Sequence record: ON529850.1
Strand: one strand, 5' to 3'
DNA: 64,000 bases
In this document: positions 1 through 64,000 of the stretch, piece after piece
How the letters are laid out: each line of letters starts with the position of its first letter
Position numbering within the stretch: the first letter of the stretch is position 1
The notes under the pieces: generated by a model
The model's input: the letters and a program-made list of their open reading frames with translations, nothing else
Told to the model about the DNA's origin: nothing
Databases searched by the model: none
Position numbers and translations under genes: made by a program

Positions 1-830
1 TTGTCGTTGACCTGACCCAGGTCGTCGACTTCCATCACGCCGTTTTGCAGGCCGATGACGCCCGAGTCGCCCACGTTCACGACGTAGATCGAGGTGCCAA
101 CGGGAGCGCCGCCACCGGGGCAGGCTTCGTTGAAGTCGATCACTTGCGTGTTCGTGTCGTCGTAGTCGGTGGTCAGGATCGGCAGGTCGTTATAGAACGC
201 GACGCGCGTTCCATATTCGTCCTTGTCCCAGGTGATGAAGCCGGCGACCGAAGTCTGGCGCGAAGCGGCCGACAGCAGGTTGCGCATGCGCTTCGACATG
301 ATCAGGTGCGTGGCGCCGTCGACAGCGTCGATGGCTTCGTCCAGCACTTGCAGCGACAGAGCGTCACCGCCAGCGGTGGCGCCGGCCGGGATCAGCTGAT
401 CGCCGACGATGCGCTTGCGCAGGCCGTCGAATTCACGCGGATCGGCTTCCGAGTCGCCGTTGATGATCTTGCCGGCCAGGAAGAGCGACAGGGCCTTGAC
501 CTTCATCTTTTCCTGCATGGTGCGGATGTTCGCGCCATGAGTACGGATGAGGGCCTTATCGACGTCCAGGTCGCCGCCGACGATCTTCAGAACTTCGACT
601 TGCGAGTTGATGACGCCGACGCCGTTCCCGTAAGCTTCGTTGAAGCCACGGAAAGCCACGCCCGGCAGCTGGCCTTCTTGGGTGTAGGTGTACGAACCAC
701 CCGGCACGTCCATGAAGGGGAGGACCTTCAGGAGGTCCGGATAAGCGAACAGCTCGATGATCGCCGAGCGCTTCACTTCGTCGTTGCCCATAGCCAGGTC
801 AGAGGCTTCGAGCAGGGTCAAGGCAGCCAT
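1..830 (-). CDS. Major capsid protein, N-terminal part (runs off left edge; absent from ORF track)
   Basis: Manual translation MAALTLLEASDLAMGNDEVKRSAIIELFAYPDLLKVLPFMDVPGGSYTYTQEGQLPGVAFRGFNEAY...GGDLDVDKAL...EFDGLRKRI; GAGGAG RBS; resembles phiCbK-type HK97-fold capsid proteins. Confidence 0.9.
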   Translation of the reverse strand, partial: MAALTLLEASDLAMGNDEVKRSAIIELFAYPDLLKVLPFMDVPGGSYTYTQEGQLPGVAFRGFNEAYGNGVGVINSQVEVLKIVGGDLDVDKALIRTHGANIRTMQEKMKVKALSLFLAGKIINGDSEADPREFDGLRKRIVGDQLIPAGATAGGDALSLQVLDEAIDAVDGATHLIMSKRMRNLLSAASRQTSVAGFITWDKDEYGTRVAFYNDLPILTTDYDDTNTQVIDFNEACPGGGAPVGTSIYVVNVGDSGVIGLQNGVMEVDDLGQVND

Positions 831-932
831 TGGCTGTCTCCTCTAGGTTTCATGGTGGTCGTGTTCAGGGAGGCGGCCCCCGCCTCGGGCTCCCCCTCGG
901 ACCGACCACCGTCAGCACCCGAGGGAATAATT

Positions 933-965
933 TTGAGTCACCTTTTCCGAAGAAACGTGACTCAA
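933..965. promoter_or_regulatory. Operator-like inverted repeat TTGAGTCAC-N15-GTGACTCAA upstream of the capsid gene; each arm contains a GANTC site
   Basis: Read directly from sequence in the 360-bp scaffold-capsid intergenic gap. Confidence 0.5.
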
Positions 966-1191
966 TTCTGTGCGGATCGCCCCGTGGCGCTCGACGCGAA
1001 AGTGGTTGCCCGTTCGGGCGAAATCTGTGCCGGCTTTTGACGAGAGCCGGCCAACTCGGGGCCTGGAGTAGAAAGGAGGAAACACCTCCAAGCCCGGTCG
1101 ACCTGAATGAACAGGCCTAGACATGACGGGGTCATACCCGACGTTTTAGGTCCGCCGACCAACCCCTTGGCGGAGGGGATTTCCGTGCGTC

Positions 1192-1986
1192 TTACAGACG
1201 CGAAGCGCGATCGCCGTTCGCCAGGGCCAGCTTGTCGGCCGCCGACAGGTTGCGCATCTCGGCCTGGGTCTTGCCCAGAGCGCCGCGCTGCCCGCCGTCC
1301 GCACCGCCGCCAGCCGCGCCGCCGCCGTGAGTGCCCTTGAAGTAGTGAGGCGCTTCGTCCTTCAGCTTCAGAATCCACTCCTTGGGCGTCAGCGGCGAGC
1401 CGCCGTCAGCACCGTACAGTTGCAGATCGCCCTGGTAGGCCAGAACGCGACCATCATCGCCGGCGCGCCAGACTTCCGTCGCGCGGTGCAGGATGTCGCG
1501 GACGGCCGCCGGAGCGACGCCCAGTTCCGGGTCGATCAGAGCGTCCTTGATGGCGGTATTCACCAGGGTGCGCTTGTAGGTCGATTCCAGATCGGTGGCC
1601 TTGGTCTTCCAGTTGGCGCCTTCCTTCTGGGCGGCGCGAATCTGGTCCTCCAGGACCTTCTTCATATCTTCGGTCCGGCGGATCACTTCTTCTTCGATCC
1701 GGCGGCTGTCGGTCAGCTGACCATCCTTCACGCGCTGCGACGTCGCGCGCAGTTCAGTCAGGTCGTTGACAAAGGCGGTGGGGTCTTCGCCGACGATCGG
1801 CTCCAGCGTCTCCACCTTCTTCTTCAGCTCGTCGCGTTCCTTGACGAGCGTGATGTTGGTCTCGCGGAATTCGTCCAGTTTTTCCTGGGCGACGAGGTTG
1901 ATTTGGACCTTGTCCCCATCAGCCTTGGCATAGCTGCGGAGCGGCTCCGGAATCTGATCCAGAGTGTCGAAAGTGCAAATGGGCAT
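1192..1986 (-). CDS. Capsid scaffolding protein (probable start MPICTFD)
   Basis: Directly upstream of the capsid gene; long charged coiled coil, Gly-rich linker, short C-terminal helix LSAADKLALANG. Confidence 0.7.
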   Translation of the reverse strand: MPICTFDTLDQIPEPLRSYAKADGDKVQINLVAQEKLDEFRETNITLVKERDELKKKVETLEPIVGEDPTAFVNDLTELRATSQRVKDGQLTDSRRIEEEVIRRTEDMKKVLEDQIRAAQKEGANWKTKATDLESTYKRTLVNTAIKDALIDPELGVAPAAVRDILHRATEVWRAGDDGRVLAYQGDLQLYGADGGSPLTPKEWILKLKDEAPHYFKGTHGGGAAGGGADGGQRGALGKTQAEMRNLSAADKLALANGDRASRL

Positions 1987-2103
1987 TACTGAGTTGTTTC
2001 TCTTGCGCCCTGGACCCCAGGGCATGGCGCTACGACCCGTGCGTCGCGAGATGATTTTACGGTGGGACCGGCTTCGGGGCCGTTCTCCTTCGGGATGACG
2101 CGG

Positions 2104-2137
2104 ACCCTATCAAAAAAGATTGGAAATGTCAAGAATC
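2104..2137 (-). promoter_or_regulatory. Sigma70-type promoter for scaffold/capsid (TTGACA-N17-TAGGGT) with abutting GANTC
   Basis: tgtcaa at 2127-2132, acccta at 2104-2109, gaatc at 2133-2137. Confidence 0.6.
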
Positions 2138-2206
2138 TCCTCAATTAAGTATTGACTGCCAGGATTCACGGCGCTACTGATTGGGGTTTGCCCAAAGAGT
2201 GACCCC

Positions 2207-2779
2207 TTAGGAAGGCAGTTGTTTCTTTTGGGTCTTGACAGTATTGCGCGACTTCCGTTCAATGACGAAGCCGTAACGCGCCATATCCGAGGCGCTCTTT
2301 TCCTTGTGACAGGGATCGGTGCAGAGTATCTGGACGTTCTCTGGTTCCCAGAATGACCAATCGCCAAATGCCAGGAACAACGGCACTACGTGATCTGCTT
2401 GCCATTTATCCGACAAGCGATTCCACACCTTCCCGCACTTAGCACATTTACCTTCGTCCCGCAAGAAGACGTGCTGACGCATCACCTTCGGATCGGAACG
2501 GAGCAAGTATTGGTTCACGCACGTCTGGCCGCACCAAGAACGGCGCAGATTCAACGTCACGCCGTCTACTTTAAAAATCTTCACGCCACACCACCGGCAG
2601 TGTCCGGGCGGCTGACGCGTAATTTTCGACGGGTGGGTGCGGTGGTTGTAGGACACAGGCAGTTTGGACCCGCGCGGTTTCTTCGACCGGCGCGGTCGGC
2701 TCGACGCACGGCGTCGGCGGGTAATCGTATTGGCGGTCGTCTTCGGGGGAGATGCGCGCCGCTTTGGGCGGCGGGCCAT
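2207..2779 (-). CDS. HNH endonuclease (start uncertain, possibly GTG at 2656)
   Basis: CxxC pairs and ADHVVP...ENVQILCTDPCHKEK HNH motif. Confidence 0.8.
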   Translation of the reverse strand: MARRPKRRASPPKTTANTITRRRRASSRPRRSKKPRGSKLPVSYNHRTHPSKITRQPPGHCRWCGVKIFKVDGVTLNLRRSWCGQTCVNQYLLRSDPKVMRQHVFLRDEGKCAKCGKVWNRLSDKWQADHVVPLFLAFGDWSFWEPENVQILCTDPCHKEKSASDMARYGFVIERKSRNTVKTQKKQLPS

Positions 2780-2809
2780 CAGGCGTCAGCCGGCTTTCGC
2801 CGTTCGTCT

Positions 2810-3265
2810 TCAGTCATCGGAAAAGAGGTGACGCAGCGCCATCGCGTCCCAGTAGGCATTGTGCTGGACGGCGCCTTCCAGCGAAGTCGGGTAGGATTGA
2901 ACCCGCATCATCTCAAAGGTGAGGTGATGTTTGGCGACCATCTCACCAGGCCCCGTCATGAGCGCTCGGCAGAAGTAGGCGATGTCGTCCGGCCAGTCCG
3001 AGATGATGTGCGGTCGGTCATCCCCCAGAAGGAAGGCGGCGATGGTCCGCGCAGCATCCGCCGGCGTCAAACCCTTCCAGATCGCCAGGCCGTCCGGAAC
3101 CGATTCCAACAACGGCTTGACGTTCTCCTCAACCCAAGGCGTGCAGGGTTGTTCGGCTCGGTCCAGGATGATGTAGAGAGACTTGGCGCCGTCTTGCCGA
3201 ATCAGCGCGAGACTGAGAAGATCACCGCCGAAGCCGTCGAACTCACAGTCGAGAAAATAGTTCAT
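2810..3265 (-). CDS. DEDDh 3'-5' exo(ribo)nuclease, RNase AS-like
   Basis: FLDCEF (ExoI), SDWPDDIAYF (ExoII), HNAYWDAMAL (ExoIII). Confidence 0.75.
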   Translation of the reverse strand: MNYFLDCEFDGFGGDLLSLALIRQDGAKSLYIILDRAEQPCTPWVEENVKPLLESVPDGLAIWKGLTPADAARTIAAFLLGDDRPHIISDWPDDIAYFCRALMTGPGEMVAKHHLTFEMMRVQSYPTSLEGAVQHNAYWDAMALRHLFSDD

Positions 3266-3297
3266 AGGTAATTGTTACAGGTGACGTTCACGGCCGT

Positions 3298-3570
3298 TTA
3301 CGTCAACTTCCCCTTCAGCGCCGCCAGGTGCGCCAGGTTGTCGTGGTGGATGCGGATGTGGTCGAGGAGCGCTTCGTAGGTCGCCAGGGCCTGGAGCCGC
3401 GACGCCTCCACGTCCGAACCGGACACGCGCCCTTTCGTTGGCGTGGTCGTCATCAGCTTGACGTAAGCGTTGTGCGCCAGGGCGTATTCGTGGTTGAGCG
3501 AATCGATGTCGCGTCGAGACGCCGTGGCGTCAGCGATCGCCTTCTTGATCGCGTCTTTGCGTGCACTCAT
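3298..3570 (-). CDS. Hypothetical protein
   Basis: ORF in tightly packed co-oriented run. Confidence 0.6.
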   Translation of the reverse strand: MSARKDAIKKAIADATASRRDIDSLNHEYALAHNAYVKLMTTTPTKGRVSGSDVEASRLQALATYEALLDHIRIHHDNLAHLAALKGKLT

Positions 3571-4058
3571 AGGCGGGTGTGTTCGTCCCCATCGTCGATG
3601 TCCGGAAAGCCGGCAAAATTCCCCTTAAGCAGGGGGTGTGCTCGACAGTCTTCCATGGACTTCCCGCATTCATCGACCTGTTGGAATGTCGTCGTGTGCG
3701 GGAACAGCTGCGCGGCTTCTTCGGGAAGCCCTTCGAACAGCAGGTCCAGCTCTTCCAGCGTCCACGGGCCGTCAGGATTCCGTTCCAGGATGTCGTCTTT
3801 CGCGGCGGTCATTTTGTACCCCAGATGCGTCAGCATGAAACGCAGGAGACCACCGGGCGGCGGCGCGACCTGGTCGGCATATTCCTCCGGAGGCATATTC
3901 CAGTGCACGACGACTTCTCCCGTCACCGCCAGCGGGAAAGACCGATGCACCGATCCTTGCGAATCAGCCAGGATAGCGGCATAGAGGTCGGGGTCCGACA
4001 GATAGAGGCCGCGCTCATCCCGCTCCTGGGCGATCTCGGCCGGCGTCTTAGAGTCCAT
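3567..4058 (-). CDS. Hypothetical protein
   Basis: 4-bp overlap with downstream gene; acidic phage-like ORF. Confidence 0.6.
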   Translation of the reverse strand: MDSKTPAEIAQERDERGLYLSDPDLYAAILADSQGSVHRSFPLAVTGEVVVHWNMPPEEYADQVAPPPGGLLRFMLTHLGYKMTAAKDDILERNPDGPWTLEELDLLFEGLPEEAAQLFPHTTTFQQVDECGKSMEDCRAHPLLKGNFAGFPDIDDGDEHTRL

Positions 4059-4278
4059 GTTCGCACGCCTCCTTCAGCGCCTGGATCAGCTGGTTCGCCT
4101 GGCTCTCGTAGAGGAAGGAACGTCGGGTCGCTTCAGCAGCGAGTTCATCGGGCGTCACGGTCGGTTTCATCAAATCCACCTCGGCGTAGAGCGCCTTGTA
4201 GGCCAAGGCCCAGGCGAGACGTCGGGTAGATTGGACCGGCGCGGGCCATTTCAGCAGCAGGGCGTCAACTTGCGGCAC
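4048..4278 (-). CDS. Hypothetical protein
   Basis: Overlapping co-oriented ORF. Confidence 0.55.
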   Translation of the reverse strand: MPQVDALLLKWPAPVQSTRRLAWALAYKALYAEVDLMKPTVTPDELAAEATRRSFLYESQANQLIQALKEACEHGL

Positions 4279-4708
4279 GGTGGTCTTCCTCTTGCAGCGG
4301 TTCCGCGCGTGGGGCCAGGCCGGCGCGAACCTGTTCGATCCATTCCCGCCGCGCTTCGTCAGCGCAGTCGCGCGCCGGAAGATACGGACGGAACCCGATC
4401 ACGACGGCGGAGCCTGGAGATTCGTAGATGATCTCGACTGCATCCGCCTGGGCCAGGTCGCTTTCCAGCTCTTCCTCCGGGCCGGCGATCTCCAGGATCG
4501 CCAAGGCGAGACGGCGCGCCAGCCGCCGATCGAACAACATCTGGTTCTGCGGCGCGACGATCTCGACGCAGCGTCCGTCAGGATTGCCGATAGTGCGGAA
4601 GACGTGATGGAAGCGCGGGTCCATCGCCTCGGTGCAGCGCCAGACCATCAATCCGCCTTGGATCGTCCGGACGAACGCCGCATCGGGCGGCGGAACCGAC
4701 TTCGTCAA
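4265..4708 (-). CDS. Hypothetical protein
   Basis: Overlapping co-oriented ORF. Confidence 0.55.
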   Translation of the reverse strand: MTKSVPPPDAAFVRTIQGGLMVWRCTEAMDPRFHHVFRTIGNPDGRCVEIVAPQNQMLFDRRLARRLALAILEIAGPEEELESDLAQADAVEIIYESPGSAVVIGFRPYLPARDCADEARREWIEQVRAGLAPRAEPLQEEDHRAAS

Positions 4709-4846
4709 CGCGGCGCCGTGGAGATGGTGGTGATGGCCGAGGTGTTCATCAGCGCCGAGCGCAGCGATTCATAACGGCGCGGCGCCAGGTAAGCCGGAAC
4801 GATCGGAGCGAACAGCTTCGTCAAGGTCATCATGTCGGGAAGAAAC

Positions 4847-5083
4847 TCAGTTCGGGGGACGCCGTCCGCCCAGTTGCAGAAAATACATCACGGCGCCGAA
4901 AGCGCCGACGAGACAGAAAAACGCCCCGACCGCATGGGCGAGAGGCGTTTCTCCAGGCGCCGCATCAAGATACGGCACGACGATCTGCGCGAAGACCACC
5001 ATGAACCATGCGGCGACGACCAGCATCAAGCTGCGGCGCTGCGCTCGGGTCACAGCCGGTCTCCCCACTTGGAGAAGGCCCAC
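4847..5083 (-). CDS. Small membrane protein
   Basis: Two hydrophobic segments. Confidence 0.45.
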   Translation of the reverse strand: MGLLQVGRPAVTRAQRRSLMLVVAAWFMVVFAQIVVPYLDAAPGETPLAHAVGAFFCLVGAFGAVMYFLQLGGRRPPN

Positions 5084-5310
5084 TCTGCGAGGAGATAGAG
5101 GCCTGCCGCCGCGTTGGGGATCACGGCGCCGACTGTCATCGGCAAGAACGTCAACCTGAGATCATGATGCCACAAAGCGTATGGCAACGCCAGAATTCCC
5201 CCAACGATCGCGCCGAGAAACGCCAACCCCACCACCCCGCCGACAATGGCGAGCGCGACGAGCCAGGACATCGTGCCGCCCCAGCTATGCCCGAAGCCTG
5301 AAGCGTCCAT
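5050..5310 (-). CDS. Small membrane protein
   Basis: Two to three hydrophobic segments. Confidence 0.5.
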   Translation of the reverse strand: MDASGFGHSWGGTMSWLVALAIVGGVVGLAFLGAIVGGILALPYALWHHDLRLTFLPMTVGAVIPNAAAGLYLLAEWAFSKWGDRL

Positions 5311-6065
5311 CAGTCACTCCCCATCAACAGGGCATGGATGCGATCCCAGCCCGCGCTGTCGATCTTGTCAAGCGCCGACAGGAACAACCCAACCAGGCGA
5401 TCCTTAGACACCTGGGGTCCCGCCATGCCGTGCTGCGGTGGTTGACCGCGCGGCGCGATGATGCCGGCCCAGGAATCCTCCTGGTTGAACTTCTTCATCA
5501 CCGTCAGGGTGACGTTGTGGCCTCGGCTCTCGTGGTATCGGCGCTTCGGGAAGCTGTAGGTGTCGCCCGCCATCAGAACCTGAACGCCGCCGATCTTGAC
5601 GTCCACGCCTCGGCGGCGAATCGTCGGCTCCTCCGAGCCGAGGTGAGCCGGCATGACTTCCCACTCATCGAACGAGCCGTATCCGGGGACGACCTGGTCT
5701 CCCGAACCCGCCGTGTGAACGGCTCCTTCGCCCACGTCGAGGAAGATGTTCGTCACCGCGCCGAGCAGCACCGTAGAAGTGAAGTCGAAGCGGTGGTCAT
5801 GCCGACAGCCGAAGGATTCCGGTTCCGTCGGCAGGTCCGGGTGCCACAGGTGCAGCCGAACGTCCTCGCTCAGGTAGACCTGGGCGAAACCGACGCCGGC
5901 GTGATAGCGCGGCTTCAGCCGCCCCGACACCAAGCCGGAACGCAAGTCGCCATGGAGCGGATGCCGGCGATCATTGTCGATGATCTCGGCGATCTTCTGA
6001 TTGGCGGCTTCGGCGGCCTTCTTCAGCGTCGACGGATTGATGGTCAATTCACATCCCCTTCCCAA
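5310..6065 (-). CDS. Cupin-like metalloprotein (start uncertain)
   Basis: LHLWHP...HDHRFDFTSTVLLG and downstream YHES pattern resemble His-ligand cupins. Confidence 0.45.
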   Translation of the reverse strand: MGRGCELTINPSTLKKAAEAANQKIAEIIDNDRRHPLHGDLRSGLVSGRLKPRYHAGVGFAQVYLSEDVRLHLWHPDLPTEPESFGCRHDHRFDFTSTVLLGAVTNIFLDVGEGAVHTAGSGDQVVPGYGSFDEWEVMPAHLGSEEPTIRRRGVDVKIGGVQVLMAGDTYSFPKRRYHESRGHNVTLTVMKKFNQEDSWAGIIAPRGQPPQHGMAGPQVSKDRLVGLFLSALDKIDSAGWDRIHALLMGSD

Positions 6066-6958
6066 CCCGACGGCGCGCGGAAGCCCGCCGCGTTCTTGTG
6101 CCCGCCGCCGCCGAACTCGCCCGCCACGAGCGAGACGTTGACCGCGCTCGGATCGTCCTTGTCGGAACGCAGAGAGAACGAGCGGGACCCGTCGGCCGCG
6201 TCGAAATAGATCGCCGCGAACGGCTCGCCCTTGCTCATGATGTTCCCGCCTTCCGAGGCGTAGATATAGGGCAGGTTCGCGACCGGGACATCATAGCCGC
6301 CGATCGTCATGCGGCGCTTCGACGCCTTGATCGCGCCAGCGAGGTCGGAGTCGAACTTCTTGCAGAGCGCCCGGCCGATGTCGACCGCGATGTCGAAGGT
6401 TTCGACCATCGACAAGCGCACCGCCGCGTCGGACCAGGCCTTGAACGTCATCGGGGTCAGGCCGAGCCAGGCGCTGATCTCCTTGGAGGACGGCAGTTCC
6501 CACGTCCAGAGATCACGATCCTGGATGTAGCGAACCAGGTCCGGCAGGCGATCCGACTCCGTGACGCCGAAGCTGCGCGTGAACGCCGTGACGTCGTCGC
6601 CATAGGCGAACTCCCACGCCAGCGCGGCGCCCGACTTGGTCATGTCGAACACGCCCTTGATCGTGCCGTCCTCGATCATCGGCTCCAGCAGGCGCTGCGC
6701 CGATTCGTGGTGATCCAGGATGGTGACCGACGCGGCTTCCGACACGATCTGCATCAGGTCGTCCGGCTTATAGGAGAAGTCGACCAGAAGAACGTGCTTG
6801 CCGGCGACGTCAGGAAGACTGTCAGCCTGATACTTGCCCGGCTGCATTTCGCAATCGGGCCAGCGCAGCTGGATCGCCCAGGCGGCGGTGAAGCCGTCGG
6901 CGCAAGGGTGGTGATAGATGCACAGTTCGGGCGTATAGCCCTCAGGAGCGCGATACAT
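6044..6958 (-). CDS. DHH/DHHA1 phosphoesterase
   Basis: CADG, VDFS, LDHH, DRDLW, SLRS and GGGHKNAAG motifs; probable start MYRAPEG. Confidence 0.9.
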   Translation of the reverse strand: MYRAPEGYTPELCIYHHPCADGFTAAWAIQLRWPDCEMQPGKYQADSLPDVAGKHVLLVDFSYKPDDLMQIVSEAASVTILDHHESAQRLLEPMIEDGTIKGVFDMTKSGAALAWEFAYGDDVTAFTRSFGVTESDRLPDLVRYIQDRDLWTWELPSSKEISAWLGLTPMTFKAWSDAAVRLSMVETFDIAVDIGRALCKKFDSDLAGAIKASKRRMTIGGYDVPVANLPYIYASEGGNIMSKGEPFAAIYFDAADGSRSFSLRSDKDDPSAVNVSLVAGEFGGGGHKNAAGFRAPSGWEGDVN

Positions 6959-6959
6959 C

Positions 6960-7160
6960 TCAGTCCTCGTCGCTTGCGAGGATTTCGATCTCAGCCGAAC
7001 CCTCCTGGACCAGCTCCATCGAGTCGTCAGCGGACAGCGACGAGGAGATGTAGATTTCACCGTCTTCGTTGCGGCCGATGACGACGACGTCTTCGAGCTC
7101 GGCGTCCATGGCGTCGTCCAGAGCGCGATGGGGCGGGATACGGAACTTGGGCTTACTCAT
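6960..7160 (-). CDS. Small acidic hypothetical protein
   Basis: Abuts DHH gene start. Confidence 0.6.
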   Translation of the reverse strand: MSKPKFRIPPHRALDDAMDAELEDVVVIGRNEDGEIYISSSLSADDSMELVQEGSAEIEILASDED

Positions 7161-7193
7161 GTGGGGAACTTTTGAGGAAAAGGAAAAGGTTGG

Positions 7194-7586
7194 TCAGGCG
7201 CATGCCGGGCAGGGCACGGGATGCGGGGCCGGAACGCCGGCCGTTCGCACGACCTTGGCGCCGTAGCAGTTGGAGCAGGCGGTCGGATCGGCCGCCGCTT
7301 CCTTCTGCTTCATGGCGGTGATGCGCGCGGTGTGCTCGCAGCAGATGAAGCGATAGCCGTCTTTCGCGTCATATTTGATCGCGATCGGCAGCGCCTTTTC
7401 TTCCATGATCTTGTCGGCGAAATGCCGCAGCTCCCAGGCGGCGCGCATGCGGGCGATGTCGAGCGGGAGCTCTTCAACGCCGTAGGCGAGGCCGTTCGTC
7501 ATCACGACGTGGGTCTCGGTCTTATCAAGAAAGACCGTAGCGATCTGCGCCGGATCGAGCAGAAACTTGTCCGAAAGCAGCAGCAT
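7194..7586 (-). CDS. Hypothetical protein with C-terminal CxxC pairs
   Basis: CSNC...CPAC; co-oriented run. Confidence 0.55.
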   Translation of the reverse strand: MLLLSDKFLLDPAQIATVFLDKTETHVVMTNGLAYGVEELPLDIARMRAAWELRHFADKIMEEKALPIAIKYDAKDGYRFICCEHTARITAMKQKEAAADPTACSNCYGAKVVRTAGVPAPHPVPCPACA

Positions 7587-7891
7587 CAGCTGGCCTCCGC
7601 CGGGCCGTAAGACAGCACGTCGACACGACCTTCGTCGTCCGCCGGCGCCAGAACCAGCGCGTAAACCGCACTGTCGCCGTGAGCCTCAGCCGCCAGACAA
7701 TCCCGCCACTGCTTCTTCAGGTAGGCGATCGCGATCGGCTCTTCGACCACCTCGCACGGGTCGGCCCCCCAGTCTTGCCGGCAGATGTAGTGGACGTCTT
7801 CGCCGTCACGTTGGAACGTCCCGGCCTCGACGATCGAAGCGGGCTCGATGAAGAAGGCGGCGCCGTTGCTGCGTTGATGAAGTTGAATCAC
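7586..7891 (-). CDS. Hypothetical protein
   Basis: 1-bp overlap coupling. Confidence 0.55.
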   Translation of the reverse strand: MIQLHQRSNGAAFFIEPASIVEAGTFQRDGEDVHYICRQDWGADPCEVVEEPIAIAYLKKQWRDCLAAEAHGDSAVYALVLAPADDEGRVDVLSYGPAEAS

Positions 7892-8367
7892 AGGATCACC
7901 GTCGGGGCGTCGGGCGCCAGGTAAGGTTGAACAGCATGACGCACCCAGGCGTCATATTCGGTCGTTGTGATGCCGTCGGCCGGCTGGGGGCGGATCACGA
8001 CCAGGCCGCGAAAGCCGTGATACCCCCGACTCTTGTAGGGGTAAGCGGCCGCCGGGTAAGGAATCACCCGAACGCCGTCGTCGCCAGGCACGGCGTCGGG
8101 CTCCGCCACCAGGGGATACAGGTCTTCGGCCGCCTGGCGAGAAGGGACACAGTAGACCAGAGCGCCGCGCGGCGTTCCCAGAGCCGGAAGCGCCTGGGTG
8201 CGCCGACCCAACGCATAGGCGTCCAGCTGATCCTGGGTCGGTTCATGCAGATTCCGATGCGACGTCGGATAGGTGTGTCCTTTACGGCAGGTGTCGTTTC
8301 CGTTCGGACGCCGCTCACGCGACATGCCGTCTTCACCGCAGACGGGGCAATAACCGAGCACCCCCAT
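7888..8367 (-). CDS. Hypothetical protein with N-terminal Zn-ribbon-like motif
   Basis: CPVC...TCRKGH. Confidence 0.55.
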   Translation of the reverse strand: MGVLGYCPVCGEDGMSRERRPNGNDTCRKGHTYPTSHRNLHEPTQDQLDAYALGRRTQALPALGTPRGALVYCVPSRQAAEDLYPLVAEPDAVPGDDGVRVIPYPAAAYPYKSRGYHGFRGLVVIRPQPADGITTTEYDAWVRHAVQPYLAPDAPTVIL

Positions 8368-8681
8368 TACCAGCGCACCATGAAGCTGGGCCGGCCCGCA
8401 TGACCGCCCTGGTAATACTCGCTGCGATAGCCAGCCACCCTGAGCTCGCGCGTCACCTCGTCGACCAGCTTGATCTTTTCCGGACCCACGCGGGGGTCGC
8501 CGAACAGATCATAGATGTCGGTGCTCACCTGGCCCTGGTTGGCGGCATGATCGATGCGCGCCTGGACGAGATAGAGCATCTCATCCAGCGTCACATTCGA
8601 CATGGCGCGGCGCACTTCACGCGCCGGCGTCAGGGTGGACATGGACATCAGAGGCGCTTCGTCAGTCGACGGCATGATCAC
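8367..8681 (-). CDS. Hypothetical protein
   Basis: Coupled co-oriented ORF; C-terminus resembles upstream 8662-8988 (L..AGY...Q.G..A.R....V/LxW). Confidence 0.55.
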   Translation of the reverse strand: MIMPSTDEAPLMSMSTLTPAREVRRAMSNVTLDEMLYLVQARIDHAANQGQVSTDIYDLFGDPRVGPEKIKLVDEVTRELRVAGYRSEYYQGGHAGRPSFMVRW

Positions 8682-8988
8682 GCTCGGGCCAGGACAGGTT
8701 GATGTAGCCGCGCGCCGCGTTCGATCCGGCGTCGACCTGGATCGTGTAGCCGGCGTCTTCGAGCACAGCGGCGAGGTCTTGCACGTAGGGCGACGGCTTG
8801 CCGGTCATCCAGGCGCCGGAATGCGGCTGGCCGACGATCGTGGTCAGATCGATCACGGAGCGCCCCAGCGACACGGCCTGCTTCACCGCATAATCGATCT
8901 TGGCGTAGACGCCGGTCGGATCGGGCTGCGGCACGTAAAGGCGGGCTTCAGCGGCGGTGATGAAAGGGGCGGTCTTCTTCTTGGTCAT
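8662..8988 (-). CDS. Hypothetical protein
   Basis: Coupled co-oriented ORF. Confidence 0.55.
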   Translation of the reverse strand: MTKKKTAPFITAAEARLYVPQPDPTGVYAKIDYAVKQAVSLGRSVIDLTTIVGQPHSGAWMTGKPSPYVQDLAAVLEDAGYTIQVDAGSNAARGYINLSWPERDHAVD

Positions 8989-9032
8989 GAACTTTTACTT
9001 GAGAAACAGCGGAGAATTACGGGTGGCGGTGG

Positions 9033-9851
9033 TCACGACTTCCCCATCTCCTGGATGAGAGCGTCGAAGCGCGCCTTGACCTCTTCGGCCGTCAGGACCT
9101 CACCCGCATCGACCTTCGCCATGGAGCGTTCGACCTTGGCCTCCAGCCACTCGTCGTAGCTTTCGTGAATGCCGCCGACCGGGGTGATCGCCTGCTTCAT
9201 GGCGGCGCGGACCGTTTCGGCATCGCCCTTGCAGGCCGCCTCGATCACGTCACGCGACAGTCCGGTAGAGCGCATCAGATAACGGATCGAGCGTTCGAGC
9301 AGATCGGCGGGGGTCAGCTCCGGCACCTCGACCTCCACGGCGTTCTTCATCGTTCCGAACATGTAGACGTCGACCTTGGAATGGCGCGTCGACAGCCAGG
9401 AGGTGAAGGCCGCTTTCAGCGCCGCTTGAACCGCGTCGTCAGTCCCGGCGTGATCCGTCGCGATGTTGAAGGCATCGCTCAACGCCGTGAGGAGAATCTG
9501 TTCATCCTCTTCGGTGAAGGCGAAGTCGCTGTCGAACCCGTCTTCGCTCCAGCAGTCGGCGTTCTTGTCCAGGAACCATTCGAAGAGTTCGTCGCGGTCG
9601 AACTGCGGCCCTTTGGTCAGGTCGAAATCCGGCGCGACCGTCAGGCGTTTGTCCGCTTCGGCGATGTAGATGGTCGAGCCCGGCTCAGGGCCGAAGAGAT
9701 CGTCTTGCGCCGACTTCAGCGCGGCCGCCTTGGCGTCGTCGAACGTGTTGAACGGGCCGTGGGCATATTCGAACTCTTCGTGATCAGCCCAGTAGAAACG
9801 GAAGACGCCGTTGGAGGGTGCGTCGGCCCAGTCGGGTTCATTGAACGCCAT
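9033..9851 (-). CDS. Acidic protein with C-terminal PaaA2/ParD-like antitoxin segment
   Basis: C-terminus SYDEWLEAKVERSMAKVDAGEVLTAEEVKARF. Confidence 0.6.
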   Translation of the reverse strand: MAFNEPDWADAPSNGVFRFYWADHEEFEYAHGPFNTFDDAKAAALKSAQDDLFGPEPGSTIYIAEADKRLTVAPDFDLTKGPQFDRDELFEWFLDKNADCWSEDGFDSDFAFTEEDEQILLTALSDAFNIATDHAGTDDAVQAALKAAFTSWLSTRHSKVDVYMFGTMKNAVEVEVPELTPADLLERSIRYLMRSTGLSRDVIEAACKGDAETVRAAMKQAITPVGGIHESYDEWLEAKVERSMAKVDAGEVLTAEEVKARFDALIQEMGKS

Positions 9852-9853
9852 GA

Positions 9854-10027
9854 TCAGACCCCTTCCTGCAAGGCCTGGATCAAGGCCGAAACCTCAAGGC
9901 GGTGGATGATGAAGTCGCACGCGCCCAGGTAATCCTGGCGGCCTTCACCGATCACGCGAACGAACGACGCCTCGGGACGAGGATCATCTCGGCCGGCGGC
10001 GTCACAGGGAATGAGTTGAAACGACAT
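9854..10027 (-). CDS. 57-aa hypothetical protein (not in ORF track)
   Basis: GGAGA RBS, MSFQLIPCD...LQEGV, fills gap in operon. Confidence 0.55.
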   Translation of the reverse strand: MSFQLIPCDAAGRDDPRPEASFVRVIGEGRQDYLGACDFIIHRLEVSALIQALQEGV

Positions 10028-10103
10028 CTGATCTCCTACAGAGACAGTTGGACGTGGATGAGAGCCGCCAGTTCGACGCAGCGGCGGAACAAAACGGGGA
10101 TCA

Positions 10104-11069
10104 TCAGGCGATCTTTGAAGTCACCTGGACGCAGGCGGCGGGTGAGGCGAAATAAGCAGGCGCGGCCGCGCGGTATCCTTCCCGATACGCCGCCGGGGAG
10201 CCTTCATGCGGATAGGCGAAAGGCGACATCTTGGAGGGGAACAGTCCGGTGGTCAGAAAGACATACCGGTGCAAGAAGCGATTACGCGCTTCGCTCGGCG
10301 ACCAGGGTCGGATGGTGAAGGGCAGAGGATCGACATCGCGCAACAAGGCCCAGACCTCGGTGTCTTCGGGACGACGCGGCATGAGATCGCGCTTTTCCGT
10401 CGCCAGCATCACCAGGTCGATCGCCTTGACCGGCGCGGACATCTTGGTCGGCAGGTTGAAGGTGCGCGCGATCGACGCCTCAACCCCGTGCTCGATCGCC
10501 CGATAGCAGGGCATCAACTGCTTCAGCGGGCTGGAGACGTCTCCCAACACGCTTTCGGAGGCGTCATGCAGCAGCGCCTCCAGCTCATAGCCCGGTTCGC
10601 AGTTCTCACTCGCCAGAACGCTGTGCTGCGCCACGGTGTAGACGGCGTTGGGCTCGATGTGCGCGCCCAGCTGCCCGGTGAAGCGGCAAATCCGCGACAG
10701 ACCGGCGGCGACGTCTTCGATCGTCAACGGCGTTGTGTCGGGCTCCAGGAAATCGAAGTAGACGCCAGACGCCAGCTGGATCGACGGGTGCATCTTCAGC
10801 TGGTTGATCGTCCCATCCGCCATCACCTGGATTTCACGCGCCTTGGCGGTGGTGTGTTCTTCCAGAAGGTCCAGGTAGGCATCCGCCACCAGAGCGGCGT
10901 CGGTGCCGAAATCAGAGCATCCGGTCCTGGGGTCCGTCTCGGCGATCCGAGTGCGCATCCGCAGGCGAAGAGCGGCGTTGCGCAGCTGGTCCGGCGTCAT
11001 CGACAGGCGGAAGCCTTCCAGCTGGAGGTCCTGGGTGCGATTGTTGGCGGCGTCTGCGGCGAGGCTCAT
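10104..11069 (-). CDS. HD-domain 5'-deoxynucleotidase, YfdR-like, with N-terminal extension
   Basis: IEDVAAGLSRICRFTG, YTVAQHSV, ALLHDASE, IDLVMLATEKRDLM. Confidence 0.85.
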   Translation of the reverse strand: MSLAADAANNRTQDLQLEGFRLSMTPDQLRNAALRLRMRTRIAETDPRTGCSDFGTDAALVADAYLDLLEEHTTAKAREIQVMADGTINQLKMHPSIQLASGVYFDFLEPDTTPLTIEDVAAGLSRICRFTGQLGAHIEPNAVYTVAQHSVLASENCEPGYELEALLHDASESVLGDVSSPLKQLMPCYRAIEHGVEASIARTFNLPTKMSAPVKAIDLVMLATEKRDLMPRRPEDTEVWALLRDVDPLPFTIRPWSPSEARNRFLHRYVFLTTGLFPSKMSPFAYPHEGSPAAYREGYRAAAPAYFASPAACVQVTSKIA

Positions 11070-11149
11070 TCCGAGGCCTTAGAAATGGTTAACGCCAGCC
11101 GTGATGTCACGGCTGGCGCCCCATGTCAAGATTTACAACAGAGGTGGAG

Positions 11150-11455
11150 TCAGTCTCCGCCGCCGCCTCCGTCACCCCCGCCGGAACAACCGCCGCCGCC
11201 GCCCGAACACGACCCACCGCCATGGTAATCCCCTCCACCGAAGAAGAAGACGGGAACATCGTCCCCGGAATCGTAGCGACGCGACGACACATTGCGGGAA
11301 GTCGACCGATAGTCCATTCGCCGGGGCTCCGCCGCCGTCAGCGGGTAGGGGTCGCGGGGTCCGCTCGTGGGGCGGCGTTTGCCGGCGGCGCCCAGCAGGG
11401 CGATCACGACGACGAACACCGTAAAGAAGATGCCGACGAAAATGAGGTCAGCCAT
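11150..11455 (-). CDS. Single-TM protein with Gly-rich C-terminal tail
   Basis: MADLIFVGIFFTVFVVVIALLG...GGGGCSGGGDGGGGGD. Confidence 0.6.
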   Translation of the reverse strand: MADLIFVGIFFTVFVVVIALLGAAGKRRPTSGPRDPYPLTAAEPRRMDYRSTSRNVSSRRYDSGDDVPVFFFGGGDYHGGGSCSGGGGGCSGGGDGGGGGD

Positions 11456-11612
11456 TCGGTTTCCTTCCGACAAACATGACGATTTGATAATCGCCGTCCG
11501 ACGAGATGCTGGTGGTGAAGTTGAGCGGCCCGACGCGGATGTCGCCGAACCAGGGCGAGGCGATGATGAAGATCAGGAACAGCCAGATTCCCGCAAAGAT
11601 CGCACCCCACAT
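11448..11612 (-). CDS. 54-aa membrane protein (not in ORF track in this frame)
   Basis: MWGAIFAGIWLFLIFIIASPWFGD...; coupled to both neighbours. Confidence 0.55.
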   Translation of the reverse strand: MWGAIFAGIWLFLIFIIASPWFGDIRVGPLNFTTSISSDGDYQIVMFVGRKPNG

Positions 11613-11893
11613 CACAGGCGACCCGACATGAAGCTGCGATGCAGGCCCAACACCTGGGGGTCCTTCACCTTGTTCGTCTGGGTGGGGCAGAGACGACGGC
11701 AGATCGCTACGATCTGACGATCACGCGCCTGGCGGGTCTCTTCGTCAACCACTTCGATCGGATTGACGTCCGCCTTGGTGAAGGCGGCGATGTAGGTTCG
11801 GCTGTTCATCGCCCCGGACAGAGCGGCGCGTTTGGTCTCGCTCTCCGGATTGATCCGATCCGTCTTATGTCGTTCGTCGATATTGCGGAACAT
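11612..11893 (-). CDS. Hypothetical protein
   Basis: Coupled co-oriented ORF. Confidence 0.5.
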   Translation of the reverse strand: MFRNIDERHKTDRINPESETKRAALSGAMNSRTYIAAFTKADVNPIEVVDEETRQARDRQIVAICRRLCPTQTNKVKDPQVLGLHRSFMSGRL

Positions 11894-11895
11894 GG

Positions 11896-12318
11896 CTACA
11901 GGGTCAGGACGCGGACGGGGCCGCCGGAATAGATGTCGTACTCAAGCGCGCAGTGCACCGCCTCGGACGCGGTCGCGCCGGCCGCCATGGCGCCCAGGGC
12001 GAGCTCTCGGCCGGACCCCAGAGCGAAGTAGGGTCGATCAACCGTCAGCGCGCCGTATTCGCTGAACAACACCGCATGACCCGAAGGCGCGATGATGAAG
12101 CCGGTGCTCTCGGCGCCGCTGGATTCCATCGGACAACGGCCGTAGGCGCCTTTGCGAACCCAGGTCATGAACGACACCACGGCCGCCCAGGTCCCGACGC
12201 CTCCGAACAGGACGCCGCGATGGCTTTCGATCTTCACGGCGGAGCCTTCGCGGATGCCGTTCATCGTGACAAGGGAATCCGACGCCAGGACGCCGTCTCG
12301 ATAAGCGATAGTGGTCAC
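11896..12318 (-). CDS. Ntn-hydrolase peptidase, HslV/proteasome-beta-like
   Basis: MTTIAYRDGVLASDS N-terminus, K in motif VKI, ALGSG, AEAVHCA...DIYSGG. Confidence 0.85.
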   Translation of the reverse strand: MTTIAYRDGVLASDSLVTMNGIREGSAVKIESHRGVLFGGVGTWAAVVSFMTWVRKGAYGRCPMESSGAESTGFIIAPSGHAVLFSEYGALTVDRPYFALGSGRELALGAMAAGATASEAVHCALEYDIYSGGPVRVLTL

Positions 12319-12611
12319 GCAGGCTCGGTGGTTCGGGGTTTACTGGAACGGTATCGCTGCGGGACGGGCCAGCACGTCAGCAGACTTTCACCGGCGAACA
12401 GGTAGAGATTGCCGCCGTGGACGCGAATGTTGGTCGCCTTGCGCTCGGACAGGTAGAGACCGTCCAGGTAGCGACGAAACGACCCGCTGAACGCCTTGGG
12501 CGGCGCGCCCTGCTCCAGTGCGGTTTCGGCCTGACGCTGGACCGCCTTGCGCGGAATCCCCATACGCTTACGCGCGCGCAGCTCCGCGTGCTCGGTTACA
12601 TGGGCGCTCAT
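12315..12611 (-). CDS. Basic hypothetical protein with T-x-HA-x-x-R motif (possible RelE/BECR-like toxin fold)
   Basis: VTEHAELRARKRMG; 4-bp overlap with upstream Phd-like gene. Confidence 0.5.
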   Translation of the reverse strand: MSAHVTEHAELRARKRMGIPRKAVQRQAETALEQGAPPKAFSGSFRRYLDGLYLSERKATNIRVHGGNLYLFAGESLLTCWPVPQRYRSSKPRTTEPA

Positions 12612-12883
12612 GACGCATTCGCCATTTCGGTGGTGATGCGCTCGCTCGTCGCCAGGAAAGAGATCAGGTCCTCGACCTCGCGCTGATGCGCCGGGGTCAG
12701 GTCGGTCAGCCGGCAGATCATGCGTTCCATCCGGGCATAGTCAGAAGATGTCATGACGACGAGGTGGGCGTATTCGCCCGCATTACCCACGAGGACCGGC
12801 TCGACCATCGCCTTGCGCTGGATTTCCCGCCAACCCGTAGTGTCGGTCGGTGTCGAGATTCTCTGCATCAAGTGCATCTTCAT
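12608..12883 (-). CDS. Possible Phd/YefM-like antitoxin
   Basis: RKAMVEPVLV..AG...VVMTSSDYARM resembles the Phd A..EPV.I...G....V.MS..DY pattern. Confidence 0.45.
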   Translation of the reverse strand: MKMHLMQRISTPTDTTGWREIQRKAMVEPVLVGNAGEYAHLVVMTSSDYARMERMICRLTDLTPAHQREVEDLISFLATSERITTEMANAS

Positions 12884-12891
12884 GGCGTCTC

Positions 12892-13173
12892 CTATCCGGC
12901 TCGGCCGGGTTTGGCTGGTCGCATGTCGTAGGGGTTGTGCCGCATCCCCAGGGGGATCGTGTCGTTCAACTCAGCCTGCGCCGGCTCGTAGATCGAGTAG
13001 TCGGAATCGTTGAGCACGATCCCGAAAAAGTTCCGGGTGTAGCGACGGTAAAAGGTATGGGCGTGCTTCTCCGTGTCCTCGACGAACGCCAGGGTGCGGC
13101 CCGTCACCGACGCGCCGATCGCGCGGAGTTTATCCACGCCGGTCGGGTTGAGAGTGGCGATGAAACGGGGCAT
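12892..13173 (-). CDS. Hypothetical protein
   Basis: Co-oriented ORF. Confidence 0.5.
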   Translation of the reverse strand: MPRFIATLNPTGVDKLRAIGASVTGRTLAFVEDTEKHAHTFYRRYTRNFFGIVLNDSDYSIYEPAQAELNDTIPLGMRHNPYDMRPAKPGRAG

Positions 13174-13237
13174 TCAGGTATCCTGACACAGAGCGTCAGG
13201 GATACTGACACAGTTCCGACGTTTTGGGAAGTTCGAC

Positions 13238-13849
13238 CTAGACCGTGGTTGCGCGATTGGCGCGCGTCCACTTTCGCAGGTTGGCGTCGAACAGCGCCAG
13301 GATCGGGTAGAGACGAACCTGCCACCGCAGGAAGGCGGCGTATCGCGGCGTCCCTTCTTCGGGATGGAAGTAGACGTAGATGCGCTCGCGCCAGGTGGTC
13401 GGCGGAGACGAGGTGCTGCCAGGGCGGCGTCGCGAATACTTCATCTCCCCGATCGCGCGGAAACCGAGCGCATCCACACGAGCGGTATTCGCCAGGGGCG
13501 GCGTCGGAAAGTGGGGGTGCACCTGTCCCGAAGACATGTGGTTGGGGCGCTTGGTTTCCGACGTCATCCAGTCCGGTCGCAGCGGGCCGCGATTACACAC
13601 CGCCGGCTCCGGCGTCGGATGCTGGCGGTGGTGCTGCCGGCGTTTCTCATTCGCCTGATCGAACAGACGTGAAGCGTCCTTGGCGGCCTGGCGCATGTTC
13701 GCCTTGGCGGCGTAGGCGCGCGCGTTGGCCTCCTCCCATTCACGGCGATTGAGGCTGACCTGCTTGAGGTGGAGTTTCGCCTGGGCGTCCAGGGCGTCCG
13801 CGTCGCTCAGAAGCGTCGACTTAACCTTTCCCAGATCACTCATAGTCAT
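13238..13849 (-). CDS. Hypothetical protein (N-terminal coiled coil)
   Basis: Co-oriented ORF. Confidence 0.5.
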   Translation of the reverse strand: MTMSDLGKVKSTLLSDADALDAQAKLHLKQVSLNRREWEEANARAYAAKANMRQAAKDASRLFDQANEKRRQHHRQHPTPEPAVCNRGPLRPDWMTSETKRPNHMSSGQVHPHFPTPPLANTARVDALGFRAIGEMKYSRRRPGSTSSPPTTWRERIYVYFHPEEGTPRYAAFLRWQVRLYPILALFDANLRKWTRANRATTV

Positions 13850-14093
13850 GATCCGCCTTTGCAGCCGTCGTGGTGAGAGTGATGGTCGGGTAGACCTTCA
13901 CGGTGGGAGCGTCCGACGTCGCGACCATCAGCAGGCCGGCGATGCCGGTGCCGACCATGATGATCGCTTCGGCGTGCTCGGGGCGAATGACGTAGCCGAG
14001 CAGTCCCGCCAGGGCGATCAGCCCCAGCCAGGTCGACCGCTCCAGCGCCTTGGTGAGCAGGAAGGTGTAGAGGGCTTTCCAGTTCCAGGTCAT
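13836..14093 (-). CDS. Holin-like small membrane protein
   Basis: ERSTWLGLIALAGLLG...PEHAEAIIMVGTGIAGLL two-TM pattern recalled from small phage holin-like proteins. Confidence 0.5.
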   Translation of the reverse strand: MTWNWKALYTFLLTKALERSTWLGLIALAGLLGYVIRPEHAEAIIMVGTGIAGLLMVATSDAPTVKVYPTITLTTTAAKADHDYE

Positions 14094-14794
14094 TCCGTGA
14101 CTCCCATGGTGATTTCGACCATATCATCGGCGATCCGACGGGTGTCTTCGTCCAAGAGCGCCGCGACGGTCTGCTCATCGGTGGTCAAGGGCCGGGCGCC
14201 GTTCGCCAGGTTCAAGCGATCCGACGCGGACATCCGGCGAGCGGCGGCGACCGCCTGTGCAGGCCCCGTGTCGGTCGGGCGCACCGTCGCTTCGGGCGTT
14301 CCGGTCAGAACCCCGCGCAGCATGGCGGTCGCCTTGACCCGGCGCGCGTCGGCCTCATGACGAAGCGTCGCCATCTTGGTGCGCACGCGGTTGAACTCTT
14401 CGCGAGTGTCTTCCCGCGACATCTCCAACTTCACCGCGTCCGAGAGGTAGGTCATCGCGCGGGTGATGATGTCTTCCGCTTCCTGGAAGGTGTAGACGCC
14501 GCCGGGGGCCGCTTGAATCGAGGCGCGCGCCGCCGCCGCCGAGAGCTCCTCTTCCAGCTCCGCGATGCGTTGATGCGCCTGCTCCAGCGCCGTGGGCGAC
14601 GCTTCCAGGAAATCAACCTGGTAGCGGCGCGTCAGATCGGAGATTGCGCGTGATGCGCTGGGGGTGCCTTCTGGGACGGTCACATCGTGGCCGGCACCCG
14701 CCAGGGCTTGCGCCAGAACGGCGATGAGGGTGGTCTTGCCGCTGCCCTTGTCACCCGTGACGGTGACAGTGACGCGGGCGATGTTATCGGTCAT
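14090..14794 (-). CDS. Protein with N-terminal Walker A, coiled coil and scaffold-tail-like motif
   Basis: VTGDKGSGKTT; RRMSASDRLNLANGAR. Confidence 0.6.
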   Translation of the reverse strand: MTDNIARVTVTVTGDKGSGKTTLIAVLAQALAGAGHDVTVPEGTPSASRAISDLTRRYQVDFLEASPTALEQAHQRIAELEEELSAAAARASIQAAPGGVYTFQEAEDIITRAMTYLSDAVKLEMSREDTREEFNRVRTKMATLRHEADARRVKATAMLRGVLTGTPEATVRPTDTGPAQAVAAARRMSASDRLNLANGARPLTTDEQTVAALLDEDTRRIADDMVEITMGVTE

Positions 14795-14795
14795 T

Positions 14796-15152
14796 TCAGA
14801 ACCAGATCAGGAGGTTTGCATTGCGGAGACGCGGATGCACCTCCAGGTTGAGCCAGTCGACCAAGCGCTTGCGCAGCTCTTCAGGGCCATCGCCCAGGTC
14901 GGGGTCTCTGGCGGACCAGCGCACAAGCGCGGCCTCGTAGACCCGGCCCACAACAGCGGAAGAATCGAACGCCGACACGACATGAAACAGGGCGCCGTCT
15001 CGGGGATCGGACGGGCGCGGCTCGCCGATGACGACGTAGAGCGCCTGCCGCACCATCACAGCGACCGGCCCAGGATGAACCCGATGAGGCCGGCCGCCAG
15101 GATGGGTGTTCCGATCAGGATCGACAGTGTCGACAACCAATGACGAACACAC
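14796..15152 (-). CDS. Hypothetical protein
   Basis: Co-oriented ORF abutting downstream gene. Confidence 0.45.
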   Translation of the reverse strand: MCSSLVVDTVDPDRNTHPGGRPHRVHPGPVAVMVRQALYVVIGEPRPSDPRDGALFHVVSAFDSSAVVGRVYEAALVRWSARDPDLGDGPEELRKRLVDWLNLEVHPRLRNANLLIWF

Positions 15153-15868
15153 CAGGCGAAAAGGCGATTGCCCCCTTCATCCAGCCAGTCGAAATTGGTG
15201 TCGTTGATCATGTCAGTTCGAGCCGAGGCCTTCAAAGATGGAGCCGATCAGCTCCAGGCCGGATTCCAGGATGGCGAAGACCCAAAAGCCGTCCCAGAAA
15301 CTGGTCGAACGGTCCGGGCGCCGCTTCGTCCGGTCCGTCGTTTTGGTGAAATCGACCACGTCAGAAGAAGACGCAGCCGGAGACCAGGCCGCACAGGAAG
15401 ATGACGGCGGCGGCCGACTTGGTCTCGCGGGCGATGGTGGCGGCTTGGCGCACAGCGGCTTCGACAGCGGCGACGATGGGGTTGGTGGAGTTCATGGTCA
15501 GGGGTCCGTTAGGTTTTGGGTTCGGGGGTAGAGGTGAGGTAGTCGGCGAACGTCTTGGCGGTCGTGACAATCTCTTCGGCCGAAGAGCCCTTCTCGGCAT
15601 GATAGCGCAGCGCCATCTCAAGGGCCTTCTCGTGAACGATGACGTAGTGGTCGCTCATTTCACTTTCTTTCGCGGTCGCCCGCGTTTGGGGGGTGGAGGG
15701 GGAGCGACCGCCGGCGTTTCGTCCGGCGATCGTTTCGTCAACAAGGCGAGGTCCTCGTCATCCAACGCCGGCAACCCATACGGGTCGTCCGACATCAAAT
15801 CCCGATCGTCCAGGTCGTGGATCAGATCGTTCAGGTCGGCGTATCTGCGCGGCATCGGCGTGGAGGGC

Positions 15869-16273
15869 TTAGTCCTGCTTGAGGCGGTAGATCGGCAGAG
15901 GCTGGGCCTCGGCGCCGTAGACGGCCGCATGGAAGACAGCGGTGGTCATCTCGACCACGCCTTTCTCCAGCAGCTCCGGCAGACGGAAACCGCGCACGCG
16001 GTGGTCTTCGTGGTCACGATCCGCGAACGAACGCCACTGCTTCTCGGTGGTCCAGTCGGCGCCGGTGACGGACAGAAGACGCATCAGGGCGACGCAGGCC
16101 TTGAGCTCGACATTGGTCAGGCTGTCGGTCGACAAATGTTCCGGCAGGGCGACCAGGCCGACCTTGTCTTCGCCAGGACCGATCGACGGGAAGGAGACGG
16201 TTCCAGGAGCGCGAAGCGGTTGGGCGGCGCCGGCCGCGCCGGGACCGGCGGGGCGGTAGGTTTGTTCAGTCAT
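15869..16273 (-). CDS. Hypothetical protein
   Basis: ORF downstream of portal. Confidence 0.5.
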   Translation of the reverse strand: MTEQTYRPAGPGAAGAAQPLRAPGTVSFPSIGPGEDKVGLVALPEHLSTDSLTNVELKACVALMRLLSVTGADWTTEKQWRSFADRDHEDHRVRGFRLPELLEKGVVEMTTAVFHAAVYGAEAQPLPIYRLKQD

Positions 16274-16390
16274 CGGGTACTCAGCACTTCTTGCGCTTCA
16301 TGGGGAGAGGGGTCTTCGGAGGCGCCGGTTTGGCCCGCTTGGGCTTCACCGGCTTGGCGAACGGCGTCGCGGTCAGGATGTCGATCGCCA

Positions 16391-18361
16391 TCAGGCGGTA
16401 TCCGTCCCACTACGCCGCGCCGGCGGCGGTTGCGGCGCTTGCTTGGCCTTGGCGGCCGTTGCGGCGGACTTGCGCTGGATCGCCAGCTGCTGCTGCTCCG
16501 CCTGGGTCGGCGGGGCCTGCTCCGGATCGCCCAGCTTGCGGGAAGCCGACACGGTCGTGGAGCCGAACTGCTGCGCCAGGGCGAACTTCTCTTCTTCCAA
16601 CGCGCGGGCGCGTTCTTGCAGCTCCAGCTCCTTGGCCTGGAAGGCCGCCTCACGCGCCAGGCGCACCTGCTCCAGCTCCTGAGCCCGGCTGACGTAACCG
16701 CGACGCATCGCTTCGGCGTCGGGTTTACCGATGAAGGAGTTGGGGTCTTCCATCTTGGCGCGGAAGTCTTCCAGGGTCATGGTCGTGGAGACCACGCCGT
16801 TGCGCACCATGGCTTCGTAGAAGACGTCGATCGGAATGTCGCCTTCCTTGAACAGCTGCTGGATCGCGCGGATCGCGCGGGCGTCCAGGGTGGTCGACAG
16901 GAAGGTGGTGTCCAACTCGTAACGCAGCAGGGCGGTGTCTTGCAGCGGCACGTCGCGGAACAACAGCCAATACCGCATCAAGGTCGTCATACCCTCTTCC
17001 AGGGCGGTGATGACGTTGAGCAGCAGGCTCTGTTCGTTCGCTTCGCGGATCGACGACTGCTGGTTGGATTCCGACGTCGACTTCGACGAGCCGGGCATCA
17101 TACGACCGCCGATCGCGGCGATCTGTTGCTCCTTCTCGTCCAGGGCGCGCTCCAGGGTCTTGAGACCCTCGCCCTTGAACTCCAGGATGCCGGGGATGCC
17201 GTCCGGGGTGGTTTCCCACACCGTACCGGGGCCGATGTGATAGTTGGCCGAATCCGAATCCGAGGTGCCCGGAACATAGTAGGTCGGCAGGGCGGTGTAG
17301 AAGCGACCGTATTCCAGCTCCGCATAGGTGCGGTAGTGCTTCAGATTCAGGTCGACGATGTCGAGAAGCGGCGGCTTTTCGCAGTCCGCCGCATTGGAGA
17401 AGGCGCCGAAGAAGACGACCGGCAGGAATCGCAGCGGATTGCCGCGCACTTTCGGGTAGGTGACCTTGACCGGCTTGCTCAGCGGGTCTTCCTTGTAGAC
17501 CTTCTGACAGTAGACGCGCGATCCGTCTTCCTGAACCTCCAGGACCAGTTCACGATACTGGGTGACGTAGGTGTAACCGCCCGTCGCCGGCTGTTCGGCC
17601 GGGGTGCGGGACGTCACCGGCATCAACTCGCCGTCGGCGGTGCGGATCATCGCCGTTTGCGGACGCTTGCGTCGGCCGCGCGCTGGCTTTTCGTCACCGA
17701 TCCAGGGATTGTCGGCGCTGGCGCCCGGCGCCACGCGCACGAACTCACGCAGCAGAACGCGGGTCGGGACATAGAATCCCTCGACCTCTTCGATCTGCCA
17801 GTCGATGATGTTCTCGGCCGTATAGCCGACGACGTAGGGCTGCGGCTTCTTGCCGACCGGCGTTTCATCGACATCCGCCAGGGCCAGGAAACGGCCCATG
17901 GCGATCTGCTCGGCGGCGATCGTCTTGGCGAAGGATGCGTGGCTGGTGCCGTCTTTGGCGAACCGCGCCAGCGCCGGCAGGAGCTTCTCACCCTGGTCGA
18001 TCACCACCTCCGCGCCGCCGGCGTCGCGGGAGACGACGCGGCCGGGCTGCGGCAGGTGACGAATGACAGGAGGGCGACGGAAAACCTGCCCGACCATGCC
18101 GGACAGCGTCTGGGCCGCCATGTTGTAGAACACCGCCCGATGCAGATACTGCTCGTACTGATCGTCGGTCGAACCTTCCATCGGGCGCAGGTAGACCGCA
18201 CCCTTACGCTTGATCTCACGCTCGCCCGCGAGCGCGTCCCTGATCTTCTGCCAGTCCTCCGCCCAGTAGCTGTATTCCGGGTGAGCGACGATCGAGCTGA
18301 AAGCCGCAATCGCGCGTTTCGTCCGGCCGATATTGGTGGAATTGGGAGTGGTGCCGGCCAT
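16391..18361 (-). CDS. Portal protein (DUF4055-type), probable start MAGTTPN
   Basis: HPEYSYWAEDWQKIRDALAGEREIK...YL.RAVFYN, PPLLDIVDLNLKHYR..A.LE.G...TALPT. Confidence 0.85.
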   Translation of the reverse strand: MAGTTPNSTNIGRTKRAIAAFSSIVAHPEYSYWAEDWQKIRDALAGEREIKRKGAVYLRPMEGSTDDQYEQYLHRAVFYNMAAQTLSGMVGQVFRRPPVIRHLPQPGRVVSRDAGGAEVVIDQGEKLLPALARFAKDGTSHASFAKTIAAEQIAMGRFLALADVDETPVGKKPQPYVVGYTAENIIDWQIEEVEGFYVPTRVLLREFVRVAPGASADNPWIGDEKPARGRRKRPQTAMIRTADGELMPVTSRTPAEQPATGGYTYVTQYRELVLEVQEDGSRVYCQKVYKEDPLSKPVKVTYPKVRGNPLRFLPVVFFGAFSNAADCEKPPLLDIVDLNLKHYRTYAELEYGRFYTALPTYYVPGTSDSDSANYHIGPGTVWETTPDGIPGILEFKGEGLKTLERALDEKEQQIAAIGGRMMPGSSKSTSESNQQSSIREANEQSLLLNVITALEEGMTTLMRYWLLFRDVPLQDTALLRYELDTTFLSTTLDARAIRAIQQLFKEGDIPIDVFYEAMVRNGVVSTTMTLEDFRAKMEDPNSFIGKPDAEAMRRGYVSRAQELEQVRLAREAAFQAKELELQERARALEEEKFALAQQFGSTTVSASRKLGDPEQAPPTQAEQQQLAIQRKSAATAAKAKQAPQPPPARRSGTDTA

Positions 18362-18451
18362 GAGTAGCAGAAAAAGGCGAGGGCCGAAGGATTCGGCCCT
18401 CAAAGGCGTAGAACGAAGTTCGAGATCGGCGTTAAGGCCTTACTCTGCCGG

Positions 18452-18482
18452 GATTACTGTCATGAAAGGGGTTGATTGTCAA
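18452..18482 (-). promoter_or_regulatory. Putative portal promoter (TTGACA -35)
   Basis: tgtcaa at 18477-18482 with upstream T-tract; weak -10; GANTC sites at 18503 and 18509. Confidence 0.45.
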
Positions 18483-18543
18483 GAAAAACGGCGTTTGAGG
18501 GTGATTCGGAGTCCCTGTTACGTCGATTTTCACGATTTTTGCG

Positions 18544-18747
18544 TTGACAGCCGGTTTTCACCGGCTTAAACCTCAGGTTCACCCAAGGAAGGCCGAGGTC
18601 TTCTCGATAACCCGTAACCCGGAGGCGATCATGAAGTGAAACTCAGCGTCCCCGTCGTCTACGGGGCCGGCGGACGGGTGAAACCCAGACATTTCGGACG
18701 TCGCGTTCACAAACGATCAAGGCCCTGTCGTCGACAGGGCCTTTTTC
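18544..18747 (+). ncRNA. Candidate small RNA transcription unit, opposite in orientation to all other genes
   Basis: TTGACA-N17-TAAACC; 5' GGTTCACCC pairs with GGGTGAAACC (18676-18685); hairpin ccccgt/acgggg; terminator AAGGCCCTGTCGTCGACAGGGCCTTTTT. Confidence 0.45.
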
Positions 18748-18750
18748 ACA

Positions 18751-19467
18751 TCACCAGCTCGGGTGTTCGCCGCACAAAGGCGTTTGGGACAGATCGCGCA
18801 CCCCGCCGCGTCCAGGGCCGCCGACATTGATCACCCCGACGACGCGTCCCGCGCCGTCCAGGACCGGACCGCCCGACATGCCCGAATGGGCTTCACCGCT
18901 CATGATCGCCTGGTGCAGCGCCGGCTGTGAGGCGTTGCGCAGCGGCATGTCCGCGTAGACGCCGGTGAAGGTAAAGCGCTGAAGCGCGAAATCGCGACCA
19001 TAGGCCCAGCCGACGCCCAGATATTCCCGCCCACGACGCAACCCGCCGCAGTGCAGCTCCAGCTGGGCCGGCGTCGGTAGAGGCACCGCCAGGACCGCCA
19101 GGTCCAGCGCCCGGTCAAAATGGAGCGGGGTCATGGGCTTATCCTGGAACACGCACTGGGCGGCGCCTTCCACGACGTGCGCCGCCGTCAAGACGCGACC
19201 CGGCCCGATCACCGATCCGGTGCCGGTCACGACCCGCACCTGCAAGCGCTGAAGCACCGTCAGCGTCGAAAGCGGCGTATCGGCCGATACGCCATCGGGC
19301 AGAACCAGGCACAGGATCATGCCGGTGCTGTTGAGGTTAACGAAGTAGGGTCCGGAGGCGCGGCCGACCAATCCCATGGGTTCCGCCTGGACGGGCGGCG
19401 CGGACAGGGTCGACGGAAACGTCAGACACAGCAGGAAGGCTGAAAAGGCGGCGGCGAGACGACGCAT
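18751..19467 (-). CDS. Trypsin-like serine protease with signal peptide
   Basis: LTAAHVV, DLAVL, GMSGGPV catalytic triad; MRRLAAAFSAFLLCLTFPSTLSA leader. Confidence 0.9.
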   Translation of the reverse strand: MRRLAAAFSAFLLCLTFPSTLSAPPVQAEPMGLVGRASGPYFVNLNSTGMILCLVLPDGVSADTPLSTLTVLQRLQVRVVTGTGSVIGPGRVLTAAHVVEGAAQCVFQDKPMTPLHFDRALDLAVLAVPLPTPAQLELHCGGLRRGREYLGVGWAYGRDFALQRFTFTGVYADMPLRNASQPALHQAIMSGEAHSGMSGGPVLDGAGRVVGVINVGGPGRGGVRDLSQTPLCGEHPSW

Positions 19468-19818
19468 GGGCGCGAAAGCTCCAAGAACGCCGAAATTATG
19501 CCCTGTTTGCCAGAATTCACAACATTTCGTCAGAAATAACGGCGATTTCCGGATTCCTGAAAATGGATTCACAAAATTTTCGACAATTCGGTTCCGAAAT
19601 TTGAATTCGCTTCCAGGAAAACACGAGGTCGGTATAAAATTTGCCCCCTACCCCCCTCCCTTCGCCAGGCCAGGGGCAATTGCTAAATTTGATCCCTAGA
19701 CGCTTGGCGCCCCCGCGAGAATCGGGCCGAAGAGGGGGTCCGTGGGTCCCTCCGGTCCCATTTTGAAACAGGGGGGTGGCCCCCTCCGCCAAGGGAGGGA
19801 GCCGAGGGGAGGGGCGGG

Positions 19819-20055
19819 TTAGGCCGCCTCCGCCATTTCCGCCTGAACCGCGCGCTCGATGGCGGCGAAGTCGGCCGGGGAGGTGTTGGCCTTCAGGTCA
19901 TCCATGGTGCGGATTTGAGCGCCCTTCATGTTGGCCTTACGGAAAGCGGCGTTCAGGACGTAGTGGAAGCGCGTGGCGAGGGCTCCAGCTTGCTGAGCCG
20001 TCAGCAGCGACTGGAGGACTTCATAGTGCGAGGCGACCATTTGCATTTTCGTCAT
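19819..20055 (-). CDS. Cassette hypothetical protein
   Basis: Own promoter TTGATG-N17-TATAAC. Confidence 0.7.
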   Translation of the reverse strand: MTKMQMVASHYEVLQSLLTAQQAGALATRFHYVLNAAFRKANMKGAQIRTMDDLKANTSPADFAAIERAVQAEMAEAA

Positions 20056-20275
20056 TCCCTTCGGAGGGCGGGGCCGATCCCCGCCGCCGATGAGTCAGTT
20101 ATACGCAATGCGTTTCTTAACATCAACCCCTTTTTTGCATGAAAGGCCAAAAAAGTTCGCGCGCCGGGCCTGTTTTCAAGGCCCGCCGTTACGGCCCTTT
20201 TCCGGGCCGTGGAGCGGTTCGGGGCGCGGCGGGCGTCCTAGCCTTCCGCGCCCCTAGAAGGGCGTCAGCGCGCGC

Positions 20276-20539
20276 CTAGCGGGCCAGGGCGCGGGGTTCC
20301 GGCTCACAGCGCGCGCCGTCCAGTTCGGCGGCGGCGGTCACGCAGTCGAGCGCGGTTAGGTTCCAGTCTGCCACGTCGAGACGGTCAGGCTCTTGCGGAG
20401 TCGGGGCGGGCAGGATCAGGGAAAACGTCGGCTCTTGCGCCTTGGCGGGCATGAGGGCGGCGAAGCCGCGTTGATCGTCATACGTCGCCAAGGCGACGGC
20501 AAGGGCGATCATCAGGGCGAAGGGGATGGCGTTTCGCAT
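20276..20539 (-). CDS. Cassette protein with signal/TM segment
   Basis: MRNAIPFALMIALAVALA; AAAG RBS. Confidence 0.55.
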   Translation of the reverse strand: MRNAIPFALMIALAVALATYDDQRGFAALMPAKAQEPTFSLILPAPTPQEPDRLDVADWNLTALDCVTAAAELDGARCEPEPRALAR

Positions 20540-20594
20540 GGGCGGGGCTTTCGTGTGAGGGAGGGCGGGCGCGAAGCCCGCCCTAGAAGGGTTC

Positions 20595-20762
20595 TCAGGC
20601 CAGAACGTCACGGATGCGGGCCAGCGCGTCCGAGGGGCGCGGGGCTTCGCCAGTCCATTCGGCGCGGACGTGCGCCGGAACGGAAGCGGAGGCTTGCGGC
20701 TGCACCGGGGCGCGCGGGGTCATGCGGGCCGAGGGGGTCAGGGGCGAGCGGTGCTTGAACAT
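20595..20762 (-). CDS. 55-aa cassette protein (not in track)
   Basis: MFKHRSPL...RIRDVLA; GGAGA leader and TTGACA promoter. Confidence 0.6.
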   Translation of the reverse strand: MFKHRSPLTPSARMTPRAPVQPQASASVPAHVRAEWTGEAPRPSDALARIRDVLA

Positions 20763-20936
20763 GGGTCGTTCTCCGTGGTTGCCTCTCTCTTGTAAGGGCG
20801 AGGGTGTGCGTTGTCAACGCCTTTTTATCAGGAAAGATGGTTAACGGCCTCACCCGTTTTGTTAAGGTTAACGCAGGCGACGCATTTGTTAAGGTTAACA
20901 GCTTCGACGGTTTTGTTAAGGTTAACGCAGGCGGCT

Positions 20937-20972
20937 AAAAGAAAACCGCCCCGGCGCGCCGAGGCGGGGCGG
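20937..20972 (-). terminator. Intrinsic terminator, representative of the cassette terminators
   Basis: CCGCCCC...GGGGCGG hairpin followed by TTTTCTTTT on the minus strand. Confidence 0.8.
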
Positions 20973-20974
20973 GG

Positions 20975-21202
20975 TCAGGCCGCCCGGCGAAGGGGCGGCC
21001 CGGTCAGGGCGAAGGCGACCATGGGATAACCCCAGTCGATCAGGCGTTGCACGTTGTCATCCATGCGATCCGAATAGTAGCAGCGATCGCCGAAGTCTTC
21101 CGAGTCGGAAGCGGCGCGCGCGTTGTAATAATAGTCCTCGACTTCCGAAGCGACGATGTAGGCTTGAACGTGGGCGGCGTGGTCATCGGCGGCGAAGAAC
21201 AT
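20975..21202 (-). CDS. Cassette hypothetical protein
   Basis: Own promoter and terminator. Confidence 0.7.
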   Translation of the reverse strand: MFFAADDHAAHVQAYIVASEVEDYYYNARAASDSEDFGDRCYYSDRMDDNVQRLIDWGYPMVAFALTGPPLRRAA

Positions 21203-21320
21203 GGCGTTTCCTTTGGGGTTGCCGTTGAAGTCGCCCCCTTCTAGCGGGTAGGGTTGGAGGGTGTCAACCCCTCTTTTTGAAAAATGCGCCCGCCCCGGCG
21301 AACCGGGGCGGGCTGGATCG

Positions 21321-22235
21321 TCAGGCGGCCAGCGCCAGCGCCTCGGCGGCCTCGCCTTGCGGCTCTTGCGCGGCCTCCGCCTCGGCGGCCTTCAGGATGT
21401 AATCCGCCGCCGTCTGGGCCTTCGTGCAAGCCTGAATAAACGCCTTCGGGTTGGAGCGGATGCGCGCCGCCCAATGGCCGATATAGGCGGCGTGATCGGC
21501 GCGCTCGACACTGGCGAAGCCTTGCGAGGCGCAGATGAACGCCGCCGTCAGTTCCGCGACCAGTTCCTCAAAGGCGTAAGCCTCATCGCCGAATTCGCGG
21601 CCAAAGGTGCGGTTGAGTCGATGCTCCGCGCCGGTCCAATGCCCCAGCTCATGAAAGGCCGTCGAATAATAGCCGTCCGCGTTGATGAAATCGGCGAAGG
21701 CGGGCAGGTGGATGCGGTCAAAGGCGGGGGTATAGAACGCCTTAGACCCGCCGTGGCGCACGTCCGCGCCCGTGGCGGCGATCAGGGCGTCAGCGGCGGC
21801 GATGCGCTCCGCTTCGGGCAGGATCGAAGCCGGGGCGGCTTCGGGCAGTTCCACGCCCTCGCACTGCGCGATGTTGAACACGGTGTAGACCTTGGCGAAG
21901 AATCGCGAGGTCGTCTCGCCCGTCGCGGCGTCTTCCTTCGTGGTGCGCGACCAGAAGAAAACCGGGGTTCCCTTCTCGCCCTTGCGAACCGATCCGCCGC
22001 GCGCCTTGGCCTGTTTAAACGTCATCCAGACGGGTTCCGCGTAACCCTTGGCCTCTTGTTCCATCCACAACCAAAAGGTGTTGGCGCCGCGATAGGCGCG
22101 GCCTTCGATGTTGCGGGGCAGGGCCAGGGCCGAACCGCGCGCGGTCCAAGGCTTCGACCAAGGGCGAACGCCCGATTCCAGTTTACCGGCAATCGTGGCG
22201 GCGATCTTGTCAAACACTTCGTTAGCTTGTGCCAT
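21321..22235 (-). CDS. ardC: ArdC-like antirestriction protein (ssDNA-binding domain plus zincin-like domain)
   Basis: GVRPWSKPW, YRGAN, WMTFKQA..GG.VRKGEKG, VFNIAQ, YYSTAFHELGHWTG...RLNR, YAFEELVAE. Confidence 0.93.
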   Translation of the reverse strand: MAQANEVFDKIAATIAGKLESGVRPWSKPWTARGSALALPRNIEGRAYRGANTFWLWMEQEAKGYAEPVWMTFKQAKARGGSVRKGEKGTPVFFWSRTTKEDAATGETTSRFFAKVYTVFNIAQCEGVELPEAAPASILPEAERIAAADALIAATGADVRHGGSKAFYTPAFDRIHLPAFADFINADGYYSTAFHELGHWTGAEHRLNRTFGREFGDEAYAFEELVAELTAAFICASQGFASVERADHAAYIGHWAARIRSNPKAFIQACTKAQTAADYILKAAEAEAAQEPQGEAAEALALAA

Positions 22236-22321
22236 GGGGCGTCTCCGTTGCTGTCAACGTCGTTTTATTGGTTGGATGGGGGAGCGTCAAGCCCTTATTT
22301 TTAGAAAAATGCGGCCCGCCG

Positions 22322-22337
22322 TTAACCTCTCTTTAAC
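22322..22337. promoter_or_regulatory. Perfect CtrA-type box TTAA-N7-TTAAC upstream of the ardC promoter
   Basis: TTAA cctctct TTAAC; TTAACCAT also at 22380-22387. Confidence 0.55.
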
Positions 22338-22485
22338 TATTTCCTGTTAGTCTGGCTTGGGGAGGGATGCGCTAGGCCGTTAACCATATCGGTTAAGGTT
22401 AACATCGCGTTAAGGTTAACAGTTCGGACGGCGCAAGAAAAAGGCCGCCCGGCGAGGGCGGCCCGGATCAGTCGGGGCGGGGGCG

Positions 22486-22680
22486 TCAGTCCCAGCCCAG
22501 CGCGCGGCGGGCCTCGGCGCGAGCGGCGCGGCCATGCAGCGGGCGCGAGGCGACGGCCTCGCCGTCAAGGTCCATGTCGTCAAATTGGCGGGCGCGTTCG
22601 CGGCGGTCAGTCTGGCGGGCGAAGGCGGCGCGGCGCGCCTCGAAAGCGTCAACGTCATTACGGCGGAAAGTGCGGGCCAT
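22486..22680 (-). CDS. Cassette hypothetical protein
   Basis: Own promoter and terminator. Confidence 0.65.
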   Translation of the reverse strand: MARTFRRNDVDAFEARRAAFARQTDRRERARQFDDMDLDGEAVASRPLHGRAARAEARRALGWD

Positions 22681-22863
22681 GTCAGGACTCCAAGGGTTTG
22701 CGCCTCCGGCCTATCCGGGGCTTCATCAGGCTAGGCGGGGGCGTTCTGGGTGTCAACCTCTTTTTTGTAGAAAAATGGTTAACGGATTAGGGGCGCTGTT
22801 AACCTTAATTGTTAAGGTTAACGCGGACGGTCTAAAGAAAAGGGGCTTTTCAGCCCCTTCCCC

Positions 22864-23097
22864 TTAGTGGCGCGCCTTGGCTTGAGTCGCCAGCCGCAGG
22901 GCGGTTGCGCGGTCGATGCGCTTGCCTTGGAAGGTGTGCGAGTGGCGGGTGATACGGCCATTCGCGCCACGGTGAACGCGGGTCATCAGTTCGCCCCCGT
23001 TGACTTGCATCGTCGTCACCGTCAGGCGGGCGGCGCGGGCGGCGACCGTGGCGGTCGTCAGGGCAAGGCGGGCGTTCAGGTTGCGGGCGGTTTGCAT
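22864..23097 (-). CDS. Cassette hypothetical protein (basic)
   Basis: Conserved leader. Confidence 0.7.
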   Translation of the reverse strand: MQTARNLNARLALTTATVAARAARLTVTTMQVNGGELMTRVHRGANGRITRHSHTFQGKRIDRATALRLATQAKARH

Positions 23098-23340
23098 CGG
23101 GTGTCTCCCTGTTCCGATGACCCCAATCTAGGGGAGGGCTTGGGAGGTGTCAACCGCCTTTTTTCAGAAAAGATGGTTAACAGAATCGGGCCGTTTCGCC
23201 GGTCACGGCGAGGGGCGGCGCGGTCAGGGAACGGGGCGCGACCGGCGCAGGGCGCGCCGCCGGGTCGGCCCCTGCCCTCTCTAGGCTTGGGAAGGGCGCG
23301 GGCGACGGGGCGGCGCTTGAAAGGCCCTCGCGGGGGTAAA

Positions 23341-23434
23341 GTGAAGCGGCGTCAAGTCAAGTCCCGCGTAGGCGAAAGTGAAGCGGCGTCAAGTCAAGTC
23401 CGCATGAGCGAAAGCGAAGCGGCGTCAAGTCAAG
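23341..23434. repeat. Three copies of GAAGCGGCGTCAAGTCAAG
   Basis: Copies near 23343, 23380, 23416. Confidence 0.8.
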
Positions 23435-23484
23435 CGCGGGGCCGTAAACCCGGCCCGGTCAAGCCGGGCCGGGTCAGGGCAAGA

Positions 23485-23964
23485 TCAGGCCGACAACACG
23501 CGGCGATTGACGCGATTCGCGTAGGCCCAGGCGCGAGAGTCTTCCTCGGCGCGGGCGTAAGCCGCTTGGGCCTCGGCGGCGCGTTGCGCCTCGAAGGCTT
23601 CGCGCGGAAACGCCTTTTCGATGCGCTCGCGTTGAGTCTCGTGCCAAGGGCGCGGGTCATGCTTCGGCGCGGGGGCGCGCGGGGGCTTGCCGTCCAGCGT
23701 GACGCGGGCGCCGTTCAGGCCGTGCGACCACTGGCCGCCGGGGTTGAGCTGTTCCAGCAGGGTTTGCGGGTCCATGCCCTCGGGCGCCGTCAGGGCGAGG
23801 CCGGTGCGCTTGTTCAGGACGTGCGCGGGAAACAGTCCGGTTTCCGGGTCGCGCAGGATCAGCGCATATTCAGCGGCGTATCCGTCCGCGTTGATCTGTC
23901 CCGCTTCCAGCAGATAGGCGTTGATGGCGGGATTGGCGGCGATGGCTTTGGCGAGGGTCAGCAT
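23485..23964 (-). CDS. Cassette hypothetical protein
   Basis: Conserved leader. Confidence 0.75.
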   Translation of the reverse strand: MLTLAKAIAANPAINAYLLEAGQINADGYAAEYALILRDPETGLFPAHVLNKRTGLALTAPEGMDPQTLLEQLNPGGQWSHGLNGARVTLDGKPPRAPAPKHDPRPWHETQRERIEKAFPREAFEAQRAAEAQAAYARAEEDSRAWAYANRVNRRVLSA

Positions 23965-24108
23965 GGGGTGTCTCCGTTGCGTTGCCTCAAGGTGTAGCCG
24001 CTCGCCGCGTCAGTGTCAACCGCTATTTTTAATAAATCCAACGCCTCCGGGCGGGTTCGGCGTTAACCTTAACAAATCGCGAGGATGACGCCGGGGCGGC
24101 GCCTGGCC

Positions 24109-24429
24109 CTAGAGGGCGGGGAAGATCACCCGCCCTTGCGCCGTCACCTCATAATCCCACGCGGCGAACATGGCGGCTTCGGCCATGGCGTCAGCGAAAG
24201 ACACCTCGGCGGCGGCTTCGGCGGCTTCCAGCGCGTCGATCTCCGCCAGCTCCTCGGCGTAGGCGTCGGGGTCGCCGTAGCCGCAAGGGCGGTCGGGGCG
24301 ATTGGCGATCCACGCCTCCGCCTCGGCGAGGGTGATGCGGCCCATGGACGGGCGGACCCCGTAGTCGTTTTTGTAGAGGTCGGAATAGAGGCTGAAAACG
24401 TCGTCAGCGTAGGTGCGGGCTTCGGTCAT
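24109..24429 (-). CDS. Cassette hypothetical protein (start MTEARTY)
   Basis: GGAGAGA leader; YSDLYKNDYGVRP motif. Confidence 0.7.
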   Translation of the reverse strand: MTEARTYADDVFSLYSDLYKNDYGVRPSMGRITLAEAEAWIANRPDRPCGYGDPDAYAEELAEIDALEAAEAAAEVSFADAMAEAAMFAAWDYEVTAQGRVIFPAL

Positions 24430-24597
24430 GGCGTCTCTCCGGCGGGACCGTCCCGCCACTCGAACAATCTAGCAAAGAGAAGTTAACAAGAGGTAAACGC
24501 CGCGAGGTTTTTCGTCGGGCCGAGGCGGACGATGAATCGGGCAGGGTCCCCGAGGATGAATCGGGCAGGGTCCCCGTTAAGGTTAATGACCCAGGGC

Positions 24598-24714
24598 TTA
24601 GGGCTTACGCCCCTTGCGGGTGTAAGCCCCGCGCCCCTTCTTGGGGCGGACCACGCGGGGGCGATAAGCCGGGGTGGCGAGGGCGGCGGCGGCGGGGTTC
24701 TTTTTGGGCTTCAT
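24598..24714 (-). CDS. arfA: 38-aa ArfA-like alternative ribosome rescue factor (not in track)
   Basis: MKPKKNPAAAALATPAYRPRVVRPKKGRGAYTRKGRKP; conserved leader and TTGACA promoter. Confidence 0.7.
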   Translation of the reverse strand: MKPKKNPAAAALATPAYRPRVVRPKKGRGAYTRKGRKP

Positions 24715-24777
24715 GGGGTGTCTCCGTTGAAAGCAAAGACACCCTTAAAGGAAGCGCGGTTGACTGTCAACCCCTTT

Positions 24778-25482
24778 TTATTCGGATAAGCCCAGAGAGC
24801 CGGGCGCGATCTTCTGCCCCTGATCCAGTCGAACCGCCATCAGGCCCCGCAGGACTTCGCCGCGCGCCGCATCGTCGGGCAGGGCGTCGAGGCGCGCCGT
24901 CAGGGCCGCGCCGAACGTGCCGGGGAACAGGACGTGCGCCCCGTCTTGCGCGCGAACAGCGATGCGATCCGTCGCGGTCGTGTAGGGCGCCCACAGCGTC
25001 ACGCCGGGATATTCCGCCGCGACCGTCGCGCCAGGGCGAACCGGGGAGGGCTGGCCCGCGCCATAGCCCGCCGGGTGTTCGGTTTCGCCCGGTTGCGGGT
25101 CGGCGTAGCCTTTGCGGACCCGTTCGGCGATCTGCGACGCCGACACCAGCGCGCCGCTGGCATCGACGCGAACCTGGCCGCAAGGCTGTTCAATCACGAC
25201 GTAATCCAGCGCCGAGGCTTCATCATGGACGCGGTTGACGATCAGGCAGATGGTCGAGGCCGTGCCGTATTCCCCTTCGCGCAGGGTGAAGGACGCCCGG
25301 TAGGGATGCAGCGTGGTGGCGTAAACGCTGGCGGCGGTCTTGGCGGTCAGGACGCCTTGGCCGTTGTTGAGCTTCCACGCCGCCAGCTTCTTGGTGAAGC
25401 GTTCGGGCGGGCGCGGCGTCCCGTCGGAAAAGGCGACGAGGGCGCCCAGCGGGGCGGTGCGGATCAGTTCGGCGGCGTTCAT
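24778..25482 (-). CDS. Cassette protein; N-terminus resembles a rhizobial plasmid hypothetical family
   Basis: APLGALVAFSDGTPRPPERF.KKL.AWK; recalled similarity, unverified. Confidence 0.65.
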   Translation of the reverse strand: MNAAELIRTAPLGALVAFSDGTPRPPERFTKKLAAWKLNNGQGVLTAKTAASVYATTLHPYRASFTLREGEYGTASTICLIVNRVHDEASALDYVVIEQPCGQVRVDASGALVSASQIAERVRKGYADPQPGETEHPAGYGAGQPSPVRPGATVAAEYPGVTLWAPYTTATDRIAVRAQDGAHVLFPGTFGAALTARLDALPDDAARGEVLRGLMAVRLDQGQKIAPGSLGLSE

Positions 25483-25594
25483 GGGGCGTCTCCCGTTGTA
25501 GGTCCCTCCCTACTAGGGGCGGGCGCGCAAACTGTCAACCACTTTTTATCAGGTAAGGTCTTGTTAAGGTTAACGCCGGGACGGGGTGGGCGCG

Positions 25595-25948
25595 TCAGGG
25601 CAGACGCGCCGGGTCCAGCGTCAAGGCGCGCCGACGAATCGACAAAGCCCCGCGCGCGGTGCTTCGGGTCGATTTCTGCAACTTGCCCGACTTGGCGGCA
25701 CAGCAGGGGCAGACCTTGGGTTCAGTCGGCAGGACATGGCCCGCCAAGGGGTCGAGGGTGCCGCGAACCGATAGGGTCAGGGCCAGCCCTTGCAGGGCGA
25801 CGGGCGCGCCGGTGCGGCGACGGCGCAGGTCATCATGCACCGTCAGGCCCGCCGAAAGGCGATTCGGGCGCGTCACCGCCACAGGCGATATGGCGACGCG
25901 ATAGCCGCCCGGCATGAGCCGGCGCGTGTCAGGAACATAGCGGCGCAT
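25595..25948 (-). CDS. Cassette hypothetical protein with CPCC motif
   Basis: Coupled to upstream gene. Confidence 0.5.
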   Translation of the reverse strand: MRRYVPDTRRLMPGGYRVAISPVAVTRPNRLSAGLTVHDDLRRRRTGAPVALQGLALTLSVRGTLDPLAGHVLPTEPKVCPCCAAKSGKLQKSTRSTARGALSIRRRALTLDPARLP

Positions 25949-26163
25949 CAGTCGTCGGCCCGGTCCAGGGTGCGGCGCACGTATTCATAGAACATCCGCC
26001 CGGTCGAGCCGTTGGCGTTCTTGGGGGCGCGGTAACGGCGCGAGGCGGCGCATTCCAGCAGGGCGGAAACCTGCGACTGGCGCAGGGTGAAGAAGTTCGC
26101 GCCTTGCTCAATCTGGCAGACTTGCAGAATGTGATACGCTTCGTGTTTGGTCATGCGGGCCAT
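25948..26163 (-). CDS. Cassette hypothetical protein (start MARMTKH)
   Basis: Conserved leader; YRAPKNANGS motif. Confidence 0.75.
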   Translation of the reverse strand: MARMTKHEAYHILQVCQIEQGANFFTLRQSQVSALLECAASRRYRAPKNANGSTGRMFYEYVRRTLDRADD

Positions 26164-26301
26164 GGGGCGTCTCCGTTGTTGGCCCCTCCTTCTAGGGGCG
26201 GGCGCGCCGTCTGTCAACCGCTTTTTATCAGTTAAGGTTTTGTTAAGGTTAACGTGGGCGGGCCGAAGACCGCCCCGGCGGCGAGGCCGGGGCGGCGGGG
26301 C

Positions 26302-26814
26302 TTAGACGGTGATGGCGTCGCGGGCCTTGGTCAGTTGGTCGATCAGCATATCCAGACGGCGCACGGCCTCTTCGCCGGAATCACAGTCTTCCTTGGCGTC
26401 CAGTTCGACCATGACGGCGGTGAAAATCGTGTCGCCGTAGTCCGGCGCGTCGGCCAGGGTTTCGAGCCACGTCACGTCTTCATCCGCGTAGGCGTCGGCG
26501 AATTCCCGTTGCCACGGCGAGACGGGCGACTCGGGAAGGGTGACGCCGAGAATCAGGGGCGTCAGATTGGAGCCGACCTTGAGAATCTGAAACCGGCCCG
26601 CCATGCCGTCGTCAAAGGCGAGTTGCAGCTCCTTGGCGATCTGGCGGGCGAGATCGGCGCCGGTGGCGCTGTTGTCCGCGACGCCCAGCACGGACTCATC
26701 GTCGCCGACGTCGCGTTGCAGCAACACGATGGCGTGATACTCGCTGTCGCTGGCGCGGAACGATTCCAGTTCGGCGCGGGTGGCGGTGAAGGGGGTCATC
26801 AAGTTGTCAGGCAT
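26302..26814 (-). CDS. Cassette hypothetical protein (acidic)
   Basis: Conserved leader. Confidence 0.75.
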   Translation of the reverse strand: MPDNLMTPFTATRAELESFRASDSEYHAIVLLQRDVGDDESVLGVADNSATGADLARQIAKELQLAFDDGMAGRFQILKVGSNLTPLILGVTLPESPVSPWQREFADAYADEDVTWLETLADAPDYGDTIFTAVMVELDAKEDCDSGEEAVRRLDMLIDQLTKARDAITV

Positions 26815-26965
26815 CGGGCGTCTCCGTTGTTGGGACCTCCCTTCTAAGGCCGGGCGCTCTTTCTGTCAACCTCTCTTCAGCAGTTAATGACTCGTTAAGG
26901 TTAATGCGACCGACACGCAAAAAGGGGCGTCGCCATTCCGGCGCCGCCCAGTCTTGCACTCCGTA

Positions 26966-27232
26966 TCAGCGGCCTTGGGCCGCCCTTGTCTTAAAGTTCG
27001 CGACCGCCTCGGGCAGGCTGTCGAAATAGCTGCCCTTGTGGAAACCGCCCAAGTCGTCGTTGCGCCAATGCGTGACGAAAGGGTGGTGCGGGTTGTCGGG
27101 GATGTGGCGCAGGACGACGGCGCCCTTGCACGTTCCGCGCCCGCCGGGAGTCTTGGACTCCAGCAAGGTCGCGCGCTTGGCGGGATCGGCGGCGGCGAGG
27201 GCCGCTTGGGCCTGGGTCAGAAAGTCAGCCAT
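26966..27232 (-). CDS. Cassette hypothetical protein
   Basis: Conserved leader. Confidence 0.75.
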   Translation of the reverse strand: MADFLTQAQAALAAADPAKRATLLESKTPGGRGTCKGAVVLRHIPDNPHHPFVTHWRNDDLGGFHKGSYFDSLPEAVANFKTRAAQGR

Positions 27233-27387
27233 GAGGCGTCTCCGTTGTTGACGCCCTACATCTAGGGCAGGCCGGGCTAGGTGTCAACAACTCTTTTTCA
27301 GAAAAGAGCGTTAATCCGCCGGGGCTCCGCGTTAACCTTAACGCCGGGTGAAGACGATGCGCCCCGGCGCGGAGCCGGGGCGTCGCC

Positions 27388-27672
27388 CTAGAGCGGGGTC
27401 AACTCGTGATAGAGGGCGTCGGGCGCCTCTTCACCACGGGCGAGGGCGGGATAGGCCGAATCGGGCTTGCCGTTGAAGCCCGGCAGAACGATTCCCGGCA
27501 GGTCGCCCAGAAGGCGGAGGCGGTAAAGCGGCACGTCCGCGAACGGCGGGTTTTCGACCGCCCCGAGCACTTCGGCGTTAACCGCGACCCCGACCAGATA
27601 GCCGGGGCGATAGGCGACGATCTGCCCCGGCTTGAGCGCCGGGGCGTCGGGGGTGCGGACAATACGGGTCAT
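27388..27672 (-). CDS. Cassette hypothetical protein
   Basis: Second gene of cassette. Confidence 0.6.
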   Translation of the reverse strand: MTRIVRTPDAPALKPGQIVAYRPGYLVGVAVNAEVLGAVENPPFADVPLYRLRLLGDLPGIVLPGFNGKPDSAYPALARGEEAPDALYHELTPL

Positions 27673-27675
27673 GGC

Positions 27676-27855
27676 TCAAAATCCCTTGGCGAGCGCGGCG
27701 GCTTCGATCAGATGCTGTTGCCCCAGCTTGCGCAGGGCGCTTTTCAGCAGGCGCAGGGCTTCCTTGCGGTTCCCGGCCAGGGCGGCGGCTTCGGCTTGGC
27801 GCGCAAAATGCAGTTTGGACTTGCGGGCGAGGCGGGCGGCTTTGCGGGGCGTCAT
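27676..27855 (-). CDS. 59-aa basic helical protein (start MTPRKAA); paralog of 54592-54804
   Basis: Conserved leader; KLHFARQAEAAALAG. Confidence 0.7.
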   Translation of the reverse strand: MTPRKAARLARKSKLHFARQAEAAALAGNRKEALRLLKSALRKLGQQHLIEAAALAKGF

Positions 27856-28010
27856 CGGCTGTCTCCGTTGCGATGCCCAAGGTCTAAGGCAAGGCCGGGC
27901 GGGTGTCAACTCTTCTTTTGCACAAAAATGGTTAACGGCGGGCGGTGGTTTGTTAAGGTTAACGCGAGCGGGGCGCAGGACGCCGCCCGGCGTCAACCGG
28001 GCGGCGGGGT

Positions 28011-28430
28011 TCAGGCCGGGCGGCCCGTTCTGACGCAATCCGCCGCTTGCGCCCGCGTGTAGCGACTCAACCACAGCCGGGCCGCCGCGTCGTCGCTGGC
28101 GCCCGGCGTCAGGCCGTCCAGACGCGACAGGCGCGCGGCGCTGGCGCACAGCATTTCAGTCGGCAACAAGGCGACGCACAGGGCTTTCAGCGCGCCCACG
28201 TCGGCGCCGTTGAACGCATCGCCCGCCTTGCGGATGACGGCGGCGCTAAGGGCGATCTGCCCCAGCATGGGCAGAAGGGCCGACGCTTCCGCCATCGCCC
28301 CTTGAGTCAATTCGATCAGGTCGGCGGCGGCGTCGTCGCCATGGGCGGCGGCGTCATACCAGATATCGGCGCCCGCCCCCTCGTCGAGGGCGGCGCCGAG
28401 GTCCAGCGGGATCGAGCGGCGCTCGCTCAT
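28011..28430 (-). CDS. Cassette hypothetical protein
   Basis: Coupled second gene. Confidence 0.6.
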   Translation of the reverse strand: MSERRSIPLDLGAALDEGAGADIWYDAAAHGDDAAADLIELTQGAMAEASALLPMLGQIALSAAVIRKAGDAFNGADVGALKALCVALLPTEMLCASAARLSRLDGLTPGASDDAAARLWLSRYTRAQAADCVRTGRPA

Positions 28431-28714
28431 TAGACCGCCTCCCAGCCGGTTTCCGCGTTGTCGTTTTGGACGACTTGCAGTTGCAGGGCCGAATCATAGT
28501 TCGGGGTGAAGGGACCGAGAATCCGCAAGGTGGCCTCTTCGATTTCCTCTTCGGTGAAGCCGTGTTCACCAGAGCAGAAAAAGGCGGCGGCCTGTTCCCC
28601 GGCGGCGGTGGCGTCGGGGTTGCCCCCTTCCTCATACCACACTTCGTCAGAGGCCAGGCGCCCGCCGTCCGCGTCGAGCAGGTGGACGACAAAGAAAAAG
28701 GCTTGGGTTTGCAT
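28430..28714 (-). CDS. Cassette hypothetical protein (acidic, start MQTQAFF)
   Basis: Conserved leader. Confidence 0.7.
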   Translation of the reverse strand: MQTQAFFFVVHLLDADGGRLASDEVWYEEGGNPDATAAGEQAAAFFCSGEHGFTEEEIEEATLRILGPFTPNYDSALQLQVVQNDNAETGWEAV

Positions 28715-28867
28715 CGGGTGTCTCCGTGTTGATGCCCAAGGTGTAAGGGAAGGGCGTGAAGGTGTCAACACCTCTTTTTCAGAAAAGAGGGTTAACGCCC
28801 AGCGGCGGTTTGTTAAGGTTAACGCGAGCGGATCGCAAAACGCCGCCCGGCGAACCGGGCGGCGGGG

Positions 28868-29023
28868 TCAGGCTTGCAGGGCGTCGCGGATCAGCCGCTT
28901 GATCCCGTCGAGGGTGTCGGCGCGCAACCGTTGCCCGTCCGGGGCGGTGGCGGTCCAGCGGATTCCGCTGGCGTTCAGGTCGGCGGGGTGTATGAACACC
29001 CCGCGATATTGCTTCATCTTCAT
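28868..29023 (-). CDS. 51-aa cassette protein (not in track)
   Basis: MKMKQYRGVFIHPADLNASGIRWTA...LRADTLDGIKRLIRDALQA; 4-bp overlap with upstream gene. Confidence 0.6.
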   Translation of the reverse strand: MKMKQYRGVFIHPADLNASGIRWTATAPDGQRLRADTLDGIKRLIRDALQA

Positions 29024-29460
29024 GCCGTCACCTTCCCGCCCTTGACCTTGGCGGCGTCGCGGATCAGCGAAAACAGTTCGTCATGCGCCTTGTTGACGAC
29101 GGCGGTTGAATGGACGCAGAAGGCGCCCAAGGTGACGATTTGCGCGGATTTCCACAGATAGGCGCGCAAGCTGGCGCGGCGCTCGCCGTTCGCGCCCTTT
29201 TCGGTGGTGACGAAGGTCGTCGCCCCATAGGCGTCATGATCGGTGAAGCCGGACGGGAATCGGGTGCCGAATCCGCGCATGGCGTTCGGATCGAACCAAT
29301 GCCCGCGACGACGGCGGGCGTAATCGCGTTCGATATTGGCGAGGCAGTTGCTCGAACCCGTGAAGGCCGGGCCTTCATAGGGGGCGCGGGGTTGATCGGC
29401 CAGGGCGGCTTTCAGGGCGTCGAAAGCTTCGGCGGCGAGGCGTTGGGCTTGCGTGGTCAT
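29020..29460 (-). CDS. Cassette hypothetical protein
   Basis: Conserved leader; HWFDPNAMRGFG motif. Confidence 0.75.
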   Translation of the reverse strand: MTTQAQRLAAEAFDALKAALADQPRAPYEGPAFTGSSNCLANIERDYARRRRGHWFDPNAMRGFGTRFPSGFTDHDAYGATTFVTTEKGANGERRASLRAYLWKSAQIVTLGAFCVHSTAVVNKAHDELFSLIRDAAKVKGGKVTA

Positions 29461-29610
29461 GGGGTCGTCTCCGTTGCGTTGCCTCAGACTTAAAGGGCGG
29501 CGCGGCGCGTGTCAACCGCTTTTCTACATGAAAATGGTTTAGCTTGCGTTAAGGTTAACGCGAGCCGGTCGCAGAACGCCGCCCGGCGAACCGGGCGGCG
29601 GGATACGGGG

Positions 29611-29931
29611 TCAGCCGATCAGGCGGGTCTTGATCGTCGCGCGGCCTTCCGGCGTCAGCTTGGCGCGTTGAGTGCGGAGGAAGGTCAAGGCGTTCGCATA
29701 GCTGGCGACCCGGCCCGCATATTGACGCTCCAACCACTTGAGCGGGGCCGGGTAATGTGAGGCGTAAAAGGCCACGCGACCCGGCGTGATGCGCGGGAAC
29801 AGCTTGGCGCGGGCTTCCTTAATCGAGGTGGCTCCCGGCGCGGGCAGGGCGGCGACCACGCGGCCCTTGCGGAGGATATGGGCCTTGTTGAGTTCCGGCG
29901 CGTAGGCGTGGCGTTCAAGAATGATCTTCAT
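29611..29931 (-). CDS. Cassette hypothetical protein (basic, start MKIILER)
   Basis: Conserved leader. Confidence 0.7.
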   Translation of the reverse strand: MKIILERHAYAPELNKAHILRKGRVVAALPAPGATSIKEARAKLFPRITPGRVAFYASHYPAPLKWLERQYAGRVASYANALTFLRTQRAKLTPEGRATIKTRLIG

Positions 29932-30084
29932 CGGTCGTCTCCGTTGCGATGCCCCAGGTGTAGGGGATGGGCGTGGGTGTGTCAACCTCTTTTTATTGTG
30001 AAGATGGTTAACGCCGGTGAGGGTTTTGTTAAGGTTAACGCAACGCGGGTGGAGGAAACCGCCCGGCGAACCGGGCGGCGGGGA

Positions 30085-30609
30085 TCAGCGCGTCTTGCGG
30101 GCGCAATGCGCCTCATATTCGGCGCCGCTCATGATGACGGGCGGGTCGTCGTGATTGGCCTCCGCCTCTTCGCGCGCGTCATTCCAAGCGTCTTCGCGCA
30201 TGGCGTCGCGGCCTTCGTCGCTGTCTTCATAGTCGTCGGAATCCAGCGTTACGGTGATTCGGCCCGAGACGTAGGGCGCCGTTTCGGGCGCTTCCGGGTC
30301 GCGGATGAACGCCCGATAGGTCGAGGGTTCGCCGCCGTTCTCATATTCTTCACCGTCCCCGCCGTCCTGCAAATAGGCTTCGGCGGCGGCGGGATCATCG
30401 GCGCGATCCGTAAGGAAGGCGTTACGCAGGAAGTCCACACGCGACGACGGCGTGAGGCTGCAAACGTGCGTCGCCTCGCCTTCGCAGAACAGATAGACGC
30501 CGAACAGATAGACGCCGAACACCGGCGCGCCGGCCAGGGCGGGCGGGAGGTTCCAATATTGCGTCTCTTCAACCGCTAGGGCGCGAAAATGAAATTCGAC
30601 TTGGGCCAT
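30085..30609 (-). CDS. Cassette hypothetical protein (acidic, start MAQVEFH)
   Basis: Conserved leader; internal 15-bp tandem duplication (FGVYL x2). Confidence 0.7.
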   Translation of the reverse strand: MAQVEFHFRALAVEETQYWNLPPALAGAPVFGVYLFGVYLFCEGEATHVCSLTPSSRVDFLRNAFLTDRADDPAAAEAYLQDGGDGEEYENGGEPSTYRAFIRDPEAPETAPYVSGRITVTLDSDDYEDSDEGRDAMREDAWNDAREEAEANHDDPPVIMSGAEYEAHCARKTR

Positions 30610-30753
30610 GAGGTGTCTCCGTGTTGATGCCCAAGGTGTAGGGGATGGGTGGGAGCGTGTCAACACCTCTTTTTCAGAAAATATCAGGCAGGGATTTGTT
30701 AAGGTTAACGCGACCGGATCGCAGAACGCCCCGGCGCGAGGCCGGGGCGGGGA

Positions 30754-31023
30754 TCACCCGTCAGACCGGGGGTGCGCCATATAGTCGAGAACCGAACCGC
30801 CTTCGCAATCCGCTTCGGGGCAATGCAGGCGCATCGACCATGTAAAGCGCGGCGTCTGTTCGTCGCCGTCTTCGCCCGCCGCGATCCCGACGACGTGCGA
30901 CACGTCTTCGCGATCCATCCAGCGATTGGCGGCGGCGACTTCCGCCGTCGTCAGGCCGGAGGCGTCGCCGTTAATCAGATAGGGCGCCCATGCTTCCGGG
31001 CCGGTGTTTGTGACGAACCTCAT
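30754..31023 (-). CDS. Cassette hypothetical protein
   Basis: Coupled second gene; WAPYLINGDASGL motif. Confidence 0.7.
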   Translation of the reverse strand: MRFVTNTGPEAWAPYLINGDASGLTTAEVAAANRWMDREDVSHVVGIAAGEDGDEQTPRFTWSMRLHCPEADCEGGSVLDYMAHPRSDG

Positions 31024-31358
31024 GCGTCACCTGCGATGATCGACATATCGCCGTAGAACTTGCCGCCGTAAGCGATCAGGCCCGATTCGGCGTAAAGATG
31101 CCACTCGATCCAGCGGCGGTCATCGCCGTCCACCGTGAAGCCCATGCCGTTGCTGACGCCGCGCGCCTCCCAATCGGCGAAGACGTCCGGGAAAGCCGCC
31201 TTGAACGCTTCGCGTTCCATGGCGAATTTCACATCGCACAGGTAGGTGATATGGACATAGCGGAAGGGGCCGATAGTCGGGCCTTCATACCCGAAATCGT
31301 TCATCTCCTGATCGGCCGTATCGCGGCCGTGGAAAAGGCGAATATGCACGTCAGCCAT
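31020..31358 (-). CDS. Cassette hypothetical protein
   Basis: Conserved leader; LFHGR...MNDFGYEGP motif. Confidence 0.75.
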   Translation of the reverse strand: MADVHIRLFHGRDTADQEMNDFGYEGPTIGPFRYVHITYLCDVKFAMEREAFKAAFPDVFADWEARGVSNGMGFTVDGDDRRWIEWHLYAESGLIAYGGKFYGDMSIIAGDA

Positions 31359-31532
31359 GGGGTGTCTCCGTTGTTGGCCCTCTTGTTGTAGGGCCGGGGC
31401 GGGAGAGTGTCAACACCTCTTTTTCAGTAAAGAGGGTTAACAAAAGTCGGGCGGTTGTTAACCTTAATGCGACGTTAAGGTTAATGCGAGCCGGTCGCAG
31501 AACGCCGCCCGGCGAACCGGGCGGCGGAGGGA

Positions 31533-31787
31533 TCAGGCGGCGGGCGGCGCCGGGATCGGGTAGCGGGCGGCGAGGTCTTTGGCCGTCCACGCATCGGGGG
31601 TGTGGAGGTCATAGGACTCGGCGTAGTTGCGGGCGCATTCCTGCACCGTCTCGCCGCGCTGGAGGTGGTCGTCATACATGACGCGCAACTCGGCGTCATC
31701 GGCCCCGGCGTCGCGGTAGTCGATGGCGTAGCCCGCCAGCAGGGCGGCGTTTGCGGCGGCGAGCCAGAGTTCAAAGGTGGGATACAT
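31533..31787 (-). CDS. Cassette hypothetical protein
   Basis: Conserved leader. Confidence 0.75.
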   Translation of the reverse strand: MYPTFELWLAAANAALLAGYAIDYRDAGADDAELRVMYDDHLQRGETVQECARNYAESYDLHTPDAWTAKDLAARYPIPAPPAA

Positions 31788-31936
31788 CGGGTGTCTCCGT
31801 TGTTGACGCCTTCACACTAGGGGATGGGCTGGAGAGTGTCAACACCTCTTTTTCAGAAAAATGGTTAACGGAAAACGGGGCGTCATTAAGGTTAATGCGA
31901 CCAGCTCGCGTTAACCTTAACAGGCGGCGGGCGGAA

Positions 31937-31959
31937 ATGGTTAACGGGGTGTTAACCAT
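31937..31959. promoter_or_regulatory. Symmetric CtrA-type box ATGGTTAA-N7-TTAACCAT
   Basis: Matches TTAA-N7-TTAAC on both strands, with TTAACCAT half-sites. Confidence 0.6.
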
Positions 31960-31998
31960 GGGCCAGGTTCGGGGGCGGTCGCCAGCCCCCTTCCCCGA

Positions 31999-32283
31999 TC
32001 AGGCCGCCTCGACAGGCATGGCGGCCTTAGCCGCGTCGATGGTCGCGGTCAGGTCGGCAATCGCCGCGTCGTGTTTGGTCTTGCCCTTGTAAGCCTTGCC
32101 GGTGACGGTGGAGGCGCTGGCGAGCATTTTGGTGATGGTCACGCCGCGCGTCGGGATCATGCCGGTGTCGCGGTGCAACTTGATGGCGGCGCGCAGGCTG
32201 ACCAGCCCATAGAGCTTGACCGCGTCGCGGCCATCGAAGGTGACGGCGCCGGTCTTGCTGACGGTGATGCGGTCGTTGTTCAT
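31999..32283 (-). CDS. Cassette hypothetical protein
   Basis: Conserved leader. Confidence 0.75.
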   Translation of the reverse strand: MNNDRITVSKTGAVTFDGRDAVKLYGLVSLRAAIKLHRDTGMIPTRGVTITKMLASASTVTGKAYKGKTKHDAAIADLTATIDAAKAAMPVEAA

Positions 32284-32468
32284 CGGGTGTCTCCGTTGTT
32301 GATGACTTCACTCTAGGGGTTGGGCCGTAGGGTGTCAACACCTCTTTTACAGAAAAGAGGGTTAACGGATTCCGGTGGTTTTGTTAACCTTAACGCCGTG
32401 GCGGGTTTTGTTAAGGTTAACGCGAACGGGCCGCAGGGCGCGCCCCGGCGAGGCCGGGGCGCCTTGGC

Positions 32469-32702
32469 TTAGTTGGCGATATAGCGGATTTCCGCGCCCG
32501 CCTGAACCTGAACCGCCCACCACGGCCCATAGGGCGTTTCAGGGGGAAGAGGGACAACGGTGATGATCGGAGAGCGCCCGAACGCCCGCGACAAAGGGCA
32601 AGGGGCGGCGTCATACGCGGCCTTGACTTCATCGGCGACGCGCTGGGCGGCCTTTTCCAATCCAAAGGGGCAAGCGGCGGTGATTTTGTCGACGAGTTGC
32701 AT
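32469..32702 (-). CDS. Cassette hypothetical protein
   Basis: Conserved leader. Confidence 0.7.
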   Translation of the reverse strand: MQLVDKITAACPFGLEKAAQRVADEVKAAYDAAPCPLSRAFGRSPIITVVPLPPETPYGPWWAVQVQAGAEIRYIAN

Positions 32703-32886
32703 CGGGTGTCTCCGTTTCTATGTCCCCAATCTATGGGCGGGGCTGGAGAATGTCAACATCTCTTTTTCAGAAAAGATGGTTAACGGATTCCGGTGGTTTT
32801 GTTAACCTTAACGCCGGGGCGGGTTTTGTTAAGGTTAACGCGAACGGGTCGCAGAGCGCGCCCCGGCCTCGCCGGGGCGCCGAGGG

Positions 32887-33255
32887 TCAACCCTCAAAGC
32901 GGTCATGAACGGGGGCGATGGCGGTGTATCGACCGCCGCCGAGGCTTTCGACAGCCTCGCCGAAACGGCTGTCACTCGTCCCGGCGTAGTTGCCGCCCAT
33001 CATCAGCCAGCGCGAGTCTTTAGCGCCGGTGGCGTCCGCCGGGACGATCTTGACCGATCCGGCGACGTTGCCCTTCACCAGATAGGCGGCGGGGGCGTCT
33101 TCGGACGGCGAGGAAGGCCCCGACACATTAACGAGCGTGAGGGCGGCCACGCGGCTCGAAACGCCGCCGTTGGTGCAATCCTCCGCGTCCAGCTTCAGCA
33201 AGTCGCCGGGGCGATCCGCCGGGGCGCGGCGGTAGATGTAAACAGTCAGGCCCAT
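32887..33255 (-). CDS. Cassette hypothetical protein
   Basis: Conserved leader; DCTNGGVSS and MMGGNY...SDSRF motifs. Confidence 0.78.
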   Translation of the reverse strand: MGLTVYIYRRAPADRPGDLLKLDAEDCTNGGVSSRVAALTLVNVSGPSSPSEDAPAAYLVKGNVAGSVKIVPADATGAKDSRWLMMGGNYAGTSDSRFGEAVESLGGGRYTAIAPVHDRFEG

Positions 33256-33521
33256 CGGGGTGTCTCCGTTGTTGATGTCTTCACTCTAGGGGTTGGGCTG
33301 GAGAGTGTCAACACCTCTTTTTCAGAAAAGATGGTTAACGGATTCAGTGGTTTTGTTAAGGTTAACGCGAACGGGTCGCAAGGGCGGCCTTTACAGGACG
33401 CCCCCGAACCCCGACGCCGCCGTGACGCCCGCCAGCGCCATGAGGGCGGCGATCCACAGCCAAGCCGCCTGAAAGGATTCGGCCCGGCGGCGGCGGTCAA
33501 GAGCGGAGGGACGGCGCCGGG

Positions 33522-33710
33522 TCATGCCGGGCGCCCGTCCGCCGCCAGCACCTCTAGGTGACAGGCATGGCCGATTCGGTTGAGGTGACGCATGGCGCTA
33601 TTGGCCGTGTTCAGGTCCGCATAGGACACGCCAGAGGCGATGAAATAGGGCGCGGCGTCGCGGCGCGGGTCGCCGCGATGGGGTGCGAGGGAAGGGACGA
33701 CGGCGAACAT
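33522..33710 (-). CDS. Cassette hypothetical protein
   Basis: Promoter module upstream. Confidence 0.5.
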   Translation of the reverse strand: MFAVVPSLAPHRGDPRRDAAPYFIASGVSYADLNTANSAMRHLNRIGHACHLEVLAADGRPA

Positions 33711-33904
33711 GGCGGAACTCCCGAACGGGCGGAATTGCCCTGGCGTTCATGGGCTCAATCTAGGGGCTGGGCCGCAGGGTGTCAACCTCTTTTTTCCACT
33801 AAAAGGGTTAACAGATTCAGGGCTGGCGTTAACCTTAATACGGTGTTAAGGTTAACGCGAACGGGTCGCAAGGCGCGCCCCGGCGCGAGGCCGGGGCGCG
33901 GGTC

Positions 33905-34525
33905 TCACATGGCGCCGACAGAGCCGTCGTCGCCCGTCGCCAAGTCATAATCCCCGAACTCGCGGGCGGCTTGGCTCAGGCGTTCGGCTTGCGGTTCGGG
34001 CCAGTCGCCATCCCAGAAGCCCGCGCCGTGACCGTTGCGGGTCAACCAGAAATCATGTCCGGCGCGGCCCCATTCGTCAAAGTCCGGGCCGCAAACCACC
34101 TTGCCCGTCGCGATGGCGGATTCAATGGTGGCGCGGTTCGCGGTCACGAAGGTGGCGCAATCGGCGATCATGTCGCGCAGGGTTTCGGGGCGAACGTCGC
34201 ACGGCTCGAAGTCATGCGCCCGGTCGCCATCGGCGCGGGGATCGCCGTGTTTGAACTCTACGCCCGTCCACAGGGCGGACACGATATAGGCTTGCGCGAA
34301 GGCGTCCGCCGCATCAAACAGGCGTCCCGATTCCACCCGATAGGCGGCGCGGGTCACGGCGTCGGCTTCCTCCGCCGCCTCGACGATCTCGCGCGCCTTG
34401 GCGACGTCCGCCTCGGCGTGCATATGTTGATAGCCGAGAACCTCGCGCGCGGCGATCAATTCCGGCGTCAGAACGCTGTATTCAGGCACGATGGCGGCGG
34501 CGGTCAGTTGAGCCAGGGTCTGCAT
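33905..34525 (-). CDS. Cassette protein with GHDFWLTRNGHGAGFWDG motif (start MQTLAQL); paralog of 49404-49976
   Basis: Conserved leader; shared motif. Confidence 0.78.
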   Translation of the reverse strand: MQTLAQLTAAAIVPEYSVLTPELIAAREVLGYQHMHAEADVAKAREIVEAAEEADAVTRAAYRVESGRLFDAADAFAQAYIVSALWTGVEFKHGDPRADGDRAHDFEPCDVRPETLRDMIADCATFVTANRATIESAIATGKVVCGPDFDEWGRAGHDFWLTRNGHGAGFWDGDWPEPQAERLSQAAREFGDYDLATGDDGSVGAM

Positions 34526-34925
34526 GGGTGTCTCCCGTTGTCTATGCCCCCTCTTATAGGCGGCGCCCGGTTGGGGTGTCAACCCCTCTTTTTCAATAAA
34601 TCTTCGCGGGTGGCGGGCTGGGCGTTAACCTTAACGGATTCCGTCCCGGCGTTAACCTTAACGAAAATCGCTCGCCTGTTAACCACCTTTTCGCTTGCCC
34701 TGTCGGCGCGTTCCGCTAGGCTGGGGAATGGAATCTCGCCCCTTGACCGGGGCGCGCATCGCTGGCGCCTGCCCGCGATCCATGGTCTTTGACATCCCGC
34801 GCCCGGCGCGGGGTTACGCGCGCGCCCTCCCGCCCAGGCGGTCGGCGCCGACCGGCCGCCCGCGAGGCGAGCGACGGCGGACCCGGCCCCGCGACGGGCA
34901 GGCGAGCGCCAGGACGAAACCCGCA

Positions 34926-35058
34926 AGGGTCAAGTCCGAGGCCGTCGAATCGAAATGACGTCAAGTCAAATCGAAACGGCGTCAAGTCAAGTCAAACTCA
35001 AATCGCATCAAGTCAAGTTCGCCGGCGTCAAACCGAAACGGCGTCAGGTCAAGTCACG
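34926..35058. repeat. CGTCAAGTCAA array (tandem TTGAC on minus strand)
   Basis: Multiple gtcaagtcaa units in non-coding DNA. Confidence 0.75.
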
Positions 35059-35108
35059 TTTCTCGAATCGTGACTGGAACGAATTGTAAAATTAGAGGGC
35101 GAGCGCCC

Positions 35109-35183
35109 TCACTTGAACATCAGGACGACGAAGCAGGCCAGGGCGAGTTTCCAGGCGCTGAAGAGAGAATCGAGGGCTTTCAT
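35109..35183 (-). CDS. 24-aa hydrophobic peptide, paralog of 54987-55061
   Basis: MKALDSLFSAWKLALACFVVLMFK. Confidence 0.55.
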   Translation of the reverse strand: MKALDSLFSAWKLALACFVVLMFK

Positions 35184-35327
35184 AGGGTTACGCTTTCTCT
35201 TGGAGTCACGAAGTTCTGGATTCGTGACAGGGGGTTTTGGGGGCGTGAGTCATGATTCAGGGGTTTCGTGACTCGGAATCGGGGGAATCCGGCCCGGTTT
35301 TCGTGACTCGGGCCGGAATTTCGTGAC

Positions 35328-36329
35328 TCAGGCTTCGTCTTTGTCGCCGCCGGTGTCGAACGGATCAGCCCATTGCGTGGTGACGATGACCGTCCCTTCG
35401 TGCCCGTAGAAGTCGTAGGACAGGCCGGGGCGCAGGTCGAAGTCGGGGAAGGCGGCGATCTGCCTCATCAGGTCGGCGGAGCCGGCGACGTGTTCGGCGA
35501 TGGCGGCGTCCTGGGCGAACAGGCGGCGCAGGATCGCCTGCGCCTGTTCGGGCGTGTCGGCGTAGCGCGGCGGGACCGCCGGGGATTGGCGGTCGATGCG
35601 GAAGCGACGGGCGCGGACCTTGATCTCGAAAGGCCCGGTCCAGGCGCGCACGTCCGCCGGGGCGCCGGCGGCCTCGCTCAGGGCGTCGAACGCCATCAGG
35701 TCATGCACCGCCACCGCGTCTTGGAACTCCGCGCGGGTGACGGGGTAGGTCCAGCGCGAATCGTCGACCTCCATGGCTTGGCCCAGAATCATGGCCTGAC
35801 CTTGGAAGACCGCCAGATAGGGGGCGGCTTCGGCGTCCGGCGCGGGCGGATCGCGATCCATCCAGAAGCGATAGAGGGCGCGCCACCCGGCGGCGCGATC
35901 CCGGTCGCCGGTGTCGGGCATGTAGGCGTCGTGCAGGGCCTCGGCGGCGGGGGTGCGATCCGGCGCGTCCGCGTCGCCCTGATCCGCCTCATGGGCGCCG
36001 AAGGTGCGAAGCGCCGCCTGGGTGAAGGTCTCGGTCCAGGGTCCGTCCGGACCCGCGCGCAGCGCCTCCACCACTTCGGGATGCGTGAGGTGGGAAAATT
36101 GCGAAGGGTCCCCGGCGATGAATTCGGCAGGGTCCCCGGCCGAAAATTGCGAAGGGTCCCCGGCCGAAAATTGCGAAGGGTCCCCGGTCGGGAATTCGGC
36201 CGGGTCCCCGGCGGGGAATTGCGTAGGGTCCCCGGACTCGATCCGGTCGGCCTCCTGGGTCAGCTCGGCGGCCTGCGCCAGCAGGGCGGCGGCGGCGGTG
36301 CGCATGACGGCGGCGGATGTCAGTCTCAT
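35328..36329 (-). CDS. Cassette protein with six 8-aa GDPxxFxA repeats
   Basis: Exact 24-bp period, GGGTCCCC at 36106, 36130, 36154, 36178, 36202, 36226. Confidence 0.7.
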   Translation of the reverse strand: MRLTSAAVMRTAAAALLAQAAELTQEADRIESGDPTQFPAGDPAEFPTGDPSQFSAGDPSQFSAGDPAEFIAGDPSQFSHLTHPEVVEALRAGPDGPWTETFTQAALRTFGAHEADQGDADAPDRTPAAEALHDAYMPDTGDRDRAAGWRALYRFWMDRDPPAPDAEAAPYLAVFQGQAMILGQAMEVDDSRWTYPVTRAEFQDAVAVHDLMAFDALSEAAGAPADVRAWTGPFEIKVRARRFRIDRQSPAVPPRYADTPEQAQAILRRLFAQDAAIAEHVAGSADLMRQIAAFPDFDLRPGLSYDFYGHEGTVIVTTQWADPFDTGGDKDEA

Positions 36330-36528
36330 GGGCGGGCCTTTCGTGTTCTTGATGACGTCACCCTAGAGGGGCGGTCTGGGAGTGTCAACCGCTTTTCTTC
36401 AGAACATGCGGGGCGGCGCGGTTTTGTTAACCTTAATGCAGCGTTAAGGTTAATGCGAACGGTTCGCGCAGAAAGCGCCCGCCGGGGGAGACAATCCCGG
36501 CGGGCGCGGCTGACGGGGAGACAGGCCG

Positions 36529-36951
36529 TCAGGTGAGCAGATAGCGGTCCAGGCCCTCGGTCGGAACCTCGGCGCCGTCGCGGTAGGCGACCGACCCCAG
36601 CATCCCGAAGGTCGCATGGCGGTCGCCCCGGTCGTATTCGGCGGCCTCGAACCGGCGCAGGATCGCCGGTTGGAGCGCGAACCGGACGGAGCGCGCATAG
36701 GGGTCGCGGCGGCGTTCCTGACCGGTGAAGATGAACCAGCCGCGTTCATGGGTGGCGCCGCCCAGCCAGCGCCGCTTGCGGCTGATGCGGATGTCGCGGT
36801 CGCCGTTGCCCGCCATCACCCAGACGGTGCGGCCGGGCAGGGCCAGCGACAGCTTCCGCAGGGCGTCGTGCATCATGGCGCACGACAGGTCGAACAGCAC
36901 CTCCTCGGCGTCTTCGACCGCCTTCAGGGCTTGGGCGAAAACGTCGCTCAT
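36529..36951 (-). CDS. Cassette hypothetical protein (start MSDVFAQ)
   Basis: 4-bp overlap with upstream gene. Confidence 0.65.
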   Translation of the reverse strand: MSDVFAQALKAVEDAEEVLFDLSCAMMHDALRKLSLALPGRTVWVMAGNGDRDIRISRKRRWLGGATHERGWFIFTGQERRRDPYARSVRFALQPAILRRFEAAEYDRGDRHATFGMLGSVAYRDGAEVPTEGLDRYLLT

Positions 36952-37568
36952 GCCGAGGCCGCCGCGATCAGGGCCTGCTGCGCCTTGAACGGCATGCGGT
37001 CCCAATCCTCGCTGGACAGGTCATAGACCGCCATGGCGCGCGCGGCGTCGTCCATTTCCGATTCCAGCACATGCTCCAGGCGCGCCTGAATGAGCCCGCG
37101 CTCCTCCTCGCTCGCCAGATTGTCGAGAATGGGTTTCAGATCGACATCCAAAATCCCGTTGCCGCGCAGCCAGCCGACGATGCGGTCATAGGCGGCGACT
37201 TCCTCGGCCGCCGCGCGCGGATCGAGGTCGCCCAGGCGGGCGGCGTGGTTGTCGCTGGATTCGGCGATCATCCAGATCAGCGGCTCCAGCACGGCGTCGG
37301 TCGCCAGCATGGTCGGGCGCTGCAAGGTGCGGCCGTCCGCCTGTTCGACATCGAAGGTCGAGGCGCCGGCTTGCAGATAGTCGGTGAATTCCGGCATGAC
37401 CGTCCAGCCGCCGTCCGCCAGATGGGTTTCGTGGGCGATCCCCGCCAGCGCCAGCTCGCGGGCTTCCTGCGGCGATTCCGCCGAGACCGCGATGGTCTTG
37501 CAGGCGGTCAGGTGGGCGTAGGCCGTCACCAGATAGTTGATCTGAACCGAACTGCGCGGCTGGGTCAT
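36948..37568 (-). CDS. Cassette hypothetical protein
   Basis: Conserved leader; AxSxxEA N-terminal motif. Confidence 0.75.
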   Translation of the reverse strand: MTQPRSSVQINYLVTAYAHLTACKTIAVSAESPQEARELALAGIAHETHLADGGWTVMPEFTDYLQAGASTFDVEQADGRTLQRPTMLATDAVLEPLIWMIAESSDNHAARLGDLDPRAAAEEVAAYDRIVGWLRGNGILDVDLKPILDNLASEEERGLIQARLEHVLESEMDDAARAMAVYDLSSEDWDRMPFKAQQALIAAASA

Positions 37569-37735
37569 GGGGCGTCTCCCGTTGTTGATGCCCCTTTCTA
37601 GGCCGGGCGCGATGGGGTGTCAACCTCTTTTTCGTAAGTATTTTCCTGTTAAGGTTAACGCGAGGGACGCAAAGAAAACGCCCGGCCGGGGGAGACAAAC
37701 CCGGCCGGGCGTGGGACTGACTAGGAGACGGTGCG

Positions 37736-38509
37736 TCAGTCCGGGTCGCCGTAACGCTCGCCGCAGCGGCCGCAAGTCGTGTCGCGGTGCAGGCGGCCCG
37801 GTTCGCCGATCCAGTCGTGCAGGCCCGCCTGACAGTCGGCGTCGAAGGCGATGGGCGTCAGTTCGTCGGCGAAGGCGTCTTCCTCCTCGCCGCCCGGCAG
37901 GCGGACCCGATACATGACGCCGACTTCGGGGTCGCACTCGTCATCACCCAAAGGACGCACGATCTCGACGCGGGTTCCGGGGGCGACCGTCGCATCCGAA
38001 GCGGTCGAGGCGAACAGGGCGATCTCGTCGCGCATGAACACATCCGCCGTAATGCTGTCGGTCACGCTGTATGCCCCGTTGAACAGGCGGACTGGATCAA
38101 TCATCATATGACCCGACCCCAGGAAAGCCTCGGCGGCTTCAACCGTGGCGAAGCGGGCGACGAAGGTTTCCGCCTCGCCGGGCGTCGGCTCGGGGTTCTG
38201 GAGCGTCACCAGCACCGGCAGGGCGGACAGACGCGGCGGTTCTTCATAGTCTGCGCTCAGGTCCAGCCCCATCATGGCCTCGGCGGTCGAATCTTCGATC
38301 TCGCAACCGGCCAGCGAACCGGGGTCCAGCAGGTGGCGCAGACAACCCGTCACAATGGGGGCGGCGCGCGTTCCCAGGAAGTCCTCATATTCGCCCGGCT
38401 CGGCGTTGGGGCTGGCGTCGAGATAGGCCGCCACGGCGGCGGCGTGAAGGGCGCGCGGATCATGGACCGTCAGGCTGATCGTCACGTCGTAGGGGATGCG
38501 TCTGGTCAT
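37736..38509 (-). CDS. Cassette multidomain hypothetical protein
   Basis: Conserved leader. Confidence 0.75.
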   Translation of the reverse strand: MTRRIPYDVTISLTVHDPRALHAAAVAAYLDASPNAEPGEYEDFLGTRAAPIVTGCLRHLLDPGSLAGCEIEDSTAEAMMGLDLSADYEEPPRLSALPVLVTLQNPEPTPGEAETFVARFATVEAAEAFLGSGHMMIDPVRLFNGAYSVTDSITADVFMRDEIALFASTASDATVAPGTRVEIVRPLGDDECDPEVGVMYRVRLPGGEEEDAFADELTPIAFDADCQAGLHDWIGEPGRLHRDTTCGRCGERYGDPD

Positions 38510-38687
38510 GGGGTGTCTCCCGTTGCTGTTGGGTCCGTTCTAGGGCGTCCGCTGTGCGGTGTCAACGTCTTTTTATTAGAAAAGTCAGGCCGGTTCCGTT
38601 AAGGTTAATGCGAGCCGGTCGCAAAGAAAACGCCCGGCCGGGGGAGACAATCCCGGCCGGGCGTGGGGCTGACGGGGAGACAGGCCG

Positions 38688-39332
38688 TCAGCTTGCGGGG
38701 GCGGAACCGTCCCAGCCTTCCGGCTCCTTGAACGGATCGTGGGTCTCCAGGGCGCGGACCTGGGCGACGGCCTCGTCTTCGGTGATCTCGTCCGCGTTCA
38801 GACGGGCGCAGATCGCTTCGATCTCGGCCTGGGCGTGGTCGGTGACGACGGCGGCCTGCACGAAGTCGTCTTGCGGCTCGCCGTCCGCGTCGAGGCGGTA
38901 GAGGCCGACGTGTTCGTTATCGTCGGTGCAGACGTGCCAGTCGTAGCGCAGGCGGGCGGGCAGTTCGGCCTCAGCCTCCTCCGTCCACGATTCCAACGCA
39001 TTGACGGCGCCGGCGAGGTCGCCGCTCGACCAGTTGTCGATGACCGTGCGGGCGGCGACGGCGCCCTCGCTGACCAGATTCAGCAGGTGAGCCGCCTGGG
39101 CGGTGGTCAGGACGACCAGCTTCTCGCCCCGGCCCATCGCCGCCTCGATCAGTTCGGCGGCGGACGTATCGGCCGCAGGCTCGGGCGGCAGAGCCTTCAA
39201 GGCCGTCTGCACGTCGTTATACAGCTCTTCGTAGTCGTCCAGCTCGGGCGGCGTTTGGTTCTCGCGCATGGCGTTGTCGCGCGCATTGGTGGTGAGCCGC
39301 AAGGACAGCATGGCGTAATAGAGCGGGTTCAT
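38688..39332 (-). CDS. Cassette hypothetical protein (acidic)
   Basis: Conserved leader. Confidence 0.75.
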   Translation of the reverse strand: MNPLYYAMLSLRLTTNARDNAMRENQTPPELDDYEELYNDVQTALKALPPEPAADTSAAELIEAAMGRGEKLVVLTTAQAAHLLNLVSEGAVAARTVIDNWSSGDLAGAVNALESWTEEAEAELPARLRYDWHVCTDDNEHVGLYRLDADGEPQDDFVQAAVVTDHAQAEIEAICARLNADEITEDEAVAQVRALETHDPFKEPEGWDGSAPAS

Positions 39333-39479
39333 CGGGCGTCTCCGTGTTGTGATGACCCCTTGTAGGCCGGGCGGCGTCAGGTGTCAACTACTTTTTATTA
39401 GAAATATTCCGCCAGGGTTGTTAACCTTAACGCAAGAAGTTCGCAAAACGCCCGGCTTGAGGCCGGGCGCTCGCATGGG

Positions 39480-40229
39480 CTATCGCTTGAGCGGCGGCAG
39501 GGCGTCGAGGTCCAGGATCGGCGCCTCTCCGGGCAGGATCGCCTTGGCGGCCTGTAGGATCGATTCCATCATGGTCTGGGTCGCGGCGCCGTCGCGCAGA
39601 CGGCCGGCGATATGGGTCGCGTTGACGGTCTCGGCGTTGACGCCCGTCGGCGCCAGGATGGCTTGAAGACACGCTTGCATCGCCGCCTGGGCGGCGCGGT
39701 GCGCCTCCTTCGTCGCCTGATGCAGGGAGGCGGCGTAATCCCCCTCCCCGTCGTCCGCCATCTGCGTGAGGCTATCCGCCGCCTTCAGCTTGCACACCGC
39801 TTCATGGGCGGTGACGGCGACCGCGTTGGGATATTCCCCCGCCTCTCTGGCGTAGAGGTTGAGAAGATTCGCCGCCTCTTCAGCATCTGCGACATAGACG
39901 GCGCCCGCCTCCGACCAGTTGTTCGCCAGCACCGCCAGGGCGGCCTGGGCGGCGTAGTGTCCCAGAGAGCCGCCGCTTTCGAGGTCTTCAAGCTGGCGGC
40001 ACAGGCGCAGGGTCAGCGGGTCGGTGTTCTGCGCCAGCGACAGCGTCAGGAACTCCGGCTGGACCTGAAACTCCGTGACGGACCCGTCGTCGTCTTCGTG
40101 CGTCAGGCCCTCGGCGTCCATGTAATGCGACACGGCGAACTCCAGCGAGCGGCGGATGTGGGCGGGGTTCACCGCCCCGCCTTCGACTTGCAGGCTGACG
40201 ATGTAGTTGATGGTGACGGGTGCGGTCAT
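39480..40229 (-). CDS. Cassette hypothetical protein
   Basis: Conserved leader. Confidence 0.75.
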   Translation of the reverse strand: MTAPVTINYIVSLQVEGGAVNPAHIRRSLEFAVSHYMDAEGLTHEDDDGSVTEFQVQPEFLTLSLAQNTDPLTLRLCRQLEDLESGGSLGHYAAQAALAVLANNWSEAGAVYVADAEEAANLLNLYAREAGEYPNAVAVTAHEAVCKLKAADSLTQMADDGEGDYAASLHQATKEAHRAAQAAMQACLQAILAPTGVNAETVNATHIAGRLRDGAATQTMMESILQAAKAILPGEAPILDLDALPPLKR

Positions 40230-40365
40230 CGGGTGTCTCCGGTGGTTGATGTGCCTCCCTTCTAGGCCGGGCGGACGCGGGTGTCAACCCCTTTTCTGTA
40301 GGAATATTCCTGTTAAGGTTAACGCGAGCGGGTCGCAAAACGCCCGGCCGAAGCCGGGCGCTGCG

Positions 40366-41325
40366 TCAGGCGGAAACGCGGGAGAAGTCGGGACTGTCGC
40401 CGTCCTGCACCGTCAGTTCGATCCATGACATCCGCTCCATGTAGCGTTTGACCGAACCGGACGGCAGGCTGTTGAGAATGTAGGTCATCGCGAGGCGTTT
40501 ACCGGCCTCGCTGGCGCGGGCGCTGATCTGGGTGCAGTAGGAGGAATCCTCCACATAGGCCCAGCCGTCCGGCCCCCGGCGTTCGATGGACACGCGCATC
40601 AAGGGTTCGTCGCCCGGATCGGTCGGGTCGTAATCCCCCTGGAAGCCTTCGCCGATGTATTCCAGAATCACGGCGTCGTCGCCGTTTTCCTCCCGAAGGT
40701 CGGGCGCGTCGATCTGCGCCGTTGTCTCGGGGAGGTCCGGCAGAAACTCCGAGGCGGCGACCGCCCAATCTTCCAGAATGGTCGAAGCCTCGACCATGGA
40801 TGTTCCCGCCTGCCGGGCGTCGGTCAGCTTCTGGATCGTCTCGACCGCCGCTTCCACCGCCGACAGGAGCGGGCGCGTCAGCGGGTCCGTCACCAGGGCG
40901 TCGGCCGCGTCGTCGTGCGACAGGCGCCGGACCGGTTCGGCCTCGCCGGCGCGGTAGAGATAGACCGCGCGGCCCTTGTGGCCGAAGCCATGGGCGTTCC
41001 ACAGCCCGCCGAAGGTGAAGTCGGCGGCGGCGCGGTCGCCGTAGATCAGTTGGTCGGTCACAAGAGCGCCGTCCGCCTCGACCACGATGATGCGGTGCGA
41101 CGGCAGGGTGACGGGTTGCAGCTCGAACTCATATTCGATGTCTTCGTCGCCGATCCATTGGCTGATGGCGCCGGCGTCCGTCACGTCCTCGGGCAGGCCG
41201 TAGCCGTCCAGTTCCCGGCGCACGTCGGCCAGGGCGGCGGCTTCGGACGGGAAGAACTCGGCGCCCATGCCGTATTTGTTGCGGGTGATGAGCAGGACGG
41301 GCGTGGTGGTCTTGGGCGGGGTCAT
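40366..41325 (-). CDS. Cassette hypothetical protein (acidic)
   Basis: Conserved leader. Confidence 0.78.
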   Translation of the reverse strand: MTPPKTTTPVLLITRNKYGMGAEFFPSEAAALADVRRELDGYGLPEDVTDAGAISQWIGDEDIEYEFELQPVTLPSHRIIVVEADGALVTDQLIYGDRAAADFTFGGLWNAHGFGHKGRAVYLYRAGEAEPVRRLSHDDAADALVTDPLTRPLLSAVEAAVETIQKLTDARQAGTSMVEASTILEDWAVAASEFLPDLPETTAQIDAPDLREENGDDAVILEYIGEGFQGDYDPTDPGDEPLMRVSIERRGPDGWAYVEDSSYCTQISARASEAGKRLAMTYILNSLPSGSVKRYMERMSWIELTVQDGDSPDFSRVSA

Positions 41326-41463
41326 CGGGCGTCTCCGGTGGTTGATGTGTCTCCCTTCTAGGCCGGGCGGATGCAGGTGTCAACTTCTTTTTTGTAGAAA
41401 TATTCCTGTTAAGGTTAACGCGAGCGGGTCGCAGAAAGGCCGGGATCGCTCCCGGCCTTCGCC

Positions 41464-42162
41464 TCAGCCTTGCGCGGCGGCCTTGATGTTGTGTTCCAGC
41501 AGGCGCGTCGTCATCGTCTGCATCAGGTCGGCGCGGTGCGTCAGCCATTGGTGCGCGCGGGCCAGCGCCTGATCCAGCGGCAGACGCGGGACCAGACCGG
41601 ACGGGAAACAGCCGGACAGCCCTTCGAGAATCCGCAGGGGCGGCACCTGCCCCGCCGCCAGATAGGCGCCGGCGATGTGATCCGACATATCCATGCCGCC
41701 CCCGGTCAGGGCGAATTCATAGGTGGTTTCTTCATAGGGATCGTCCGAGCGTTCGATCAGGACGATGGCGAGGCCCCAGGTGTTGAGGCGTTGGGCGATG
41801 TCGTAGAGTTCATCCGACGACGTATAACGCAGGTCCACAGGCCAGGCGTAGTTCATCATCGGGTCGAAGCTGTCGCGCCATTCGTCATAGCCGTCGGTCT
41901 GCTCGAACGCCTCGATCAGGTCTTCCCCGGCGATTTCCGTGCCGTCGCTGGCGGCGTCGTCATAGCGGGCGCGTTCCTCGGGGTGATCCTCCCACAGGTC
42001 TTCGGCGTATTGGTTGATGTCGTCCAGGGTCGGCTTGGGGCGCACGACGTCCCATTTGTCCGGGTAGCCTTCGGTCCAGTCGCGATTGATCGGCTGCGTC
42101 ATGATCGAGGCGAGCGAGAAGCTGTTGTCGGGGCCGTAGGGCAGGGGGAAGGGTTTCGTCAT
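41464..42162 (-). CDS. Cassette hypothetical protein (very acidic, start MTKPFPL)
   Basis: Conserved leader; ALTGGGMDMS motif. Confidence 0.78.
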   Translation of the reverse strand: MTKPFPLPYGPDNSFSLASIMTQPINRDWTEGYPDKWDVVRPKPTLDDINQYAEDLWEDHPEERARYDDAASDGTEIAGEDLIEAFEQTDGYDEWRDSFDPMMNYAWPVDLRYTSSDELYDIAQRLNTWGLAIVLIERSDDPYEETTYEFALTGGGMDMSDHIAGAYLAAGQVPPLRILEGLSGCFPSGLVPRLPLDQALARAHQWLTHRADLMQTMTTRLLEHNIKAAAQG

Positions 42163-42280
42163 CGGGTGTCTCCGGTGTTGGTGTTCCTCCCTTCTAGGCC
42201 GGACGGCATATGGTGTCAACAGTTTTTCTTTAGAAAACTTCTTGTTAAGGTTAATGCGGGCGGTTCGCAGAAAAGCCGGG

Positions 42281-42388
42281 TCAAGCGACCCGGCTCCAGA
42301 CCTGCTGCGCCAGCATGAAGAGATAGTAGAGGATGACACCCGCCAGCATCAGCAGGGCCATCCCCAGGCGCGGCGCCCGCGCGGTCAT
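42281..42388 (-). CDS. 35-aa single-TM peptide (not in track)
   Basis: MTARAPRLGMALLMLAGVILYYLFMLAQQVWSRVA; 4-bp overlap with upstream gene. Confidence 0.5.
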   Translation of the reverse strand: MTARAPRLGMALLMLAGVILYYLFMLAQQVWSRVA

Positions 42389-43200
42389 GCGTCGGGGGCG
42401 TGGCGGGGATAGACCTTCACCACTTCCCGGAAGCCTGCCGCATCCTCGGCGGCCTTAGCCTCCACGATGATCGCCCGGCGATGGCCCGGCTCGGCGCGGA
42501 TCGCTTCAAGGCTGCTGTAGAGGGTCGCGGCCTTGTCCTTGATCTTGGCGATATTGCCGTCGCCGTAGCTGAACAAGAAGACGGTGGTGTCCGCCACCGC
42601 CGCCGCGAACGCCTCGGGGGTGACGCCGCGTTCACGCATCGCGTCTTCTTCCTCGTCCGCTTCGTCTTCGTCGTCGTCTTCCGACGCCAGCAGACCGTCA
42701 TAGGCCAGAAGGTCGGCAATCGCCTCGTTGCCGCGCTCCGACAGAATGTCGTCCAGGCGGCGGCGGTTGTTGACCAGCCATTCGGCGGCTTCCTCTTCGG
42801 TGCCATCGAAACGGTCGATCACGTCTTCGGCGGTGAAGACGGTCGGGGCGGCGCCGGCGAGGCGGATGGCCTCGGTCAGGTCATAGACGCTGATCGCAAC
42901 GTCGATGGCGTAGATGTGGCCGTTGAAGCCGATGCGCTCTTCGGCGAACAGCACGATCTCGACGTCGGACAGGTCGTCCAGGGTCTTGATCTCGTCCAGC
43001 GGCTTTTGCGTGGCGATACCGTAGTCTTCCAGGCCGCTTTGCAGCGACGGGGCGTCGGTGTAGCGTCCGGCCATCCACTCGCGCGCCATCTGCGCCTTGG
43101 CGTCTTCGGCCTCCGCCTCGGTGCCGTAGGGGGCGCCGTCCGGCTCGTAGCCGTTGGCGGTGACGGCCAGTTGATAGAGTTTGATTTTCGCGGTCTTCAT
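42385..43200 (-). CDS. Cassette hypothetical protein (acidic, start MKTAKIK)
   Basis: Conserved leader. Confidence 0.75.
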   Translation of the reverse strand: MKTAKIKLYQLAVTANGYEPDGAPYGTEAEAEDAKAQMAREWMAGRYTDAPSLQSGLEDYGIATQKPLDEIKTLDDLSDVEIVLFAEERIGFNGHIYAIDVAISVYDLTEAIRLAGAAPTVFTAEDVIDRFDGTEEEAAEWLVNNRRRLDDILSERGNEAIADLLAYDGLLASEDDDEDEADEEEDAMRERGVTPEAFAAAVADTTVFLFSYGDGNIAKIKDKAATLYSSLEAIRAEPGHRRAIIVEAKAAEDAAGFREVVKVYPRHAPDA

Positions 43201-43338
43201 GGGGTGTCTCCGGTGTTGCGGTGATCCCCTTCTAGGCCGGGCGCGATGGGGTGTCAACCTCTTTTCTGTAGAAATATTTCCGTTAAGGTTAACGCGAGCG
43301 GATCGCAAAACGCCCGGCCGAAGCCGGGCGTCGGGGGT

Positions 43339-43800
43339 TCATCCGCAATAGGTCAGGCTGTCCTCATAGGCCGCGACCCACGCCTTTTCGGCGGACGGAT
43401 ACTCGCAATCGGCGCTGTCGTCGTCGTTGCCGTCCGGGTCGTTGAAGACGTAGAAGACGTGAACGCCGACCGTTTTGCGGTTGACCGTATAGCCCGCGTC
43501 GCGGGCGATCTCGACCTTTTCCGCATAGGTGAGGGATTCTTCCTCCTCCTCGCGGTCGTCGATCAGGGATTCGACCTCGCGCAGGCCGTTGGCCCAGGCG
43601 GTGACGGCTTCGACGTTATCCCCCAGGACATGAACGCCCTGGCCCCACTGTTGATAGGAGCCTTCATAGTAGGAGGCGAAGACGCGCAGGTCGTCCCCCT
43701 GCCGGTCGCGGCGGATGAAGACGATGTCGGCGCCCTTGCCGACGCCTTCGGCCAGCTCTTCGACGGTCGGGGCGCGAAACTCGATCAGCTTGGTGGTCAT
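43339..43800 (-). CDS. Cassette hypothetical protein (start MTTKLIE)
   Basis: Conserved leader. Confidence 0.75.
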   Translation of the reverse strand: MTTKLIEFRAPTVEELAEGVGKGADIVFIRRDRQGDDLRVFASYYEGSYQQWGQGVHVLGDNVEAVTAWANGLREVESLIDDREEEEESLTYAEKVEIARDAGYTVNRKTVGVHVFYVFNDPDGNDDDSADCEYPSAEKAWVAAYEDSLTYCG

Positions 43801-43935
43801 GGGGTGTCTCCCGTTGTTGGTCATCCCCTTCTAGGCCAGGTGCGGTGGTGTGTCAACCTCTTTTCTGTGGTTATTTACTCGTTAAGGTTAACGTGAGGGA
43901 TTCGCAAAAAGCCGGGAGCAATCCCGGCCTTCGCG

Positions 43936-44607
43936 TCAGAACGACTTGGCGACGTAGAAGCCATGTTCGGGCGGGACCGTCACCGTGACGGCGCCGAACT
44001 CGACTTCGACCGCGCCGCCTTCGGGCAGGGTTTGGACGCCGGTGACTTCGGCCAGTTCGCCCGCGAACAGTTCGGCGGCGGTCTCGACTTCAGCGTCGGG
44101 GGTGTCCAGCCGGGCGGCGTAAACGTCGTGTTCCAGGTCGATGCGCATTCCCGGCGTCAGGTCGCGCGCCGGGACCGGCACGAGGCCGCTCTCCACGCCC
44201 TCGCACAGGTCCAGCAGGCTTTCACCCATGCGCACCAGTTCCGCCACGGTGGCGATGTTGGCGCGGTCTTCGCCTTCGATGTTCGACACCCCGTCCAGAT
44301 TGGCGAGAACGGACGCGACCAGCCAGACGGGGCCGTCCTCGGGCGACAGCGACGCCAGGGCGGCGGCCTTGGGGTCGCCGGCGACGCCGTTGGGGCCGTA
44401 GCTGCGGCTGTTGGCGTAGTCGTCGTCGCCCGTCTCGTCCACCAGATAGCCGACGATCTCCTCGGCGTCTTCGGCGGCCTTGGACGCCAGGGCGGCGGCG
44501 CCGTCGAATTGGGCGGTCGCCTTGGCGATGGCCTCTTCATGCGAGGCGGCGGTCACTTCGACCGCGACGCGGGCGGTGAAATAGACGGTCACGCGATGGG
44601 TGTTCAT
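43936..44607 (-). CDS. Cassette hypothetical protein (start MNTHRVT)
   Basis: Conserved leader; VTAASHEEA motif. Confidence 0.75.
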   Translation of the reverse strand: MNTHRVTVYFTARVAVEVTAASHEEAIAKATAQFDGAAALASKAAEDAEEIVGYLVDETGDDDYANSRSYGPNGVAGDPKAAALASLSPEDGPVWLVASVLANLDGVSNIEGEDRANIATVAELVRMGESLLDLCEGVESGLVPVPARDLTPGMRIDLEHDVYAARLDTPDAEVETAAELFAGELAEVTGVQTLPEGGAVEVEFGAVTVTVPPEHGFYVAKSF

Positions 44608-44745
44608 GGGCTGTCTCCCGTTGTTGGTCATCCCCTTCTAGGCCGGGCGGTTCAGGGTGTCAACCTCTTTTCTACAGTTATTTCTCTGTTAAGGTTAACG
44701 CGAGCGGATCGCAGAACGCCCCGGCCGGAGCCGGGGCGCGCGTCT

Positions 44746-45060
44746 TCAGTAAGGCTCGGCGTTCCTGACGAAAATCACCGCCGAGGGCGAACCGTCCTCG
44801 TCCTCTTCGTCAGCGTCCATCATGTCGATCAGGTCGCGGGTGTCCTTGGCGTTCTGACGGTGCTGCTCCGCCACCTTGTCCCAGTTGCGGCTCGGGTCGG
44901 CCTCGTGGGCGGCGTCGAACTGGGCGGCGTAATCGTCGTAACGTCCAGCGGCGATCACCAGAGCGTGGCGCATGGTGTTCCGCTGCTTATCCACGAGGCG
45001 GTGGTGGGCGCCCTTGGCGATGATCAGATCGCCGCGCGAAAAGGTGATGGGGTCTTGCAT
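44746..45060 (-). CDS. Cassette hypothetical protein
   Basis: Conserved leader. Confidence 0.75.
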   Translation of the reverse strand: MQDPITFSRGDLIIAKGAHHRLVDKQRNTMRHALVIAAGRYDDYAAQFDAAHEADPSRNWDKVAEQHRQNAKDTRDLIDMMDADEEDEDGSPSAVIFVRNAEPY

Positions 45061-45111
45061 GGGTGTCTCCCGTTGGTGATGCCCCGGTTATAGGCCGGGG
45101 CTGCGGGAGTG

Positions 45112-45438
45112 TCAACCACTCTTTTGCAGTTTTTCCTGTTCGTTGTAATAGGTCAGCAGGGCCGCCGCATCCAAGGCGTTGCGGCGCGCGCCCTCGTCGT
45201 AGTTACGCGACCACGACAGGCTGAACAGTTGGGAAACCAGTTGCTCCAGCGAGCCGTCCGCCGCCGGCGCCGGGCCGCCCTCATGAGCGCGCAGGACCGC
45301 TTCGGCTTCGGCCTGAACCGCTTCGGCGCGGGCCACGGCGTCGCAGTCGCGGGACCAGCCTGCATCCAGCGTCAGGGTCGCGGTCACATCGTTCAGCGCC
45401 TGCGACAGGGCGCGAATCAGGGGCAGGGCGTCCTGCAT
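45112..45438 (-). CDS. Cassette hypothetical protein
   Basis: GGAGGA RBS; second gene of cassette. Confidence 0.6.
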   Translation of the reverse strand: MQDALPLIRALSQALNDVTATLTLDAGWSRDCDAVARAEAVQAEAEAVLRAHEGGPAPAADGSLEQLVSQLFSLSWSRNYDEGARRNALDAAALLTYYNEQEKLQKSG

Positions 45439-45440
45439 GG

Positions 45441-45800
45441 TCAGTCCTCCTGCCCGACTTCGGCGGCCTCGTTGGGGAAGGCGTCTTCCAGCGCCGCGAC
45501 CAGAACCGGGTCACGGCCGCCGCGAATCACGCGCTTGATCGCAGCCGATTCGTCCTCACTCGGGCCTTCGCCGCCCGTCATGCCGAAGCGCACATTCCAC
45601 GCATCGGCGATCTCTTGGGCGCCGGCGCGGGTCTCGTCCATCCCGTCCAGGGTGTAGTCGAAGGCCGACTCCAGGTGCTGGCCCTTGATCCAGAAGGCGG
45701 TGGCGGCCTCGTCGGTGGTGTCGTCCCAGCCGCCGTCCGGGCCGTTCGGCTCATGGGTCGGCTGGACATAGTAGAAGAAGAAGGCTCGGCGCGGCATCAT
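45441..45800 (-). CDS. Cassette hypothetical protein (acidic)
   Basis: Conserved leader. Confidence 0.72.
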   Translation of the reverse strand: MMPRRAFFFYYVQPTHEPNGPDGGWDDTTDEAATAFWIKGQHLESAFDYTLDGMDETRAGAQEIADAWNVRFGMTGGEGPSEDESAAIKRVIRGGRDPVLVAALEDAFPNEAAEVGQED

Positions 45801-45952
45801 GGCGGGTGTCTCCGGTTGCGTTGACCCCTTCTAGGCCGGGCGGGCGCAAGTGTCAACCACTTTTTATTAGTTATTTCGGAGTTAAGGTTAACGCGAGCCG
45901 GTCGCGAAGAAAACGCCCGGCCGGGGGAGACAGGCCCGGCCGGGCGTCGGGG

Positions 45953-46264
45953 TCAGCCCGCGTCGCGAAGGGCGCGCGGGCCGGTGTAGTCGGGCAGGTA
46001 GTCGGCGAAACCGTAGGCCTCGGCGACCCGGCGGGTCTTCTCGTAGCCGCGCCATTGATCGCCGCCCTCGAAGTCGTTGGCCTCGGCGCAGGCGGCGCTC
46101 AGGCGCTGTTCCAGGTAGCCTTGCGCCAGCATCCCCAGCAAGGCGACGGACACCGTCACCTCGCGGGCGCCCGCGCCGATGGCGCGCGCCGCGTCGTCTT
46201 TCAACGTGTCGTAAGCATGGTCGGCGTCTTGCGGGTTGGGCAGGTCTTGCAGCAGGATTTTCAT
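45953..46264 (-). CDS. Cassette hypothetical protein
   Basis: AAAGGA RBS, terminator downstream. Confidence 0.65.
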   Translation of the reverse strand: MKILLQDLPNPQDADHAYDTLKDDAARAIGAGAREVTVSVALLGMLAQGYLEQRLSAACAEANDFEGGDQWRGYEKTRRVAEAYGFADYLPDYTGPRALRDAG

Positions 46265-46330
46265 GACGGTCCTTTCAGGCGGACAGAATGCAGAAGGTGA
46301 CGAAATAGAACCACAGGCGGGCGGGCAGAC

Positions 46331-46693
46331 TCACGCGGGCGGACCCATCCGGCTATCGACCCACGCGGCGCCCCATTTGAGGACGCGCAGCCGGTCGGCC
46401 AGGGTGTTGACCGCCAAGGCGCGAGCGGCGCGCAAGTCCCCACGCGCGGCGCGTCCGACGAGATGCAGGATCACATAATCGTCACCCGCAAAACGGCCCA
46501 TATCGTCCACACGCTCGATCCCCACGCTCAAGGCCTCTTCAAGGATCAGGTCGGGGCCGTTCGGCGTGGTTGAGGTGAGATTGAACACGCCCCAGCCCTC
46601 GCCCATGTTGGTCTGATTGTCGATCTCGATGCTCGGCGCCAGCGCGCTCATTTCCTGGACGATCTGAGCGATTAGAATAGCGGTCGGGTCCAT
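46331..46693 (-). CDS. Cassette hypothetical protein
   Basis: Coupled run; GEGWGVFN motif. Confidence 0.65.
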   Translation of the reverse strand: MDPTAILIAQIVQEMSALAPSIEIDNQTNMGEGWGVFNLTSTTPNGPDLILEEALSVGIERVDDMGRFAGDDYVILHLVGRAARGDLRAARALAVNTLADRLRVLKWGAAWVDSRMGPPA

Positions 46694-46694
46694 G

Positions 46695-47060
46695 TCAGTC
46701 CTCCCCCAGGGCGGCGTCGAACAGGTCGGACGAATCCTCGCCCGAAAACTCGATCAGGGTCTCAAGGCGGATCGTCTGGATCACCACGGGGCGACCGTCG
46801 TCGGTGGTGGTCGATTCCTCGTTCCACGTCCGCAGGATCAGACGCACGTCGTCCAGCGTCTGGAAGTCGCCGAAGCTGATCGCGTCGGGGCGGGCATACA
46901 CCATCTGGTGAACCTGCGGGCGGCGCAACAGGGCGGCGCGCAGGGCCTCGGCCTCGTGCAGGGCCAGCGGCTCCGCCAGCATGCGGGACTGGCGGCTGGC
47001 GGATTTGAAGCCGCCCCAGGCGTCGCCGACGACTTCGATGATCAGGGTTCCGTGCGACAT
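46695..47060 (-). CDS. Cassette hypothetical protein
   Basis: Coupled run. Confidence 0.65.
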   Translation of the reverse strand: MSHGTLIIEVVGDAWGGFKSASRQSRMLAEPLALHEAEALRAALLRRPQVHQMVYARPDAISFGDFQTLDDVRLILRTWNEESTTTDDGRPVVIQTIRLETLIEFSGEDSSDLFDAALGED

Positions 47061-47257
47061 CAGCGCACCGCCTTGGCGCGGATGGACTTTTCGGTCACTT
47101 CCTGCTGCCAGTCGGCCGGATTATACGACAGATAATTGGCCTGATCATTGATCAGGGTGCGCACCTCGCGGCGGGCCTGCGCGGCGGTCATCCAGGCGGG
47201 GACCGTGACCTTCACGGTCATGTTCAGTTCCTTGCGGCGTTTGATCGGCTTGGGCAT
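47060..47257 (-). CDS. Cassette hypothetical protein
   Basis: Conserved leader; AREVRTLIN motif. Confidence 0.72.
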   Translation of the reverse strand: MPKPIKRRKELNMTVKVTVPAWMTAAQARREVRTLINDQANYLSYNPADWQQEVTEKSIRAKAVR

Positions 47258-47299
47258 GGGGTGTCTCCCGTTGTTCGTTGGGTCCGGTATAGGCCGGGA

Positions 47300-47638
47300 T
47301 CAGGCGGGTGTCAACTCCTCTTTTATAAGATTTTTGGCCGCCTGCGCCAGGGCGGTGAAGCCCGCCTCCCGCAGCGTCGCGTAGAGATGCCCGTGCAGAT
47401 AGCGCAGGGTGGCGCGGCCGCGCATGACCGTACGCACCACGCCGACAGGCTCGCCCTTGCGGCTGCGGATGATGACGATGACCGTCGTCTTTTCCGACGC
47501 ATAGGGTCCGGGCTGATCCGACGTCTCGACCTGATACAGCACCTCGGCGCGCTGACGCGGCGATTCGAGGGTCAGGGCCTGAAGGGCGCCCTTCATCAGG
47601 GTGTCGCCGTAGCGGTAGGTCATGCGGGCGCGAGCCAT
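47300..47638 (-). CDS. Cassette hypothetical protein (start MARARMT)
   Basis: Conserved leader; reads into the next promoter. Confidence 0.65.
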   Translation of the reverse strand: MARARMTYRYGDTLMKGALQALTLESPRQRAEVLYQVETSDQPGPYASEKTTVIVIIRSRKGEPVGVVRTVMRGRATLRYLHGHLYATLREAGFTALAQAAKNLIKEELTPA

Positions 47639-47794
47639 AGGGTGTCTCCGGTGTTGCGTTGAACCCCTTCTAGGCCGGGCGGCGTGGAGTGTCAACCTCT
47701 TTTTCGTAGTTATTTTCTGTTAAGGTTAACGCGAGGCGGTCGCGTGAAAAGCGCCCGGCCGGGGGAGACAAGCCCGGCCGGGCGCGGCGGCGTC

Positions 47795-48148
47795 TCAGGC
47801 GTTGAGATCGCCGTATTCGGTCCCGCATTGCAGGATTTCGCCGGTGTCCTTGGCGAAATGGATTTGGTTGAGCCGCAGGAGCCCGCCGGTGCGCGGATGG
47901 GGCCACTCGACCTGACAGGTCAGCATATCGTCGAAGATGACCTGCGGGGCGCCGTATTGCGACCAGTCGATGCCGCCGCGCGCGTCAATCTCGCCCTTGG
48001 CGTCGGAGACGATGCGATCCAGCACCGTCCGGGCGATCCGGCCCGGCGCGCTCTTGATCCCATAGGCGCCGCGCCCGTTGTTGGCGAAGCTGTTCCAGTT
48101 GCTTTCGTCTTGAGTGTAGTTCTCGACGTCGATCTGTTCGTCCGTCAT
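47795..48148 (-). CDS. Cassette hypothetical protein
   Basis: GGAG RBS; second gene of cassette. Confidence 0.65.
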   Translation of the reverse strand: MTDEQIDVENYTQDESNWNSFANNGRGAYGIKSAPGRIARTVLDRIVSDAKGEIDARGGIDWSQYGAPQVIFDDMLTCQVEWPHPRTGGLLRLNQIHFAKDTGEILQCGTEYGDLNA

Positions 48149-48152
48149 CGCC

Positions 48153-48536
48153 TCACTCCTTGTTGATGATCAGGTAGCCCGGCACGTCGTCGCGGGCTTG
48201 CGGGCGCACCACGAAGAGATAGAACCGGCCGTTGTGGGTGCGGTTCTTGGCCTCGGCGGCGTCGCGGGTCGGATAGACCGACAGGCCCAGGGCGGGCAAC
48301 CAGTCGCCGATCCACGGCTCGTCGTTGAGCGTCAGCAGATACTGCTGCGGCAGGTCGTCCTCGTCGCGCTCGTCTTCGCTCTCGTCCAGATGCTCGACCT
48401 CCCACCAGCCGGCGCCGTGGGCGTCGCCCGAGGTGTAGCCCTCGCGGACCTGCCCGGCGATCATGTCCAGCACGTCCGCCAGATGATCGGCGGTCAGGGC
48501 GGCGCGGGGGCGGAAGGTGAAAACCGTGTTCTTCAT
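48153..48536 (-). CDS. Cassette hypothetical protein
   Basis: Conserved leader; IAGQVREGYTSG motif. Confidence 0.75.
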   Translation of the reverse strand: MKNTVFTFRPRAALTADHLADVLDMIAGQVREGYTSGDAHGAGWWEVEHLDESEDERDEDDLPQQYLLTLNDEPWIGDWLPALGLSVYPTRDAAEAKNRTHNGRFYLFVVRPQARDDVPGYLIINKE

Positions 48537-48733
48537 GTCGGGTGTCTCCGTTGTTCTGTCTCCCTTCTATCCTGGATGGTTTCAGGTGTCAACCTCTTTT
48601 TTCTCACTAAGTTTTACCGATAACGGTAATTAAGGCGGGGTTGGGCGCGCTTAGCCGCCATATTTACCTTAAAAGGTAATTCGTTAAGGTTAACGCGAGC
48701 GGATCGCAGAAAGGGAGCCGAAGCCCCCTTCCC

Positions 48734-49243
48734 TTACGCCTGGGTCACGTTCGCGCGGTAGAAGGCGACGCCCTCCGCCTCGGGCATGAGGTTCAGGATC
48801 ACCGCCTCCGGTTCCTTCTCCCGGATGACCTTGACATGGGCGTCAAGGGGGTGGGGCGCCTTCAAGGCCATCTGGAAGATGCCGGTCTTGCCCGGCTTGG
48901 TGAACAGGACTTTCTTCTTGACGGCGCGGCGGTAATCCTTGAGCCATTCGCCGGCGGTGATTTCCTCGCCGATCAGCAGCGACAGGTCCATGTCGATCAG
49001 GCCGAAGCCTTCGCCCAGATCGAATTTCGGATAGGTCGCCTTAATGCGCGCTTCCAAGGCGGTCAGGTCATTGTAGGTGAACCGGCCGACCGGGTGGATT
49101 CGGTCCTCGCCGCCCTGCCCGGTGTTCGACGCCTCGGCGAACTTCTCGCCATCGACATAGACGGTGGCGGTGTAGGCGGTCGTCTCCTCCGACAGGGAGG
49201 GCATGGTCTTGAGGCTCTTGAGGGTGATGATGGGTTTCTTCAT
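48734..49243 (-). CDS. Cassette hypothetical protein
   Basis: Conserved leader; SEETTAYTATVYVDG...SNTGQGG motif. Confidence 0.78.
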   Translation of the reverse strand: MKKPIITLKSLKTMPSLSEETTAYTATVYVDGEKFAEASNTGQGGEDRIHPVGRFTYNDLTALEARIKATYPKFDLGEGFGLIDMDLSLLIGEEITAGEWLKDYRRAVKKKVLFTKPGKTGIFQMALKAPHPLDAHVKVIREKEPEAVILNLMPEAEGVAFYRANVTQA

Positions 49244-49403
49244 GTCGGGTGTCTCCGTTGCTCTGTCTCTCTTCTAGCCGGGGCGGTTTCAAGTGTCAAC
49301 CGCTTTTGCGTAGATAATGCCGGAGCGACGTTAACCTTAATGCGGTGTTAAGGTTAATGCGAACGGGGCGCAGAAAGGCGGTCCGTCAGGACCGCCCCTC
49401 GCG

Positions 49404-49976
49404 TCAGGCCAGATAGACCTTGCCGTCGTCGCCGATATAGACCCCGACCGTCCCAAAAGCCTCGGCGGCGGATTGCAGGGCCGTGCCGTGCGGTGAGGGC
49501 CAGCCGCCGTCGAAGAAACCGGCGCCATGCCCGTTGCGGCTGAGCCAGAAGTCATGCCCCGCCTTGGGGCTGTCGATGTCGGGGAAGTCCAGCGTCGCCG
49601 TCTCGGGCATGGCCTCGGCATAGGCGTCGAAGGCGCGAGTTCCCCGGAACAGGTCGCAGTCGGCGATGATGCGCGCCAGCGTCTCCGGCGCCAGGTCGGT
49701 GAAGCGGGCGGCGCGGAAGGACGGCGCGGCGGCGGGCTTGTCGTCGCACCACCATTCGGACTCGTTCAGGTCCGTGAGCATCCAGTCCCAGGCGCCGTCG
49801 CTGCGCGTCTGCGGGGCGAGGCTCCACCCTTGGAACAGGGCGATGATGTAGCCTTGGGTGAAGGCGTCAAGGTCGCGTTCCCACAGATAGACGTTTGACG
49901 CCTTCGGCGCCCAGGAAACGGGCGGATCAAGCGGGATGCAAACCTCTCCGGTGGTGTCGAGAATGAGTTCCGGCAT
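49404..49976 (-). CDS. Cassette protein with GHDFWLSRNGHGAGFFDG motif; paralog of 33905-34525
   Basis: GGAGA leader; shared motif. Confidence 0.78.
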   Translation of the reverse strand: MPELILDTTGEVCIPLDPPVSWAPKASNVYLWERDLDAFTQGYIIALFQGWSLAPQTRSDGAWDWMLTDLNESEWWCDDKPAAAPSFRAARFTDLAPETLARIIADCDLFRGTRAFDAYAEAMPETATLDFPDIDSPKAGHDFWLSRNGHGAGFFDGGWPSPHGTALQSAAEAFGTVGVYIGDDGKVYLA

Positions 49977-49985
49977 GGGCGTCTC

Positions 49986-50189
49986 CTACAGGGCCAGGGC
50001 GGCGTCGAAGGCCGCCGATTGCAGTTTCTTGGCGGCTTCGGCTTCGCGGGGGTGCCGTTGCGCCATGCCGTCAAAGCGTTCTTTCTGGTGCGACCGCTCG
50101 CCGTCAGCGGTGGTCATGTTCATCACCTCGCCCCACAGGTGGGCCATTTCGAGGATCAGGACGGAACGGCGGGAAGCGTTCATAGTCAT
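49986..50189 (-). CDS. Cassette hypothetical protein
   Basis: Conserved leader. Confidence 0.7.
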   Translation of the reverse strand: MTMNASRRSVLILEMAHLWGEVMNMTTADGERSHQKERFDGMAQRHPREAEAAKKLQSAAFDAALAL

Positions 50190-50260
50190 CGGGTGTCTCC
50201 GGTTGCGGTGGTTCTGTCTTAGCCCGCCGCAACCACAGTGTCAACCGTTCTTTTTCAACA

Positions 50261-50737
50261 TCAGCACCGCCGCAGCATTTCGCGCGTCAAGGCTTCTTCC
50301 TGGCGGGCGATGTCAATCGCGGCGCGCTCATTCGCCTTGGCGTGGGCGCTGGCGGCCTGTTCCTGACAGATGGCCTGACGCCGGCGAATCTCATTGGTCG
50401 AAAGGGTGCGGAACAGGACGTCGGCGTCCTGATCGACCTTGACGGTCCAGTGCTGCGCGGATTCATCGTCCGACCGCAGGTGCGGCGGGAAATAGATGTC
50501 CGCCACGTCCTGTTGAAAGAAGGTGCCGTCGCCGCGCATCTTGCGTTCCAGGTCCGCCACCTCGGCGGGCGCGATCTCGTCGATTGAGAAGGTCACGCTT
50601 TCGCCCAGGCCGTCGCCCTCGTCGATGAAATGGCCGATCTGCCCCAGCGACATACGCTCGACGGCGTGAACGTCTTCGGGCGTATGGGCCGTGTGCAGAA
50701 CCGTCACGGTGATGACGGTGCGGATGATCTGAGGCAT
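50261..50737 (-). CDS. Cassette hypothetical protein (start MPQIIRT)
   Basis: Conserved leader. Confidence 0.72.
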   Translation of the reverse strand: MPQIIRTVITVTVLHTAHTPEDVHAVERMSLGQIGHFIDEGDGLGESVTFSIDEIAPAEVADLERKMRGDGTFFQQDVADIYFPPHLRSDDESAQHWTVKVDQDADVLFRTLSTNEIRRRQAICQEQAASAHAKANERAAIDIARQEEALTREMLRRC

Positions 50738-50888
50738 GGGGTGTCTCCCGTTGTTGTTCGCCGCCTGTGTAAGGCGGTCGAAAAGGAGTGTCAACCTCTT
50801 TTTCACAGTAAGTCGTCAACCTTAATGCGGTGTTAAGGTTAACGCGAACCGTGCGCGCAAAAGAAAACCCGGCCGAAGCCGGGTTCCC

Positions 50889-51221
50889 TCAGAAAGGTAT
50901 GTCGGAGTCCAGCGCGGGCGCCGGCTCGACGGGGGCGGGCGGGGCGTTCAGGGCGGCGATGTAGGCCGCCTGTTCCGCCTCGCTCATGTCCCAGAAGGAA
51001 TCATCTTCCGGGTGCGGGCCGCGCGGTCCCCGATAGTGGGGGTTGCGCTCCCAGGTGTCGAACGGCGACAGCACATATTCGCTGTCCGGGTCGAGGCTCC
51101 CATAGGCCGAGGCATACTGAAACACCGCCTCGCTCATGTATTCCGCCTGTCCCATCGCCTCCTGCGCCAGGGCGTCCGCCTTTTCGCGCTCGTAGGCGTC
51201 GACTCGTTCCAGGTAGTCCAT
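50889..51221 (-). CDS. Cassette hypothetical protein
   Basis: GGAGA leader; LSPFDTWERNPHYRGP..PHPED motif. Confidence 0.75.
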   Translation of the reverse strand: MDYLERVDAYEREKADALAQEAMGQAEYMSEAVFQYASAYGSLDPDSEYVLSPFDTWERNPHYRGPRGPHPEDDSFWDMSEAEQAAYIAALNAPPAPVEPAPALDSDIPF

Positions 51222-51417
51222 GTTCAGTTCTCCGGTTGAAGCTACTTCATGGCGGTTCTCCTTGGGTTGGGGTTGCTCTCGTCTTGAGGCCCCACCATAG
51301 CGTGGCGGTTCAGGGTGTCAACACCTTTTTCGTAGAAAAATCGTCGGTCGGGCGCTGTTAAGGTTAATGCGACCGGATCGCAGTTGGACCCCGGCCTAAG
51401 CCGGGGTCGGGTGCGCG

Positions 51418-51774
51418 TCAGCCGCCGAGGCGCTGGATGATTTCGTCATTCGACATCGTGTCCATCAGTTCCTCGACGCGGCGGGCCTTTTCATCCTCGA
51501 CCTTCTGGGCCGCCGCCTGGGCGCGGCGATAGTCGGCCATCGCCGCCTTGCCCGCCTCGGTCGTCTCGGGATCGACCGTCATGTAAAGCGTGACCTCGCG
51601 GCCCTGGCGATCCACGAAGACCGGGCGCCCGGACGGCGTCATCGTCACGGTGAAATGGTGCTTGACCAGCCGATTGGCGGTCTCCATCCCGAAGTCGCCG
51701 CCGAAGCAGCCGCCGGCCGCCTTGACCGTGTGGTTTTTACGCAGGCGGGTGTGATAGCCGATATTCTTGTGCAT
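51418..51774 (-). CDS. Cassette hypothetical protein
   Basis: Conserved leader. Confidence 0.72.
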   Translation of the reverse strand: MHKNIGYHTRLRKNHTVKAAGGCFGGDFGMETANRLVKHHFTVTMTPSGRPVFVDRQGREVTLYMTVDPETTEAGKAAMADYRRAQAAAQKVEDEKARRVEELMDTMSNDEIIQRLGG

Positions 51775-51938
51775 GGGGTGTCTCCTCCCTTGATCTGCCC
51801 CAGGGTATAGCCGGGGCGGCTCTAGGTGTCAACCCCTTTTTCATAGAAAAATGCCGGGGATGCGTTAAGGTTAACGCGAACCGGTCGCGAAAGATGCGCC
51901 CGGCCGGGGGAGACAAGCCCGGCCGGGCGCGGTTCGGT

Positions 51939-52565
51939 TCAGACGGCGACGTGCTTGCCGGTCTCGTCGAACCAATAGCCGTTGATCTTCAACGTCTCGT
52001 TGACCGCCTCGTCGGAGGTTTTGGCCTCGTAAGCCTCGCGAAGCTGTTCCCAAATCCAGTCCATGTATCGGCGCAGGACGTTCGCCAGGGCGCGCTCCGT
52101 CTCGGGCGTCACGTCGCCGTCTTCGCCGAAGGTGACATGAATATCCACGGACCCCGAATGGGTGTAGCGGTCGCGGTGGCTGATCTCCGCGCGCAGGGCG
52201 AAGCCGTTGTCTTGTTGCAGGGTGAACAGGTCGGCGGCGATTTGAAGCAGCTTCGCATCGCGCGGCGCCTCTTCCTTGAGCGCCGCGAGGGCGCCGGCCT
52301 TGAAGACGTAGCCGCCGGTGAAACAGGCGCCGTCGCCTTGGGTGTAGAAGCCGCTCCACAGGATGCGCGGGCTTCCGTTCAGTTCGGTGTCGAGGGTGAT
52401 TCCCATCAGGGCGGCGAAGGCGTCCGCCTCTTCCAGGACCGGTTCGGCATAGTCGGTGTCGCCCGACATCACCACGTCGGTGAACCACGTCCGCGCGGCT
52501 TCCTTGGCCGTTTCGGTCGGCAGTTCGTCGATCTGGTAGAGGGTGCGGGTCTGGATCATGGGCAT
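51939..52565 (-). CDS. Homolog of a plasmid/ICE protein family often labelled antitoxin of TA stability system
   Basis: LYQIDEL...AKEAARTWF, WSGFYTQGDGACF, WIWEQL.E.YE..TSDEAV.E.L..N.Y.F.E.G; recalled family pattern. Confidence 0.7.
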   Translation of the reverse strand: MPMIQTRTLYQIDELPTETAKEAARTWFTDVVMSGDTDYAEPVLEEADAFAALMGITLDTELNGSPRILWSGFYTQGDGACFTGGYVFKAGALAALKEEAPRDAKLLQIAADLFTLQQDNGFALRAEISHRDRYTHSGSVDIHVTFGEDGDVTPETERALANVLRRYMDWIWEQLREAYEAKTSDEAVNETLKINGYWFDETGKHVAV

Positions 52566-52732
52566 GGCGGGCGTCTCCGTTGCGGTGTCCCTGTGATGTA
52601 GCCGGGGCGGGTAAGGGTGTCAACCTCTTTTTATCAGAAAAACATCATGGGGCTGCGTTAACCTTAATGCAGTGTTAAGGTTAACGCGAACGGGTCGCAG
52701 AACGCCCCGGCCGAAGCCGGGGCGGGCGCGGG

Positions 52733-53263
52733 TCAGCCTTCGCCGAAGTAGAAGGCGCTCAGCCACGTCATGATGGCGGCGTCGTCTTCGTAGCTGGTCG
52801 GGTAGTCGGTCCACGGCGTCCCCCAGTCCTGATATTGCAGGCGCGGGTTCGACGGGTCGCCCCACGAACCCAGGTCGCCGCGCAGGCGCAGGGCCGGGCC
52901 GCCGGTGGACAGCAGGACTTCGAATTCTTCGGCGCCGTCGCGGTCCTCGGGATCGCGCGGGCCGGGGTTGCGCCAGCCGTCGCGCACCTGCACCGACAGA
53001 ACCGATTCGGTGATGGTCTGGCGCACGTCGTCCGCGTCCACCTCCTCGGCCTCGACCGGCTCGACGCTGTAGTCGTCCAGACCGGCGGCCTCGGCGGCGT
53101 CCTCGGCTTCCGTCTCGGTGTCGTAGGTGGCGCTCTCATAGCCTTCGGCTTCGATGACGTAGCCGGTCGGCTCGGCGTCGCCGTTGGCGGCGTTCAGCTG
53201 CGCGGCCTGCTCCTTGATGGTTTCGAGCCAGGCGGCGGCGTTGTTCTTGGCGTGGTCGCTCAT
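52733..53263 (-). CDS. Cassette hypothetical protein (extremely acidic)
   Basis: Conserved leader; EEFEVLLSTGGPA, LQYQDWGTPW motifs. Confidence 0.78.
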   Translation of the reverse strand: MSDHAKNNAAAWLETIKEQAAQLNAANGDAEPTGYVIEAEGYESATYDTETEAEDAAEAAGLDDYSVEPVEAEEVDADDVRQTITESVLSVQVRDGWRNPGPRDPEDRDGAEEFEVLLSTGGPALRLRGDLGSWGDPSNPRLQYQDWGTPWTDYPTSYEDDAAIMTWLSAFYFGEG

Positions 53264-53437
53264 GTCGGTGTGTCTCCCGTTGTTGTGTCTCCCTTCTAGG
53301 CCGGGCGGGCGGGAGTGTCAACACTTCTTTTTCAGAAAAATGGTTAACGTCGGGCGGGCGGCGGTTAACCTTAATGCGGCGTTAAGGTTAATGCGAGCGG
53401 ACCGCAGAACGCCCCGGCCGAAGCCGGGGCGGGCGAC

Positions 53438-53683
53438 TCAGTCCCGGCTCATGCCGGGAAAGTTCGGGTTGGCGTCGCACCACGCCTGCGCCTCGGCCTC
53501 GGTGGCCAAGGGCGGGCGCGCGAGGCCGGTGGTGCCGTCGGGGTGTTCGACCGTCCAGCCCGCCGCCTCGCGGGTCCAGTGGGGGCGGTCGGCCTCGCTC
53601 GTCCAGGGGGCGGCGCCCCGGATCGAGGCGGTGCGGCCGGTCACGGCGTGGCGCCAGACAAAGTGTTCGATGGGGCGGCTCAT
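53438..53683 (-). CDS. Cassette hypothetical protein
   Basis: Conserved leader. Confidence 0.75.
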   Translation of the reverse strand: MSRPIEHFVWRHAVTGRTASIRGAAPWTSEADRPHWTREAAGWTVEHPDGTTGLARPPLATEAEAQAWCDANPNFPGMSRD

Positions 53684-53757
53684 GGGGGCGTCTCCGTTGT
53701 TGATGACACCCTTCTAGCGGGGCGCCGAAAGGGTGTCAACCTCTTTTTATCAGAAAA

Positions 53758-54546
53758 TCAGTCCCGCGTGTCGGCGATCATCTGCGCCGTCTCGGCGGCG
53801 ATCTCGGCGCGCGGGCCGACCAGCAGCCAGCCGTCTTCGTCGGCGCTCGGGTCGAAGACGACCCAAGGCCCGGCGTATTGCGTCGCGCGCACGATCAGCG
53901 CGGCCTTGATCGCCTCATGCCGGGCGGCGATCTCGTCCGGCGTCAGGGACGGGGCGCCCGAAAAGGCGTTGATTTCGAATCGGCCTTCAAAGAAGTCGGC
54001 GCGGCGGCGGAACCGATAGCCGCCCGCCCGCGTGGCGTGTTCGGCCTGCGAATAGATTTCGGCGCCGAACAGATGGCCCATCACGTCGCCCCTGTTCTGA
54101 TTGGTCAGGAAGGCGGGCGGATCGACAAAGCGCACGATCAGGCCCAGGAATTCGCTTTCGGTGAAATAGCCGGTGACGACGGCGCGCCCCAGGTTGTTGA
54201 AGTTGGCTTCCACCTCGGCGCCGACGGCGGGCGGGGCGTCCACGCCGCCCCAGCGCGGCAGGCCCTTGGACGGGGCGATCTCGCCGTCTTCCAGCGTCTC
54301 CAGCGGCTCCCAGGCGGGCAGCTCCGGGGTCCAGCCGTAGGCGTAGGTGTCCAGCAGCCAGGACGGGCCGTAACGGTTGCGGATCAGCCGCAATTCGATC
54401 CCGTGGGTGTCGTCGTCCATCTCGGTCGAGTCGGCCCAGGCGTCGCACAGGACGTTCTTCCAGCCGGGGCCGTGCGCGTTGGCGAACGATTGCAGGGCGG
54501 CGGCGGCGGCCCCGCTCAAGGGCCTATAGACGAAGGTGTCAGTCAT
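53758..54546 (-). CDS. Cassette multidomain hypothetical protein
   Basis: Conserved leader. Confidence 0.75.
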   Translation of the reverse strand: MTDTFVYRPLSGAAAAALQSFANAHGPGWKNVLCDAWADSTEMDDDTHGIELRLIRNRYGPSWLLDTYAYGWTPELPAWEPLETLEDGEIAPSKGLPRWGGVDAPPAVGAEVEANFNNLGRAVVTGYFTESEFLGLIVRFVDPPAFLTNQNRGDVMGHLFGAEIYSQAEHATRAGGYRFRRRADFFEGRFEINAFSGAPSLTPDEIAARHEAIKAALIVRATQYAGPWVVFDPSADEDGWLLVGPRAEIAAETAQMIADTRD

Positions 54547-54591
54547 GGGGCGTCTCCCGTTGCGGTGTTGATCCTGTCTAGCCGGGCGGCG

Positions 54592-54804
54592 TCAGGTTGT
54601 CAACCCCTTTTCTGTGGAAATTGTTTCACGCGGCTGGACTGCATAGGTGCGCCGCACGGCGCGCTCCGCGCCCTGCTTCTGCAAGGCCAGCTTGAGGCAG
54701 CGGTGCGCCTCCGCCTTGTCGCCCGACAGGGCGGCCTCTTCGGCGCGGCGGGCGAAATACAGCTTGGCGCGGCGGGAATAGCGGGCGGCGATCTTGGCGT
54801 TCAT
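54592..54804 (-). CDS. Basic helical protein, paralog of 27676-27855
   Basis: KLYFARRAEEAALSG; conserved leader. Confidence 0.72.
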   Translation of the reverse strand: MNAKIAARYSRRAKLYFARRAEEAALSGDKAEAHRCLKLALQKQGAERAVRRTYAVQPRETISTEKGLTT

Positions 54805-54986
54805 CGGATGTCTCCGTGGTGTCTGTCCTCTCTTCTAGGGCAGGGCGGGGAGGGTGTCAACCTCTTTTCTGTAGAAAATGCAGGAGACCCGTTAACCTTA
54901 ATGCGGCGTTAAGGTTAATGCGAACGGCTCGCGTTAACCTTAACAGGACGGGGCGGGGGCGGCCCGCCAGCGGCGGGCCTTGTCGG

Positions 54987-55061
54987 CTATTTGAACAGCA
55001 TGACGACGACGACGGCGAGCGCCAGTTTCCACGCGCCGAGGGCGCGGTCCAGCGCCTTCAT
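54987..55061 (-). CDS. 24-aa hydrophobic peptide, paralog of 35109-35183
   Basis: MKALDRALGAWKLALAVVVVMLFK; ATGA overlap with upstream gene, GGAGG RBS. Confidence 0.65.
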   Translation of the reverse strand: MKALDRALGAWKLALAVVVVMLFK

Positions 55062-55357
55062 GCGCCCTCCGGCGCGATGAAATAGACGCGATCAATAAAC
55101 GTCACCTCGACGCCTTGGGGCTGTTCGTCCGGGCGGTCGGTCTCCAGATCGGCGTCGATCAGCACGGTCTGGAGGCTGTTCTCCAGCCACGTTACATAAT
55201 CAGGGTCCGTGTCCGCCGTCTCCAGAACGGCGTCAAGGTCGGCGTCGAGATTGGCGCGCAGCGTCTGCACGGCGTCGAGCCAGTCCATCGGACCTGCGGG
55301 CGCCTCTTCGGGCAGATAGCCCGGCACATTGGTGCCGACGACATATTGCTGGGACAT
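55058..55357 (-). CDS. Cassette hypothetical protein (acidic, start MSQQYVV)
   Basis: AAAGG RBS, TTGACA promoter; GTNVPGYLPE motif. Confidence 0.7.
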   Translation of the reverse strand: MSQQYVVGTNVPGYLPEEAPAGPMDWLDAVQTLRANLDADLDAVLETADTDPDYVTWLENSLQTVLIDADLETDRPDEQPQGVEVTFIDRVYFIAPEGA

Positions 55358-56672
55358 GGGCGGGGCCTTTCGTGTTGCGGTCCTGTCTTGTCCCACGACC
55401 GGCGACAGGTGTCAACCGCTTTTCTTCAGAAATCTTCGACGCGCGGCGGGGTGGCGTTAACCTTAACGCTTCACCCTAACCGTTAAGGTTAATGCGAACC
55501 GCTCGCGTTAACCTTAATAACCCTGCACCGCGTGCGGGTATGGCCGGGTCATACCCGGTATGACCGGGGAGGGCCGGACGGCCTTAAACCAGGGCCGGGC
55601 CTGGATGACTCGCGCGGCGTTAACCTTAACAAAAGGTTAATTGCGAATGCGTCGCAGGTGCTTTATCAACGCTGGCCCCCGGCCCCCCTGAGACCCGGCC
55701 CCCTCAGATGCGAATGCGTCGCAGGAGGTCTCGCATGATCCGGCCCCCCGGCCCCTGGGCGGGCGGGCGAAACCAAACCGCGTCGAATCAAGCCGGCGTC
55801 GAATCGAAACGACGTCAAGTCAAGTTTGGCTCCAGCGAAACGAAACGCGCGCGCGTCAAATCGGCCGCGCGTCAAATTTCGCTCCCGTTGAATCGATCGG
55901 GCGTCAAGTCGCGTTGAAGCGCGCTCGCGTCAAATCGATCGGGCGTCAAGTCGCCAGGCGGGGCGTCGAAGCGCGCGGGCGTCAAGTCGACCCGGCGCGT
56001 CGAAACCCCAGGGCGTCAAGCCGGGGTGTCGAGGACGCGGAGCGCGGATCAGGCGCGCGACGCCGTCCGGCAAGGAGGACAGCCCGCCGGCCGGCGCCTG
56101 GACAATACACGCCCTCGACGCCCCATCGGGACCCGGATCGCCGGCGCTGTCAAGCGGCGGGGCGGGGAGGGGCGATTGTGCAGGTGCGAAATGGACCCGC
56201 CGCAGCGAAGCGCGGTTGACGGCGACGGGGCGTTTGGCGGCGTAAAGAAACCCGCTGCGGTCCAGGCGGGGCGGGGAATCCGCTGTCACGAAAGCCCTCA
56301 AAGATGACTCTGGGGATGGGGCGGTTTTCGTAAGGCGGGGGCGGCGGGTCGCCGGTCTGAAGCGGGGGTCCAGGGCGGATCAGGACCAAATAAGGCGAGA
56401 ATGGGGCAGTCACGAAATTCGGAGCCGGGCGGCGGGGCGAATTCGGGCGTTTGTTGAAAACATTGAGGTTTTCGGGAGGGTTTCGTGACTCGGATCAGGG
56501 GCTCAGGGCCTACTTTGGGTTGAAATTGCCACGAAAACGGGGGCGAATCCCAGTCACGTTTCTATAAGTCGTTGTTTTTACGTGGAAAATATCTTTGAGT
56601 CACGAATCCCCTCAAGGGTGACTACGTCAACACCGGGTCGACAAGCGCCGGGCGGCGCCCGATCCTACAGAT

Positions 56673-56786
56673 TCAGCGGCGTCTGCGCCGGCGGTCCGGC
56701 GGGGCTTGGAAGACATTGAGGATGTCCAGCATATACCAGACGAGGGCGGCATACGCCGTCAGCAGGATCACGCACAGCCAGCCCAT
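56673..56786 (-). CDS. 37-aa TM peptide with Arg tail
   Basis: MGWLCVILLTAYAALVWYMLDILNVFQAPPDRRRRRR; GGAGAGA leader. Confidence 0.5.
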   Translation of the reverse strand: MGWLCVILLTAYAALVWYMLDILNVFQAPPDRRRRRR

Positions 56787-56911
56787 AGGGCGTCTCTCCC
56801 AGCGATCGTGGACGCGGCTCGCCGCGCCTGTTCCCCACGACAGGGCTAACACATCCCAGGGCGCGCGTCGCCTGGTGGAAATCCGCAGTTCTGCGAGCGC
56901 CAATCGCCGGG

Positions 56912-57087
56912 AGAATTCGCAGGGTCCCTCGCCCGAAAAATCGCCAGGGTCCCCAGCCGGAAAATTCGCAGGGTCCCCGGCGGCTGAATTCCGAGGGTCC
57001 CCGTCCAGGAGAAAATTCGAAAGGGTCCCCGCTGATGAATCGGCCGGGTCCCCCGCCGCTCGAAAGATGAATTCCGAAGGGTCCCCG
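56912..57087. repeat. Seven AATT...GGGTCCC(C) units
   Basis: GGG at 56922, 56947, 56971, 56995, 57023, 57046, 57079. Confidence 0.8.
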
Positions 57088-57394
57088 CCGGTCATACCCG
57101 GTAGGGCCAGGCCATACCCGCACGCCGGACGGGGTCATTAAGGTTAATGCGACCGCGTCGCAGTTCGCCGACCGACAGGGGCCGAGGGCCGCTCACTCTT
57201 GGGGACTCGATGGAAGAGTGGCGCCTTTACAACAATTTCTCTGTCAACACTTGCAGGACAAAAAGTCGATTCGGAATTTCCTCTTACGGACGCCCGACTT
57301 GAGACCCTTGTAAGGGAATGGGATGCGTTGAAAATCTGTTATAGGATTTAGAGTAGACCTGAGACAAACGAGAGTCCCATTGCAGCCTAGAGTC

Positions 57395-57424
57395 AAAGAA
57401 CCCCGCCGGGTTAGGACGGGGTTC
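57395..57424 (-). terminator. Intrinsic terminator downstream of terL
   Basis: GAACCCCG...CGGGGTTC hairpin followed by TTT on the minus strand. Confidence 0.7.
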
Positions 57425-57451
57425 AAGTGATTTTAAGGTTTGGCGGACGCC

Positions 57452-60187
57452 TTAACCGAAGGAGCCGATCTTCTTGGAGCCGTAGCGGGTGCGTCGGCCC
57501 TTCATGTATTTCAGCGCCTGGGTCATGGCGTCGACCTGGTCGTCGTGCGCCCCATCGGGGAACTGCGCCACTTCCTTGACGAAGCCGCTCAGCCATTCCG
57601 CGTCCTTGGGCAGGTAGACGTCGCCGGCGGTGATCAGGGGGCTCACCTCGTCGAAGCGGAACTCCTTGGACTGGCCGTGCGGGTCGATGCCGACGATGGG
57701 GGCCGGCGCCAGGCGGCGTTGCGAATCCGTCCGCCCCCGGTTCTGGATGTAGGCCGTTCCCTGCCCCTTGTCTTCGACCAGGATCACGTCCACGTCGTCG
57801 TCGATCGCCTGCTTCTCAATGAGCGGGATCATGTCGTTGAACTCGACCTTCTTGCGGGTCTGGCGCAGCAGGTGGTATTGCCCGTCGTGCGTCTCGCCCC
57901 AGGTCTGGGCCACGGTGTAGTCGGCCCGTTCCGTCACCTTGGCGGCGCAGTCGACCGACAGGACGATGCGACGGTAATAGGCGCGGCGATCCGGCTTGGC
58001 GCGGCCGACCTCGTCGATCTGACCTTCCTCGCGCGCCTTCTTCAGCGCCTCGTCGGTCTTGTGCAGCGGCTGGCGGTAGAACTGGAACTTCGACGCGACC
58101 GAGTCATCCGAGGTGGCGTCCGCCATCTGCTGATAGACCAGGGCGAATCGCTGGAACGTCCACTCGGTTTTCTTCGTCACATAGAAGGCGAGATCGTAGT
58201 AGTCCCACAGCACGTCGCCCAGCTTGCGGCCGAGCACGTCGTTCTCTTCATCGACGCACAGCGCCGGCGCCTCCACCTGGTGCCAGCGGGCGTAGGGCGG
58301 CAGGTGCTTGTTCATGTCCATGAGGTGTCCGGTCAGGTCGTGCTCATGGAAGCGCGTCATGATCAGGAACATCTTGGACATGGGCAGCATACGCGAGCCG
58401 ATGTCGCCGACGAACCAGGTGTTGACCTTCTCGCGCTGCACCGCGCTTTCGGCCTCCTCGATCTTGGCGTAGGGGTCATCGACGCAGGCGAAGTGCGCAC
58501 GGAAACCGTGGACGGCCTGACCGACGCCCTTGGCGACATACTGACCGCCCTTGCCGGCGATGGCCCATTGGTCGGCGGCGCGCGTCGAGTAGTCGATCAC
58601 CACCTCGGGGAAGACGCGGCGGAACTCGGGCGAGCCGACCAGGCCGCGAATCTTCTTGGAGAACTCGTTCTCGACGAAGCGTTGGGAGTGGCCCCCGCCG
58701 ATGATCTTCAGCGTCGGTTGACGCCCCAGACGCCAGGCGACGAACAGGCGCGAAGCATAGGTGGAGTTGTGCACCACCACCCCGTCGGCCAAGAACGTCG
58801 AGTCCTTGTAGACGGTCAGGCAACGGCACTCGCCCTGGCCCGCCGGGCTCACCTCCACCACCTTGTCGGTCGCCTTGGAGCCGTAGGGCAGGCGCTTGGC
58901 GATGAAGTCGGCGTCGTTGCGGCCGAGGAACTGCACCCCGGCGTCCAGCAGGGTTTCCACGGCCGGGCCGCGCACGATCACCTTGGGCAGACCGCGCTCC
59001 GGCGCCTCCATCCGGGCGTCCACATCGAAGCGCGCCAGCAGGCGTTGCAGGTCGCGCGCCAGGCCCGGCGACTTGACCGCCACCGACACCGTGGCCTGGC
59101 TGAAGCGTTTGGGCGTGGTGGCGCGCAGGCGATACAGCGTCGACAGATAGGCGCGCACCTTGGCGTCGTCGCCCTTGAACACCCATTCGGGCACGCGCCG
59201 TTCGGTCGCCCGCACCGCCATCCCCAGGGCGTCGCGCAGCGGCTTGGCGTCGAAGTTGCGCAGGCGCAGCATGTGGCGGCGGTTCGCCGGCAGCCAGTTC
59301 TTGTGATAGCGCACGCCCATGCGCGTCAACAGCGCCTCGGCCTCCTCCACCTGGTCGGTCTTGGCGAACCACAGTTGCAGGTTGAAGTAGGGCTTGCCGG
59401 TGTGTGGCGAGATCGCCTCGTTGAAGCCGCCGCAGACGGCGAAGAAGGCCGCCAGACGGAAGGCGTCCTCGCTCATGCCGGAGGTGTCGTTGCGCCCGTT
59501 CTGCTCGTCGATCGGACCGCCCACCACGGACAGGTTCATGCCCGGCCGCAGGTCTTCGGCGTTGATCCAGGCCGGGGCCGCGCCGGGGCGCGTGACCTGG
59601 AACGGATGGTCGGGAGCCGAATAGATGACCCGGCCCTTCTCGGTCTCGATCTTCAGCAGCGGCAGGACGCCCTGCTCATGCACCGCCTCGACCTTGCGGC
59701 GACGGCCGGTGTGGGTGATGACCTCCTCGCCCGGCGTGATGTCGGCGATGCGCTTCCACGAGCCGTCCCCCATCATGACCGGGGTGTCGACGTGCAGCGG
59801 CTTGGCGTGACCGGGCGGGCAGTTCAGGATGAACCGGTCCATCTCCGGGTCCATCTCGATCTTCTGAAGCAGTTCGGTCAGATAGACGTGCCAGGCCGAT
59901 TCCGGCGGCTCGTCCGGCGAGACGTATTCGCAAAAGGCGTTGAAATCGTCCCGCGCCAGCGGTAGAAGCTTCTCCAGGTGACGGCGTTGCAGCTCTTCGG
60001 ACAGGCTGTTCAGCGCCGTGATCTGCTGGTTGACGTCGTTGGTCTGGGTCAGGGCGTAGATGCCCTGACGGGTGACGTCCGGCAGGATGAGGCCGCGCTC
60101 GGCCGAGCGCTTGGCTTCCATCGCCAGGTTCTGCAACCGGCGCGACGACTGTCGGGCGCGGATGCGGTCTTCGATCAAATAGGTCAT
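57452..60187 (-). CDS. terL: Terminase large subunit containing an intein
   Basis: Spliced Walker A PPGHAK|ST; CVDDPY Walker B; MTRFHEHDL; nuclease SVDCA, EDKGQG, HDDQVDAMTQAL. Confidence 0.93.
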   Translation of the reverse strand: MTYLIEDRIRARQSSRRLQNLAMEAKRSAERGLILPDVTRQGIYALTQTNDVNQQITALNSLSEELQRRHLEKLLPLARDDFNAFCEYVSPDEPPESAWHVYLTELLQKIEMDPEMDRFILNCPPGHAKPLHVDTPVMMGDGSWKRIADITPGEEVITHTGRRRKVEAVHEQGVLPLLKIETEKGRVIYSAPDHPFQVTRPGAAPAWINAEDLRPGMNLSVVGGPIDEQNGRNDTSGMSEDAFRLAAFFAVCGGFNEAISPHTGKPYFNLQLWFAKTDQVEEAEALLTRMGVRYHKNWLPANRRHMLRLRNFDAKPLRDALGMAVRATERRVPEWVFKGDDAKVRAYLSTLYRLRATTPKRFSQATVSVAVKSPGLARDLQRLLARFDVDARMEAPERGLPKVIVRGPAVETLLDAGVQFLGRNDADFIAKRLPYGSKATDKVVEVSPAGQGECRCLTVYKDSTFLADGVVVHNSTYASRLFVAWRLGRQPTLKIIGGGHSQRFVENEFSKKIRGLVGSPEFRRVFPEVVIDYSTRAADQWAIAGKGGQYVAKGVGQAVHGFRAHFACVDDPYAKIEEAESAVQREKVNTWFVGDIGSRMLPMSKMFLIMTRFHEHDLTGHLMDMNKHLPPYARWHQVEAPALCVDEENDVLGRKLGDVLWDYYDLAFYVTKKTEWTFQRFALVYQQMADATSDDSVASKFQFYRQPLHKTDEALKKAREEGQIDEVGRAKPDRRAYYRRIVLSVDCAAKVTERADYTVAQTWGETHDGQYHLLRQTRKKVEFNDMIPLIEKQAIDDDVDVILVEDKGQGTAYIQNRGRTDSQRRLAPAPIVGIDPHGQSKEFRFDEVSPLITAGDVYLPKDAEWLSGFVKEVAQFPDGAHDDQVDAMTQALKYMKGRRTRYGSKKIGSFG
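58766..59800 (-). mobile_element. 345-aa intein with degenerate LAGLIDADG endonuclease inserted in the TerL P-loop
   Basis: Starts PLHVDTPV (Pro1 = residue 130); block B SAPDHPF; block F CRCLTV; ends VVVHN followed by Ser+1. Confidence 0.9.
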
Positions 60188-60202
60188 GGTGTCGTGTTAA
60201 GG

Positions 60203-60463
60203 TTAACGAGCCGGAACGGGCTCGACGTCGATGTCGAGCTCGGCGGCGCGCAGCAGCCCCTCGACGGAGGTCGCCAGCACTTCATCGCCACGATGGCGAG
60301 CGACGACCCGGATGGTGCGCACCGCCTGCTCCAGGCGGACGATGCGACGGCGAAGCGCCGAGGCGTGCGCCAGGAGCGCCGCGACGACGAAGGTGAAGGC
60401 CAGGACGATGCCGACCAGCAGGCCGGCGGCGAGCGCCGCGTCCACAGGCACGCAGGCGGTCAT
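60203..60463 (-). CDS. Small membrane protein
   Basis: Hydrophobic N-terminal helix; between terS and terL. Confidence 0.5.
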   Translation of the reverse strand: MTACVPVDAALAAGLLVGIVLAFTFVVAALLAHASALRRRIVRLEQAVRTIRVVARHRGDEVLATSVEGLLRAAELDIDVEPVPAR

Positions 60464-61146
60464 TCGGGAACCCCCGCGTCATCGTCCAGCTGGTCGAGCA
60501 CGCCCATGGCCTCGTCCAGGTCCGGCAGGTCGGCCCCCAGGGCGACGTCGGTCTCCGATCCGGTCGACAGCTCGCGCGCCTTAGCGAGGTTGGGGGCCGG
60601 CGGCGAGCGGACCTGACCGGCGATCAGCTCCATGGCGGTCTCGTGGGTGAAGTCGCGCGACAGGTCGGCCTCGGTGCGCTCGGCCGCCGGCAGGGCGTCC
60701 ATCGCCGCGCCCAGCAGGGCGTCCATCTTGTCCAGGTCCAGCGTCTGCGGCACGCCGCCGCCCTCGTCGCCGTCCGAGCCGCCCTGGAACATCCCCAGGT
60801 CCTTGCCGATCAGCTCCAGGGCCGCGTTCGATTCCTTGAACAACTCCGCCTTGGCGGCCAGGATCGCGTTCTCCGCCAGCTGCGAGATCACCCAGGCGCG
60901 CGACGCGCCGGTGATGGTGCCCACCACCTTGGCGGCCTCTCGGGCGGCGACCCGCTGCGATTCGCGCTGCGCCTGGTAGTCCTCGAACAGCTCGGCGATG
61001 CGCAGCTTGATCGTCTCGTCCTGCTCCAGGTGCGTGGTCGAGGTGCCGGGCGCATAGCCGGCGGCCTGCGCCGCCTGGGCGGGCTTCATCCCGCGCGCGC
61101 GGTGCTTGGCGTAGAGTTCGTTACGGTCGTTAGAAAGTCTTGGCAT
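60460..61146 (-). CDS. terS: Terminase small subunit
   Basis: N-terminal HTH (GMKPAQAAQAAGY), SRAWVISQL, AALELIGKDLGMF; upstream of terL. Confidence 0.8.
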   Translation of the reverse strand: MPRLSNDRNELYAKHRARGMKPAQAAQAAGYAPGTSTTHLEQDETIKLRIAELFEDYQAQRESQRVAAREAAKVVGTITGASRAWVISQLAENAILAAKAELFKESNAALELIGKDLGMFQGGSDGDEGGGVPQTLDLDKMDALLGAAMDALPAAERTEADLSRDFTHETAMELIAGQVRSPPAPNLAKARELSTGSETDVALGADLPDLDEAMGVLDQLDDDAGVPE

Positions 61147-61147
61147 G

Positions 61148-61390
61148 TCAGGCCTCGGAAAGGTCGATCAGCCGTCGGGTCAGCTTTCCGATGTGGATGT
61201 TGAGGTCGAGGAAGATTTCGTAGTAGGTGAGCGCCGCCACGCGGTGCTCTTCGATGAGCGCGTCCTTGGCGCCCTGGTGGGTCAGGGACAGGACCGAGGA
61301 CTGGTTCTCCATGCAGACCGCGAACGTCAGTTCGGAACGGTGCTTCAGCCGCTCGATCTCCGCCTGGATGTCGGCGCGGGTCTCGGTCAT
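61148..61390 (-). CDS. Hypothetical protein
   Basis: Coupled co-oriented ORF. Confidence 0.6.
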   Translation of the reverse strand: MTETRADIQAEIERLKHRSELTFAVCMENQSSVLSLTHQGAKDALIEEHRVAALTYYEIFLDLNIHIGKLTRRLIDLSEA

Positions 61391-61872
61391 GACGGCGCCT
61401 CGGCGAACTCGACGTCCACCACCACCTCGACGCCCTGATGGGACAGGGTGCGCAACACGTCCGACAGCCGCACCTGGTTCTCCTCCAGACCGTCGCGGTT
61501 GAGCGGCGGGGGCGCGTCTTCATCGTCGCCGTCGTAATCGTCCGCCTCTTCCGGGGTCAGGCTTTCGACGCCCATGCCGCAGTCGGACACCGCCAGCAGG
61601 TCTTCCGGCACGATGGTCTCCACCTCGTCCGGCTCGCGGCTTTCGTGCGGCAGATGGAAGCCCATCTTGACCTTGATAGGCACGCGGACCCGCACCAGCA
61701 TCTGCCCGCGAGAGTCCAGCACGCCGGTCGGCGTCAGGATGGGTTCGCGCGGGTCGTCGACCAGGTGATCGGCGGTCCACGAAATGCTACCGTCTTCACC
61801 CGGAATGGGTCCGGAACGCGGCCGGCTGCGCCAGGCGGTCAGTCGGCGCAGGGCGGCTTGGACTTGGGTCAC
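61387..61872 (-). CDS. Hypothetical protein
   Basis: Coupled co-oriented ORF. Confidence 0.6.
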   Translation of the reverse strand: MTQVQAALRRLTAWRSRPRSGPIPGEDGSISWTADHLVDDPREPILTPTGVLDSRGQMLVRVRVPIKVKMGFHLPHESREPDEVETIVPEDLLAVSDCGMGVESLTPEEADDYDGDDEDAPPPLNRDGLEENQVRLSDVLRTLSHQGVEVVVDVEFAEAPS

Positions 61873-62378
61873 TCAGGGAACTCCACCAAGGTCAGAGGTT
61901 TGGTCGGCGGCGTGCGCAGCAGCATGACCACGCCGTAGAGGCACAGGAGCGCCGCCTCGGCGCGGCCGTCGTCCTTGACACGGGCGAACAGCTTCAGCGC
62001 GCAAGGGAACATCTCCATGGCGCGTCGCCGCGCCTCGTTCTTGTCCTTGGGCGTCTTGGTGGCGGTCTTCCATTCCTGCGGCCGCACCTTGGTCAGCATC
62101 GAACGCGCCGCTGCGGCGCCTTCCAGGATGCCGAGCGCCCGGCCGAAGTTGAACGCGGAGGTCACGCCCATCTGCGGGCTCGACCACACGTCCTCGATCA
62201 CGACATAGTCAGGATCGGCGGCGATGATCGCCTGTCCGACGCCGCCCGGCGACACGGCTTCCTTGCCGCTGCGGCCCGGCTCGCGCGGCATGTCGGTGAT
62301 CGCCAGCGTCCAGGTCTCGGTGTCGATCAGCGCCAAGGCGCCGTTCTTGCCGGGGTCGATGCCCAGGATGCGGCTCAT
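61869..62378 (-). CDS. RuvC-like Holliday junction resolvase
   Basis: ILGIDPGKNGALA, VIEDV, SAFNFG, PQEWK, DGRAEAALL. Confidence 0.88.
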   Translation of the reverse strand: MSRILGIDPGKNGALALIDTETWTLAITDMPREPGRSGKEAVSPGGVGQAIIAADPDYVVIEDVWSSPQMGVTSAFNFGRALGILEGAAAARSMLTKVRPQEWKTATKTPKDKNEARRRAMEMFPCALKLFARVKDDGRAEAALLCLYGVVMLLRTPPTKPLTLVEFPE

Positions 62379-62542
62379 GAGGACACCGCCTCGGCGTCCA
62401 GCAGGGTCAAGGCGTAATCCAGCGCGGCGCGCTCCACCTCGTTCATGCAGGACGACGCCAGGCGATCACGCCACAGGCCCAGAACGACGGCGCAGGCGTA
62501 ACTCGCCTCGGCCTGCTCACAATGCGGGAAGGGTTCGCGCAT
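62375..62542 (-). CDS. 55-aa hypothetical protein (not in track)
   Basis: MREPFPHCEQ...; coupled to both neighbours. Confidence 0.5.
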   Translation of the reverse strand: MREPFPHCEQAEASYACAVVLGLWRDRLASSCMNEVERAALDYALTLLDAEAVSS

Positions 62543-62799
62543 CAGAATTCCGGCCCATAGCGCAGCGTCAGGCGATCCATCTCGTCGCCGTCATGAGCGC
62601 GTTGCTGCACGCGCAGCATGTTGACCTCGAACCGCAGGCGCTGGTTTTCCGCCAGCAGATCGGTCAGGGCGACGGACAGCTGCTGGCTCTGCGGATCGCC
62701 GGCGCGGGCCAGGTCGAGCGCCAGGTCTTGAAGGGTGGTCGGTTCGGACATCACAGGGTCTCTTCGGCGCGACGGCGCGCGGCGGCATGGGTCATCCAC
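62542..62799 (-). CDS. Hypothetical protein (coiled coil; probable start MSEPTTL)
   Basis: Coupled co-oriented ORF. Confidence 0.5.
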   Translation of the reverse strand: MDDPCRRAPSRRRDPVMSEPTTLQDLALDLARAGDPQSQQLSVALTDLLAENQRLRFEVNMLRVQQRAHDGDEMDRLTLRYGPEF

Positions 62800-62907
62800 G
62801 CCAGGGACAGGTCGTCGGCGTCGTTCCAGCGATCGAAGGCCGGCGTCAGCAGCATGACCGGCGGCTCCGACATCGACGGGATTTTCGGCGTAGCCGGGCG
62901 CGGGGGA

Positions 62908-63489
62908 TTAGGCATCCAGGATCGCCTTACGTTGTCGTGGGACGCGCCCCGTCGGGGCCTTGCCGGTGGTCAGGTTGGTGATGACCTGCTCGGCCAGGAC
63001 GCGGCGCGGATCACCCGCCTTCAGCAGCCCTTCGACCGGCTGCACCACTCCGGCGGCAAGCGAGCGATCCACCGCCACCACCTCGCCCATGCGCTTGCGC
63101 CCGGCGCCGTCGATCCATTCGATCTGTTCACGGTCCTTGGCGGGGAAGCGGTAGCCGGTGCGCATCACCCATTCGCTCGTGACCTGGCGCAGGGCGAAGT
63201 CGAGATGATGGGTGATGTCGCGCAGGATCAGGCACAGGCCCATGTCGGCGGGCCAGGAGTTCTCGTTCTTCAGGTGACAGGCGGCGCGAAAGCCGTCCGC
63301 CCCGCTGCGCCGCACCGCCGCGATCACGCCGGCGCAAATCTCATGCGGCTCCAGCGCCGGCACACGCGGGCGAAGCCAGTCCAGCAAAGCGGGGATATGG
63401 ACCTCGACCGAGCGGGCGATCACCGCATCCGCGAGAGGGTCGGGCCGGCCGTCGCCTTCGGGCAGCGGGCTGAGAGGGGCAGGAGCCAT
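62908..63489 (-). CDS. Hypothetical protein, first gene of the terminase operon
   Basis: Follows promoter at about 63557. Confidence 0.65.
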   Translation of the reverse strand: MAPAPLSPLPEGDGRPDPLADAVIARSVEVHIPALLDWLRPRVPALEPHEICAGVIAAVRRSGADGFRAACHLKNENSWPADMGLCLILRDITHHLDFALRQVTSEWVMRTGYRFPAKDREQIEWIDGAGRKRMGEVVAVDRSLAAGVVQPVEGLLKAGDPRRVLAEQVITNLTTGKAPTGRVPRQRKAILDA

Positions 63490-63533
63490 GTTTACCAGTT
63501 ACGCAGGCGGGTATAGCCCCGCTAACTGGCGAG

Positions 63534-63567
63534 TTTCTCTCACAATTTACAGCGAATGTCAAGAATC
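63534..63567 (-). promoter_or_regulatory. Putative promoter for the resolvase/terminase operon; shares ATGTCAAGAATC with the capsid-operon promoter
   Basis: Identical 12-mer at 63556-63567 and 2126-2137. Confidence 0.55.
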
Positions 63568-63688
63568 GCCACAAACGGAGTCAGTCTTACCGACAGACAA
63601 CGTCGACGTCAACCCGCCAGCGATCGAAATGGAATCAGCGTGACCGATGAGCGACAAATTCAAAATTCGTCAAAGGGGCGATTCTGAT

Positions 63689-64000
63689 TTTACCCTACCC
63701 CTATCATGTGAAGTAAGTAAGTTTTATATGGTAGAAAGAGTAACAAGGTGGAATTGATAATTATCGGCGCTGAGAGGCCGATTCTCTATTTACCCTACCC
63801 CTATCATGTGAAGTAAGTAAGTTTTATATGATAGATAAAGTAAAAGCACACTCCAGCGCCTTTCGGCGTCCTATCTCGTAAACTCACTCTTTCATGTTCC
63901 TTACAAAGTCCCATAAAGAGGTGGGTTCCGGCCTGGGGTGGTTATCTCTAACTCACTCTTTCATGTTCCTTACAAAGTCCCATAAAGAGGTGGGTTCCGG
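63689..64000. repeat. AT-rich island with two pairs of exact direct repeats (42 bp x2 and 51 bp x2)
   Basis: 63689-63730 = 63789-63830; 63881-63931 = 63950-64000. Confidence 0.9.

Follow-up and report, generated by a model that had tools for sequence, protein, structure and literature searches.

A C-terminal helix of the head scaffolding protein is shared with a mini P-loop/coiled-coil protein encoded in the head module of phage Gurke: a candidate capsid address

In bacteriophage T4 the capsid targeting sequence (of IPI-III and Alt) addresses unrelated proteins to the scaffolding core; these are packaged, and later ejected. The sequence is N-terminal, and is removed by the gp21 protease. Encapsulin cargo proteins with their cargo-loading peptides, and prohead proteases with their tails (lambda gpC/Nu3 with their shared C-terminus, and the HK97 protease), have a common arrangement of a domain, a linker and a C-terminal peptide that binds the interior of a shell with the HK97 fold. 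In phage 80alpha the last 16 residues of the scaffold gp46 form a helix-and-hook on the N-arm of the capsid protein, and the SaPI1 protein CpmB carries the same RIIK helix-and-hook motif and competes for the site on the capsid N-arm (PMC5644958).

We have analyzed a locus of the Brevundimonas phage Gurke that resembles the SaPI1 CpmB and 80alpha gp46 pair, in that a second helical protein, unrelated in other respects, repeats the helix near the scaffold C-terminus (CpmB itself being dimeric). In Gurke this protein is GURKE_04430. There are clear differences. CpmB is a protein of a phage parasite and shrinks the capsid, whereas in Gurke the carrier is encoded by the phage itself, in a conserved gene of the head module. 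The Gurke carrier includes a P-loop domain, has a motif with no relation to RIIK, and is predicted to bind the capsid. The GURKE_04430 family has the same order of parts as encapsulin cargo and the prohead proteases, i.e. a domain, a variable linker and a short C-terminal peptide. Yet the domain is a 65-aa mini P-loop instead of an enzyme of known function, and in the Gurke clade the peptide is internal. Lambda gpC and Nu3 have their C-terminus in common through nested genes, whereas the two Gurke genes are separate and 12 kb apart. Like the T4 capsid targeting sequence, the Gurke motif is a short peptide common to unrelated proteins, but GURKE_04430 shows no cleavage motif or N-terminal tag. 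Phages also encode stand-alone mini P-loop proteins (clusters of 70-92 aa in the ESM Atlas, a 66-aa ORF of CcrBL9, and P0027) that have the predicted fold and the Walker A of residues 1-65 of GURKE_04430, but are without its coiled coil and scaffold-type helix. A scaffold C-terminal peptide on a second protein (CpmB; lambda C/Nu3) and addressing peptides (T4, encapsulin) are therefore known already. The novelty lies in the carrier, a mini-P-loop/coiled-coil family that is conserved and encoded by phages, and in the motif itself and the lineage. A literature search found no paper describing this motif or its carrier.

Gurke (Brevundimonas phage vB_BpoS-Gurke), a phiCbK-like member of the Dolichocephalovirinae, is a siphophage with a genome of 321.5 kb and a prolate head of ~75 x 306 nm (PMC10070969). 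It is grown in the laboratory on B. pondensis LVF1. The genome has a G+C content of 63%. The window, meaning the whole stretch of DNA that was analyzed, comprises positions 257511-321510 of ON529850.1, the last 64 kb of the record. By blastn, 13000-16500 of the window is 100% identical to this record. The genes of interest are all on the minus strand. In the order of transcription they are the trypsin-like peptidase, the portal, seven small ORFs, GURKE_04430, about 30 mostly small genes, the scaffold and the major capsid protein. Their positions in the window are as follows.

18751-19467, minus strand: trypsin-like peptidase gene (Trypsin_2), just upstream of the portal gene.
16391-18361, minus strand: portal protein (DUF4055), from the annotation; a conserved upstream anchor and an alternative candidate partner.
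14090-14794, minus strand: GURKE_04430, 234 aa, from the ORF and the annotation; family of 29 representatives, with an AF2 model.
1192-1986, minus strand: head scaffolding protein GURKE_04130, 264 aa; phrog_206 with E 6.1e-36, directly upstream of the major capsid gene.
1-830, minus strand: major capsid protein, the first 276 of 311 aa, the rest lying outside the window; phrog_212 with E 1.3e-69 and Pfam GP7 with E 4e-7.

The arrangement is well conserved. At every locus recovered, metagenomic contigs included, the portal gene is followed by six or seven small ORFs and then by the P-loop gene, which always lies ~1.3-2 kb downstream of the portal gene. Wherever the contig extends far enough, the scaffold and capsid genes are found 8-12 kb downstream of the P-loop gene. 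At most loci the trypsin-like peptidase gene precedes the portal gene; it is missing beside the portal in a 158-kb contig that encodes the relative P0019. The P-loop gene has a fixed place in the head module.

The elements of the two proteins that concern us here are the following.

14732-14755, minus strand: Walker A sequence GDKGSGKT, residues 14-21 of GURKE_04430, which fits GxxxxGK[ST].
14600-14773, minus strand: mini P-loop domain, residues 8-65, from the Walker A and the invariant columns in 29 sequences.
14303-14488, minus strand: long single helix of coiled-coil type, residues 103-164, from the AF2 model and VIA-align.
14192-14239, minus strand: motif RRMSASDRLNLANGAR, residues 186-201 of GURKE_04430, from BLASTP, regular expression, scaffold profile and hhalign; helix 190-197 in the model.
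1207-1254, minus strand: scaffold C-terminal motif RNLSAADKLALANGDR, preceded by a Gly-rich linker and separated from the stop by 4 residues.

The C-terminus of the scaffold GURKE_04130 reads RNLSAADKLALANGDRASRL. An earlier note on this DNA had counted 10 identical residues out of 16 between the scaffold motif and that of GURKE_04430, and our count agrees. BLASTP aligns the two proteins with 11 of 19 residues identical and E 0.001. On its own that value fails correction for an all-against-all comparison, and the likeness was therefore tested in four other ways. A regular expression for the motif applied to the six frames of the window finds these two sites only. Over whole genomes, the degenerate DNA pattern encoding [DE][KR]LxLANG occurs twice and no more in Gurke, in Bambus and in Domovoi, and once, in the scaffold, in CcrColossus and in CcrPW; the reversed control of the pattern gave zero matches in these genomes. 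We also built a profile from the C-termini of seven scaffolds with the P-loop sequences excluded, taking E-values per genome. Its sole extra match is the P-loop protein, with E = 7.9e-5 in Gurke, 1.5e-5 in Bambus and 1.4e-6 in Domovoi; in Colossus and phiCbK it has no match besides the scaffold. Lastly, the final 35 residues of the scaffold were compared by tblastn with 50,697 phage genomes. The matches were in Dolichocephalovirinae only, with the scaffold gene as the best place in each record and a second place in the three records of Papperlapapp, Kabachok and Domovoi, which we infer to be the P-loop gene. On the evidence of the regular expression, the DNA pattern, the scaffold-only profile and tblastn, the sharing of the motif is real and beyond chance. 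A scan of the whole genome, as the earlier note had suggested, thus leaves Gurke with exactly two places, and with the P-loop protein as the only additional profile match.

The likeness is sharply limited. When the alignments of the P-loop and scaffold families are compared using hhalign, they match over 21 columns only (E 5.7e-5), which bears out the description of the carrier in the earlier note as unrelated to the scaffold. GURKE_04430 does not match phrog_206, and a search of the PHROGs gave nothing useful for it. Judged from these alignments, the likeness of the two proteins is a shared short linear motif and not domain homology. The motif is near terminal in the scaffold and internal in GURKE_04430, 33 residues from the C-terminus, and the residues that follow the helix differ, being GDRASRL in the scaffold and GARPLTT in GURKE_04430. 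A weak motif match elsewhere in the window at 22587-22640 (ARLTAAN, in a Pro/Ala-rich ORF of 64 aa) was judged to be due to chance.

An HMMER scan of 1.8 billion representative sequences yielded 29 relatives of GURKE_04430. Four residues, G19, K20, H36 and E64, are invariant across them. E64 may be Walker-B-like, as it ends a hydrophobic stretch V-x-F-x-E, although DSSP called no strands there despite a high pLDDT. The Walker A seen in the earlier note is therefore present, but it is not alone as had been supposed, since H36 and E64 are equally invariant. On the basis of these four positions the P-loop site looks functional. Its class is a different matter. All 39 Pfam P-loop matches fall below the gathering cut-offs; they cover the first ~60-120 residues and lie mostly over the Walker A region, the best for GURKE_04430 being AAA_16 with 27.3 bits against a cut-off of 32.6. 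A sequence search of the PDB with the family profile finds Walker A segments only. At ~65 aa the domain, as delimited in the alignment, is far too small for a canonical NTPase core, and no NTPase class can be assigned to it. In the ESM Atlas it shares its predicted fold with stand-alone viral proteins of 70-92 aa, and it also resembles the N-terminal part of ParA/SRP54-type NTPases.

AF2 modeling with an alignment of three sequences gave a pLDDT of 42, and with the 29-sequence alignment the mean pLDDT was 86. The latter model has helices at residues 20-33, 47-52, 69-94, 103-164, 177-187, 190-197 and 205-231. There is a compact N-terminal part of residues ~8-65, and the long helix 103-164 is followed by a linker. 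The motif corresponds to helix 190-197; it is a short capped helix, running from a Ser N-cap to an Asn-Gly C-cap. Foldseek comparison of the model with BFVD and with the PDB yielded no match at E<=0.001, and VIA-align found coiled-coil chains only (Z 6.3-6.8, over residues ~100-166). The coiled-coil stalk probably makes GURKE_04430 a dimer or a trimer.

Among isolated phages, homologs of the P-loop protein were found only in seven Brevundimonas giant phages and, in a much shorter form, in CcrColossus and CcrPW. Lack of the motif in homologs was part of what the earlier note named as refuting its idea. The motif is conserved, being retained in all of the homologs of the Brevundimonas giant phages and in one metagenomic relative. 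The sequence A-A-R-x-L-S-A-x-D-K-L-A-L-A-N-G-A is nearly unchanged in nine further representatives, each drawn from a separate cluster at 50% identity. Over 12 non-redundant members, the mean pairwise identity of the 12-residue core (of the type LSAxDKLALANG) is 0.80, compared with 0.66 for the P-loop domain and 0.19-0.41 for three other segments. By this measure the motif core is the most constrained segment of the P-loop protein.

With the more distant relatives (P0015-P0032, overall identity ~27-43%) Gurke has just the mini P-loop at the N-terminus in common. Nevertheless 12 of 18 of them, CcrColossus gp049 itself not being counted, end in a helix of the form [ST]-x-[DE]-[KR]-L-x-x-A-N, in most cases with an acidic tail after it, and have middles that vary in both length and sequence. 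Since the distant relatives keep the head and the C-terminal helix, the ancestral layout would be a head, a variable linker and a C-terminal helix. Members of the Bambus group have another 60-90 residues after the motif, and comparison of the sequences indicates that the helix has become internal in the Gurke and Bambus clades by C-terminal extension.

The other partner, the scaffold, carries the helix at its extreme C-terminus following a Gly-rich linker. A C-terminal helix placed after a Gly-rich linker is the usual layout of a coat-binding end. The helix is conserved in the scaffolds of phiCbK (MSAAERLAIANG), Bajun, CcrBL9 and CcrSC, and beyond the subfamily in those of Sphingobium phage Lacusarx (MTAAQKLALANS), Citromicrobium phage RXM (LTPEQKLALANGG) and Mesorhizobium phage Cp1R7A-A1. 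In the scaffolds this helix alone is universal, with variable residues after it. The part common to the scaffold and the P-loop family is exactly this universal helix. A search of the PDB with the scaffold profile found no related solved structure.

The pairing recurs in uncultured phages. In the 158-kb contig P0019 ends with DKLAAANLALM and an acidic tail, and the scaffold encoded 12 kb downstream ends DRLALANGDKGPRL. A 63-kb contig encodes P0017, the C-terminus of which has the core twice (DKLMRANLNKLMRANL), and a scaffold with the C-terminus DKLALANGDKPAKL. In these two phages, whose members of the family are distant ones, the scaffolds end DRLALANGDK or DKLALANGDK, and the P-loop proteins end DKLAAAN or DKLMRAN. 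The arrangement in CcrColossus and CcrPW is a variant of this. There the P-loop protein (gp049 and gp052 respectively) is short and lacks the motif. A coiled-coil protein is encoded immediately upstream (gp048 in CcrColossus and gp051 in CcrPW), and its C-terminus is TVDEKLALANLQSME, including DEKLALAN. With the motif profile gp048 is the sole significant extra match in Colossus (E 3.8e-7), one more place reaching only E 0.075. Comparison of gp048 with the C-terminal half of the P-loop family shows weak coiled-coil similarity only (hhalign probability 32%). A second paralog of the capsid protein is present in Colossus only and is absent from Gurke and Bambus, and co-occurrence of the motif carrier with such a paralog is thus ruled out.

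Searches of phiCbK, Bajun and CcrBL9 with the motif profile found no second motif carrier. These phages have prolate heads and the scaffold motif, yet lack a second carrier. Prolate heads can evidently be built without it, and the P-loop protein is therefore no general requirement. phiCbK is without the P-loop gene. It is also the source of the only virion proteome in the clade, in which eight proteins are listed (PMC3556154).

We propose, with a probability of roughly 0.5, that GURKE_04430 is a cargo-linker-address protein or an auxiliary scaffold protein, the helix of which binds the receptor of the scaffold C-terminus, probably the capsid protein. Given that the pairing of scaffold and P-loop protein is old and conserved, the helix on GURKE_04430 is most likely an address to the assembling capsid. 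By analogy with P22 and 80alpha the scaffold helix would bind the capsid protein, and the helix of GURKE_04430 would occupy the same site. The capsid protein is ~90% identical across the clade, which fits with a peptide that is nearly invariant. GURKE_04430 would then consist of a mini P-loop head of ~65 residues, predicted to bind nucleotide, a coiled-coil stalk and the capped helix S-x-x-D-[KR]-L-x-L-A-N-G. It would join the scaffold in the growing prolate shell, or on the inside of it, and the P-loop head would act there either as an auxiliary or regulatory component of the scaffold or as a packaged internal protein. The layout of a conserved head, a variable linker and a C-terminal helix leans towards a cargo tag, a regulator or an auxiliary scaffold over a pure competitor.

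Covariation between the motifs of the scaffold and the P-loop protein gave no signal in a comparison of eight phages. This is to be expected if the receptor is the highly conserved capsid protein. Equally, the lack of covariation gives no positive support to a common receptor. Two features of GURKE_04430 speak against the proposal, namely the internal position of its motif and the different residues after the helix.

The logic of an address might hold with a different receptor. If this were the portal or the trypsin-like peptidase, GURKE_04430 would act at the portal vertex, for example in head initiation. The constant distance of ~1.3-2 kb between the P-loop and portal genes and the presence of the Trypsin_2 gene upstream of the portal in most loci are consistent with this, and the scaffolds of P22 and phi29 are established to contact portals too. 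However, neither the portal nor the peptidase contains the motif, a helix that follows a Gly linker is the classic coat-binding layout, and the P0019 contig has no peptidase gene next to that of the portal. We therefore consider the portal or the peptidase unlikely as the receptor, although this is the alternative to which we give most weight. A further possibility is that the mini P-loop is itself the receptor of the helix. GURKE_04430 would then capture the C-termini of scaffolds, serving as their chaperone or release factor under the control of nucleotide, and its own motif would be a pseudo-ligand that keeps the protein closed. The head and the helix are the two constant features in most of the family, the helix begins with a Ser N-cap like the signature helices that contact phosphate, and in Colossus the two elements are on adjacent proteins that could form a pair in trans. 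But conservation of the scaffold motif is just as strong where a P-loop protein is absent (phiCbK, Bajun, CcrBL9, Lacusarx and RXM), so the primary partner of the motif must be something else. This makes the P-loop distinctly improbable as the receptor.

Two other explanations would dispense with a common partner. The order of an N-terminal Walker A, a coiled coil and L-S-x-x-[DE]-K-L-x-L-A is reminiscent of a miniature ATPase of the ABC/SMC/Rad50 type that is split by its coiled coil, with the motif as an LSGGQ-like signature and the likeness to the scaffold coincidental. In Gurke a hydrophobic run ending LLDED begins ~26 residues after the Ser, near the ABC spacing; there are weak N-terminal Pfam matches to ABC_tran, AAA_23 and AAA_29, and the best sequence matches in the PDB are ABC Walker A segments. 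Yet LLDE is absent or replaced in many members (P0009, P0011, P0013, P0014 and all of the distant ones with a C-terminal motif), the Gly-Gly of the signature is missing, and ABC and SMC models leave the C-terminal half unmatched. Nor would an ABC-type enzyme account for the presence of these 12 residues at the scaffold C-terminus as well, with E-values per genome down to 1e-6, and this is the explanation that we regard as the least probable of all. Alternatively there might be no common function, two helical proteins having converged upon a helix with a capping box (S-x-x-D ... N-G), in which case the likeness would be structural noise. The motif is short, helices rich in Ala and Leu are common in a genome of 63% G+C, and the pairwise BLASTP value fails correction as discussed above. 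Convergence is however difficult to reconcile with profile E-values obtained per whole genome with no other matches, and with the motif being the most constrained part of the P-loop protein. Moreover three phage lineages of deep divergence have the pairing, Colossus has it with a different carrier, and the scaffold-end query matched nothing outside Dolichocephalovirinae among the 50,697 phage genomes. We consider convergence to be no more probable than the P-loop as receptor.

Returning to the capsid address, a more elaborate version can be envisaged for the ~300-nm prolate heads of the Colossus-type giant siphophages. The family of GURKE_04430 might be a nucleotide-switched auxiliary scaffold, in which a coiled-coil dimer clamps capsid sites, and the use of ATP or GTP by the P-loop times the engagement or release of the scaffold or helps to set the length of the shell. 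This is doubtful, and in our estimation less probable than action at the portal vertex. If the P-loop head were such a switch there would be a nucleotide-dependent, and so energy-dependent, step in the assembly of the procapsid.

From the sequence by itself one can define a candidate address, S-x-x-[DE]-[KR]-L-x-[LA]-A-N, that is common to the scaffold and the conserved mini-P-loop protein. The giant phages of this lineage have very long prolate heads, the assembly of which has hardly been studied. If the proposed binding is correct, it would provide a handle on the manner in which the phrog_206 scaffolds, a large family associated with epsilon15-type capsid proteins, grip the shell. The motif could then also serve, as it stands, to tag cargo for these capsids, and the mini P-loop proteins that are widespread in phages would be placed in a functional context for the first time.

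We have also considered how the motif came to be in both proteins. The earlier note described the scaffold motif as copied onto the second protein and took it for a possible capsid-packaging tag. The idea of an address shared with the scaffold is strengthened by the conservation, but a recent transfer is not in agreement with the data. The motif is ancient in the family, the similarity ends at the edges of the motif, and the codons give no sign of copying. In Gurke 4 of the 10 shared motif residues use different codons in the two genes. In Bambus and Domovoi the eight codons of DKLALANG are identical in both genes, which can be explained by codon bias, and the class of Ser codon and the flanking sequences differ. 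A recent copy of the DNA or gene conversion is ruled out by the Ser codon class, the flanks and the codon differences in Gurke.

In CcrColossus and CcrPW the P-loop head and the proposed capsid address are divided between two neighbouring genes. Their short P-loop proteins lack the scaffold-type helix, and directly upstream of each short P-loop gene lies a coiled-coil protein that carries it.

L005:1421-2473, CcrColossus gp048, coiled-coil protein with the scaffold-type helix DEKLALAN at its extreme C-terminus
L008:1498-2472, CcrPW gp051, coiled-coil protein with the scaffold-type helix DEKLALAN at its extreme C-terminus

The head also occurs as a stand-alone ORF, with neither coiled coil nor motif, in CcrBL9 and Bajun, phages that have no full P-loop family member.

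L028, CcrBL9 record about 43130-43329, mini P-loop ORF of about 66 aa
L029, Bajun record about 113105-113500, mini P-loop ORF of about 130 aa

Among the distant P-loop family members, P0016, P0019, P0021-P0024, P0026, P0027 and P0029 all finish in Gly-Cys, the DKLxxAN helix being followed by an acidic run and then these two residues; the terminal cysteine is conserved among them. P0017 has the motif core in tandem.

L048:4282-4971, P0017, uncultured-phage homolog, C-terminus with tandem double motif core, KLMRANLNKLMRANL

A match to the relaxed motif within Gurke, in Pro/Ala-rich surroundings, was judged to have arisen by chance; it is kept in a metagenomic relative (L017:189-242).

Window 22587-22640, minus strand, ARLTAAN in GURKE_04570 (64-aa ORF)

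The P-loop gene of Gurke is followed by a small gene, and a similar one occupies that place in Kikimora, Bambus and metagenomic relatives.

Window 13836-14093, minus strand, GURKE_04420, 85 aa, with a 4-nt overlap with the stop of the P-loop gene

With its two hydrophobic stretches, the product has the appearance of a small membrane protein, an unusual thing to find within a head module.

Gurke and most related contigs have a peptidase gene directly 5' of the portal, whose neighbourhood in the 158-kb contig L040 lacks one.

Window 18751-19467, minus strand, trypsin-like (Trypsin_2) peptidase gene, directly upstream of portal

We regard its product as a candidate prohead protease, of a class unusual among tailed phages.

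The CcrBL9 scaffold paralog, just upstream of the full scaffold, is shortened to 201 aa and lacks the C-terminal helix, and tblastn located a second scaffold-like place in several further Caulobacter phages.

L022:1501-2106 and 2522-3343, CcrBL9 gp121 and gp122, scaffold paralog and full scaffold
CcrColossus record 17501-18286, second major capsid protein copy, diverged in sequence

The second capsid copy in Colossus was reportedly noted by Gill et al. in 2012. We looked for such a copy in Gurke and Bambus, and it is absent from both. A short capsid-like fragment in CcrBL9 (273995-274183) also scores.

What the first reader, a model, noticed from the sequence alone, without database searches (positions are those of the whole stretch)
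19800..55500. 36-kb array of about 45-50 autonomous expression cassettes bounded by a conserved regulatory/recombination module
Seen: nearly every ORF here is preceded on the minus strand by the same module. It runs: upstream gene's GC hairpin terminator, GTTAACCTTAAC box(es), an A-tract, TTGAC(A/G)-N17-TAGRRG, then CAAC(G)GGAGACRCCC-ATG. Example at 26164-26230: TGATAAAAAGCGG TTGACA N17 TAGAAG...CAACGGAGACGCCCC ATG. Cargo is mostly 1-2 short unrelated ORFs, including ardC and several duplicated genes. Established: the promoter-stem-loop cassettes (PeSL) of T4-type phages shuffle ORFans by recombination. Inference: this is a much larger plug-and-play library for immediate-early host-takeover/anti-defence genes, expanded and purged by recombination between the repeated modules.
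Basis: partly seen in the sequence, partly recalled or inferred. Interest (0 to 1): 0.9.

Follow-up and report, generated by a model that had tools for sequence, protein, structure and literature searches.

The report
Phage early-gene cassette array, cell-cycle boxes
A 36-kb stretch of a giant Brevundimonas phage is a row of about 48 small, self-contained promoter-gene-terminator units with nearly all cargo of unknown function, carrying the binding-site letters of the host cell-cycle regulator CtrA, and it gains and loses units by recombination between its repeated control modules.

Summary
The window is Brevundimonas phage vB_BpoS-Gurke (phiCbK-like jumbo phage). Between terL and the portal genes, 66 minus-strand genes are served by 48 near-identical promoters (TTGACA, 17 nt, TA..., GGAGAC, ATG); at least 32 genes end at strong terminator hairpins. 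Forty promoters have TTAACCTTAA-type boxes upstream.

TTAA boxes concentrated in the terminal repeat of phiCbK-like phages are published as CtrA (host cell-cycle regulator) sites (PMC9437464). Boundary motifs shared with three relatives predict that the array fills a terminal repeat of about 38.5 kb.

New here:
- The boxes are under purifying selection: 97% identity against Kikimora, versus 85.5% for other intergenic DNA.
- Their centre is always CC/GG (205 of 205 in four phages).
- Sister phages carry orthologous genes behind a different promoter type, a CtrA box in place of the -35.
- Six whole-cassette gains or losses against Kikimora have junctions inside modules, at varying positions. That indicates homologous, PeSL-like shuffling, not site-specific recombination.

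Early timing, CtrA binding and an anti-defence role (only ArdC is recognisable) remain inferred. Verdict: a new variant of known kinds, of moderate interest.

The parts
19819..55520 (-). The array: 66 annotated genes (median 114 aa), 48 repeated promoters, at least 32 terminator hairpins
   Evidence: First T of each TTGACA (window coordinates, minus strand): 55415, 54860, 54603, 53739, 53321, 52623, 51832, 51321, 50794, 50244, 49299, 48592, 47695, 47314, 45856, 45115, 44663, 43856, 43257, 42219, 41383, 40287, 39387, 38565, 37623, 36388, 34582, 33785, 33311, 32756, 32338, 31842, 31413, 30663, 29985, 29515, 28768, 27909, 27287, 26869, 26217, 25538, 24770, 24019, 23153, 22756, 21267, 20817. The ardC promoter uses TTGACG at about 22283. 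Coding fraction is 75% against 92% in the flank. Median intergenic length is 144 nt against 1 nt.
19707..58227 (-). Predicted direct terminal repeat (about 38.5 kb) that contains the array; inferred, not shown
   Evidence: The first bases of the phiCbK repeat align to window 58222-58197, inside terL at about codon 655. A GGGACCC element lies exactly 38 nt before the annotated right repeat end in phiCbK, CcrSC and CcrPW, and Gurke has it at 19750-19744. The GenBank record is a collapsed 'circular' assembly.
26161..26295 (-).
   Evidence: Terminator hairpin 26295-26270; 12-mer box 26253-26242; further TTAAC 26235-26231, which makes TTAA-N7-TTAAC with the box; -35 TTGACA 26217-26212; 17-nt spacer; -10 TAGAAG 26194-26189; GGAGAC 26174-26169; ATG 26163-26161.
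21321..22235 (-). ardC-like gene (annotated 'DNA primase' in GenBank)
   Evidence: Pfam ArdcN 1.6e-37 and MPTase-PolyVal zincin 8e-45.
55640..57451 (-). Leader block A between terL and the first cassette: GGGGACCC repeats, TTCGTGAC motifs, small ORF, TTGAC(G) iterons
   Evidence: The same GGGGACCC repeats sit at the left of the phiCbK and CcrSC repeats.
34690..36400 (-). Internal copy of the leader block, splitting the array into two sub-arrays
   Evidence: Six GGGGACCC at an exact 24-nt period (36233-36113, inside ORF 35328-36329); GTCACGAA four times (35327-35228); small hydrophobic ORF; TTGAC iterons 35031-34964. A matching gap is present in Kikimora and Marchewka.
23350..24580 (-). Third, smaller block with GGGGACCC (2 copies) and TTGAC iterons (6 copies)
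20875..21288 (-). Gurke-specific whole cassette (gene 20975-21202), absent from Kikimora
   Evidence: The edges fall between the ardC terminator and the A-tract on one side, and inside the box cluster on the other.
24779..25593 (-). Gurke-specific cassette (box, promoter, gene 24778-25482)
25949..26303 (-). Gurke-specific cassette (terminator, box, promoter, gene 25948-26163), lying between two genes that are adjacent in Kikimora
32464..32699 (-). Gurke-specific cassette (gene 32469-32702). The single Kikimora module is a hybrid of the two flanking Gurke modules.
   Evidence: The crossover lies between the terminator and the -35.
41445..42157 (-). Gurke-specific cassette (gene 41464-42162), with overlapping alignment at a module
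48601..49235 (-). Gurke-specific cassette (gene 48734-49243)
   Evidence: The crossover lies in the shared SD/ATG stretch.
45947..46273 (-). Gurke-specific gene (45953-46264) without its own promoter, at the 3' end of an operon
57452..60187 (-). terL, the upstream neighbour; 99.5% identical to Kikimora terL
18751..19467 (-). Trypsin-like peptidase gene, the first gene after the array, followed by portal (16391-18361)

Best explanation
The region is the early-gene region of a phiCbK-like jumbo phage, and it probably fills a direct terminal repeat of about 38.5 kb.

Shown:
- It holds 48 near-identical host-type promoters: TTGACA, 17 nt, TA at a fixed place inside a CTA.A context that fits the Caulobacter sigma-73 -10 motif, a leader of about 20 nt, GGAGAC, then ATG.
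- Each promoter drives 1-4 small genes, and most units end at a GC hairpin with a short T tail. Each unit is therefore transcriptionally autonomous and insulated.
- Between terminator and promoter sit TTAACCTTAA(C) boxes and TTAACCAT half-sites. Sequence conservation shows them to be functional.

Inferred:
[quoted passage not shown] - In sister phages the same genes sit behind promoters whose -35 is replaced by a canonical CtrA box, the strictly CtrA-dependent type.

Shown by comparison: the modules are alike enough to recombine. Cassettes are gained, lost and reordered between relatives, with junctions at varying points inside modules. Whole arrays carry one promoter type, which implies homogenisation by recombination or gene conversion.

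Inferred: the cargo is an accessory set expressed early from host RNA polymerase. Only ArdC points to anti-defence.
For: - Identity and context.
- Promoter geometry and counts. The sigma-73 consensus comes from PMC13004042.
- Terminators and gene spacing.
- Boxes: enrichment. 61 of 62 12-mers and 14 of 14 TTAA-N7-TTAA sites in the whole genome lie in this region. Identity to Kikimora at aligned positions is 97.0% for boxes, 100% for the -35 and 98.1% for the SD, against 85.5% for other intergenic DNA and 73.6% for the promoter spacer. The centre dinucleotide is CC/GG in 62/62, 53/53, 52/52 and 38/38 boxes of four phages.
- CtrA literature: sites are concentrated in the terminal repeats of phiCbK-like phages, with gel shifts and CtrA-dependent reporter activity for phiCbK gp005 and gp018. 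The CtrA motifs are TTAA-N7-TTAA, TTAACCAT and TTAA.
- Promoter types in relatives.
- Terminal-repeat inference.
- Recombination. The flank control is (2 gene-level indels in 19.8 kb against 10 in 36 kb). Neighbouring modules are more alike than distant ones, with 0 of 5000 permutations reaching the observed value.
- Cargo.
Against: - There are no expression, TSS or binding data for this phage.
- The phiCbK infection RNA-seq table that would show the timing of its repeat genes is not held.
- The boxes lie 26-110 nt upstream of the -35. Activating CtrA sites are reported near the -35 and repressing ones over the -10.
- Only 14 canonical TTAA-N7-TTAA sites exist. The dominant 6-bp spacing of TTAA is not a described CtrA site.
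- Most -10 hexamers lack the final T, so the generic sigma-70 scan accepts only a handful.
- The terminal repeat rests on conserved boundary motifs, not on reads.
- Indel enrichment over the flank is only about threefold.
- Two-genome comparisons cannot tell gain from loss.
Confidence: 0.62

Rival explanations
1. The TTAACCTTAA boxes are operators for a phage-encoded regulator, not for host CtrA. One candidate is the Cro/CI-type HTH protein GURKE_02060 or a TgrL-like XRE factor. It would switch the whole early array off, or on, in one step. The rest of the anatomy stays as in the best explanation.
For: - The box reads as an inverted repeat (GTTAA, 2 nt, TTAAC), the usual shape of an HTH-dimer operator.
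- It lies outside the positions where CtrA is known to act.
- It occurs in either orientation, at variable distance from the promoter in Marchewka.
- The phage encodes HTH_3 proteins.
- phiCbK makes an XRE factor very early in infection.
- The box coexists with canonical CtrA-box promoters in Marchewka, so it could serve a second factor.
Against: - The centre is invariably CC/GG, never a symmetric CG or GC (205 of 205). The element therefore reads better as two tandem TTAAC half-sites.
- The same letters recur as TTAACCAT and as TTAA-N7-TTAAC in the same modules.
- The box is identical in phages of Caulobacter and Brevundimonas whose HTH_3 homologues are only 31-38% identical. That homologue is also present in box-poor phiCbK, CcrPW and Bajun. 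Host CtrA is reported as 87% identical between the two genera.
Confidence: 0.2
2. The modules are alike only because each unit needs a strong host-type promoter, ribosome site and terminator. Cassette turnover would then be an unselected by-product of ordinary homologous or illegitimate recombination in dispensable DNA, not a 'plug-and-play library'.
For: - Indel density is only about three times that of the flank.
- Some differences do not involve modules: a promoterless gene at 45953-46264, a tandem gene copy in Kikimora, and one in-frame length difference inside gene 42385-43200.
- Only two paralogous pairs exist.
Against: - Similarity extends to positions with no known promoter role and decays with distance along the array.
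- Each phage has one promoter type across about 50 units, although orthologous genes in sister phages carry the other type. This needs sequence exchange between modules, not convergence alone.
- Three junctions show hybrid modules.
Confidence: 0.14
3. The module is a site-specific recombination site, and the array is an integron-like cassette store served by a phage recombinase.
For: - The array has repeated boundary elements with small inverted repeats: the box and the adjacent GCGA-N5-TCGC, 30 copies.
- A tyrosine recombinase gene exists elsewhere in the genome (GURKE_02790).
Against: - Crossover points differ between events: terminator-to-promoter stretch, SD/ATG.
- Every cassette has its own promoter.
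- No recombinase gene adjoins the array.
- The seven box-less promoters still bound cassettes.
Confidence: 0.04

Closest known systems
CtrA-binding-site-dense direct terminal repeats of phiCbK-like (Dolichocephalovirinae) phages (Mascolo et al. 2022, PMC9437464)
   Same: - Same phage subfamily.
- Same position, starting inside terL and running downstream.
- Same content: many small genes of unknown function.
- Same extreme concentration of intergenic TTAA-type sites in one end region.
- 'Gain/loss of sites following rearrangements' is noted there too.
   Different: - In phiCbK, CcrPW, Bajun and Marchewka the CtrA box replaces the -35. In Gurke, Kikimora and CcrSC the -35 is TTGACA, and the boxes are TTAACCTTAA elements 26-110 nt upstream.
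- The array is about four times longer than in phiCbK.
- The paper does not describe the cassette architecture, the 6-bp box, the switch of promoter type or module-mediated turnover.
PeSL (promoter-early stem-loop) cassettes of T4-type phages (Arbiol et al. 2010, PMC2839356; Comeau et al. 2014, PMC4122927)
   Same: - A composite motif of A/T-rich tract, sigma-70-like early promoter, stem-loop terminator, SD and start codon.
- About 50 copies per genome, placed before ORFans in variable regions.
- Differences between close relatives are explained by recombination between motifs.
   Different: - There is no sequence or lineage relation.
- The hairpin here is a separate upstream terminator, not embedded in the promoter.
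- An extra regulator-box layer is present.
- All copies sit in one contiguous co-oriented 36-kb block, probably inside a terminal repeat, rather than in scattered hyperplastic regions.
- Mini-circles were not tested.
Pre-early (first-step-transfer) region in the terminal repeat of coliphage T5, as summarised in Gill et al. 2012 (PMC3556154)
   Same: A terminal-repeat location of genes read by host RNA polymerase first after entry. phiCbK-like phages carry a T5 A1 homologue elsewhere in the genome.
   Different: - T5 has eight such genes, not 66.
- Two-step DNA transfer is not known for this group.
- No T5 pre-early homologues were found among the cargo by Pfam or PHROGs.
Integron gene-cassette arrays
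   Same: A one-directional row of short unrelated genes separated by repeated boundary elements.
   Different: Integron cassettes lack promoters, recombine at a fixed point in attC, and depend on an adjacent integrase. None of this holds here.

Membership tests
CtrA-site-dense terminal-repeat region of phiCbK-like phages | Phage of the phiCbK-like group infecting an alphaproteobacterium that has CtrA | tested here: met
   100% match to Brevundimonas phage vB_BpoS-Gurke, Dolichocephalovirinae. terL is 52% identical to phiCbK terL.
CtrA-site-dense terminal-repeat region of phiCbK-like phages | Strongly skewed genome position of TTAA-N7-TTAA sites | tested here: met
   14 of 14 canonical sites, 61 of 62 12-mers and 171 of 267 TTAA lie in five of the 33 ten-kb bins of the 321.5-kb record.
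CtrA-site-dense terminal-repeat region of phiCbK-like phages | Sites lie in intergenic, promoter-proximal DNA | tested here: met
   40 of 48 promoters have a box within 110 nt upstream.
CtrA-site-dense terminal-repeat region of phiCbK-like phages | Region is the direct terminal repeat | tested here: inconclusive
   The position and both boundary motifs are conserved with three phages whose repeats are annotated. The record is a collapsed circle, and reads are not available here.
CtrA-site-dense terminal-repeat region of phiCbK-like phages | CtrA binds the sites and changes transcription | not testable with these tools
   This is shown for phiCbK gp005 and gp018, whose box sits at the -35. The Gurke boxes have a different spacing and position.
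PeSL cassettes (T4-type phages) | Compact motif with A/T tract, sigma-70-like promoter, SD and start codon before ORFans | tested here: met
   57 of 60 cargo proteins have no Pfam family.
PeSL cassettes (T4-type phages) | Stem-loop placed within or overlapping the promoter | tested here: not met
   The hairpins lie 60-130 nt upstream of the -35, directly after the preceding stop codon.
PeSL cassettes (T4-type phages) | Differences between close relatives have junctions in the motifs | tested here: met
   Six whole-cassette differences against Kikimora have edges in modules, and three show hybrid modules.
PeSL cassettes (T4-type phages) | Circular excision products (mini-circles) | not testable with these tools
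   This needs reads or PCR on a lysate.
PeSL cassettes (T4-type phages) | T4-type myovirus lineage | tested here: not met
   The phage is a siphovirus of Dolichocephalovirinae. The likeness is in the way of working only.
Integron cassette array | Adjacent integrase and a fixed crossover point in the boundary element | tested here: not met
   No recombinase gene lies in or next to the array. Junction positions vary.
Integron cassette array | Promoterless cassettes read from one common promoter | tested here: not met
   48 of 66 genes have their own promoter.
ArdC anti-restriction proteins (gene 21321-22235) | N-terminal ArdcN domain plus C-terminal zincin metallopeptidase domain | tested here: met
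   Pfam PF08401 at 1.6e-37 and PF18818 at 8e-45, both above the curated cut-offs.

The most novel reading that the evidence does not exclude
The TTAACCTTAA boxes make the whole 48-promoter early programme a readout of the host cell cycle. Alternatively they are a sink for its regulator: about 60 conserved boxes per repeat copy, so about 120 per virion DNA if the region is terminally redundant, could hold CtrA~P on entering and replicating phage DNA and draw it away from the host origin and regulon. On this reading, the wholesale switch between two promoter types in sister phages (CtrA box at the -35 versus TTGACA with upstream boxes) is concerted evolution across about 50 units. It would reset how strictly the phage waits for the host cell cycle.
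Probability: 0.2. Interest if true: 0.75.

Novelty: new variant of a known kind. Interest (0 to 1): 0.5.

Why it matters
If the reading holds, this phage group offers a natural experiment in how a virus wires about 50 accessory genes to a host master regulator. The same genes sit behind CtrA-box promoters in one lineage, and behind consensus host promoters with upstream boxes in another. The array also shows, outside the T4 group, that repeated promoter-terminator modules act as recombination handles for ORFan turnover. That makes PeSL-type shuffling a general design rather than a T4 peculiarity. In practical terms it marks 60-odd early ORFans, with ArdC among them, as candidates for host-takeover or counter-defence functions. 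It also corrects the annotation of the 'DNA primase' gene and of the genome ends.

Tried and rejected
- Rfam at gathering threshold over 18-58 kb gave no family. ARAGORN found no tRNA in the window.
- The generic terminator scan was not above its shuffles (24 against 21.3), because the hairpins here have short T tails. A custom hairpin search was used instead.
- An IMG/VR scan for box plus TTGACAC found only the contig of CcrBL9's length and one chance hit, so no new relatives came from it.
- The phyletic pattern of the phage HTH_3 protein did not separate box-rich from box-poor phages.
- The phiCbK infection RNA-seq table (S3 of PMC10688885) is cut in the held copy and holds no phage rows. 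The timing of phiCbK repeat genes could not be read.
- Pfam and PHROGs on the cargo gave almost nothing.
- A literature search for the 12-mer found only an unrelated paper.
- Rejected readings: an integron-like site-specific system (varying junctions, own promoters), recent tandem duplication of whole cassettes (only two paralogous pairs), and a MITE-like mobile element (the module carries promoter, SD and start codon, and has no terminal inverted repeats).
- Not done: protein database searches and structure prediction for the cargo. I judged them secondary to the question about the module.

Full report
**Identity and setting**

The window is the last 64 kb of the GenBank record of Brevundimonas phage vB_BpoS-Gurke. 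The record is 321,510 bp and the host is B. pondensis LVF1. The phage belongs to Dolichocephalovirinae, the phiCbK-like prolate siphoviruses. All genes of the region lie on the minus strand. The order is terS, terL (57452-60187), a 1.8-kb gene-poor leader, the array (55.5 to 19.8 kb), a trypsin-like peptidase gene, then portal.

**Observation check**

- The box GTTAACCTTAAC (up to 2 mismatches) gives 107 strand-hits against 0.8 expected, all between 19330 and 60207.
- TTGACA-N16-18-TA occurs 47 times on the minus strand of 19.7-57.4 kb and never on the plus strand.
- The geometry is rigid. The spacer is 17 nt in 44 of the 47 promoters that have a TA. Where GGAGA is present, it starts 43-47 nt after the -35 in all but one promoter, and the ATG follows about 10 nt later.
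- Of 66 annotated genes (median 114 aa), 48 have their own promoter within 80 nt.
- At least 32 genes are followed by a hairpin of dG <= -10 with a T-rich tail.
- The array is 75% coding with a median gap of 144 nt. The flank is 92% coding with a median gap of 1 nt.
- Corrections: TAGAAG is the -10 in only 16 promoters, units fully bounded by terminators number about 35-40, and there are only two paralogous pairs.

**The promoter**

Over 75 ungapped nt anchored on the -35, the modules are 52.7% identical pairwise, against 27.5% for random 75-mers of the array. Besides TTGACA, the G before it and an AA.AG stretch 4-8 nt upstream are nearly invariant. The TA of the -10, with CC or GC before it and an A two positions after, is shared by 73-94% of copies.

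This fits the Caulobacter sigma-73 description: -35 TTGaCg and a long -10 GCtANAWC (PMC13004042). The generic sigma-70 scan accepts few of them because the last -10 base is rarely T.

**The boxes**

- Every TTAA-N2-TTAA in the arrays of Gurke, Kikimora, Marchewka and CcrSC has CC/GG at its centre: 62/62, 53/53, 52/52 and 38/38. The element is therefore TTAACC followed by TTAA(C), two tandem half-sites 6 bp apart, rather than a freely symmetric palindrome.
- Canonical TTAA-N7-TTAA sites number only 14 (0.02 expected). They arise mostly where two boxes abut.
- TTAACCAT occurs 13 times (0.34 expected). It usually lies 26-27 nt before the -35.
- Box positions cluster at 35/29, 54/48 and 81/75 nt before the -35.
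- Forty of 48 promoters have a box. The seven without any TTAAC have no 12-mer box and, except 21267, follow the upstream gene without a terminator.
- At positions aligned to Kikimora, boxes are 97.0% identical, the -35 100%, the SD 98.1% and the -10 91.9%. Other intergenic DNA is 85.5%, coding DNA 88.1% and the promoter spacer 73.6%. The boxes are functional elements under constraint.
- In a piecewise scan of the whole genome, 61 of 62 boxes and all canonical sites lie in this region.

**What the boxes are**

Mascolo et al. (PMC9437464) reported that predicted CtrA sites (TTAA-N7-TTAA) are concentrated in the terminal repeats of phiCbK-like phages, in promoter regions of genes of unknown function. 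They also showed that CtrA binds and activates phiCbK gp005 and gp018. The CtrA motifs are the full site, the ungapped TTAACCAT and the half-site TTAA. Activating sites lie near the -35 and repressing ones over the -10 (PMC6180460).

The Gurke letters are those of CtrA half-sites. The 6-bp spacing and the upstream position, however, are not the described ones. I take CtrA as the most likely binder, at about one in two. Three points favour it:
- The same letters appear in all three forms within one module.
- The asymmetric centre is invariant.
- The box is identical in phages of two host genera whose own HTH_3 proteins are only 31-38% identical, whereas CtrA is reported as 87% identical between the genera.

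A phage regulator remains a serious rival.

**Terminal repeat**

In phiCbK the repeat (10,287 bp) starts inside terL. In CcrPW it is 18.4 kb and in CcrSC 23.9 kb.
- The first bases of the phiCbK repeat align to window 58222-58197, at about terL codon 655.
- A GGGACCC element lies exactly 38 nt before the annotated right end in all three phages. Gurke, Kikimora and Marchewka have the same element just after the last array gene, in Gurke at 19750-19744.
- This predicts a repeat from about 58227 to about 19707, some 38.5 kb, collapsed in the 'circular' record. This is inference.

**Two promoter types**

- phiCbK, CcrPW, Bajun and Marchewka have a canonical CtrA box in place of the -35. Marchewka has 51 such promoters on the coding strand, with 11 nt to the TA in 39 of them (four of those also have a TA at 13 nt), and only one TTGACA promoter.
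- Gurke, Kikimora and CcrSC have TTGACA with boxes upstream. CcrBL9 also matched the box-plus-TTGACAC pattern at four places.
- Orthologous genes carry different types in Gurke and Marchewka. Examples are ardC and the genes at 23485-23964 and 29611-29931, which are 80-88% identical in protein.
- By terL identity Gurke is nearest to the Marchewka group (72%) and farthest from CcrSC (47%). The TTGACA type therefore appears in two separate branches.
- One type per genome across about 50 units points to exchange between modules.

**Recombination**

Against Kikimora (terL 99.5% identical), the 36-kb array shows 10 gene-level differences. There are 2 in the 19.8 kb of flank inside the window, and 2 further discontinuities in the 28 kb beyond it.
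- Six differences are whole promoter-bearing cassettes whose edges lie in modules.
- For 32469-32702, the single Kikimora module matches the upstream Gurke copy up to the -35 and the downstream copy after it.
- For 48734-49243, the switch lies in the shared SD/ATG stretch.
- Varying junctions mean homologous recombination, not a fixed site.
- Against Marchewka, several cassettes are in a different order and one is inverted.
- Neighbouring modules are more alike than distant ones: 60.9% falling to 51.1%, with 0 of 5000 permutations reaching the observed value.

**Cargo**

Of 60 proteins scanned with Pfam, only ArdC (21321-22235, annotated as a DNA primase), DUF7447 and DUF6926 pass the cut-offs. 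Five of the 20 largest match PHROGs, and all five families are of unknown function. 'Anti-defence library' is therefore a plausible guess resting on one gene.

**Comparison with known systems**

- It works like PeSL cassettes (PMC2839356), but it is unrelated to them, has a separate upstream terminator, and adds a regulator-box layer.
- It is a member of the CtrA-site-rich terminal-repeat regions of phiCbK-like phages, with a variant promoter architecture that the paper does not describe.
- It is not integron-like.

**Novelty and score**

This is a new variant of known kinds. The genome and the CtrA-repeat link are published. The cassette anatomy, the invariant 6-bp box and its conservation, the switch of promoter type, the junction maps and the 38.5-kb repeat prediction appear to be new. 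Interest is 0.5.

The first two were later found in papers, and only those sourced forms are used here. The third is not used. No consensus of the module was printed. Conservation is given as shares.

Noticed in passing
window 56920-57100 (minus strand); also 36113-36240 and 24551-24582: Tandem GGGGACCC-containing repeats. Seven or eight copies at a 23-33-nt period lie after terL, six copies at an exact 24-nt period lie inside ORF 35328-36329, and two more lie at 24.5 kb. The same repeats sit at the left of the phiCbK and CcrSC terminal repeats. Their function is unknown. ORF 35328-36329 may not be a real gene.
   Followed up: partly
window 55800-56040, 34964-35050, 23355-23433: Three clusters of iteron-like TTGAC(G/T) direct repeats (about 12, 7 and 6 copies), each downstream of a GGGGACCC block. 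This suggests origin-like or protein-loading sites that are repeated within the array.
   Followed up: partly
window 56290-56610 and 35210-35330: The motif TTCGTGAC / GTCACGAA occurs 5 + 5 times in the two leader blocks and also upstream of phiCbK gp002 and gp003. It may mark a different promoter or regulator class from the array modules.
   Followed up: no
window 19744-19750 and the homologous places in phiCbK, CcrSC, CcrPW, Kikimora, Marchewka: A GGGACCC element lies exactly 38 nt before the annotated right end of the terminal repeat in three phages. It is a possible marker for the end-forming step and a tool for predicting repeat ends in collapsed assemblies.
   Followed up: yes
window 21321-22235: GenBank product 'DNA primase' (TraC in Kikimora) is an ArdC-type protein: ArdcN plus a zincin peptidase domain.
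   Followed up: yes
array terminators, e.g. 38594-38666, 45877-45949, 47715-47787, 51860-51932: A subfamily of six to seven nearly identical long terminator hairpins with a TTGTCTCCCCC-type loop (repeat family D20). They are far more alike than their neighbouring genes.
   Followed up: no
between terminator and box in about 30 modules, e.g. 40324-40336: A small inverted repeat GCGA-N5-TCGC directly abuts the box (30 copies in Gurke, 19 in Kikimora, 18 in Marchewka, 4 in CcrSC). Its role is unknown.
   Followed up: partly
Gurke record outside the window: L011 7819-8340 and 10770-11192; L012 3689-4279, 8393-9073, 10171-12321: The phage encodes a GcrA homologue, Cro/CI-type HTH proteins and a tyrosine recombinase. 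It also has genes annotated as motA-like and histidine kinase that have no Pfam support. All of these are candidate players in host cell-cycle or early-gene control.
   Followed up: partly
CcrSC locus L009, promoters from 6990 onward: In CcrSC the TTGACA promoters carry a CGCAT ... ATGCG inverted repeat across the spacer. This operator-like feature is absent from Gurke.
   Followed up: no
window 24598-24714: The small gene is the counterpart of Kikimora's 'alternative ribosome-rescue factor' gene. It is a possible translation-related early function.
   Followed up: no

Follow-up and report, generated by a model that had tools for sequence, protein, structure and literature searches.

A terminator-linked TTAA-doublet box in the small-gene cassette array of Brevundimonas phage vB_BpoS-Gurke is a predicted binding site for a host factor, possibly CtrA

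Regions rich in CtrA sites at the genome ends of phages were published in 2022. Pili- and flagellotropic phages of the Alphaproteobacteria, the "LPEG" phages, carry terminal-repeat or gap regions dense in CtrA-binding sites, for which a lytic deferment model was put forward (Mascolo et al. 2022, PMC9437464). Binding of CtrA~P and CtrA-dependent expression were shown experimentally for phiCbK-like and Delta-like phages, and the 81-bp Delta probe shifted by CtrA~P is made of TTAA doublets of the form ATTAACCTTAAT-gccgc-GTTAACCTTAC (PMC9437464). The accepted ungapped CtrA motif is TTAACCAT (PMC6180460), and ChIP-seq of SciP gave the consensus (G/A)TTAACCAT(A/G) (Fumeaux et al. 2014, PMC4083442). 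The pilA promoter is tuned by upstream CtrA sites, which adjust or repress expression; the models discussed for them include titration and oligomerisation (PMC11264516).

The window analysed here is the final 64 kb of the phiCbK-like jumbo phage vB_BpoS-Gurke (ON529850.1). Between the portal/protease genes and terL lies an array of about 50 small cassettes, mostly without annotation, each with its own promoter and most with a terminator; we count 50 RBS-defined genes and 46 spacers. All genes of the region are on the minus strand, so the motifs are properly read as reverse complements. Along the array, three hub regions rich in repeats recur. The physical left end of phiCbK (Gill 2012, PMC3556154) aligns to residue ~654-656 of the Gurke large terminase, so that the left end of the Gurke genome is predicted near window position 58225; the array would then lie just inside the leading genome end, and the cassettes are probably expressed early.

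Table 1. Features of the Gurke cassette array (window coordinates)
Feature	Position	Strand	Basis
Small-gene cassette array	19300..57300	-	annotation ON529850.1
Three arms, direct repeat, 27-bp period; then GTTAACCAT (20837-20845) and promoter	20861..20926	-	
Perfect TTAA-N7-TTAAC, antisense to the genes; TAGTCT 10 nt downstream	22322..22337	+	
Two arms, direct repeat, 17-bp period, inner TTAA-N7-TTAA	22392..22420	-	
Promoter run with GTTAACC(A/C)T 27-28 nt upstream of TTGACA	27928..33812	-	
Extended palindrome (arm, N5, inverted arm; inner TTAA-N7-TTAA)	31457..31485	.	motif search
ATGGTTAA-N7-TTAACCAT, i.e. symmetric ATGGTTAAC-N5-GTTAACCAT	31937..31959	.	motif search
Extended palindrome, perfect	33828..33856	.	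motif search
Extended palindrome	36426..36454	.	motif search
Typical single-arm spacer	43201..43338	-	annotation, motif search; RNA fold shows terminator hairpin
Extended palindrome	49330..49358	.	motif search
Extended palindrome, variant with GTCAACC outer arm	50815..50843	.	motif search
Extended palindrome, perfect	52657..52685	.	motif search, RNA fold
Extended palindrome; then (minus strand) GTTAACCAT at 53340-53348, 27 nt before -35	53364..53392	.	
Three-arm element: palindrome 54891-54919 plus second inverted pair flanking GCGAGCCGTTCGC (arms 54908, 54933)	54891..54944	.	
Five-arm cluster at array head, adjoining CATACCGGGTATG-type hairpin	55456..55630	.	
Large terminase gene	57452..60187	-	annotation; alignment to phiCbK end

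Read on the minus strand, the spacers possess a terminator hairpin, GCGA-N5-TCGC, a 12-mer, an AT-rich tract, a TTGACA -35, a CTAGAA-type -10 and a GGAGA ribosome site, in that order. In the typical spacer of Table 1 the stop codon is followed by the hairpin with TTTT, GCGATCCGCTCGC and GTTAACCTTAAC (43282-43293), and then by a 24-nt AT-rich tract, TTGACA (43252-43257), N17, TAGAAG, ACGGAGA and ATG. The 12-mer GTTAAGGTTAAC, which reads GTTAACCTTAAC on the minus strand, occurs 62 times in the window with at most one mismatch, where 0.05 matches are expected. Of 63 matches in the complete Gurke record, 61 fall between record positions 276.8 and 317.7 kb (window 19.3-60.2 kb), which is 12% of the genome, and all 61 array copies are non-coding. 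The 10-bp core, TTAACCTTAA, is unchanged in 61 of the 62 copies, and all mismatches but one are found at position 1 or 12. This core is a TTAA doublet, TTAA-N2-TTAA, whose central CC is as invariant as the TTAAs themselves.

Thirty-one arms are isolated and 31 belong to multi-arm arrangements, with the box present in both orientations. The initial annotation had listed seven extended palindromes and a variant at 50815; all are present, with 0 expected in 100 shuffles, and the three arms it gave at 27-bp spacing (20861, 20888, 20915) were found in the 12-mer search. The arms at 22392 were considered as a ninth palindrome and rejected, being a direct repeat; their arrangement matches that of the Delta probe shifted by CtrA~P. 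By position, the five-arm cluster corresponds to the terminal-repeat cluster of phiCbK at 1925-2105. The spacing TTAA-N7-TTAA previously ascribed to the palindromes is indeed found inside them; among TTAA pairs overall, a 6-bp spacing dominates (63 pairs) over 11 bp (14 pairs). TTAA-N7-TTAA sites number 14 in the window, against 0.02 expected, and none is located at a -35. Both the site at 22322 and the symmetric one at 31937, which had been singled out earlier, are among these 14: the former, together with its TAGTCT, has the geometry of the canonical CtrA-box promoters of the sister phages, and the latter consists of two ungapped CtrA/SciP-type motifs, inverted.

When folded, the palindromes give 13-bp hairpins (z-scores -2.6 to -5), and they might function as nucleic-acid structures, either RNA hairpins of read-through or antisense transcripts or DNA cruciforms, rather than as protein sites. 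Metagenomic relatives possess a consensus antisense promoter directed into a palindrome and a bidirectional terminator, and the CtrA-box-like antisense promoter at 22322 points at two arms. However, half of the arms are single and can form no hairpin, others are direct repeats, and the arms are invariant, without compensatory variation. The boxes, moreover, lie downstream of terminators, a promoter scan found antisense promoters to be generally absent from Gurke spacers, and there is no Rfam match. We consider a structural role very improbable.

The related sequence GTTAACC(A/C)T occurs 17 times in the window (0.2 expected), and 13 of the 17 copies start 27-28 nt before a TTGACA -35. These comprise the promoter run (starts 27928, 28788, 30004, 31433, 31861, 32358, 32776, 33331 and 33804) and the copies starting at 20837, 22775, 23173 and 53340. 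Its identity between Gurke and Kikimora, 89.6%, is about the background level. Promoters of the type TTGACA-N16-18-YTA number 39 on the minus strand of the array and 0 on the plus strand; they have a consensus TTGACA and an AT-rich tract upstream, and none of the 39 carries a CtrA box at -35. Direct activation by CtrA is therefore unlikely.

Between Gurke and Kikimora the box is 96.9% identical and the remaining spacer sequence 87.1% (p about 1e-19); between Marchewka and Domovoi the values are 98.3% and 90.0% (p about 8e-9). Judged from these alignments, purifying selection acts on the box in both of these independent phage pairs. Domovoi and Marchewka, sister phages on the same host, have kept the 12-mer, and their promoters are canonical CtrA boxes; those of Gurke and Kikimora are sigma-70-type. 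In the Domovoi and Marchewka spacers the 12-mer and the canonical box cgTTAACcTcTTGTTAAc are two distinct conserved sequences, 18-51 nt apart.

Further copies of the box occur in the terminal repeat of phiCbK and in unrelated phages of the same host that are Delta-like. Seven metagenomic viral contigs (48-66% GC) carry it as well, and so does the gap region of Leszy, an unrelated phage of Gurke's host strain. In eight Methylopila/Hansschlegelia genomes (Alphaproteobacteria) the exact palindrome serves flagellin promoters as their -35 box and sits 3-4 nt before a CTAG/CTAT-type -10; a second flagellin promoter there reads GTTAACTTTAA-N7-TTAAG. This distribution points to a host factor and not to a phage-encoded binder or recombinase, as had been offered as an alternative. 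That alternative is further disfavoured in that Leszy has the motif, yet a protein comparison found no recognisable DNA-binding protein common to Leszy and Gurke, and domain searches of the array proteins found neither a DNA-binding nor a recombinase domain.

Could the spacers serve mainly as homology for the shuffling, duplication and exchange of cassettes, the box being kept for that role or by gene conversion? T4-type phages reportedly possess comparable PeSL cassettes, in which a host-type early promoter and a stem-loop flank each of the small early ORFs of a hyperplastic region, and Arbiol et al. (2010) are said to have proposed a role in recombination, not regulation. The Gurke array likewise has one small ORF of unknown function per unit with a repeated promoter and stem-loop; to our knowledge, PeSLs have not been reported with an additional invariant protein-box motif. 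Gurke and Kikimora differ by insertions and deletions the size of a cassette, whose breakpoints are often at spacer/CDS borders; these, the three hub regions, and the composite of GCGA-N5-TCGC and arm shared with Leszy are all congruent with exchange. Homology, however, needs no invariant 10-bp core in diverged spacers, where GCGA-N5-TCGC and the AT-rich tract change as fast as the background or faster (Gurke versus Kikimora), nor does it account for both orientations, for the flagellin promoters, or for an array in which no recombinase domain was found. Recombination is quite possible as a by-product; as the main function we regard it as improbable.

A protein other than CtrA or SciP, supplied by the host or else a small phage protein that evolves fast, may instead bind the box, marking cassette boundaries and acting as a roadblock or insulator against read-through. 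One or more boxes follow the terminator of almost every cassette, ahead of the next promoter, at a fixed 16-20 nt from the terminator stem and a variable 24-97 nt from the -35. Seven promoters without an upstream terminator are also without a box, and the terminators have short T-tails (TTTT, TTCT) that score at background level in a standard terminator scan. The invariance of all ten core bases, central CC included, and the position of the box alongside, yet distinct from, the canonical CtrA boxes of Domovoi and Marchewka fit the same explanation. On the other hand, the boxes of Leszy and phiCbK are clustered away from terminators, the palindrome of the host genomes is at -35 and not past a terminator, the two phages Leszy and Gurke share no candidate protein, and in such short spacers closeness to the terminator may merely reflect lack of room. 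We deem this explanation possible but rather unlikely.

We surmise that the box is a binding site for a host factor, most likely the cell-cycle response regulator CtrA and possibly with its partner SciP, and would give this reading about an even chance. It resembles the ungapped CtrA/SciP motif (G/A)TTAACCAT, and in two boxes 17 bp apart, inverted or direct, the inner TTAAs make up a canonical TTAA-N7-TTAA CtrA site. The promoters of the Gurke and Kikimora cassettes are of the host sigma-70/sigma-73 type (TTGACA, N17, CTAGAA, AT-rich upstream tract), for which reason the boxes cannot be an activating -35 element. They might be upstream modulators or insulators of each cassette, in whichever direction they act, and collectively a large set of CtrA/SciP docking sites through which the array may titrate CtrA.

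The CtrA reading of the initial annotation accordingly stands in part. The motif is TTAA-based, non-coding and confined to a terminal early-type cassette array, it has the sequence grammar of the terminal and gap regions rich in CtrA sites that phiCbK-like and Delta-like phages carry, and its palindrome is a -35 box in alphaproteobacterial genomes. The common unit, the isolated arm, lacks CtrA dimer spacing, and in TTAA-N2-TTAA the two TTAAs are not both open to a CtrA dimer on a single DNA face. The invariant CC, unlike the degenerate N7 of canonical sites, also argues against CtrA, as do inner TTAAs that in some arrangements are 19 bp apart and out of helical phase, a box position tied to the terminator and not the promoter, and the absence of the exact palindrome from all Brevundimonas and Caulobacter representative genomes searched. 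The coexistence of 12-mer and canonical box in Domovoi and Marchewka could mean two different proteins.

The SciP consensus and the Gurke 12-mer have (G/A)TTAACC plus T in common, 8 of 9 positions, and the 12-mer runs on into a second TTAAC where the SciP motif has AT(A/G). SciP targets in Caulobacter are flagellar promoters, and the palindrome is found at flagellin promoters of other Alphaproteobacteria. In the host the SciP motif overlaps the promoter CtrA box, whereas the Gurke box is far upstream, beside the terminator. In 13 Gurke promoters GTTAACC(A/C)T stands at its fixed distance before the -35, a feature shared with the SciP motif. Caulobacter pilA (PMC11264516), like Gurke, has multiple TTAA sites that depart from the consensus and lie upstream of the element driving transcription. 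That element is a CtrA box at -35 in pilA and TTGACA in Gurke, and the upstream sites are degenerate in pilA, whereas the Gurke core is invariant.

Gurke was probably outside the data set of Mascolo et al. 2022. The LPEG phages include its own subfamily, with the sites in the same genome place, just downstream of terL, and their TTAA sites are likewise strongly clustered and intergenic, standing ahead of small genes of unknown function. The CtrA~P-bound Delta probe contains the same TTAACCTTAA doublets as Gurke. That work scored the canonical 17-bp TTAA-N7-TTAA, and the TTAACCTTAA doublet, the 29-bp palindrome and the coupling to terminators are not described there (PMC9437464). Whereas a few CtrA-box promoters are present in phiCbK, the boxes of Gurke, about 60 in number, are never at -35, and its promoters are of the sigma-70 type.

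Over its whole length the window matches positions 257511-321510 of the Gurke record (ON529850.1) at 100% identity. Gurke is a member of the phiCbK-like Dolichocephalovirinae with a genome of 321.5 kb, and its host is B. pondensis LVF1. The annotated genes between about 19 and 57 kb are all "hypothetical," bounded by the portal/protease genes and terL, and all on the minus strand, so that the motifs of the initial annotation are best taken in reverse complement; every coordinate that it gave was recovered in our motif searches of the window. The 12-mer GTTAAGGTTAAC (below also the box or, when paired, an arm) matches 62 times with no more than one mismatch, where 0.05 matches are expected. There are eight palindromes of two inverted arms (0 expected), 14 TTAA-N7-TTAA sites (0.02 expected), and 17 copies of GTTAACC(A/C)T (0.2 expected), 13 of which read GTTAACCAT. 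All mismatches in the 12-mer except one fall at positions 1 (G51/A11) and 12 (C53/T9), which leaves the 10-bp core, TTAACCTTAA, invariant in 61 of 62 copies. Within the window 162 of the 175 TTAA tetramers lie at 19-56 kb, and in the complete record 61 of 63 12-mer matches are confined to 41 kb (record 276.8-317.7 kb). The distance between TTAAs is most often 6 bp (63 pairs), followed by 27 (21), 17 (20), 21 (17), and 11 (14); the repeat unit is therefore a 6-bp doublet rather than the 11-bp CtrA repeat.

Promoters and terminators were counted with custom patterns instead of a standard E. coli-type scan, which was uninformative because the -10 elements are Caulobacter-like and the T-tails short. 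A typical spacer, 135-200 nt long and read along the minus strand, runs from the stop codon through a GC-rich hairpin with a short T-tail to GCGAnCCGnTCGC and the box (GTTAACCTTAAC), and then through an AT-rich tract of the ttttctgaaaaagagg type to TTGACAc, N17, cCTAGAAg, caACGGAGAcaccc, and ATG. The element cCTAGAAg resembles the Caulobacter sigma-73 -10 consensus (GCTANAWC). TTGACA occurs 58 times on the minus strand of the array and six times on the plus strand, and the full promoters, 39 in all, are confined to the gene strand. All 61 boxes of the array are inside spacers, which make up about 40% of it. The box begins 16-20 nt (mode 17) after the hairpin stem, and a variable 24-97 nt separates it from the -35. 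At 25 promoters a terminator was detected and a box is present, and seven have neither; in most of the 11 promoters with a box only, a hairpin is present but was missed by the strict tail filter. Six full promoters directly following a coding region are internal promoters of two-gene units. At 13 promoters GTTAACC(A/C)T is found exactly 27-28 nt before the -35, that is, at about -62.

Features of the cassette array and related sequences; positions refer to the window unless another sequence is named
Feature	Location	Strand	Remark
Arms inverted at 17 bp (palindrome)	50815 (variant)		7 exact by this count, plus the variant
Arms inverted around GCGA-N5-TCGC	54908-54944; 55482-55518		n = 2; also in Leszy
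Arms inverted at 27 bp			n = 2
Arms direct at 27 bp			n = 2
Arms direct at 17 bp			n = 1
Isolated arms			n = 31
Internal promoters	54603; 53739; 50244; 47314; 45115; 24770		no terminator or 12-mer
Tandem 24-bp repeats, GGGGACCCT core	56914-57100; 36094-36235; 24531-24576		also phiCbK terminal repeat (L009:850-990) and Domovoi (L050:~29600)
TTGACG/GTCAA repeat arrays	55781-56060; 34944-35018; 23338-23472		periods 16-36 bp; adjoin GGGGACCCT blocks
phiCbK "gagcgttttgacg" repeats	L009:1760-1900		syntenic with the TTGACG/GTCAA arrays
phiCbK 12-mer cluster	phiCbK 2000-2105		four copies, repeat-rich non-coding stretch of terminal repeat
Region of perfect TTAA-N7-TTAAC	22322-22440	+	TAGTCT 10 nt downstream
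ArdC-type anti-restriction protein	21324-22235	-	annotated "DNA primase"; ArdcN 1.6e-37, zincin metallopeptidase 8e-45
ArfA-like ribosome-rescue factor	24601-24714	-	38 aa; 3.5e-8
Gene with orthologue in Domovoi	35331-36329		
Gurke regulator genes	L003:40770-41192; L003:37819-38340; L004:33689-34279; L004:40171-42321		Gurke record outside the window
GapR-like DNA-binding protein, Leszy	L051:25226-25624		1.1e-8; no Gurke counterpart by BLASTP
Antisense promoter spacers, IMG/VR contigs	L025:150-330, 1040-1200; L035:2200-3900		48-52% GC

Syntenic alignments of Gurke with its sister phage Kikimora give 96.9% identity at 12-mer positions, against 87.1% for the remaining spacer positions and 88.5% for coding positions (binomial p about 1e-19). 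The -35 (99.6%) and the ribosome site (100%) are likewise conserved; neither the AT-rich tract (82%) nor GTTAACC(A/C)T (90%) exceeds the background. The independent pair Marchewka and Domovoi, two further sister phages, gives 98.3% for the 12-mer versus a background of 90.0% (p about 8e-9). Since its identity is raised in two independent pairs, the box is a constrained element and no relic of spacer duplication. GCGA-N5-TCGC was rejected as a separate conserved site, its Gurke-Kikimora conservation of only 83% being below the spacer background; it forms the center of a larger inverted arm arrangement, and its stem positions vary without compensation. That nucleic-acid structure is the primary role of the box seems very improbable to us, and known RNA families gave no Rfam match at gathering thresholds.

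CtrA is the known reader of TTAA, and the boxes had been called CtrA-type in the initial annotation. The canonical TTAA-N7-TTAA spacing is present at 14 sites (the eight palindromes, the direct repeat at 17 bp, and five others) and absent from the 31 isolated arms, in which 2 nt separate the TTAAs. At none of the 39 Gurke or 36 Kikimora cassette promoters does TTAA-N7-TTAA lie 8-13 nt upstream of the -10. A canonical CtrA site covers the -35 of its promoter for activation or the -10 for repression; the Gurke sites are 24-97 nt upstream of the -35. The phage Delta EMSA probe shifted by CtrA~P contains ATTAACCTTAAT-gccgc-GTTAACCTTAC, that is, doublets as in Gurke (PMC9437464). In addition, TTAACCAT is an ungapped CtrA motif (PMC6180460), and (G/A)TTAACCAT(A/G) is the SciP ChIP-seq consensus and part of the "extended CtrA box" at flagellar promoters (PMC4083442). 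GTTAACC(A/C)T matches this ungapped motif, and by sequence inspection the 12-mer agrees with it at eight of nine positions. In CtrA-activated promoters the ungapped motif overlaps or adjoins a CtrA box; there is no CtrA box beside the Gurke copies of GTTAACC(A/C)T, which lie upstream of a TTGACA promoter. Binding of the box by CtrA and/or SciP is our preferred reading, at about even odds. We are most confident of the predicted binding at the palindromes and the 17-bp repeats, which have canonical TTAA-N7-TTAA inside them, and less so at the isolated arms.

TTGACA promoters number 39 in Gurke and 36 in Kikimora, with no CtrA-box promoter in either phage, versus 16 promoters of the form cgTTAACcTcTTGTTAAc-N10-gCTAga in Marchewka, which shares the host LVF1 with Gurke, and 29 in the 30 kb of Domovoi examined, with no TTGACA promoter in either of these. 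At one orthologous gene Gurke has a palindrome and TTGACA, Domovoi one arm and GTTAACcggatGTTAAC. The 12-mer itself is present in all four phages (Gurke 61 copies, Kikimora 49, Domovoi 45, Marchewka 25) despite the different promoter types, and is thus separate from the activating CtrA box, which it outlives. The initial annotation had tied the early cassettes to host cell-cycle state; with regard to their promoters this must be revised, as the promoter sequences predict that the Gurke cassettes fire without CtrA and that those of Marchewka and Domovoi depend on it. The whole early array may have been rewired within one subfamily on one host strain, between CtrA-box and sigma-70-type promoters, with the putative boundary box kept in both. 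The main rival to CtrA/SciP is a different binder that would act as a boundary or roadblock element. In its favor, the central CC of the box does not vary, the box is coupled to terminators, and it occurs alongside canonical CtrA boxes; we judge this rival unlikely. The perfect TTAA-N7-TTAAC of Gurke has the geometry of the Marchewka and Domovoi CtrA-box promoters, and the antisense transcript predicted from it would meet GTTAACCAT, two copies of the 12-mer, and a terminator from behind.

Outside the sister group, phiCbK carries one cluster of 12-mers in its terminal repeat. The experimentally validated CtrA boxes of this phage (TTAACGGTTTGTTAAC) form the -35 of gp005 and gp018 (PMC9437464). 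The left end of phiCbK is within terL codon 652 (PMC3556154) and aligns to Gurke TerL residue ~654-656, which places the start of the array about 1 kb inside the leading (left) end of Gurke, an end predicted from this alignment given that the record is circularised. Blocks of GGGGACCCT and TTGACG repeats beside the phiCbK cluster recur at 55.8-57.1 kb of the window, syntenic with the phiCbK terminal repeat, and GGGGACCCT blocks mark three repeat-rich hub regions of the array. The adjoining TTGACG/GTCAA arrays might serve as promoter-like decoys, as an origin, or as a signal for injection or packaging.

The exact palindrome core was found in nine IMG/VR contigs, seven of them metagenomic with 48-66% GC. 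In two of the metagenomic contigs each spacer has a near-consensus TTGACC-N17-TATAAT opposite to the genes, which fires into GTTAAT, then the palindrome of TTAACCTTAA and a terminator that is bidirectional, with a 26-bp perfect palindrome (GCAACATTACAAATTTGTAATGTTGC) alongside; an antisense or small RNA of ~100 nt is a possible product. Leszy, a Delta-like phage that is not placed in the Dolichocephalovirinae and infects the host strain of Gurke, has six boxes. All are in a 1.2-kb gap region, which also shows the composite GCGA...TCGC-ATTAACCTTAAC. A scan of 185,579 representative bacterial genomes found the exact palindrome in 12, none of them Brevundimonas or Caulobacter and eight of them Methylopila or Hansschlegelia. 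In these eight it is followed at 3-4 nt by a CTAG/CTAT-type -10, roughly 55 nt in front of a flagellin gene, and a second flagellin gene has GTTAACTTTAA-N7-TTAAG.

A phage-encoded binder or recombinase had been offered as an alternative in the initial annotation. Pfam and PHROGs scans of the 50 cassette proteins revealed no DNA-binding or recombinase domain, only ArdC-like, ArfA-like, and DUF7447 matches, and a phage-encoded binder was rejected. The ArdC-type protein fits a predicted anti-defence role of leading-end cassettes. Regulators annotated elsewhere in Gurke comprise XRE-type HTH proteins, one possibly TgrL-like, and a GcrA homologue; Pfam gave no support for its "MotA-like middle transcription regulator" and "histidine kinase," or for a "winged-helix" gene inside the Domovoi array. 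A binder common to Leszy and Gurke was also rejected, the proteins shared in BLASTP of six-frame ORFs being confined to nucleotide metabolism, helicase, tail lectin, capsid, and DUF4326; one small-protein match beside the Leszy gap is weak, domain-free, and non-significant after multiple testing. Since the motif occurs in unrelated phages of one host and at bacterial flagellin promoters, the simplest reader of the box would be a host protein that Alphaproteobacteria have in common.

If CtrA or SciP occupies the box, the protein would be situated upstream of a strong promoter and just after a weak-tailed terminator. From there it could modulate each cassette promoter, as the upstream sites of pilA do (PMC11264516), and could help to block read-through between cassettes. 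With about 60 boxes in each genome, and more as it replicates, CtrA/SciP could also be sequestered. A broader proposal, doubtful as a whole and made tentatively, is that TTAACCTTAA is the site of an undescribed factor or CtrA/SciP binding mode common to Caulobacterales phages and Hyphomicrobiales flagellin promoters, serving as a terminator-coupled boundary that insulates each of about 45 early cassettes. If true, the sister groups differ in whether early transcription awaits the host cell cycle. Iteron/origin, pac-site, and IHF readings were rejected on anatomy: the cassettes have promoters of their own, there is one box per spacer across 38 kb, and an IHF consensus is absent.

Searches of the literature with the 12-mer and core strings found no relevant paper, and the motif is absent from the paper on the phiCbK genome (PMC3556154). 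The invariant TTAACCTTAA doublet and its palindrome, the terminator coupling, the presence at flagellin promoters, and the switch of promoter type between sisters are undescribed in the literature searched. The "lytic deferment" model proposes that phages entering via swarmer-cell pili or flagella sense the host cell cycle by way of CtrA; the array is a natural experiment on this model, combining the same box and Brevundimonas strain with CtrA-box versus constitutive-looking sigma-70 promoters. The name of the binder would tell whether there is an extended mode of CtrA/SciP binding that has gone unrecognised and that may also serve host flagellin promoters. The role of the box, be it promoter modulation, terminator insulation, or a soak for CtrA, would explain how dozens of host-takeover genes are divided among independent units by phages. 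The box is also a simple and specific marker with which early regions can be located in uncultivated alphaproteobacterial phages.

An integron-like attC array consists of promoterless cassettes with a 3′ imperfect palindrome and one common promoter next to the integron integrase. This reading was rejected on anatomy: nearly every Gurke cassette has its own promoter, the 50 cassette proteins gave no recombinase domain, and the only annotated integrase is about 140 kb from the array. In the PeSL cassettes of T4-type phages each small ORF reportedly lies between a stem-loop and an early promoter of host type, and recombination between the repeats reportedly excises or shuffles the cassettes; the Gurke cassettes share the small ORFs, the host-type early promoter, and the stem-loop. 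Crude chaining of Gurke with Kikimora reveals cassette-sized indels with breakpoints near spacers; recombination as the primary role of the spacers or box appears improbable. In CtrA biology a likeness is offered by phiCbK-like and Delta-like phages, whose CtrA sites are concentrated in terminal regions, as published in 2022 with EMSA and reporter evidence (PMC9437464). Those sites are skewed in distribution, preferentially intergenic, and located in a direct terminal repeat or at a genome end, and expression of the genes next to them depends on CtrA, as the promoter sequences predict for Marchewka and Domovoi but not for Gurke. The Gurke array, which by prediction starts about 1 kb inside the left end, resembles them in holding 61 of the 63 12-mers in 41 kb of 321.5 kb and in having all 61 in spacers.
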